Source: Dehalococcoidia bacterium (lineage in GTDB: Bacteria > Chloroflexota > Dehalococcoidia > GIF9 > UBA5629). Taken from it: a stretch of 24,000 nt of DNA. The notes beneath the pieces are model-generated. The model was not told the origin of the DNA. It saw only the letters and a list, made by a program, of their open reading frames with translations, and searched no databases. The stretch is from positions 9,977 through 33,976 of the forward strand of contig JBEKVW010000013.1 in NCBI GenBank assembly GCA_049513695.1, written 5' to 3'. The position numbers and the translations under genes are program-made. Positions 1 through 24,000 of this stretch are shown one piece after another (position 1 is the first letter of the stretch; every line of letters begins with the position of its first letter).

Positions 1-855
1 ATCCTGGCTAAGGCCGTTGAAACCGCCTTTGAGGGACTGCTGATGACCGGCCGGCACCCGGTAGTCATTCTGAACGTAGCCATCCCCCCGGAAGAGGTGG
101 ATGTCAACGTGCATCCCAGCAAGCTGGAGGTCAAATTCCGCAATAACAGCGCCGTATTCACGGCAGCTTTAAAAATCCTTAAAGGTACGCTGGCAAAATC
201 ACCCCTTCCGGGCGTGCATATGGAAAGCGAAAACGCCGACGCACAATCGCTGTGGGAACGCTTCCCGCATGCCTCTGTAGCACTGCCCTCTCTTCAGACC
301 CTGGGGCAACTTTCGGCAAGCTATATCCTGGCCGAGGGTGAGCGCGGCCTCTACCTGATAGATCAACATGCCGCCCACGAGCGCATTCTTTTCGATCAGA
401 TAATGGCCCAGCGGGCCCGGAAGCAACCCGATATACAGGGCATGCTTGAACCCCTTCCCATTGAGCTTTCGCCTTCGCAGGAGGAGGCGATGAAGCATTA
501 TCAAGGGCTGCTAGCCGAATTCGGGTTCACCCTAGAGCCCTTCGGCAGCAGGACCTATCTGGTCAGGGCAGTGCCCGCCATGCTCGACGGCACCAACCTG
601 CTCGAGACCTTAAAGGAGCTTCTGGATGAGATCGGATCTGAGCAGGATGCGGGACAAAGGGAGCTGAAAGCCGCTCAGTCGCTGGCCTGTCACGGCGCCA
701 TCCGGGCGGGTCAACCGTTGAATACGCAGGAGATGCAAAACCTGATCAGGCAGCTCGAGCATACCTCCCAGCCACGTACCTGTCCGCACGGCAGGCCGAC
801 CATGATACACCTGAGCTCCCAACAGCTTAAGAAGGAATTCGGCCGGACGGGATAA
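1..855 (+). CDS. mutL: DNA mismatch repair protein MutL, C-terminal part (5' end lies outside the window)
   Basis: Frame 1 is open from base 1 (ILAKAVETAFEGLL precedes the listed Met at 43). VNVHPSKLEVKF matches the conserved MutL transducer-domain motif. LIDQHAAHERILFDQI fits the DQHA(X)2E(X)4E endonuclease motif of nicking-type MutL. C-terminal CPHGRPT motif; stop at 853-855. Confidence 0.93.
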   Translation: MLAKAVETAFEGLLMTGRHPVVILNVAIPPEEVDVNVHPSKLEVKFRNNSAVFTAALKILKGTLAKSPLPGVHMESENADAQSLWERFPHASVALPSLQTLGQLSASYILAEGERGLYLIDQHAAHERILFDQIMAQRARKQPDIQGMLEPLPIELSPSQEEAMKHYQGLLAEFGFTLEPFGSRTYLVRAVPAMLDGTNLLETLKELLDEIGSEQDAGQRELKAAQSLACHGAIRAGQPLNTQEMQNLIRQLEHTSQPRTCPHGRPTMIHLSSQQLKKEFGRTG

Positions 856-858
856 AAA

Positions 859-2631
859 CTAGGCCTTAGTGTAGAAACTCTGCGGGTCAAAGAGCCGCAG
901 GAGCATTTTCTCTTCATATGAAGGCAGGTCGATCTTCTTGAGGTGGGGTGCTACTTCCAGTTCCCAGCCTACCAGCCGCCTGATGCCCTTTATAGCCTCC
1001 TCCTCCCTTATGGCCGTGCCATAGGGAATATAAGAAGTCAGAGTCAGGGTATCCCTGCCCTCCTGTTTCTCGAAGATGCCCACGTCGGTTATGAGCGTCT
1101 TTACACGGTTCCCGGGAAAGGTTATGTAGGGCACTTGGGCGGGCAAGCGCTCTTTCCCCGAAGAAGCGAACACAATCGCTTCCCGGCAGGTGCTGGCCAC
1201 ATCGTTGGCGCCGCCCGAGCCTACTATGAAGAACACATTGGGTATCTTGGTCGAGTTGCCATTGCCGTACCTGTCCACCTGAGCCGCTCCGAGGACCCCC
1301 AGACAATTGCCGGCCGAGCCGCCCACCATGACCCCCAGTGCCATCTCGATATTGGTCAGGATTTTGCAGGATGGAAGGTTATCCATGCTGAAGACGGTGG
1401 GGTCGGAGGGCCTGGGCAAATAGCCGAACATGCCGATCTCGGCGACCAGTTCCACATCGTGCTTCTCGTCTTTCAATTTGTAGGCGGCCAGCCAGGCAGC
1501 CAGGTTAGAAACTCCCACACCGGCCAGTATGGTCTTATATCCCTTCGATACGCAAAGGTCGGCGATATACCTGCTGCCGGCGATAATCATCCTCTCGATC
1601 TGGTTGGATTCTTTAGGAAAGTCAACCTGCGGCACCGCCGCCAGGGTCTCAACCACCCACGAGTGGGGCTGGGCCTTGTCTTTCAGATAGCGCAACCTTT
1701 CCCTGCCTAGCTTGTCCAAATATAGCTCATGGCTCCTGCAATTAAGGATCCATTCCTGGATGAAACTCAGGAATTTGCTCTCATCCATGGAAGCGTCATT
1801 TATCAGGGTGGCGAACTCATAATCATCGAAGTAGCCTTCGAACTGCGGTATGCCGCTGTTGGAAAGGCCACCCGGATGCGCGCCGAAGGGCACTTCGCAG
1901 ACAGCCCTGACCATGTAGCCGGGTATGCGAACAAGATGTGCATGGCTCCGTATATAGTCCGTGGGCACAATGTGCTCCACGCTGACGATAACGCCTTCTT
2001 TAGACGCCCAGGCGCCGTAGGCATCGGTCCCCAGCGGATAGGGCAGGATAGTATTCCCGGCCCGGTCGGCTGCCAGGCCGTGCACCAGGGTTATATCCGG
2101 CCGCAGCGCTCGCAGCAGCCCGGTCTTTTCCCCCGTCCCAAAAGGAGAGTCGATCACAGAGAAATTTCCCTTATTTTCCTCGGCCATGCTGCTGCCGATG
2201 AGCGATCTGGTCGGTATGAACTCCCATCCCATAGCCCCTGCCAGCAGCCGCTGGGTAAGGGTCAGCATGGTCCAGTTTTCGAACTCGATAGACCCGGATA
2301 TATAGGCCTTCTGCACGTGCGGGTTGGGGCCGGGTGTGGGATATGAATTGCCCAGGAAGGTGGTCACAGCCTTTTTAATCATCTCTCCCCGTATAAGAGC
2401 CAGCAGGTAGGACGACGTGGACGGGCTGATCAGGGTGAAGTCGGGCCGTTTGCCCCAGAACTCACGGACGAGCTGAAAGAAAAGTGCCCCGCCTTTATTG
2501 GCTATGTGAATTGAGCTGCCGGCTCGGACATGCTTCGTGATGGCGTCGGTCATCGAGCAGACCTTGTCCTCACCCTCTATAGGAGCAATATGGAACTTTG
2601 AGTCGATGAATGCTTTTAAATCGTCTTCCAT
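859..2631 (-). CDS. Family I CoA-transferase, fused GctA-like (N-terminal) and GctB-like (C-terminal) halves
   Basis: 590-aa ORF. The N-terminal half is collinear with glutaconate CoA-transferase subunit A as I recall it (KVCSMTDAITKHV, IDSPFGTGEK, IPGYMVRAVCEVPFGAHPGG, FIQEWILNCRSHELYLDKLGRERL). The C-terminal half is beta-subunit-like, with a candidate catalytic Glu in VAEIGMFGY and a glycine-rich VGSGGANDV motif. Total length is about GctA plus GctB. It starts 18 nt after the upstream ORF on the same strand. Confidence 0.8.
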   Translation of the reverse strand: MEDDLKAFIDSKFHIAPIEGEDKVCSMTDAITKHVRAGSSIHIANKGGALFFQLVREFWGKRPDFTLISPSTSSYLLALIRGEMIKKAVTTFLGNSYPTPGPNPHVQKAYISGSIEFENWTMLTLTQRLLAGAMGWEFIPTRSLIGSSMAEENKGNFSVIDSPFGTGEKTGLLRALRPDITLVHGLAADRAGNTILPYPLGTDAYGAWASKEGVIVSVEHIVPTDYIRSHAHLVRIPGYMVRAVCEVPFGAHPGGLSNSGIPQFEGYFDDYEFATLINDASMDESKFLSFIQEWILNCRSHELYLDKLGRERLRYLKDKAQPHSWVVETLAAVPQVDFPKESNQIERMIIAGSRYIADLCVSKGYKTILAGVGVSNLAAWLAAYKLKDEKHDVELVAEIGMFGYLPRPSDPTVFSMDNLPSCKILTNIEMALGVMVGGSAGNCLGVLGAAQVDRYGNGNSTKIPNVFFIVGSGGANDVASTCREAIVFASSGKERLPAQVPYITFPGNRVKTLITDVGIFEKQEGRDTLTLTSYIPYGTAIREEEAIKGIRRLVGWELEVAPHLKKIDLPSYEEKMLLRLFDPQSFYTKA

Positions 2632-2649
2632 ATTGCTTGCCCGATCACA

Positions 2650-3051
2650 TTATACTTTATAACATACCTCCGGAAGCTTCACTCCCGGATTGCTCTCCCT
2701 TACGTAGCGCAGTAGCTGGTTGGCCAGCGAAATAGTTATCGTAGCCAGCTCATCGCCCTTGATCATCTCGACCTTTTCACCGCTGTACAATGCCCGCAGC
2801 CTGGCCGGGAACTCATCATCAGCTTTATTAAAGGCAAAATACACTATAACGCCGGGATACAGCTCTTTACTTATCGCCCAATCTTCATCCAGCCCGAGGC
2901 TTTCGACCCTGCCCCCCAGATAGCGCGCCAGCGCCCCAACGTCTCTGGCATATTCGAGTGCGGAAGCCCTCATTTTGAGCGCCCCTTTTACCTGTAATTG
3001 GTGAGGGCTGACCTTGCCCTCGATATCGGCCAGGTTGAGCAATTTCCTCAC
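2650..3051 (-). CDS. Small hypothetical protein, possibly DUF3786-like
   Basis: 133-aa ORF co-directional with cooC and the CoA-transferase. The segment LYPGVIVYFAFNKADDEFPARLRALYSG resembles the core of DUF3786-type proteins, which I recall being encoded beside ACS/corrinoid genes. The family assignment is from memory only. Confidence 0.55.
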   Translation of the reverse strand: MRKLLNLADIEGKVSPHQLQVKGALKMRASALEYARDVGALARYLGGRVESLGLDEDWAISKELYPGVIVYFAFNKADDEFPARLRALYSGEKVEMIKGDELATITISLANQLLRYVRESNPGVKLPEVCYKV

Positions 3052-3098
3052 TCGTTTATCCTGTTAAAGCTTTCCGTCTCTCCGGAGCTATGGGAATG

Positions 3099-3860
3099 TT
3101 AACGAATCCTGAGTTTGTAAAGTATTTCCTGCACCGCCCTGCGGAATGTGGAGTCCAAAGGCAGGAGCGTTAAGGGCTTTCCTCTGACGTCCAGTTCCGC
3201 GATAGCAGGGTCCTCCGGGATAGTGGCAAAGAGCATCAGCCCCGATTTGGTGATGGCCTCCTTCAGCTCCGGCTGCAAGCCGTTCCTGAGCCTGTTGACC
3301 ACCAGCAGCACGCCGCCCTTGATATTAGTGCGTATCTCCCCGCTGAGCTGCTGCAGGCGAATGCAGGTGTTGAGGCCGCGTATGGTGGGATCGGTAACCG
3401 CCAGCAGGTAGTCTATATCCTGTGTAGTCTGGCGGCTGATGTGTTCCAGGCCGGCCTCGCAGTCCATGATGACATAGTCATAGCTTTTAGCCAGCTTATC
3501 TATGGAGAAACGAATCATGTGGTTGGCGGCGCAGTAGCATCCAGGACCTTCCGGCCGCCCCATGGCCAGCAGGTCGAACCGGCTGGTCTCAACCAGCGAC
3601 TCATGGATGCGGCTGTCCAGTATCTCCTGCTTGGAGACAGCCATCGTCAGCCTCCCGCCCCTGATCTCGTCGGTCATCTTCTCGCGGGTCTTGCCTACAG
3701 TACTCTGTAGATCTACGCCCAGGGCGTCATTCAGGTTGGTGCTGGGATCGGCGTCCACCGCCAGCACGGCTCCCAGGTTGGATAAAAAATCGACCAGTAT
3801 GGCCGATATGGCAGTCTTGCCCACGCCTCCCTTTCCGGCAACAGCAATGGTCACAGTCAT
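3099..3860 (-). CDS. cooC: CooC/AcsF-family nickel-insertion ATPase (MinD/ParA fold)
   Basis: N-terminal P-loop AVAGKGGVGKT. Cys-x-Cys metal site in GPGCYCAANHM, typical of CooC/AcsF maturases. 253 aa. The start lies 4 nt downstream of the nuoF-like stop. Confidence 0.9.
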   Translation of the reverse strand: MTVTIAVAGKGGVGKTAISAILVDFLSNLGAVLAVDADPSTNLNDALGVDLQSTVGKTREKMTDEIRGGRLTMAVSKQEILDSRIHESLVETSRFDLLAMGRPEGPGCYCAANHMIRFSIDKLAKSYDYVIMDCEAGLEHISRQTTQDIDYLLAVTDPTIRGLNTCIRLQQLSGEIRTNIKGGVLLVVNRLRNGLQPELKEAITKSGLMLFATIPEDPAIAELDVRGKPLTLLPLDSTFRRAVQEILYKLRIR

Positions 3861-3864
3861 TTTA

Positions 3865-5784
3865 TTAAGGCTCCTTCGAAGGCGTTTCCGGCCTGGTCCG
3901 CCGGTTTTCCGGCACGAGACTGACCGGTGATAATCTTATCACAGCATTATACTCCACGGGGCAGACCAGCTGGCAACTGCCGCACTTGGTGCATTTAGAC
4001 TGGTCTACGACCTTCAGGCCGTTCTCATCGCTGAAAACCGCCTCCGCCGGGCAGGCCAGCACGCAGTGGTCGCAGCCTCTTTCGCACTTTTCGGGCAAAA
4101 TGTAATAGGCCGTCAGATCCTTGCAAACACGTGCCGGGCAGCGCTTCTCCAGAACATGAGCTTTATACTCCTCTTTGTAGTAGCGCAGCGTGGTCAGCAC
4201 CGGGTTGGGCGCCATCTTGCCCAGTCCGCAGAGCGAGCCGGCTTTAACATCGCGGCCAAGCTCTTCCAGCATATTAAGTCCTTCGAGGGTACCCTGGCCT
4301 TTGGTTATATCTTGCAGGATATCCAGCATATGAAAGGTACCTATGCGGCAGGGGGTGCATTTGCCGCAGGACTCCTGCTGACTGAAATCGGTGAAGAATT
4401 TGGCCGCATCCACCATGCAGTTATCCTCATCCATCACGATGATGCCGCCCGAGCCCATAATGGCCCCGGCCTCCTTCAGGGAATCGAAGTCCACAGGTGT
4501 GTCCAGCAGAGCTTCCGGAAGGCAGCCGCCGGAGGGTCCCCCGATCTGAACGCCCTTGAATTGCTTGTTGCCGCGTGTGCCGCCGCCGATATCGTAAACC
4601 AGCGTGCGCAGGGTCGTACCCATCGGCACCTCGGCCAGCCCGGTATAGTTGAGCTTGCCGGCCAGCGCAAACAGGGCAGTGCCCGGGCTCTTTTTTGTCC
4701 CGGTCCTCTTAAACCAGTTGCCACCATTATTGACTATCAGAGGAACATAGGCCAGCGTCTTTACATTGTTGACCAGCGTGGGCCTTCCCCATAGACCGGT
4801 TTCCGCCGGATAGGGCGGACGATGTTCCGGCCAGGAGCGCCTTCCCTCCATGGCCGCCGTCATAGCAGTCTCCTCACCGGATACAAAGGCCCCGGCGCCC
4901 TTAACTATTTCGATATCGAAATTGTACTTTGAGCCAAGTATATTTTTACCCAATAAGCCCTTATCCTCAGCCTGCGTCAATGCAGTTTGAAGCCTGGATA
5001 CGGCCAGGGGGTACTCCTCCCGGATATAGAAGAAGCCCTTTTGCGCTCCAACTGCGTAACCTGCAATAGCCATGCCTTCTATCACGGCATGGGGGTCGCT
5101 CTCCAGCAGCACCCGGTCCATAAAGGCGCCGGGGTCGCCTTCATCGGCATTGCAGACAATATACTTGATATCGCTTTTTACGGTATAACATGACCGCCAC
5201 TTGGCGGCGGTGGGGAATCCCGCACCTCCGCGCCCGCGCAGGCCCGACCTTTTCACTTCTTCAATCAATGCACCTGGCGCCATCGTCAGGGCCTTAGCCA
5301 GCGCTTTATAGCCTCCGCAGGCCAGATAGTGGTCGATCTCAAGGGGTGAGGTGTAGCCGCTATTGCGCAGCAGCAGCCTCTTCTCGTAAGCAAAGCGCTC
5401 CAGTTCCGGAATGATGGCGGGTTCCTGTCCGCCTCCCGTCACGCTACCGAGGGCCAGGTCGAAACAAGGATCGTCGCCGATTACATAGCCCTGTACCAGC
5501 CGGGGCACCATCTGAGGCGTTACGTGGTGGTAGCATATGGAGAAGTTGTCCGGCTTAATGATGGTCACCAGTGGCTCGTGGGAGCAGAGGCCCATGCAGC
5601 CCACTTCGGAGATGGCGACCGCCGCATCCAGGCCTTCTAATTCGCGTCTTAACGCCTCTAGAACGGCCATTGAACCGGCGGCGCGGCCGCAGGTAGCGGT
5701 ACCCACTAAAATATGGGTAATCCGGCCTTTATAAAGAGCTTCCCAGTTCGATACCGCCTGCCGGGATATCTTCTCAAAGCTCAT
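3865..5784 (-). CDS. nuoF: NuoF/HydB-type NAD(P)H-binding flavoprotein with an N-terminal thioredoxin-like 2Fe-2S domain and a C-terminal 2x[4Fe-4S] ferredoxin domain
   Basis: - GRGGAGFPTAAKW: FMN/NADH site of 51-kDa subunits.
- ESCGKCTPCRIG: N3 4Fe-4S motif.
- N-terminal GTATCG...GCMGLCSHEP: thioredoxin-like FeS domain.
- C-terminal CERGCDHCVLACP and CTKCGSCQLVCP motifs.
- ATGA overlap with the upstream nuoE-like gene. Confidence 0.9.
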   Translation of the reverse strand: MSFEKISRQAVSNWEALYKGRITHILVGTATCGRAAGSMAVLEALRRELEGLDAAVAISEVGCMGLCSHEPLVTIIKPDNFSICYHHVTPQMVPRLVQGYVIGDDPCFDLALGSVTGGGQEPAIIPELERFAYEKRLLLRNSGYTSPLEIDHYLACGGYKALAKALTMAPGALIEEVKRSGLRGRGGAGFPTAAKWRSCYTVKSDIKYIVCNADEGDPGAFMDRVLLESDPHAVIEGMAIAGYAVGAQKGFFYIREEYPLAVSRLQTALTQAEDKGLLGKNILGSKYNFDIEIVKGAGAFVSGEETAMTAAMEGRRSWPEHRPPYPAETGLWGRPTLVNNVKTLAYVPLIVNNGGNWFKRTGTKKSPGTALFALAGKLNYTGLAEVPMGTTLRTLVYDIGGGTRGNKQFKGVQIGGPSGGCLPEALLDTPVDFDSLKEAGAIMGSGGIIVMDEDNCMVDAAKFFTDFSQQESCGKCTPCRIGTFHMLDILQDITKGQGTLEGLNMLEELGRDVKAGSLCGLGKMAPNPVLTTLRYYKEEYKAHVLEKRCPARVCKDLTAYYILPEKCERGCDHCVLACPAEAVFSDENGLKVVDQSKCTKCGSCQLVCPVEYNAVIRLSPVSLVPENRRTRPETPSKEP

Positions 5785-6284
5785 GGGAGGCTTTCAGTCC
5801 CCGGTGCGCCTGGAGCAGCCGCCTTAATGTTTACAAAAGCCTCTTCGACCCGGGGCGGCGTCATCCTGGGATGGACTTCCCCGCCGATGGTTAGCACCGG
5901 GGCAAGAGCGCAGCAACCAATGCAAGCCACACGTTCCAGGCTGAATTCCATATCCCCGGTTGTTCCACCGATCTCTATCGCCAGCTCTCGCGCCGTGGCC
6001 TCGAGTACGAGCTGGCCACCTGCCAGGTGGCAGGCTGTGCCCAGGCAGACCTTGACCGGCTTCCTGCCCGGCGGCGTGAAGCGGAACTGATTATAGAAAG
6101 TCGCCACCCCCCACACCGAGCTGCCGGGTATATCCAGGAATTTAGAGACCTCCAGCATGGCCTGCCGGGATAGGTAACCCTGCTCCGCTTGTATATCTTG
6201 CAGGATATCGATCAAGTGCCGGCGTTGCCGGCGTTCCGGCCCCAGGACTCTCGATAAATCGTTATTTCTTGAATCGTTTTCCAT
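5781..6284 (-). CDS. nuoE: NuoE/HydC-type thioredoxin-like [2Fe-2S] ferredoxin subunit
   Basis: 167 aa with CLGTACHLAGG and CIGCCALAP cysteine motifs characteristic of the 24-kDa NuoE/HydC family. Its stop overlaps the nuoF-like start by 4 nt (5781-5784), implying translational coupling. Confidence 0.88.
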   Translation of the reverse strand: MENDSRNNDLSRVLGPERRQRRHLIDILQDIQAEQGYLSRQAMLEVSKFLDIPGSSVWGVATFYNQFRFTPPGRKPVKVCLGTACHLAGGQLVLEATARELAIEIGGTTGDMEFSLERVACIGCCALAPVLTIGGEVHPRMTPPRVEEAFVNIKAAAPGAPGTESLP

Positions 6285-6372
6285 ATCGCCCTTGTAAAAG
6301 CGTCCAAAATATATATACTCTGTATTTTAAAAGAAATGCTGAATATATGAAATGCGGAGGAACTTGCGGAAG

Positions 6373-6957
6373 ATGAATATAAGATGCGCAGCACTGCTGC
6401 TGGCATTTGCCGGCTCGTTAGTGCTGTCCGCCTGCCAGCCTTCCCTGTCGCCCGCAATACAATCTCCGCCTGCAATTCAGGCCGGGGAACCCGGCATCCA
6501 GGCATTCTTCCCCAGGGCAGGACAGGACCCGGCGCCCATCCTGGTGAAGCTTTATAACGAGGCCTCAACCAGCCTGGATATCGCCATTTACAGCCTGACA
6601 CATCCCGATATCGTTAAAGCCATCGGCGATGCCAAACAGCGTGGAGTGCAGGTGCGCGTCATAACGGACAGTGATTCCGCGACGGGAAACACGCAGAAGC
6701 ATGCTGTGAACGATCTTCTGAACCTGGGCATCCCCGTGAAGGTCAACCTCCACTCCGGCCTCATGCATTTGAAAATGAGCGTGATCGACGGCAAAACCGC
6801 TACCATAGGGAGCTATAATTACACGCTGAGTGCCAGCCAGCAGAACGACGAGGTCATGGCAGTCGTGACGCAGCCCGCCTTCGTCAAAAGCTGCCAGGAC
6901 GAGTTCAACCGGTTGTGGGATTCACCCGGTTTGACGAACGCCAAAGCCTCGTATTGA
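6373..6957 (+). CDS. Secreted lipoprotein, single-HKD phospholipase D superfamily (Nuc-like endonuclease type)
   Basis: - HKD motif HLKMSVIDGKTATIGSYN (HxKx4Dx6GSxN) at 6766-6819.
- The small size with one HKD copy is as in Nuc-type homodimeric nucleases.
- Signal peptide MNIRCAALLLAFAGSLVLSAC with lipobox L-S-A-C.
- The start at 6373 is preferred because GGAGG lies at 6356-6360; the alternative ATG is at 6352. Confidence 0.82.
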   Translation: MNIRCAALLLAFAGSLVLSACQPSLSPAIQSPPAIQAGEPGIQAFFPRAGQDPAPILVKLYNEASTSLDIAIYSLTHPDIVKAIGDAKQRGVQVRVITDSDSATGNTQKHAVNDLLNLGIPVKVNLHSGLMHLKMSVIDGKTATIGSYNYTLSASQQNDEVMAVVTQPAFVKSCQDEFNRLWDSPGLTNAKASY

Positions 6958-6996
6958 TGAGTGAATTAGCACGCTAGCGCATAAGCCGCTAGCTAA

Positions 6997-7083
6997 TCCA
7001 TATCCGAAAACCCCAGCTATGGTATTAGGATAAGTAATCATATTTGGATGGCTGAGGAAATCGTTAATCTAACCATTCAATGA
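6997..7083 (+). pseudogene. Relic of a transposase C-terminus (left arm)
   Basis: The + frame reads SISENPSYGIRISNHIWMAEEIVNLTIQ*. The segment SNHIWMAEEIVNL is homologous to SDHIWTFSEIVKL in the longer relic at 8340-8507 on the opposite strand. There is no upstream transposase body (stop at 6994-6996). Confidence 0.5.
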
Positions 7084-7636
7084 ATGGTTTTTCATCAGCC
7101 ACAATAAATCTTTTACGGGCAGCTATAATTTTGCCATCCGCACATATAGTCATGTCAATTTCGCCTTCCCCTCTCGGCAAATCAATAGTATAGATATCAT
7201 CTTCATCTGCGGCTCTGGCTTTACCATATATAAATCCTGCTATCATTACTCTTGCCGCTAAGTTTGATGCTGGCAACATAATAGACTTGTATCGAGTAGT
7301 GAGATCATCACCAAAATAAATAAAACGTGCAGTAGGAATCAAAAACCCATGTCCCTCTAATTTCACGTCTGCGCTTAACGTCAATCTTTGAATAGTGTTT
7401 CTTTCAACATTAATCCATTTCAAAAATCTATTGTTAACGGGGAGATTTTGTAACTGAATGTATATTAAATACCCATCTCCTTGATAAGATACTAATATTT
7501 TGGGTTTCTGCCAGATCAGAAAAAGAGAAGGGACTATTATTGCCATCGCCAGTGCAACAATGGTGGCAAAAATCGTAATCCATTCCAAGGGTGGAGGTGG
7601 AGAAGTAAATAACCAATATGTCGTTTGATTATCCAC
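7064..7636 (-). CDS. Hypothetical N-terminally membrane-anchored protein (paralog of 7721-8362)
   Basis: 190-aa ORF in an AT-richer stretch. One hydrophobic helix (WITIFATIVALAMAIIVPSLFLIW) is followed by a soluble domain. Weak but collinear similarity to the divergent neighbour supports real coding. GTG start without an obvious SD, so the start is uncertain. Confidence 0.55.
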   Translation of the reverse strand: MDNQTTYWLFTSPPPPLEWITIFATIVALAMAIIVPSLFLIWQKPKILVSYQGDGYLIYIQLQNLPVNNRFLKWINVERNTIQRLTLSADVKLEGHGFLIPTARFIYFGDDLTTRYKSIMLPASNLAARVMIAGFIYGKARAADEDDIYTIDLPRGEGEIDMTICADGKIIAARKRFIVADEKPFIEWLD

Positions 7637-7720
7637 GTTTTAATTTTATCACGCCGCATTCAAAATGACCCACTACCCGCTAGCCTGTAATTCTTATAAG
7701 ATACGGGGTAAAATAGGTGC

Positions 7721-8362
7721 GTGGGGTTTGGGTTCTTTTTATTCGCCATCCTTCTTCTTATTTTGCTTGCCTTTACTGGTGTTTTTGGCAAATTCCCAGA
7801 CAGTTGGTCATGGACTGGAATTGTATTGGCGGGGCTTGGTATAGTCATGACAGCCCCAACCATATTCCAAATGATCTTGGGCGGTCCGCGTGTCGATGTT
7901 GATTTTCGCGATTATATGCAATCAGGCACTAAGTTATTACAAGTATTTTTCAATAATCCCCCAGTCACGAACCGAGTATGGCGGTTTCTTGGGGTTCATC
8001 GTGAGACGGTAGCTAGCCTCAGTGCCCAATTTCGCATTAGCGAAGTGGGGAGCGGAACGATTATTGTTCCTATCCATCAAGCACCCTTATATGCAGACGA
8101 TGCTGATAGTGATGCTTGTAGACAGCGGATTCCCTTACCTCCAACTTACAGTGTGGGCGCAACCGCGGCGATTATATTATGGGATACACCGAATAAATGC
8201 GCTGTTATTCCCCCGGATCGGTTGAGACAACCAATTATTCTAAAACCCGGATATTATCAGGCTCATATTCTATTATTGGTGGATGGCTTGCCTAAACAGG
8301 TTTTACGACGGTTTACCGTAGGGACAAAAGCTGACGATCTTACTTGGTCACGCAAAGCTTGA
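7721..8362 (+). CDS. Hypothetical membrane-anchored protein (paralog of 7064-7636)
   Basis: 213-aa ORF with two N-terminal hydrophobic segments (FFLFAILLLILLAFTGVF, IVLAGLGIVMTAPTIFQMIL) followed by a soluble domain collinear with the neighbour. Examples: FFNNPPVTNRVWRFLGVHRETVASLSAQ vs LQNLPVNNRFLKWINVERNTIQRLTLSA, and LLVDGLPKQVLRRFTVG vs ICADGKIIAARKRFIVA. GTG start, uncertain. Confidence 0.55.
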   Translation: MGFGFFLFAILLLILLAFTGVFGKFPDSWSWTGIVLAGLGIVMTAPTIFQMILGGPRVDVDFRDYMQSGTKLLQVFFNNPPVTNRVWRFLGVHRETVASLSAQFRISEVGSGTIIVPIHQAPLYADDADSDACRQRIPLPPTYSVGATAAIILWDTPNKCAVIPPDRLRQPIILKPGYYQAHILLLVDGLPKQVLRRFTVGTKADDLTWSRKA

Positions 8363-8507
8363 CTATTTCCGAAAATGTCCAAATATGATCGCTGATTCCT
8401 ACTGCCATTGCTGGGGTTCTTGGATGAGGATTAGCCAATGATTTGTGTGTCCGGGCAAAGTTGTAGAACGTGAAATGCAGAGCCAGGGCGTACCTATATC
8501 TTGAATC
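8340..8507 (-). pseudogene. Relic of a DDE-type transposase C-terminus (right arm)
   Basis: The minus-strand frame reads RYALALHFTFYNFARTHKSLANPHPRTPAMAVGISDHIWTFSEIVKLCVTK*. The YNFxRxHxxL...TPAMA...DHxW...E tail is a pattern I recognise from IS transposase C-termini; the family is uncertain, possibly IS1-like. The frame is closed by TAA at 8508-8510, so only about 55 codons survive. Confidence 0.6.
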
Positions 8508-8569
8508 TTATTTGAGAATCAATCGGTCTGCCGGGTAAACGACGCTAGAGGTTGTGCAGCACAACGAGA

Positions 8570-9937
8570 TCAGTTCTTCCAGCTCTTGACCAGGCTGGGG
8601 AGGTACGAGGGTATCTCGTTGGCCTCCCGAGGGCCGACTATGATTTCCCAGTCGGGCAATGCCTCGGTTAGCTCATGCCGTATGCGGGCCACCTTGCCGG
8701 GTATTACCAGCCTCCGGTGGTTGACCTTGCTCTCGATGCTGCATTTCTTGATGAAGGGGGCGATGTTGTCGCCGCTGAACTTGCCAGCCGCCCAGGCCGT
8801 CAGTACCCCCAGGCCGCCCGCCTCCTTGACGCACAGCCAGGAAGGGACCTTGCTGCTCTCTATCTCAGATGAGACGATAAAGTAGGTCAGCGCCCAGTTA
8901 GTAGTTATCAATACGGGGGAGCTGGCATCTGGGTTATTGATGGGGTAGACCTTCTCTTCCATGGACATGGGAATACGGGGATCCGTGTAAATATTCATCC
9001 TCTGCACCAGCAGCGGCAGCAGGGAATGCTCATCGATATCGGAAAGGACGATGATGCCGGCGTACTTGGTTATGAATGTTGAAGCCAGCAATATCTCGCG
9101 CTGCCTGTCCCCGGTCATAAAGCAGGGGAAGGCCACGGTGGGGTATCCCAGCGGCCTGAAGACCTGCTTGAGAGCCGCACGCCGTATGAGAGTCTGGTCC
9201 CTGATGGCCGACTGTAAATTCCTGGATCCCGGGTCCAGCAAAATATCCTCCAGCCCCGCTTCTTTGAGGCGGCTGGTCAGCGGCACCAGCGATTCCACAC
9301 CGGCGGCCTTGACCGCCACCACGGCGGGCCTGGCCTGGACGGCGCTAATGATTTTTTCCAGGTTCTGTGCGGTGACCGGGTATAGCACCGGCTTCCTCCC
9401 GGCACACAAATTGTGCGCATCCAGCAGGGCATCGGTATCGTCGGACATCAACATCAGGGGACAGTCGGTAACGGGCAATACTTTTTTAACCAGCGCTTGA
9501 TATGCAGCGCGGTCACCCGATGCGTGCCGCAGCGCCAGCATATCGGCCTTCAGCACCTTGCCCACCCAGTGAAACTGCAGCTCCTTCAGCTTCTTAATTT
9601 TGGCATCTACCGCGTCCGCCGGCTCGTCGTCCGAGATCAGCACCGCCATGCCCGGCTGGTGAATGAAGGTCTTCTCATGGCGGTAAAGCACCTGCTCGTC
9701 GCCTATAGTCAGGGCATTGGCGCCCATACCGACCGTAACCGGCTTGATGGGCGGGGAGAGGGCGTCCTCCAATTCGATCCTTACTTCGGGCGAAATATAA
9801 GGGCATCTATCGATGGCAATTCCGCCCGAAGCCAGCTTCATGGCAAATGCGAAACAGGTGGGCAGTCCGCACTCTTTACAGTTTTTCTTGCCGCCTTCGG
9901 GCAGCTTCTTAACTATATCTGTACCTTTGATCGCCAA
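8570..9937 (-). CDS. acsC: Corrinoid iron-sulfur protein, large subunit (AcsC / CdhE-like)
   Basis: 455 aa. N-terminal 4Fe-4S motif CKECGLPTCFAFAMKLASGGIAIDRCPY (Cx2Cx4Cx16C) followed by TIM-barrel and corrinoid-binding regions typical of the CFeSP large subunit. TTG start with AAGGAGAG upstream. 12 nt after the ACS stop. Confidence 0.9.
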   Translation of the reverse strand: MAIKGTDIVKKLPEGGKKNCKECGLPTCFAFAMKLASGGIAIDRCPYISPEVRIELEDALSPPIKPVTVGMGANALTIGDEQVLYRHEKTFIHQPGMAVLISDDEPADAVDAKIKKLKELQFHWVGKVLKADMLALRHASGDRAAYQALVKKVLPVTDCPLMLMSDDTDALLDAHNLCAGRKPVLYPVTAQNLEKIISAVQARPAVVAVKAAGVESLVPLTSRLKEAGLEDILLDPGSRNLQSAIRDQTLIRRAALKQVFRPLGYPTVAFPCFMTGDRQREILLASTFITKYAGIIVLSDIDEHSLLPLLVQRMNIYTDPRIPMSMEEKVYPINNPDASSPVLITTNWALTYFIVSSEIESSKVPSWLCVKEAGGLGVLTAWAAGKFSGDNIAPFIKKCSIESKVNHRRLVIPGKVARIRHELTEALPDWEIIVGPREANEIPSYLPSLVKSWKN

Positions 9938-9949
9938 GCGTCTCTCCTT

Positions 9950-11179
9950 TTAAACGGGCAGTTTAACCTCGCCCTTGACCCACGGGTGGCCCACGCGATC
10001 CAGGAACTCCCCAAGTTCCTCCACATTCCTGACGTCATTTTCCGTGGCTATCTTGTCGTATAAATCCATCGGGCAGGCGTCCCGGTAAAGCTCTTTGATG
10101 GCCTGCGGCATCCAGACGATCCTGTACCATCCGCCGTCGGCCTTGAGGAAGCTGGGTGAACGCAGGTATTCCAGAGCCATGCCCAGGTACCCTTCCACCT
10201 GGCGGCCCCCGCTGGTATCGCCGGCCATCTCGGTAAACGGCACGCCTACGACGGTGTCGCCCTCGAAATCACGGTTCACAATACCGAAGGCGTCAACCTC
10301 CGGTATATAGAAGCAGATGGACTGGAAGCAGCCGCAGGAGGTATGGGGATAACCAAAGGCGCTGTGTAAATACGTCTTATCATAGGCTCCCATCGATTTC
10401 TCCACGGCCAGCTTATTGACTCCCTCATATTCCCCCCTGATAGGGTCGATGATGAAGCCCTTCTTCACCCGCTGGATCGGCCCCTCGTTATCGAGCTGAT
10501 AGGCCGCCTTGCCGTCGAACCAGTTGATGGCGCCGCAGTTGGCGATGCGCTCCGGGGTAATGCAGCAGATATGGGTGGGAGCAAAGCTCTGGCAGAGGGC
10601 GCAGCTGTAAAACTCATCCACATCAGCCTCGCGCAGGCCGCGTATCTTTTCGTCACGGGTACGGTAAACCTCCATGGCCTTCTGCAGAAGCTCTTCGACC
10701 CTGGCGGGGTCGGTGATGATGGTGATCTGTATCTTTTCGATGATATCGATCTCGGACGTATAGAGGAAAATCAGAATCTCGCCAAGCGTCTTCAACGATT
10801 TCAGCCCTTTATTGAAGGACTCTTTTTTCAAACGCATCCAGACGTCCTGCCGCTGGTTCATATGGTAGAACCCCTCGATGTAATTCAAATATAGATGCAG
10901 GCGGCGTTCCAGGACCGGCTCTATATCCTTTTCCAGCCGCGCTCCCGCCACATCCACCAGCAGGGCGATAGGTTGGCTGCTGCCCTCAGGGATATCCGGT
11001 ATGTCCGGGCCGATTACCTCGACCTTTTCGTGCGTGACCTCTTCAGGCTTCTTAATCGTTACCAGCTCGAATTTGGACTTGACGTTGGGGCCGCCCAACT
11101 CGACCAACATGTCGGCCTTCCTGATGACCTCGCCCTCATATTGGGGCCCTATGTCAACCGGGAATACTCCGTCAGACAT
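9950..11179 (-). CDS. acsB: Acetyl-CoA synthase catalytic subunit, short archaeal CdhC-like form (lacks the bacterial AcsB N-terminal domain)
   Basis: 409 aa. It starts FPVDIGPQYEGEVIRKADMLVELGGP, like archaeal CdhC. A-cluster ligands are intact: CALCQSFAPTHICCITPERIANCG (Cys193, 196, 205/206, 215) and the Ni-binding HTSCGCF (Cys282-Gly-Cys284). Confidence 0.92.
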   Translation of the reverse strand: MSDGVFPVDIGPQYEGEVIRKADMLVELGGPNVKSKFELVTIKKPEEVTHEKVEVIGPDIPDIPEGSSQPIALLVDVAGARLEKDIEPVLERRLHLYLNYIEGFYHMNQRQDVWMRLKKESFNKGLKSLKTLGEILIFLYTSEIDIIEKIQITIITDPARVEELLQKAMEVYRTRDEKIRGLREADVDEFYSCALCQSFAPTHICCITPERIANCGAINWFDGKAAYQLDNEGPIQRVKKGFIIDPIRGEYEGVNKLAVEKSMGAYDKTYLHSAFGYPHTSCGCFQSICFYIPEVDAFGIVNRDFEGDTVVGVPFTEMAGDTSGGRQVEGYLGMALEYLRSPSFLKADGGWYRIVWMPQAIKELYRDACPMDLYDKIATENDVRNVEELGEFLDRVGHPWVKGEVKLPV

Positions 11180-11281
11180 ACCGCACCCGCCTTTTAGTTA
11201 ATATACGTTCTTCCATATCAATATTGACTATATATTATATCCGCAGGGATTGGGGTTATCCTAATGCCGATGGCCCGGTTT

Positions 11282-13576
11282 TCAATGGACGACCTCGTCC
11301 AGGGTCACGCTGGAAGGATAGGTGCCGATCAAAGTGGGCAGGGACAGCACCGGCTTCTCTTTCCAACCGGCCTCGTTCAGTTTTGCCTGCAGGTCTTTCT
11401 TATAGAAAATGGGTATATCCGAAGCTTTTCTCACGAATAGGCCCACATCTTCCGGCAACTTGCCGAAATACTGCTTGTGAAGTCCGATGTAATGGGTGAG
11501 CTTGGTCGAGCGCCCCTGCGGGGTATCGTTCTTGCGCATGCAGAGCCTGGCCAGCGCCACCATGGCGGCGCCCTTGTCGGCCAGCAAATTGAGCAAGTGC
11601 TCCGGAGACGGTTCACCGGTATCGACAGGCTTCTTCTCCCGGCCGTCCATCACGCTCCAGTCGGTTTCGCCCGGCCTGCTGAGATAAAGCCGGCCATATT
11701 TAATGCAGTGCGGCCCTACGATGACCGGTATGCCCAGCCGGTTGCAGCCGGTAGCCAGGGCCAGCTCCTCCTCGCCGCAGGCGCCCCAGGCCAACCCGCA
11801 GGCGCCGACGCGGTTGAGTATATAATCAGCGACCACTTCGTAGTTGGCCCTCAACGGCAGGGCGGCGAATATGCTGGCAATCTTGATGGCGGCCCCGGAT
11901 ATATGGGCAGCTGCTGTGCCGGACCCTATATTGACGATGCCACCAGCTTCGAAATCAGGCGGGTATTTCTCATAAATTGATTTATCGTCGGCATCCTTCT
12001 TCAATGCCGCGGCAATTGCAGACTCTCCTGCCAGCACCACCACGTATTTACGTTTGGCAAATTCCTCGGCTATCTCCGCGATATCGTCGGGCGACCCCGG
12101 ATAGTTCGAACTGCCGACGATGGCTATCACACCTGGTATGGTGCCCAGCACCAGCGGAGCGCCGACTTTCCTGATCTCCGTATCCATGACAGGGCCGCGC
12201 CCCACACGCATCTTGGCGGATTCCTGTCGCGCCGCCCCCTGCATCATGCGCAATACCGGCACCTGCCCTTTCACAGCGGCTTCGCATTTGCCGCAGCCTA
12301 TGCATTTTTCGAACACTTCTGCCAGCAGTCCGAACTCGTTATGCGCGGCGGCCTCGATGGCGCCGGCGATGGGCAGCTTGTTGGGGCAGGCTTCATCGCA
12401 CGGCTTGCAGGACTTATACTGGGCGGCCATCCCGGCCACCTCTTCCTGTTTTAAAATCGATTTCTTCCTGGAAGATGAGAGCTTAAGCGCAGCTTCCACG
12501 GCTACAGCAGCCGCCTTCCTGGGATCGAGCACCAGGGCCCCTTTCCCCTGATGAAGGTCGACCAGTATCTCCTCGGTATCCTTAGCCGTGACATCCGCGA
12601 ACCCATAAGCCGCCCGGGCATCCGTAGCAATGAAGGCCGCTCCACCGGCGGCCGTCTCGGCGGGTATATCCGTCAGCAAATTGCCGCCCCCGCACATCAC
12701 CACATCGGCCACACCCAGCCGCAGGATATAGAGCAGCCTGGATAACGGGCCTGCAATCCTGGCCCTGGAGCTGTAGCGAACCAGTTCGTGTCCTACCGGA
12801 CCCATGCCGGCCACCAGGACTTTATCCTCCAACCTGCTATTTTTAATGTAATCCACCAGGCAAACGGCCGAGACCGTATCGTTGCCGATAACAAGTATGA
12901 CCGGTTTGTCCATTGGAAGCGAGGCCCAGCCCACCTCAACCAGTGGCGTATCGGCATTGGAGGTCGGGAAGCCGAACCCGGATATCTGGGCGATATCCGC
13001 CGCCTCCATAGCTACATGGCTGAGCATGGAGGCCTGCAGCGCTTTGGACTCGAAATCCAGGTTGGAGCCTTCGATGCCCGTATTGGCTGCGGTAAGCAGC
13101 AGAGTAGTCTGATGCTCTATGTATGACAAAACCCTGTCCAGATCGCCCAGGGTGGCGGGCTTGAGTCCGATTACGGTCCTGATATGGGGGGCTTCGATGC
13201 TTACCTTATCGCCCGGCTCAAGGGTCATCTCCCTGCCTTTGACATCAATCAAATAGCCGACGATCCTCCTGGCCCTGGCCGTGGAAAGCGCTAGGCCCTC
13301 GCAGCACGACTGTAAATTGAGGCGCGCCTGCATGACGACGCCGTCTATGCCGCAGGAACCCTTCCTGCCGTCTGAGAGGTCGCATTCGCCGTAGGTACAC
13401 AGGTTACACCTGTCAGTGACGGGAACGTAAAGGGGCTTCCATGTCTGCAGCAGCCGGCGGTCCCAGTTCCTGAGATCGAGAATGCCGGGCAAGGGGGTGT
13501 GTCCTACCGGCTCCCAGCTGTCCTCGGCATGTATAAATTCCCGGGCTTCCCTGCCTTGCCGCTCTGTTTTAGCCAC
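11282..13576 (-). CDS. cdhA: CODH-fold protein, CdhA-like with ferredoxin-type insert; C-cluster and D-cluster ligands substituted (predicted non-catalytic)
   Basis: 764 aa. GTG start with AGGAGG 8 nt upstream. The N-terminus (HTPLPGILDLRNWDRRLL...RCNLCTYGECDL..GSCG) and overall collinearity match the archaeal-type CODH alpha subunit. B-cluster cysteines are kept. The HGHN, GICCTGNE, GCNN, TGC and GSC ligand motifs read VIGND, GMGPVGHE, VGSSN, LAGE and IGSGT (see findings). Confidence 0.85.
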   Translation of the reverse strand: MAKTERQGREAREFIHAEDSWEPVGHTPLPGILDLRNWDRRLLQTWKPLYVPVTDRCNLCTYGECDLSDGRKGSCGIDGVVMQARLNLQSCCEGLALSTARARRIVGYLIDVKGREMTLEPGDKVSIEAPHIRTVIGLKPATLGDLDRVLSYIEHQTTLLLTAANTGIEGSNLDFESKALQASMLSHVAMEAADIAQISGFGFPTSNADTPLVEVGWASLPMDKPVILVIGNDTVSAVCLVDYIKNSRLEDKVLVAGMGPVGHELVRYSSRARIAGPLSRLLYILRLGVADVVMCGGGNLLTDIPAETAAGGAAFIATDARAAYGFADVTAKDTEEILVDLHQGKGALVLDPRKAAAVAVEAALKLSSSRKKSILKQEEVAGMAAQYKSCKPCDEACPNKLPIAGAIEAAAHNEFGLLAEVFEKCIGCGKCEAAVKGQVPVLRMMQGAARQESAKMRVGRGPVMDTEIRKVGAPLVLGTIPGVIAIVGSSNYPGSPDDIAEIAEEFAKRKYVVVLAGESAIAAALKKDADDKSIYEKYPPDFEAGGIVNIGSGTAAAHISGAAIKIASIFAALPLRANYEVVADYILNRVGACGLAWGACGEEELALATGCNRLGIPVIVGPHCIKYGRLYLSRPGETDWSVMDGREKKPVDTGEPSPEHLLNLLADKGAAMVALARLCMRKNDTPQGRSTKLTHYIGLHKQYFGKLPEDVGLFVRKASDIPIFYKKDLQAKLNEAGWKEKPVLSLPTLIGTYPSSVTLDEVVH

Positions 13577-13588
13577 AGCATCAGCCTC

Positions 13589-14494
13589 CTAAATTTTTCC
13601 TTCTATGGCTTCCTTCAATAACCTGCAATTATCCGGGTGGCGCAATACCAGGATGTCTCCTCCGGCCAGCAGCAGGCTCATAGCTGTAACGCTTTCCCAA
13701 TGCATGCCCTGTTCCCGGTCGGCCCTGGCCTGGTTGGTCTTCCAGCATTCACCGCCCAGGTCGGCAATGATGGGCATCTGCATGGCCACATCGCCGAATA
13801 TAACTCCTATCTGCCGGGTGCGCTCCATGATGGTAAAGCTGTATTCCATGCCGTAACCCAGCGCCGAGCTCAGCGGGTCGATGACTATCCTCTCCGGCGG
13901 GAGCTGTTTCAACAATTTAACGTTAAGCTCCTTCTCCAGGTTGAGGTCGATGGGCGTCTGGGCAATGATGCAGTGCCCGTTTTCGGCCACCGCCCGGGCA
14001 AGGGCTTCGTAATTTTCTTTAACAGCGGGCCCCAGCAGGAGGTTCTCCCCTTTGCAGGCCACAGCCACCGCGGTGAGCACCTCAACATCCTTTTTATCAT
14101 CTCCACAGCCGTAGACGATCAGGGGAACATTCACCTTCGAGCTGACCTTCTTCGCCAGAGCGGCCGCCTCCGCTGCGGGGCGGTTCGCCCCCTGCGGGTC
14201 CGTTCCGTCAAGGTGCAGGCAGATTAGGTCAGCTCCCAAGCCGAGGCACTTTTGGGCCCATTTTACCGGATCAGAGACCACATCCTTATAAGGCTCCACC
14301 ACCCACTGAGCCCAGCCGGCAGCACCGTTATCATTAACTTCCAGCGCCACCAGCGGCCTGTTTACCACGCTGCCTTCAAAATAATGCAGGGGCAGGATAT
14401 TACCCCCGCCGATCTTCAGAGCACCCGCCCCTTTGCCCAGCGTTACTTCCTTGACCCTTCCAGTGTACGTCTCCAGAGGCGCTTTATAGTCCAT
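13589..14494 (-). CDS. acsD: Corrinoid iron-sulfur protein, small subunit (AcsD / CdhD-like)
   Basis: 301-aa TIM-barrel-type protein between acsE and the cdhA-like gene. The size, position and N-terminus (YTGRVKEVTLGKGAGALKIGG) are typical of the CFeSP small subunit. Only 13-nt gaps to its neighbours. Confidence 0.85.
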   Translation of the reverse strand: MDYKAPLETYTGRVKEVTLGKGAGALKIGGGNILPLHYFEGSVVNRPLVALEVNDNGAAGWAQWVVEPYKDVVSDPVKWAQKCLGLGADLICLHLDGTDPQGANRPAAEAAALAKKVSSKVNVPLIVYGCGDDKKDVEVLTAVAVACKGENLLLGPAVKENYEALARAVAENGHCIIAQTPIDLNLEKELNVKLLKQLPPERIVIDPLSSALGYGMEYSFTIMERTRQIGVIFGDVAMQMPIIADLGGECWKTNQARADREQGMHWESVTAMSLLLAGGDILVLRHPDNCRLLKEAIEGKI

Positions 14495-14507
14495 ATCTAT
14501 ACCTCAA

Positions 14508-15386
14508 CTAGGATTCCAGCCATGCGTGAGAATAGAGCGCTTCACCCATCAGCACCCTGGCCGTTTTGACATAGTTCTTCTCTTTCTCCGGCAACTCGGC
14601 CGCATCGACCGGTTCCCCGTCCATAACCTTATAAATAAGGCTGCGAATAGCCGACTGACCGTCATGATTCAGCTCGATCAGCTCCGGGTCGAGCACATCA
14701 GCAATGGCCGAATAAAGCCCATTCTTCTCCAGCATCAGCATATAGGTGCGGTTGAGGATGCCGCGCAGGTCGGGCGGCGTCCCGTTGGAGACGTTGGAAA
14801 GGCCGACTACCGACTTAACGCCAGGGAGCAGGTCGGGCAGTATCTTGATGAACTCCAGCGCCTCGCGTACCTGTTTCTGATCGGCGCTCACCGGCAGGAT
14901 AATGGGGTCAATCCAGATATCCTCGGTGCCGATGCCCAGCTCATTGGCGTAGGCCACGGTATCCATAACGCTCTCCACCCGCGAATCAACGTCCGGCGGG
15001 CAGCCCTGGTCGGTTATCACGGAGATTATCACCTGTGTACGGTATTTAACTGCCAGCGGCATCATATTCGATTTGCTTTCGGATTTCCCCGAGGCCGAGT
15101 TCAACAGTGGCCGCTTCTTACATATCTTCAAACCGGCCTCCATGGCCAGGGGATTCATGGTATCCAGCGAGATGGGCAGGTCGGCCACCTCCTGGACGGT
15201 GTTTACCAGCCAGGCTCCGACCACTTCAGGGTCTTTGCGGGCCGGGCCGAGGTTTAAATCGAGGTAATCTGCTCCCGCTTTGGACTGTTCCCTGGCAAGC
15301 GACTGGATAGGTGCAGCATCCCGGTTCCTGACCGCCTCGCTAACAACCTTCGAGATGATATGGATATTTTCGCCGATTAAGATCAT
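14508..15386 (-). CDS. acsE: Methyltetrahydrofolate:corrinoid/iron-sulfur protein methyltransferase (pterin-binding domain)
   Basis: 292 aa. It starts MILIGENIHIIS...AGADYLDLNLGPA, the typical start of MeTr/AcsE pterin-binding TIM barrels. First gene of the acs operon on the minus strand. Confidence 0.88.
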   Translation of the reverse strand: MILIGENIHIISKVVSEAVRNRDAAPIQSLAREQSKAGADYLDLNLGPARKDPEVVGAWLVNTVQEVADLPISLDTMNPLAMEAGLKICKKRPLLNSASGKSESKSNMMPLAVKYRTQVIISVITDQGCPPDVDSRVESVMDTVAYANELGIGTEDIWIDPIILPVSADQKQVREALEFIKILPDLLPGVKSVVGLSNVSNGTPPDLRGILNRTYMLMLEKNGLYSAIADVLDPELIELNHDGQSAIRSLIYKVMDGEPVDAAELPEKEKNYVKTARVLMGEALYSHAWLES

Positions 15387-23175: not shown

Positions 23176-23366
23176 ATCTTGTATAGTAGCTTAATTTATA
23201 AGTCTATATAGGCTATATATATAATCATACCAATTATAAGCTGGTTGATGTTGTGGATGTTAGCTGTGGCAATCAAAGAACGTAGTTTAAGAGAGAAAAG
23301 GGTGTGGAAAAAAGGCCAAAGTTATCCACAATCAGGATCGCTTTTTCCACATTGAATGCTGGGAGG
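23176..23366. other. Candidate chromosomal replication origin (oriC) / DnaA-box cluster, also the obg upstream region
   Basis: - Perfect DnaA box TTATCCACA at 23322-23330.
- TTTTCCACA at 23343-23351.
- TGTGGAAAA at 23303-23311 (reverse complement TTTTCCACA).
- TGTGGATGT at 23252-23260.
- A strongly AT-rich tract at 23176-23245 (TTAATTTATAAGTCTATATAGGCTATATATATAATCATACCAATTATAAG).
- The region lies immediately downstream of dnaA. Confidence 0.6.
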
Positions 23367-24000
23367 TCAGGAAGTTTTGTAGGATTTCAACAGAATGCGG
23401 ATCTCTTCGATGGATTTGCTGAGCTGTGAATCCACACTGATTTGAGAAGATATCTTTTCGCATCCATGAATCACGGTGGAGTGGTCCCGGTCGCCCAGGG
23501 CTCTGCCGATGTCGGAAAGGTTGCAATGGTTCTGCTGGCGCAGCAGGTACATGACGATATGGCGGGCCCGTGAGGTCTTTAAATCCCTTTTCCTGCTGGG
23601 GATATCCTCGGGCGAAATAGCATAGTAATCAGCCACGGCCTCGATTATGGTTGACGGTTGATAGCGGCCATTGTTCTGATTGGAGATCGAGATGAGATCG
23701 TTCAGTATATATTTGACCGAGTCCAGATCGGGATTGGAATTATTCAACCGGGCATAGGTTGCCAGGCGGATAAGCGCTCCCTCGAGCTCCCGGACGCTGT
23801 GGTGAAAATGCGTGGCCAGGAAATCCATGATGGAAGCATCAAACGAGGATTTCAATACCTTGGCTTTCGACTCGAGTACGGCAAGCCTGGTCTTATGGTC
23901 CGGCGGGAAAATATCCACCACCAGCCCGCCTTCCAACCTCGAACGGAGCCGCAGGTTGAAGCACTCTATCTCTTTGGGAGGCCGGTCCGACGAGATCGCT
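23367..24000 (-). CDS. dnaA: Chromosomal replication initiator DnaA, C-terminal part (5' end outside the window)
   Basis: The frame is open to the window edge (AISSDRPPKEIECFNLRLRSRLEGGLVVDI precedes the listed TTG at 23936). It has the AAA+ sensor region and domain IV with the DNA-binding signature RALGDRDHSTVIHGCEKI. Confidence 0.93.
   Translation of the reverse strand, partial: AISSDRPPKEIECFNLRLRSRLEGGLVVDIFPPDHKTRLAVLESKAKVLKSSFDASIMDFLATHFHHSVRELEGALIRLATYARLNNSNPDLDSVKYILNDLISISNQNNGRYQPSTIIEAVADYYAISPEDIPSRKRDLKTSRARHIVMYLLRQQNHCNLSDIGRALGDRDHSTVIHGCEKISSQISVDSQLSKSIEEIRILLKSYKTS

Follow-up and report, generated by a model that had tools for sequence, protein, structure and literature searches.

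A Dehalococcoidia acetyl-CoA synthase operon that retains a CdhA-type subunit without catalytic ligands, probably as a structural partner

The window analysed here is a 24,000-nucleotide stretch of DNA from a Dehalococcoidia bacterium, and the locus of interest occupies positions 859-15386 on its minus strand. Domain searches of the window ORFs recovered, within these limits and on this strand, all the cluster genes named in the initial annotation. The features are as follows.

14508..15386, minus strand: AcsE-like methyl-THF:corrinoid/Fe-S protein methyltransferase, 292 aa (Pfam Pterin_bind, E 5e-20)
13589..14494, minus strand: AcsD, small subunit of the corrinoid Fe-S protein (CFeSP), 301 aa (Pfam CdhD, E 4e-41)
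11282..13576, minus strand: CdhA*, a CdhA-fold protein without C-cluster or D-cluster ligands, 764 aa (structure match 8riu_A, E 1e-200)
9950..11179, minus strand: CdhC-type acetyl-CoA synthase (ACS), 409 aa (Pfam domains CdhC, E 4.5e-59, and ACS_CODH_B_C, E 6e-76)
8570..9937, minus strand: AcsC, large subunit of the CFeSP, 455 aa, with an N-terminal [4Fe-4S] motif (Pfam FeS, E 2e-11, and CdhD, E 2.5e-94)
6285..8569, no strand: low-GC secondary insert between acsC and nuoE, recognised by its GC drop, with 3 ORFs
7721-8362, plus strand: insert ORF without family
7064-7636, minus strand: insert ORF without family
6352-6957, plus strand: PLD/DrmC-like nuclease of the insert (PLDc_2, E 1e-32; DrmC models, E 2e-15)
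5781..6284, minus strand: NuoE/HydC-like [2Fe-2S] protein, 167 aa (Pfam 2Fe-2S_thioredx, E 8e-43)
3865..5784, minus strand: NuoF/HydB-like flavoprotein, 639 aa (Pfam Complex1_51K, E 2e-46, NADH_4Fe-4S, E 1e-30, and Fer4 families)
3099..3860, minus strand: CooC/AcsF-type Ni-insertion ATPase, 253 aa (3kje_A, CooC1, E 2e-23)
2650..3051, minus strand: small DUF3786-like ORF, 133 aa (weak Pfam DUF3786 match, 26.5 bits against a cut-off of 27)
859..2631, minus strand: fused family-I CoA-transferase with GctA-like and GctB-like halves, 590 aa (Pfam CoA_trans, E 7e-22)

The AcsE-like protein also matches NCBIfam NF005719 (E 9e-66), yet its 221.7 bits lie below the cut-off of 259. The NuoF/HydB-like protein consists of an N-terminal 2Fe-2S-like part, an FMN/NADH domain, the N3 [4Fe-4S] site and a C-terminal 2x[4Fe-4S] part, and the two halves of the CoA-transferase match 1poi_A (E 3e-17) and 1poi_B (E 5e-6). 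In agreement with the initial annotation, the window ORFs scanned yielded no domain of CODH, CdhB or RACo, and CO/CO2 interconversion lies beyond the locus's own genes.

CdhA* aligns over its full length with the solved CdhA structures 8riu_A (E 1e-200), 9c0q_A and 3cf4_A, and it scores above the TIGR00314 cdhA cut-off. At the positions of the His and five Cys that hold the C-cluster, CdhA* nevertheless has N, G(P), N, S, E and G; a Glu stands in for the catalytic Lys, and S, R and R for the three His in CHAAHGRH. The N-terminal CxxCC D/B-cluster motif has lost two Cys. In the alignment the ligand positions contain T,C,N,C,C,C / N,G,P,N,S,E,G / Lys to Glu. By its sequence, CdhA* can bind neither a C-cluster nor a D-cluster, and it is almost certainly inactive for CO/CO2; the description of a disabled yet retained pseudo-CODH was thus borne out. 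The former active-site positions differ within its clade (N/S/D/H/C/G at the His position, N/S/D/V/I/G at Cys2), while a GACGEEEL motif at the former catalytic Lys is almost invariant. In the ferredoxin insert two of eight Cys are missing and one 4-Cys set is complete; most clade members have deleted the insert altogether and have nonetheless kept NuoEF. A B-cluster-like Cx2Cx4Cx9C motif is also retained. A purely structural role does not account for this motif, nor for the remaining 4-Cys set of the 764-aa forms.

The same ligand losses were found in 44 protein clusters (90% identity) of uncultured Dehalococcoidia from soil and sediment, and neighbour-joining unites these clusters in a single, monophyletic clade. 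Members of the clade are as divergent as about 62% identity, and the nearest relatives outside it (57-60% identity) have every ligand. The cdhA* frame is open in all 44 clusters, which come from independent assemblies (NCBI, ENA, JGI and Logan), and the architecture was seen again in nine further independent genome loci; this recurrence excludes chance or an assembly effect.

Purifying selection on CdhA* is strong, most of all on Rossmann fold 2 and on the C-terminal domain. The dN/dS of CdhA* is 0.089 overall, 0.03-0.15 in all regions and 0.031 at residues 456-640 (Rossmann fold 2). For comparison, gyrB has 0.051 and CdhC 0.045, and the AcsE-like, NuoF-like and CoA-transferase genes have 0.07, 0.117 and 0.078; all these ratios are only approximate because dS is 1-1.4, near saturation. 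Conservation scores of the clade and of intact CdhA are 0.93 versus 0.94 at residues 456-640, about 0.75 versus 0.9 at residues 1-375 and 0.25 versus 0.91 in the ferredoxin insert. The AF2 monomer model of CdhA* (pTM 0.82) is similar by Foldseek to 8riu (TM 0.85) and 9c0q-t (TM 0.84). In the Methanosarcina enzyme the CdhA-CdhC interface is made by Rossmann fold 2 and a C-terminal extension, Rossmann fold 2 stands in for the bacterial A1 domain, and Arg500, Leu504, Val507 and Phe601 make up the CO alcove and its gate (PMC11474084; PMC13370988). The alignment equivalents in CdhA*, namely R469, A473, V476 and F570, are invariant in 44/44 clade members; these are the residues whose Methanosarcina counterparts pack on the A-cluster, serve as the gate of the gas channel and form the alcove. 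Intact CdhA shows just as little variation at the alcove positions, so that what is conserved there reflects an old function retained and not a new one.

The partner proteins have kept their cofactor ligands: the ACS is intact, as the initial annotation held, and so are the CFeSP, AcsE and the Ni insertase. The ACS consists of domains A2 and A3 only, without an A1 domain or a C-terminal extension, and matches 9c0s_E (E 4e-132); none of its A-cluster Cys (C193, C196, C205/206, C215, C282 and C284) is missing, and 9/9 clade loci conserve them, together with C20, C23, C28 and C45 of AcsC. The four Cys of the NuoE-like protein, all cluster Cys of the NuoF-like protein, and C108 and C110 of the CooC-like protein, which has the P-loop GKGGVGKT and a CyC motif, are likewise conserved. 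Shared losses in one clade, low dN/dS, invariant docking and alcove residues and intact partner ligands together indicate that CdhA* is not decaying.

A scan of genome contigs for CdhA-type matches, limited to the best 80 of 256 and blind to CooS-type genes, placed the clade beside operons with ligand-complete CdhA. The standard order of the latter, found in Dehalococcoidia and some Thermodesulfobacteriota, is acsE-acsD-cdhA-(DUF166)-cdhB-cdhC-acsC-nuoE-nuoF-cooC-DUF3786. Apart from the positions of cdhB and DUF166, the order is identical to that of the clade, with protein identities of 55-75%; these operons (L010-L081) often adjoin gyrB/dnaA and mutL. The acsE-like gene heads the operon in every related locus, acsD is syntenic across all loci, a nuoE-like gene follows acsC in the intact-CdhA loci too, and homologues of the DUF3786-like ORF (52-60% identity) hold the same position there. 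Unlike the clade, the intact-CdhA operons have all CODH ligands and cdhB, sometimes DUF166, and no CoA-transferase. Among the matches listed, cdhB occurs in 0/9 clade loci versus 68/71 intact-CdhA loci, and a CoA-transferase gene follows DUF3786 in 8/9 versus 0/71. The clade-specific features are only three: loss of the ligands, loss of cdhB and the adjacent CoA-transferase.

The nuoEF-cooC-DUF3786 linkage also occurs in relatives whose CdhA and CdhB are intact; it is therefore ancestral and older than the CODH loss, and nothing specific about the loss can be read from it. The system picture of the initial annotation therefore stands as to the disabled CODH and the intact ACS module, but not where it treats an ACS with its own flavin/FeS module and Ni insertase as a special arrangement. 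The synteny search it proposed finds the pseudo-CODH with nuoEF and cooC again in the clade loci, but also the same order beside ligand-complete CdhA. The CoA-transferase gene lies 18 bp downstream of the DUF3786-like ORF, and homologues of roughly 60% identity occur in unrelated contexts elsewhere in Chloroflexi. Functional coupling to the ACS module is conceivable but doubtful; the adjacency could be inherited gene order alone.

The insertion was rightly called secondary. Its GC is 0.40-0.46 at roughly 6500-8500 against 0.55-0.60 in the flanks, two of its three ORFs are on the strand opposite to the cluster, and its cargo varies among close relatives: in the locus comparison the PLD gene is common to L001-5, L007 and L009 and missing in L006 and L008, and the remaining cargo differs. 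With its opposite-strand genes the insert probably splits the cluster of this genome into two transcription units.

An incomplete Wood-Ljungdahl pathway of Dehalococcoides mccartyi was reportedly described by Zhuang et al. in 2014. This species, to which the locus had been compared before, proves to be the right comparison: it belongs to the same class, it too has ACS and CFeSP with no CODH activity encoded in the locus, and in either case free CO is the only form in which cleavage of acetyl-CoA can give off CO or its synthesis take CO up. The D. mccartyi proteins cleave acetyl-CoA without CODH and release CO, and direct transfer of the methyl group from the CFeSP to core-MetE/MesB has been proposed (Deobald et al. 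2020, PMC7005905; Price et al. 2021, PMC7857596). There are two differences, since D. mccartyi has neither a CODH gene nor acsE (PMC7005905; PMC7857596), whereas here acsE is present and a full-length dead CdhA is kept as a scaffold under purifying selection; nuoEF, cooC, DUF3786 and the CoA-transferase are attached as well.

Methanosarcina ACDS (3cf4, 9c0q-t; Biester et al. 2024, PMC11474084; Zimmer et al. 2026 preprint, PMC13370988) shares the CdhA fold (TM 0.83-0.84), the two-domain CdhC and the A-cluster contacts Arg500/R469, Val507/V476 and Phe601/F570. Here, in contrast, there is no C-cluster, D-cluster or CdhB, the E/F ferredoxin domain has either degenerated or been deleted, CdhC has no disordered C-terminal extension, and the CFeSP and methyltransferase are of the bacterial type AcsC/AcsD/AcsE. 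Among solved structures, the one nearest in sequence (45% identity) is that of the F420-reducing CODH from Ca. Ethanoperedens thermophilum (8riu; Lemaire et al. 2024, PMC11493965), whose operon-encoded dedicated flavin reductase on a CdhA-type CODH offers a model for the ancestral role of NuoEF. That enzyme, however, is active and has CdhB and an FrhB-like F420 reductase, in place of the NuoEF/HydBC-like flavin module and dead CODH found here. Incomplete active-site motifs without D-cluster Cys are also known in homologues of clade A and other CODHs, in the Ni-CODH groups A-4 and A-6 (Inoue et al. 2019, PMC6344411) and in CODH-V-type variants, but four of five C-cluster Cys persist in A-4 (D,P,C,C,C,C) and in A-6 (N,S,C,C,C,C), and none in CdhA*. 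Later CODH surveys exclude sequences with incomplete motifs by design (PMC8776680, PMC13240472).

We favour, with a probability of roughly 0.6, a working ACS/decarbonylase module whose CODH subunit has turned non-catalytic and structural. The module would comprise the CdhC-type ACS, the CFeSP AcsC/AcsD, the methyltransferase AcsE and the CooC/AcsF-type Ni insertase, which by elimination would mature the A-cluster. Conserved residues and the modelled fold suggest that CdhA* is probably retained as a lid and docking partner of ACS. A CdhC-type ACS without an A1 domain would depend on Rossmann fold 2 of CdhA, which would close over the A-cluster during carbonylation and decarbonylation; with such a dependence CO/CO2 catalysis could be lost, but the subunit could not. 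Free CO gas may pass in or out by way of the vestigial channel and of the cavity that the C-cluster has vacated. The likeliest use would be cleavage of acetyl-CoA to methyl-CFeSP and, via AcsE, to methyl-THF with release of CO, a Dehalococcoides-like one-carbon supply; the alternative would be the reverse reaction, in which scavenged CO yields acetyl-CoA. Net cleavage with CO release is only tentatively suggested. As NuoEF is conserved even where CdhA* lacks the ferredoxin domain, its client is likelier the CFeSP or the A-cluster than CdhA*, although a service in reductive activation seems rather unlikely.

The locus might instead belong to a normal Wood-Ljungdahl pathway if the genome has, at another site, the gene for a separate CODH with all ligands (of CooS type, or a second CdhA), and CO diffuses between that enzyme and the ACS. 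CdhA* would then be a left-over docking subunit, and CO would be neither released nor scavenged. Several isoforms occur in about 30% of CODH-carrying genomes (PMC13056359), and the window and the 22-kb loci are compatible with a distant gene. Co-occurrence of clade A, E and F CODHs is rare, however (PMC13056359), and to swap a channelled CODH for free diffusion would be unusual, CO being toxic and low at steady state. No second CdhA-type locus came from the nine CdhA* genomes among the best 80 of 256 matches, which did include two loci of one Syntrophales genome; this is a weak argument, as CooS-type genes are undetectable in this way. Such a pathway is improbable, but the most serious competitor.

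That CdhA* has taken on a new role in redox chemistry or catalysis, such as that of a catalytic-like, non-CO subunit in a flavin complex with NuoEF (HydBC-type), is highly improbable. Complexes built on dead catalytic subunits would be a precedent, the Ca. Ethanoperedens CODH carries an added flavin reductase subunit (PMC11493965), the B-cluster-like four-Cys motif and, nearly so, GACGEEEL are invariant, the 764-aa forms have a complete 4-Cys ferredoxin set, and NuoEF is conserved beside the operon. But the variation of the former active-site residues within the clade argues against a new metal or substrate site, and the loss of the ferredoxin insert from most members shows that NuoEF does not need the clusters of CdhA*. 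The NuoEF linkage was inherited, not gained, and CdhB, part of the docking site of the reductase subunit in the Ethanoperedens complex (PMC11493965), is gone. A functionless, decaying relic, of the cluster or of cdhA* alone, or an assembly or annotation artefact, would be in keeping with the loss of every catalytic ligand, as in a pseudogene, and with the interrupted operon of this genome; it is effectively refuted by the open frames in independent assemblies, by divergence to about 62% identity at low dN/dS in all regions, and by the ligands retained in all partner proteins.

A CooS-type CODH elsewhere, if present, would change the physiology but not the scaffold role, and the argument for an indispensable lid would be weaker if the ACS of D. 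mccartyi, which functions without any CdhA, also lacks A1. Databases annotate CdhA* as a working CO2-fixing enzyme; it is most likely a structural partner only.

The cluster genes of the window, all carried by the minus strand, were identified by Pfam, NCBIfam and PDB sequence searches, and the outcome agrees with the gene inventory of the initial annotation.

Genes of the ACS cluster in the window
15386..14508, minus strand: AcsE (Pfam Pterin_bind)
14494..13589, minus strand: AcsD (Pfam CdhD)
13576..11282, minus strand: CdhA homologue, 764 aa (PDB and TIGR00314 matches)
11179..9950, minus strand: CdhC-type ACS, 409 aa (Pfam CdhC and ACS_CODH_B_C)
9937..8570, minus strand: AcsC (Pfam FeS and CdhD)
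6284..5781, minus strand: NuoE-like protein (Pfam)
5784..3865, minus strand: NuoF/HydB-like flavoprotein, 639 aa (Pfam, TIGR01959)
3860..3099, minus strand: CooC-type ATPase with P-loop and CxC motif (3kje_A match)
3051..2650, minus strand: DUF3786-like ORF (weak match)
2631..859, minus strand: fused glutaconate-CoA-transferase-like protein, 590 aa (PF01144, 1poi_A, 1poi_B)

Other genes in the window include mutL, RNase H, gyrB, a nadD-like gene, obg and, in part, dnaA (its end). Domain scans of the window ORFs found no CODH, CdhB or RACo domains, which bears out the earlier statement that a functional CODH, cdhB and RACo are all missing from the window.

The CdhA homologue, hereafter CdhA*, belongs to the CdhA family by its TIGR00314 score (832.6 bits against the cut-off of 781.3 for the cdhA equivalog) and aligns end to end with its PDB sequence matches 8riu_A (E = 1e-200), 9c0q_A (4e-167) and 3cf4_A (2e-156). 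Its AlphaFold (AF2) model, with a pTM of 0.82, has TM scores of 0.83-0.85 to solved CdhA and 0.85 to 8riu, and the CdhA fold is present with its N-terminal helical domain, two Rossmann folds and C-terminal extension. The gene had been called a pseudo-CODH, and this holds, all residues that anchor the catalytic site being substituted.

Catalytic-site motifs in active CdhA and in CdhA*
C-cluster His: vigHn in active CdhA, vigNd in CdhA* (N232)
C-cluster Cys1: glCCt in active CdhA, gmGPv in CdhA* (G259/P260)
C-cluster Cys2: deqC in active CdhA, gggN in CdhA* (N299)
C-cluster Cys3: GCxNY in active CdhA, GSsNY in CdhA* (S489)
C-cluster Cys4: tGCg in active CdhA, aGEs in CdhA* (E518)
C-cluster Cys5: gSCvs in active CdhA, gSGta in CdhA* (G553)
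Catalytic Lys: SQKA in active CdhA, GEEE in CdhA* (Lys to Glu)
Three His of CHAAHGRH: H, H, H in active CdhA; S, R, R in CdhA*

The His and all five Cys of the C-cluster are likewise substituted in 44/44 members of the Dehalococcoidia group of ligand-less CdhA* proteins (the clade). The N-terminal CxxCCxCx4C motif has lost Cys 1 and 3, and since these are the first and third Cys of the D-cluster motif CxxCC, no D-cluster is possible. An invariant Cx2Cx4Cx9C motif is kept, its four Cys, a putative cluster-binding set, having a CooS-like B-cluster spacing. The ferredoxin (E/F) insert retains 6 of 8 Cys, motif 1 having lost its first Cys and motif 2 its last, so that one complete four-Cys set persists. 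It is well supported that the CODH subunit is disabled.

The same ligand losses were found in 44 of the 120 closest database clusters, which share 62-95% identity with the window protein, are labelled as Dehalococcoidia or Chloroflexi MAGs, and are monophyletic in a neighbour-joining tree; the nearest relatives outside the clade are Dehalococcoidia CdhA proteins with all ligands (57-60% identity). CdhA* occurs in two lengths, 764 aa with a degenerate ferredoxin insert and about 695 aa with the insert wholly deleted. Across the nine clade genome loci dN/dS (NG86) is 0.089 for CdhA* overall and 0.031 for residues 456-640, the latter being below gyrB (0.051) and CdhC (0.045), although these ratios are approximate because dS is about 1-1.4 and near saturation. 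A fresh pseudogene is ruled out by the dN/dS values together with the depth of the clade, and CdhA* forms a conserved family that is not in decay. Conservation by region gives a matching picture.

Conservation of CdhA regions in the clade and in intact CdhA
N-terminal part and Rossmann fold 1 (1-375): about 0.75 in the clade, about 0.9 in intact CdhA
Ferredoxin insert (376-455): 0.25 in the clade, 0.91 in intact CdhA
Rossmann fold 2 (456-640): 0.93 in the clade, 0.94 in intact CdhA
C-terminal domain (641-764): 0.87 in the clade, 0.93 in intact CdhA

The former ligand positions differ among clade members, which argues against a new active site in CdhA*. A different role is suggested by the cryo-EM structures of the Methanosarcina thermophila enzyme CODH/ACS, in which an ACS without the A1 domain packs its A-cluster onto Rossmann fold 2 and the C-terminal extension of CODH (PMC11474084). 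The role of the bacterial A1 domain is there taken by Arg500, Leu504 and Val507 of helix alpha-A and Phe601 of helix alpha-B of CODH, which build the CO alcove above the proximal Ni and act as gate to the gas channel (PMC11474084); a 2026 preprint reached the same conclusion for M. acetivorans, and assigned the bacterial CdhC from Chloroflexota to a clade in which both terminal extensions are missing (PMC13370988). In our alignment, where the 9c0q_A numbering agrees with that of PMC11474084, the equivalents in CdhA* are R469, A473, V476 and F570. None of these four varies, either in the clade (44/44) or in intact relatives (75/75), and the whole alpha-A stretch of 24 residues is nearly invariant. 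Selection has thus preserved in CdhA* precisely the portion of CODH that serves the active site of ACS. This pattern supports the idea that in an A1-less ACS the CODH subunit would belong to the active-site machinery of ACS, and the clade is in this sense a natural experiment for the recent structural proposals. CdhA* would then be a lid and docking partner through which the A-cluster attains the closed state that binds CO.

Only CdhA and CdhB have degenerated, and the cofactor Cys and motifs of the partner proteins are kept in every clade locus examined. The CdhC-type ACS consists of the A2 and A3 domains and has no A1 domain (TIGR00316, 575 bits against a cut-off of 356; 9c0s_E, E = 4e-132). 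Its A-cluster motifs are CalCqsfapthiC...nCg and htsCgC, and the ligands (CxxC...C...C and CGC) are kept in 9/9 clade loci. AcsC has an N-terminal [4Fe-4S] motif and CdhD TIM-barrel domains with conserved Cys, as expected for a role in the corrinoid iron-sulfur protein (CFeSP). AcsE, conserved across the clade loci, has a pterin-binding barrel by Pfam match and scores 221.7 bits on NF005719, under the cut-off of 259. All cluster Cys are conserved in NuoE, with its [2Fe-2S], and in NuoF, which carries the FMN/NADH domain and the N3 [4Fe-4S] as well as an N-terminal 2Fe-2S-like and a C-terminal 2x[4Fe-4S] part. On TIGR01959 this protein reaches 462 bits (E = 9e-139), below the equivalog cut-off of 559, and it is therefore not a respiratory NuoF proper. 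CooC (3kje_A, E = 2e-23) has a conserved deviant Walker A P-loop, GKGGVGKT, and a conserved CxC (C108-y-C110); that a CooC homologue is kept without any C-cluster points to the A-cluster as its probable client, as for AcsF. A set of Cys is fixed in the dead-CdhA clade and missing from intact relatives, namely C206, C289 and C369 of CdhC, C159 of AcsC, C166 of CooC and C156 of NuoF.

What is inherited and what is specific to the clade was assessed by synteny in the best 80 of 256 CdhA-type matches, one genome per species, using tblastn and Pfam on gap ORFs. Among the loci listed, acsE-acsD-cdhA-(DUF166)-cdhB-cdhC-acsC-nuoE-nuoF-cooC-DUF3786 is the typical order in Dehalococcoidia with intact CdhA, often flanked by gyrB/dnaA and mutL, and a few Thermodesulfobacteriota and Syntrophales have it too. 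The linkage to nuoEF and cooC, being found with intact CdhA, is therefore ancestral, and a special adaptation is ruled out. The system-level picture of the initial annotation, an ACS module without a working CODH and with its own flavin/FeS module, Ni-insertase and CoA-transferase, thus stands as regards the disabled CODH retained in an ACS cluster, but not as regards a module peculiar to it. In the same 80 matches three features are specific to the dead-CdhA clade: the ligand losses, the absence of cdhB (PF02552; present in 0/9 clade loci versus 68/71 intact-CdhA loci), and a CoA-transferase gene 18 bp past the DUF3786 ORF (8/9 versus 0/71).

The CoA-transferase matches PF01144 (E = 7e-22), 1poi_A (3e-17) and 1poi_B (5e-6); its sequence has no SENG motif, the catalytic Glu of the beta half was not located, and no NCBIfam equivalog matched. 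Homologues of about 60% identity occur widely among Chloroflexi in unrelated gene contexts, one homologue having beta-oxidation-like neighbours and another unrelated ones, which excludes a clade-specific invention and leaves only the position as clade-specific. Because the family is so widespread, functional coupling to ACS is plausible and weakly supported. NuoEF is conserved even in L008, a clade locus where CdhA* has no ferredoxin domain, and this argues that CdhA* is not its client; electrons would instead go to CFeSP, which is encoded immediately upstream, or to the A-cluster, in keeping with the idea put forward in the initial annotation. In four intact-CdhA loci of Dehalococcoidia (L043, L046, L047 and L048, at about 12300-15000), cdhA is followed directly, ahead of cdhB, by a second nuoE-nuoF pair of greater divergence (40-48% identity), and this suggests, by analogy with the F420 reductase subunit of Ca. 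Ethanoperedens, that NuoEF-type modules may be dedicated redox partners of active CODH. A DUF166 gene (PF02593, E = 1e-56) stands between cdhA and cdhB in a single subgroup of the intact-CdhA operons, comprising L011 (12311-13009) and about 20 other intact loci, and is missing from the dead-CdhA clade.

In the window a low-GC stretch (6285-8569, GC 0.40-0.46 against about 0.57) separates acsC from nuoE and holds three ORFs, two of the three being on the opposite strand; one encodes a PLD/DrmC-like nuclease and the other two have no family match. The stretch probably splits the cluster into two transcription units, acsE-acsC and nuoE to the CoA-transferase gene; in L008 both halves are contiguous, and a promoter and terminator scan across the insert gave counts at the level expected by chance. 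The gap behaves as an insertion hot spot (also L001, 15300-17966), with the nuclease gene fixed in most 764-aa clade members and a varying cargo, the two familyless ORFs in the window and HicB with other ORFs in L001; L006 and L008 are without the PLD gene, L006 having a gene for a 1033-aa PLD-SNF2 helicase after cooC. On the other side of the operon, between acsE and RNase H/gyrB (15535-18813), are an ArsR-family regulator, two C_GCAxxG_C_C proteins, a Methyltransf_31 SAM methyltransferase and a nitroreductase, which may form a metalloid- or redox-responsive islet; this group is complete in L003, L004 and L009, partial in L005 and L007, and missing in L001. Further out, gyrB, obg, nadD and dnaA adjoin the ACS operon in dead- and intact-CdhA lineages (window 19554-23936; L001 2280-7457); the operon likely lies beside the replication origin, and its chromosomal position is stably conserved.

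The locus is unable to interconvert CO and CO2, and it apparently encodes, judging from the conserved motifs, a functional set of ACS, CFeSP, AcsE and Ni-insertase together with a conserved non-catalytic CdhA. CO would pass to and from the surroundings as a free gas. On the model of D. mccartyi, in which methionine synthesis draws on methyl groups from acetate and CO is given off (PMC7005905; PMC7857596), the favoured direction would be cleavage of acetyl-CoA to CoA, CO and methyl-CFeSP, followed by methyl-THF formation via AcsE; acetyl-CoA synthesis from scavenged CO would be the alternative. We put at roughly one in three the probability that this is a Dehalococcoidia lineage of soil, peat and freshwater sediment without any CODH, whose ACS is a stand-alone CO-venting decarbonylase or CO-scavenging synthase, possible only because the dead CdhA is retained as an indispensable lid providing the CO alcove and gas gate. 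The main rival, which we consider rather unlikely, is a CODH encoded elsewhere in the genome. Among the best 80 of 256 matches no second CdhA-type locus was seen in clade genomes, which is weak evidence against this rival. The analysis covered 22 kb of the closed 2.46 Mb clade chromosome OY970123.1.

An ACS without CODH is already known, and the dead-CdhA arrangement is a variation on it: D. mccartyi is missing both CODH and acsE, whereas this clade retains both, the CODH being dead. D. mccartyi is also without metF, and its methyl group is proposed to go to core-MetE/MesB. A MAG titled "Dehalococcoides mccartyi isolate BE2012_46_32" (L042, DYGU01000004.1) has a CdhA with the full set of ligands, together with CdhB, CdhC and two nuoEF pairs; the genomes described for D. 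mccartyi being CODH-less, the record is at odds with them and is probably mislabelled. Neither the clade nor a CdhA with complete ligand loss in an ACS operon was found described in the literature that we searched. The closest are groups A-4 and A-6 of CODH clade A, with partial motif loss and 4/5 Cys kept (Inoue et al. 2019, PMC6344411), whereas CdhA* keeps none; later CODH surveys filtered out ligand-lacking sequences (PMC8776680, PMC13240472), and a 2026 genomic-context study is silent on them (PMC13056359). A profile search of 1.84 billion representatives gave many lineages with partial ligand loss and a sole other fully ligand-less one, the CdhA-like proteins P0395 and P0410, which occur outside any ACS context and exclude uniqueness of complete ligand loss. 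P0395 (L087, 310-2955) is an unrelated CdhA-like protein of 881 aa with the C-cluster pattern D,G,P,N,D,D,A, Lys changed to Glu and eight E/F Cys kept; its contig neighbours are PIN, nucleotidyltransferase and SMC-like genes and a gene for a 1052-aa multi-Prismane protein (8812-11970), with no adjoining ACS genes. P0116 (L085, 2039-4120), a 693-aa CdhA without ferredoxin insert and with 3/5 C-cluster Cys (pattern E,G,S,C,G,C,C), lies in an acsE-acsD-cdhA-cdhC cluster with no cdhB downstream and may represent a half-way stage in the degeneration or a lineage sister to it.

The clade is of practical weight because current annotation calls its ligand-less locus a functional CODH/ACS. NCBI and JGI name CdhA* "CO dehydrogenase/acetyl-CoA synthase subunit alpha", and some relatives are named "subunit epsilon". 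MAG reconstructions will thereby wrongly credit the clade, whose MAGs stem according to record titles from fen and other environmental metagenome surveys, with CO2 reduction to CO and a complete Wood-Ljungdahl pathway. If the CODH-free reading with CdhA* as lid is true, CdhA* would be a natural separation-of-function variant of CODH/ACS, and the organisms would be a biological CO source or sink that has gone unrecognised, their current scoring as Wood-Ljungdahl autotrophs or homoacetogens being wrong. If the clade genomes encode no other CODH, CODH-free use of ACS would extend beyond D. mccartyi to a wider group that does not respire organohalides and has kept acsE, with consequences for CO cycling in anoxic soils.

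Follow-up and report, generated by a model that had tools for sequence, protein, structure and literature searches.

A CdhA homolog of Dehalococcoidia that has lost all C-cluster ligands, a probable structural partner of acetyl-CoA synthase

RESULTS AND DISCUSSION

A full-length CdhA protein without its catalytic ligands

The stretch of Dehalococcoidia DNA analyzed here (the window; 24,000 nucleotides) encodes a full-length homolog of CdhA, the alpha subunit of the archaeal-type complex of carbon monoxide dehydrogenase with acetyl-CoA synthase (CODH/ACS), in which all of the residues that should hold the catalytic C-cluster have been replaced. We consider this protein to be probably (at a probability of about 0.6) a catalytically dead alpha subunit that selection has preserved in the role of a structural partner indispensable to CdhC, an acetyl-CoA synthase lacking domain A1, a reading that is drawn from sequence comparisons and contacts mapped from a related structure.

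The gene is located at 11282..13576 on the minus strand, as are all features given below, and homology, fold, and ligand alignments identify its product as a 764-aa CdhA-fold protein without ligands for the C- or D-cluster. Translation starts from a GTG codon at 13576; an AGGAGG ribosome-binding site read from the sequence (13585..13590) lies 8 nt upstream and overlaps the TAG stop codon of acsD. The preliminary description of this DNA, which had called the gene full length and uninterrupted with this start codon and ribosome-binding site, was correct in these respects, with the strand being minus. Among PDB entries, 8RIU (8riu_A) was matched by HMMER at E = 1e-200, and 9c0q and 3cf4 were matched at approximately 1e-160. 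An AF2 model (pTM, 0.81) was superposed on 8riu, 9c0r, and 3cf4 using Foldseek with TM scores of 0.84 to 0.86, and the fold and domain order are those of canonical CdhA from Methanosarcina barkeri (3CF4), Methanosarcina thermophila (9C0Q-T), "Ca. Ethanoperedens" (8RIU), and Dehalococcoidia. The protein is 57 to 60% identical to canonical CdhA from Dehalococcoidia and passes the TIGR00314 cdhA profile (832.6 bits versus a cutoff of 781.3); as a protein family, it clearly belongs to clade A, the Ni-CODHs of the Cdh type, judging from its sequence and modeled fold. Homology to bifunctional ACS, in its A1 region, was also detected for residues 422 to 622 (NF040764, E = 1e-16; 6yua, E = 3e-4).

The C-cluster of Ni-CODH, a NiFe4S4 cluster, is held by one His and five Cys residues. 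None of the six remains in the CdhA of the window, and neither Cys nor His was found at any of these positions when the protein was aligned residue by residue using HMMER to the solved CdhA structures 8RIU, 9C0Q, and 3CF4 or, as a second check, using MAFFT with 75 canonical bacterial CdhA sequences. In the former Rossmann fold 1 site (12797..12883), the His is now N232 and the canonical Cys pair has become G259/P260, the ligand Cys corresponding to P260, with a newly conserved H263 next to it. The loop CGGGN (C295 to N299; 12680..12694) stands in place of canonical TDEQC, and its former ligand Cys is N299. In Rossmann fold 2 (11918..12112), the three ligand Cys residues are replaced by S489, E518, and G553. 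The replacement of all C-cluster ligands had already been claimed from the sequence; the change of Cys333 to Asn299, which had been flagged as ambiguous, is confirmed by the TDEQC/CGGGN alignment, and the change of Cys526 to Gly holds as well, although the residue is G553 and not Gly552. The acid/base residues have also been lost. In the AHxAHGRH motif, S98, R101, and R104 stand in for the three His, and C600 followed by GEEE (601 to 604; 11766..11779) is found where canonical CdhA has SQKA, which puts the former acid/base Lys at E603; the loss of both His and Lys had been recognized previously, with the Lys misplaced at Leu605.

The positions replaced are invariant in 75/75 canonical bacterial CdhA and are kept in nearly all of the archaeal homologs compared. 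In the few archaeal exceptions, e.g., Methanothrix and the loci L056 and L067, the differences are confined to the D-cluster, a single acid/base His, and a single Cys of the insert. Because of this invariance, and because the replacements are common to the whole clade described below, the loss of ligands is not due to chance. With 0/6 ligands, the protein is predicted to be incapable of CO/CO2 catalysis, in agreement with the earlier claim. It is highly improbable that the protein continues to work as a CO dehydrogenase by means of an unusual cluster held by other residues. Its fold has been preserved, and it has acquired some new Cys and His residues, but Gly, Pro, Asn, Asp, or Glu now occupies the ligand positions, the acid/base His and Lys are missing, and so are the D-cluster and the epsilon subunit. 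In ChCODH-V, which was found experimentally to be inactive in CO oxidation, a single Cys295-to-Glu replacement is reported to abolish the activity (Jeoung 2022, as cited in PMC13240472).

Iron-sulfur clusters retained and lost

The B-cluster motif, C57-x2-C60-x4-C65-x9-C75 (13352..13408), is retained, and its four Cys, whose survival had been noted before, are present in 44/44 members of the degenerate clade. The D-cluster/B-cluster region of canonical CdhA reads C-x2-C-C-x-C, and the alignments place T54 and N58 at the two D-cluster positions. The preliminary description had reported the loss of the D-cluster, which stands, on the basis of P48 and R56, which does not. Those two positions came from using CooS-II as a ruler, and they are not Cys in canonical CdhA either. 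The CdhA of Methanothrix, which is naturally devoid of a D-cluster, likewise has residues other than Cys at 54 and 58 while keeping C57, C60, C65, and C75, so the D-cluster Cys pair (type I motif C-x2-C-C) is not strictly defining for Cdh-type CODH; unlike the protein described here, Methanothrix CdhA has retained its C-cluster and E/F clusters and still has an epsilon subunit.

The E/F ferredoxin insert persists as a remnant (12272..12409) with six of eight Cys, as had been counted previously: C390, C393, and C397, the last followed by Pro, and then C425, C428, and C431, with V435 in the final position. By the logic of 2x[4Fe-4S] ferredoxins, one complete four-Cys set (397/425/428/431) would remain. 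Compared with canonical CdhA, the degenerate clade is missing half or all of the insert; it is absent in 31/44 clusters (~70%), which are the members of 685 to 698 aa, and all 13 of the members that have it keep the complete four-Cys set.

A monophyletic clade under purifying selection

The protein belongs to a fully degenerate clade of 44 protein clusters that is monophyletic in neighbor-joining analysis (bootstrap, 200/200), and its sister, also with 200/200 support, is a partly decayed CdhA, P0116. The degenerate operon was recovered in MAGs of 24 Dehalococcoidia species, one of which has a closed 2.46-Mb chromosome. The dN/dS of the gene against six orthologs was 0.072 to 0.096, comparable to that of acsC, acsD, acsE, cdhC, and cooC, and mean column identity across 29 members of the clade was 76%. 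We rejected the reading that the gene is a decaying pseudogene or an artifact of annotation or assembly, the probability of which is close to nil. The one point in its favor is that all catalytic residues are gone; opposed to it are an uninterrupted reading frame with a ribosome-binding site, purifying selection, the conservation across the clade, and the occurrence of the gene in the 24 independent MAG species and the closed chromosome. The earlier statement that this is not a decaying pseudogene is borne out by the dN/dS of 0.07 to 0.10 and the size of the clade.

An ACS operon that has lost the epsilon subunit

The operon order in Dehalococcoidia is acsE-acsD-cdhA-(cdhB)-cdhC-acsC-nuoEF-cooC, and the degenerate gene occupies the slot of canonical cdhA in related Dehalococcoidia. 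Upstream of it, homology identifies genes for the methyl-tetrahydrofolate:corrinoid methyltransferase AcsE (14508..15386) and the corrinoid Fe-S protein (CFeSP) small subunit AcsD/CdhD (13589..14494), and downstream are those for CdhC (9950..11179) and the CFeSP large subunit AcsC/CdhE (8570..9937). These are followed (3099..6284) by nuoE-like (6284-5781) and nuoF-like (5784-3865) genes and a gene for a CooC/AcsF-like ATPase (3860-3099), all of which are syntenic in canonical and degenerate operons alike. CdhC, an A1-less acetyl-CoA synthase, has 409 aa and an unbroken set of A-cluster motifs, as determined by homology and alignment; residues 5 to 401 align to the M. thermophila ACS, and the Cys motifs are kept together with counterparts of Phe195 and C278-G279-C280. 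The best 120 matches listed in a homolog search with CdhC were all MAG proteins.

The operon had been described as otherwise intact, which is true of its other genes but not of cdhB, which has been deleted between the degenerate cdhA and cdhC. At that place, where canonical relatives encode the epsilon subunit (~184 aa), there is an AT-rich spacer of 102 nt (11180..11281). cdhB was present between cdhA and cdhC in all canonical loci for which the region past cdhA was recovered, and tblastn detected none in the window or any degenerate locus. The degenerate protein is distinguished from canonical CdhA by the lack of C-cluster ligands, acid/base residues, D-cluster Cys, and an epsilon gene and resembles it in operon slot, B-cluster motif, and ACS-contact residues. 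An hmmsearch with a CdhA profile against all open reading frames of the window and of 75 loci, including 10 kb on either side of the degenerate loci, found no second CODH nearby, and a scan with two CdhA peptides found no canonical CdhA locus in the 24 MAGs, including the closed chromosome. Beyond the CooC/AcsF-like ATPase, the window carries two genes assigned by homology, one for a DUF3786 protein (3051-2650) and the other (2631-859) for a fused protein resembling glutaconate-type CoA-transferases, together spanning 859..3051; among the loci recovered, these two are linked to operons with degenerate cdhA only.

The interface with acetyl-CoA synthase

In the cryo-EM structure of the M. thermophila CODH/ACS, CdhA docks ACS using its Rossmann fold 2 and C-terminal domain, and the same regions form a CO alcove over the A-cluster; in systems with an A1-less ACS, Rossmann fold 2 of CODH thus builds half of the A-cluster pocket, as found in 2024 (PMC11474084). 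Arg500, Leu504, and Val507 of M. thermophila CdhA provide a hydrogen bond to the A-cluster, the CO alcove, and a channel gate (PMC11474084), and Phe601, Ala602, Tyr616, and Arg620 contact Ser194, Phe195, and Lys322 of ACS (PMC11474084, SI Table 3). The contact residues were taken from the main text and SI Tables 3 and 4 of that paper, with the numbering verified by 14/14 residue identities, and were transferred to the protein of the window from a methanogen structure that is only 36 to 37% identical to it. Mapping places the equivalents of Arg500, Leu504, and Val507 at R469, A473, and V476 in helix alphaA of Rossmann fold 2 (M464 to G478; 12143..12187), and none of the three varies among the degenerate (44/44) or the canonical (75/75) sequences. 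The equivalents of Phe601, Ala602, Tyr616, and Arg620 are F570, A571, Y585, and R589 in the region of helix alphaB (11810..11869), and these four, like R469 and V476, are each present in 44/44 members of the degenerate clade. The two regions that carry the interface are also the best conserved, with identities between the degenerate and canonical consensus sequences of 0.71 for Rossmann fold 2 and 0.73 for the C-terminal domain, in comparison to 0.54 for the N-terminal domain, 0.49 for Rossmann fold 1, and 0.10 for the ferredoxin insert.

These data are consistent with a complex in which the degenerate CdhA would dock CdhC via Rossmann fold 2 and the C-terminal domain and act as an A1 domain in trans, supplying what A1 gives AcsB and what Rossmann fold 2 gives the methanogen enzyme. 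R469 would hydrogen bond to the Ni-coordinating Gly of the A-cluster, A473, V476, and F570 would form the hydrophobic CO alcove and its gate, and Y585 and R589 would make further contacts with ACS. Such a complex is predicted to be limited to ACS chemistry, acetyl-CoA <-> CH3-Co(III)-CFeSP + CO + CoA, with AcsE joining the methyl group to tetrahydrofolate, and in the simplest case, the retained B-cluster and the one insert cluster of the 764-aa subgroup would be structural. The invariance of the ACS-capping residues and the intact partner CdhC lend support to the earlier suggestion of a scaffold for ACS. Against this, the interface residues are equally invariant in canonical CdhA, and their conservation is therefore retention and not evidence of a new role.

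Domain A1 of AcsB offers a comparison for the proposed function. A1, a Rossmann (prismane-like) domain, covers the A-cluster and carries no cofactor of its own; like the corresponding region of the degenerate CdhA, which is also cofactor-free, it is related to Rossmann fold 2 of CODH, from which Biester et al. propose that it arose via duplication. The proposed task is the same in both, i.e., docking on domain A3, forming the CO alcove, and gating gas, and A1 residues Arg142, Val149, and Phe229 have equivalents in R469, V476, and F570. Unlike A1, the degenerate CdhA is a separate polypeptide with the whole CODH architecture and a retained [4Fe-4S] B-cluster, and it arose independently and recently within the Dehalococcoidia.

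Retained iron-sulfur clusters and a possibly rebuilt pocket

A purely structural function as a lid on CdhC leaves the retention of the four B-cluster Cys in 44/44 members unexplained, and the nuoEF-like genes kept in the operon hint at some remaining redox function. The B-cluster and the insert cluster could serve as an electron conduit or redox activator, passing low-potential electrons, for example from the NuoEF-like flavoprotein, to the A-cluster or the corrinoid protein for reductive activation. Consistent with this are the retention of the B-cluster Cys, the complete four-Cys set in all of the insert-bearing members, purifying selection on the nuoE/nuoF-like genes of degenerate operons, and the fact that no RACo-type activator was seen in the window. 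With the D-cluster gone and no trace of the insert in roughly 70% of the clade, however, the B-cluster has neither a relay at the surface nor an obvious path to it. The C- and A-clusters of the methanogen complex are approximately 35 A apart (PMC11474084), which makes direct transfer from B to A unlikely, and nuoEF adjoins canonical cdhA equally and is therefore not specific to the degenerate form. We regard this reading as unlikely, and the part of the preliminary description that proposed an Fe-S electron conduit is weakened by the loss of these relays.

Several residues near the former ligands have been gained by the clade. Newly conserved Cys and His include C239 (93%), H263 (98%), C295 (91%), C600 (80%), and C624 (95%), and the old pocket also contains R104 and a cluster of acidic residues (D233, D/E518, E602, E/D603, and E604). 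These gains, which could reflect a new cofactor site, run against a lid that is only structural. The emptied cavity might have been rebuilt as a metal or cation site for new chemistry, for Ni handling on behalf of the A-cluster, or for CO sensing or retention; H263, C239, C600, and C624 were already present in P0116, and the operon has a CooC/AcsF-like ATPase for Ni insertion. Of the 45 substitutions strictly specific to the clade, though, only 2 gave Cys, which is no clear enrichment, C600 is Ser in seven degenerate members, and Gly or Pro at ligand positions and the pairing of Arg with acidic residues would fit simple filling of the cavity equally well. A rebuilt pocket is unlikely, and slightly less likely again is its strongest form, in which the protein would be an active module and not a passive lid, with the Cys and His residues C239, H263, C295, C600, and C624 and the acidic residues D233, D/E518, and E602 to E604 as candidate ligands of a new site for Ni delivery or storage or for CO binding or gating and with P0116 as a living intermediate.

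Evolutionary and metabolic context

If the degenerate CdhA is a structural partner of CdhC, the clade is a natural test of the 2024 cryo-EM finding on Rossmann fold 2 in the A-cluster pocket. The lineage has dispensed with CO oxidation but not with the CODH shell, and CdhC is therefore predicted to be unable to work alone. Canonical CdhA, P0116, and the fully dead form make up a stepwise series in which the D-, E/F-, and C-clusters disappeared, as did the epsilon subunit. This is a possible route to domain A1, similar to the way in which A1 of AcsB has been proposed to derive from a Rossmann domain of CODH.

Dehalococcoides mccartyi, of the same class, provides a metabolic parallel. It is described as having ACS and CFeSP without CODH and as releasing CO (Zhuang 2014, as summarized in PMC7005905 and PMC7918482). 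As far as those summaries go, it resembles the organisms described here in having no functional CODH in its ACS/CFeSP operon and a predicted ACS-only chemistry with free CO; it reportedly lacks any CODH gene as well as acsE, whereas here a dead cdhA and acsE are both kept. By analogy, organisms with a dead cdhA may release or depend on free CO.

Public records name proteins of this type CODH alpha subunit, and annotation pipelines treat them as working enzymes. Since the protein scores above the cutoff of the NCBIfam equivalog for cdhA and bears that name, metabolic reconstructions will score a complete carbonyl branch, and CO2 fixation and homoacetogenesis will be assigned to Dehalococcoidia of peat, lake sediment, and soil in which they are unlikely.

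Our literature search for a fully ligand-less CdhA or a degenerate clade returned only groups A-4 and A-6, which are degenerate in part; some surveys screen for the C-cluster Cys and thereby leave out sequences of this kind (PMC13240472). Groups A-4 and A-6 of Inoue et al. 2019 and ChCODH-V of clade D resemble the degenerate CdhA in having incomplete active-site signatures. Their losses are limited to His/Cys1, with the acid/base residues also substituted in A-4 and A-6, or to one Cys, and Cys2 to Cys5 are still there, in contrast to the clade described here, which has lost all six ligands. One further sequence in our comparison, P0097, fits an A-6-like pattern.

A CdhA homolog that has lost its active-site ligands

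The window contains a minus-strand operon of acsE (15386-14508), acsD (14494-13589), a cdhA-like gene (cdhA*; 13576-11282), cdhC (11179-9950), and acsC (9937-8570), followed, past acsC and a variable insertion, by genes for nuoE-like and nuoF-like proteins, a cooC/acsF-like ATPase, a DUF3786 protein, and a fused CoA-transferase-like protein. The cdhA* open reading frame, listed in a preliminary description by its forward coordinates (11282..13576), is real and lies on the minus strand, encoding 764 amino acids from a GTG start at 13576. Eight nucleotides upstream of this start, an AGGAGG motif overlaps the stop codon (TAG) of acsD. The presence of gyrB, obg, mutL, and RNase H genes in the flanks indicates that the DNA is chromosomal.

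The cdhA* protein is unambiguously a CdhA homolog. In phmmer searches it matched, over nearly its full length, the CODH component of "Ca. Ethanoperedens" (8RIU; E = 1e-200) and the CdhA proteins of M. thermophila (9C0Q; 4e-167) and M. barkeri (3CF4; 2e-156), and an AlphaFold2 model (pTM 0.81; mean pLDDT 73) superimposed on solved CdhA structures with TM scores of 0.84 to 0.86, compared with ~0.5 for CooS-type CODHs. The protein clears the NCBIfam cdhA equivalog cutoff (832.6 versus 781.3 bits), and in public records it is named a CODH alpha subunit.

Residue-level alignments to solved structures and two independent MAFFT alignments agreed on the substitutions. The suspected loss of the C-cluster ligands was borne out at all six positions: the histidine is replaced by N232, the Cys-Cys pair by G259-P260, and four further cysteines by N299, S489, E518, and G553. 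The three histidines of the acid/base motif are replaced by S98, R101, and R104 and the acid/base lysine by E603. Two of these sites had been misnumbered by one or two residues (as 552 and L605). The same positions are invariant in 75 of 75 canonical bacterial CdhA protein clusters and in the archaeal loci, except that one acid/base histidine differs in two divergent archaeal sequences (L056 and L067). By homology cdhA* belongs to the CdhA family; it does not have the catalytic features by which a Ni-CODH is defined, and we regard it as a pseudoenzyme form of CdhA.

The D-cluster had also been described as lost and the B-cluster as kept; both conclusions stand, but not the argument from P48 and R56, since these CooS-II-equivalent positions lack cysteine in canonical CdhA as well. 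In CdhA the arrangement is C-x2-C-C-x-C, in which T54 and N58 of cdhA* replace canonical cysteines. Methanothrix CdhA, a functional enzyme without the D-cluster motif, likewise lacks cysteine at the equivalents of 54 and 58, where it has D/T, and retains C57/C60/C65/C75; this pattern identifies residues 57, 60, 65, and 75, which have the CooS-like spacing C-x2-C-x4-C, as the B-cluster set. Functional-looking CdhA proteins naturally lacking one or both D-cluster cysteines were found in Methanothrix loci (L049-L058, L061, and L063) and in L056 and L067; they retain all other ligands and aided the assignment of D- and B-cluster cysteines. The ferredoxin insert of cdhA* has 6 of 8 cysteines left, and by standard 2x[4Fe-4S] logic C397, C425, C428, and C431 would form one complete cluster set, the other cluster being lost.

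The B-cluster cysteines are kept in all members of the degenerate clade (CdhA homologs without C-cluster ligands), and the simplest guess is that they play a structural part where the subunits of the dimer meet. A role as an electron conduit appears weak, because the D-cluster is lost and the insert is missing in most members. Cysteine and histidine residues (C239, H263, C295, C600, and C624) have been gained and conserved in the clade at or beside former ligand positions, as has an acidic set (D233, D/E518, and E602-604) together with R104. The cysteine, histidine, and acidic residues (encoded at about 11703-12880), absent in canonical CdhA, would lie around the former C-cluster pocket, and the gained set may represent either a salt-bridge and packing plug of the cavity or a rebuilt metal site.

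Distribution and selection of the degenerate clade

A database search found 577 homologs. Among the best 120 of these, for which ligand classes were scored, 44 clusters had 0 of 5 C-cluster cysteines, 75 were canonical, and two were partial. When one genome per GTDB species was scanned, degenerate cdhA turned up in 24 metagenome-assembled genomes, whose source metagenomes were of fen, lake sediment, soil, and other origin; one of the 24 is a closed 2.46-Mb chromosome (OY970123.1). All but one carried the labels Dehalococcoidia, Dehalococcoidales, Chloroflexota, or "Chloroflexia." The remaining one (L044, JBAZKX010000316.1) is a 3.8-kb contig with a degenerate cdhA operon (85% identity) in a Desulfobaccales bin, probably the result of misbinning rather than transfer. 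A search with a CdhA profile, covering the window and the 10 kb around each degenerate locus, detected no CooS-type CODH, and a scan with two peptides detected no canonical CdhA in the 24 genomes.

In neighbor-joining trees, the fully degenerate sequences were monophyletic (200/200 bootstraps) on a long stem, with canonical CdhA from Dehalococcoidia, Syntrophales, and Deltaproteobacteria as the sister group. They fall into two length classes, one of ~764 amino acids with a one-cluster insert remnant (13 clusters) and one of ~685 to 698 amino acids with the insert deleted (31 clusters). Mean column identity across 29 members was 76%. Nei-Gojobori dN/dS between cdhA* and six orthologs was 0.072 to 0.096, and for the same pairs acsC, acsD, acsE, cdhC, nuoF, and cooC gave values that could not be told apart from these; the low ratios and the clade-wide sharing of the gene indicate that cdhA* is maintained by selection.

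The two partly degenerate clusters represent intermediate states of CdhA decay. P0116 (693 amino acids; L078, 2039-4120), sister of the degenerate clade (200/200), keeps 3 of 5 cysteines and lacks the D-cluster cysteines, the insert, and an adjoining cdhB. P0097 (L077, 6001-8298) is nested within the canonical clade; its cdhB is still in place and the His/Cys1 pair is all that it has lost, much as in CODH groups A-4 and A-6 (Inoue et al., 2019), which are partly incomplete. The L077 neighborhood shares RNase H, gyrB, CTP-transferase, and obg genes with the window.

Loss of the epsilon subunit gene

The gene order acsE-acsD-cdhA-...-cdhC-acsC-nuoE-nuoF-cooC is common to canonical and degenerate loci, and the nuoEF-like genes are retained in operons of both forms. 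Every canonical bacterial locus extending past cdhA has, between cdhA and cdhC, an open reading frame of ~184 amino acids homologous to archaeal CdhB (epsilon). By tblastn, cdhB was found in 44 loci, all with a canonical cdhA operon, whereas it was absent from the window, where its slot is a 102-nt AT-rich spacer, and from every degenerate locus. The losses of the catalytic cluster, the D-cluster, and epsilon thus go together. In the methanogen enzyme, the D-cluster is buried by epsilon (PMC11474084).

The DUF3786 and CoA-transferase-like genes (859-3051, minus strand) lie 3' of cooC. The latter encodes a fused alpha/beta glutaconate-type protein of 590 amino acids (1poi_A, E = 3e-17; 1poi_B, E = 5e-6). 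The pair follows cooC in 15 to 16 degenerate loci (among L001-L008, L036, L038, L041-L048, and L060) and in 0 of 3 canonical loci with downstream flank (L010, L011, and L015), a linkage that hints at a tie to acetate or acyl-CoA metabolism.

A proposed role in capping acetyl-CoA synthase

The decisive outside evidence for the role of cdhA*, applied by analogy, is the 2024 cryo-EM structure of the M. thermophila CODH/ACS (PMC11474084). In bacterial AcsB, the A-cluster (the ACS active-site cluster) is capped by domain A1; the CdhC-type ACS lacks A1, and in the methanogen complex CdhA fills that role with its Rossmann fold 2 and C-terminal extension (PMC11474084). Arg500 hydrogen bonds a glycine that binds the distal Ni through its main-chain nitrogen, Leu504, Val507, and Phe601 make up the CO alcove and channel gate, and Tyr616, Arg620, and Ala602 touch cluster-adjoining ACS residues (PMC11474084). 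The 9C0Q sequence was rebuilt from the alignment, and its numbering matched 14 of 14 residue identities before mapping. The corresponding residues R469, V476, F570, A571, Y585, and R589 are shared without exception by the 44 degenerate and the 75 canonical clusters; the Leu504 equivalent is A473 in both bacterial clades. Consensus identity between degenerate and canonical forms was 0.71 in Rossmann fold 2, 0.73 in the C-terminal domain, 0.54 in the N-terminal domain, 0.49 in Rossmann fold 1, and 0.10 in the ferredoxin insert, a spread that accords with ACS-facing roles of Rossmann fold 2 and the C-terminal region. The window CdhC aligns with the ACS of M. thermophila over residues 5-401 and retains the A-cluster cysteine motifs, C-G-C, and the alcove phenylalanine. 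The A1 region of bifunctional ACS shows weak but significant similarity with residues 422-622 of cdhA*.

The alignments document both a loss of catalysis and a retention of ACS-contact residues, as read from sequence, and in our reading cdhA* is most likely a dead CODH retained to serve CdhC in trans as an A1 domain, one that would complete and gate its A-cluster pocket. The two would form a complex, with ACS dependent on cdhA*, that would catalyze only the interconversion of acetyl-CoA with methyl-corrinoid, CO, and CoA. Through AcsE the methyl group would be connected with folate, CO would be released to or taken up from the environment, and flux might run in either direction. Dehalococcoides mccartyi, of the same class, offers a precedent for such CO-releasing physiology: as summarized in two papers (PMC7005905 and PMC7918482), it cleaves acetyl-CoA by ACS/CFeSP with no CODH and releases CO. 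D. mccartyi is reported to lack acsE, whereas the window operon has it.

The closest described cases are groups A-4 and A-6 and the clade D enzyme ChCODH-V, cited as inactive in PMC13240472; no account of a fully ligandless CdhA kept with ACS turned up in the literature searched. Recent surveys discard sequences without C-cluster cysteines (PMC13240472). The cdhA* clade lends independent support to the role of CODH Rossmann fold 2 as an A1 surrogate and makes visible the steps that would lead from an enzyme to an accessory domain. A practical risk is that the carbonyl branch of the Wood-Ljungdahl pathway is over-called in environmental Dehalococcoidia.

Other features of the window

The variable insertion between acsC and nuoE (6285-8569), whose length in orthologous loci varies from ~0 to 3 kb, contains a PLD-like nuclease gene (6352-6957, plus strand) and two divergent open reading frames (7064-7636, minus strand, and 7721-8362, plus strand) that encode hydrophobic N termini and have no Pfam match. 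Upstream of the operon, a minus-strand gene group (16279-18813) has the look of a cluster for arsenic or redox stress. It comprises genes for a putative ArsR-type regulator (18813-18487) and for a SAM-dependent methyltransferase whose N-terminal region is Cys-rich (17567-16716), and two open reading frames that by eye are putatively C_GCAxxG_C_C-like (16719-16279 and 18423-17875). A short open reading frame of 189 amino acids (23367-23936, minus strand) has the DnaA C-terminal helix-turn-helix (PF08299) as its sole domain.
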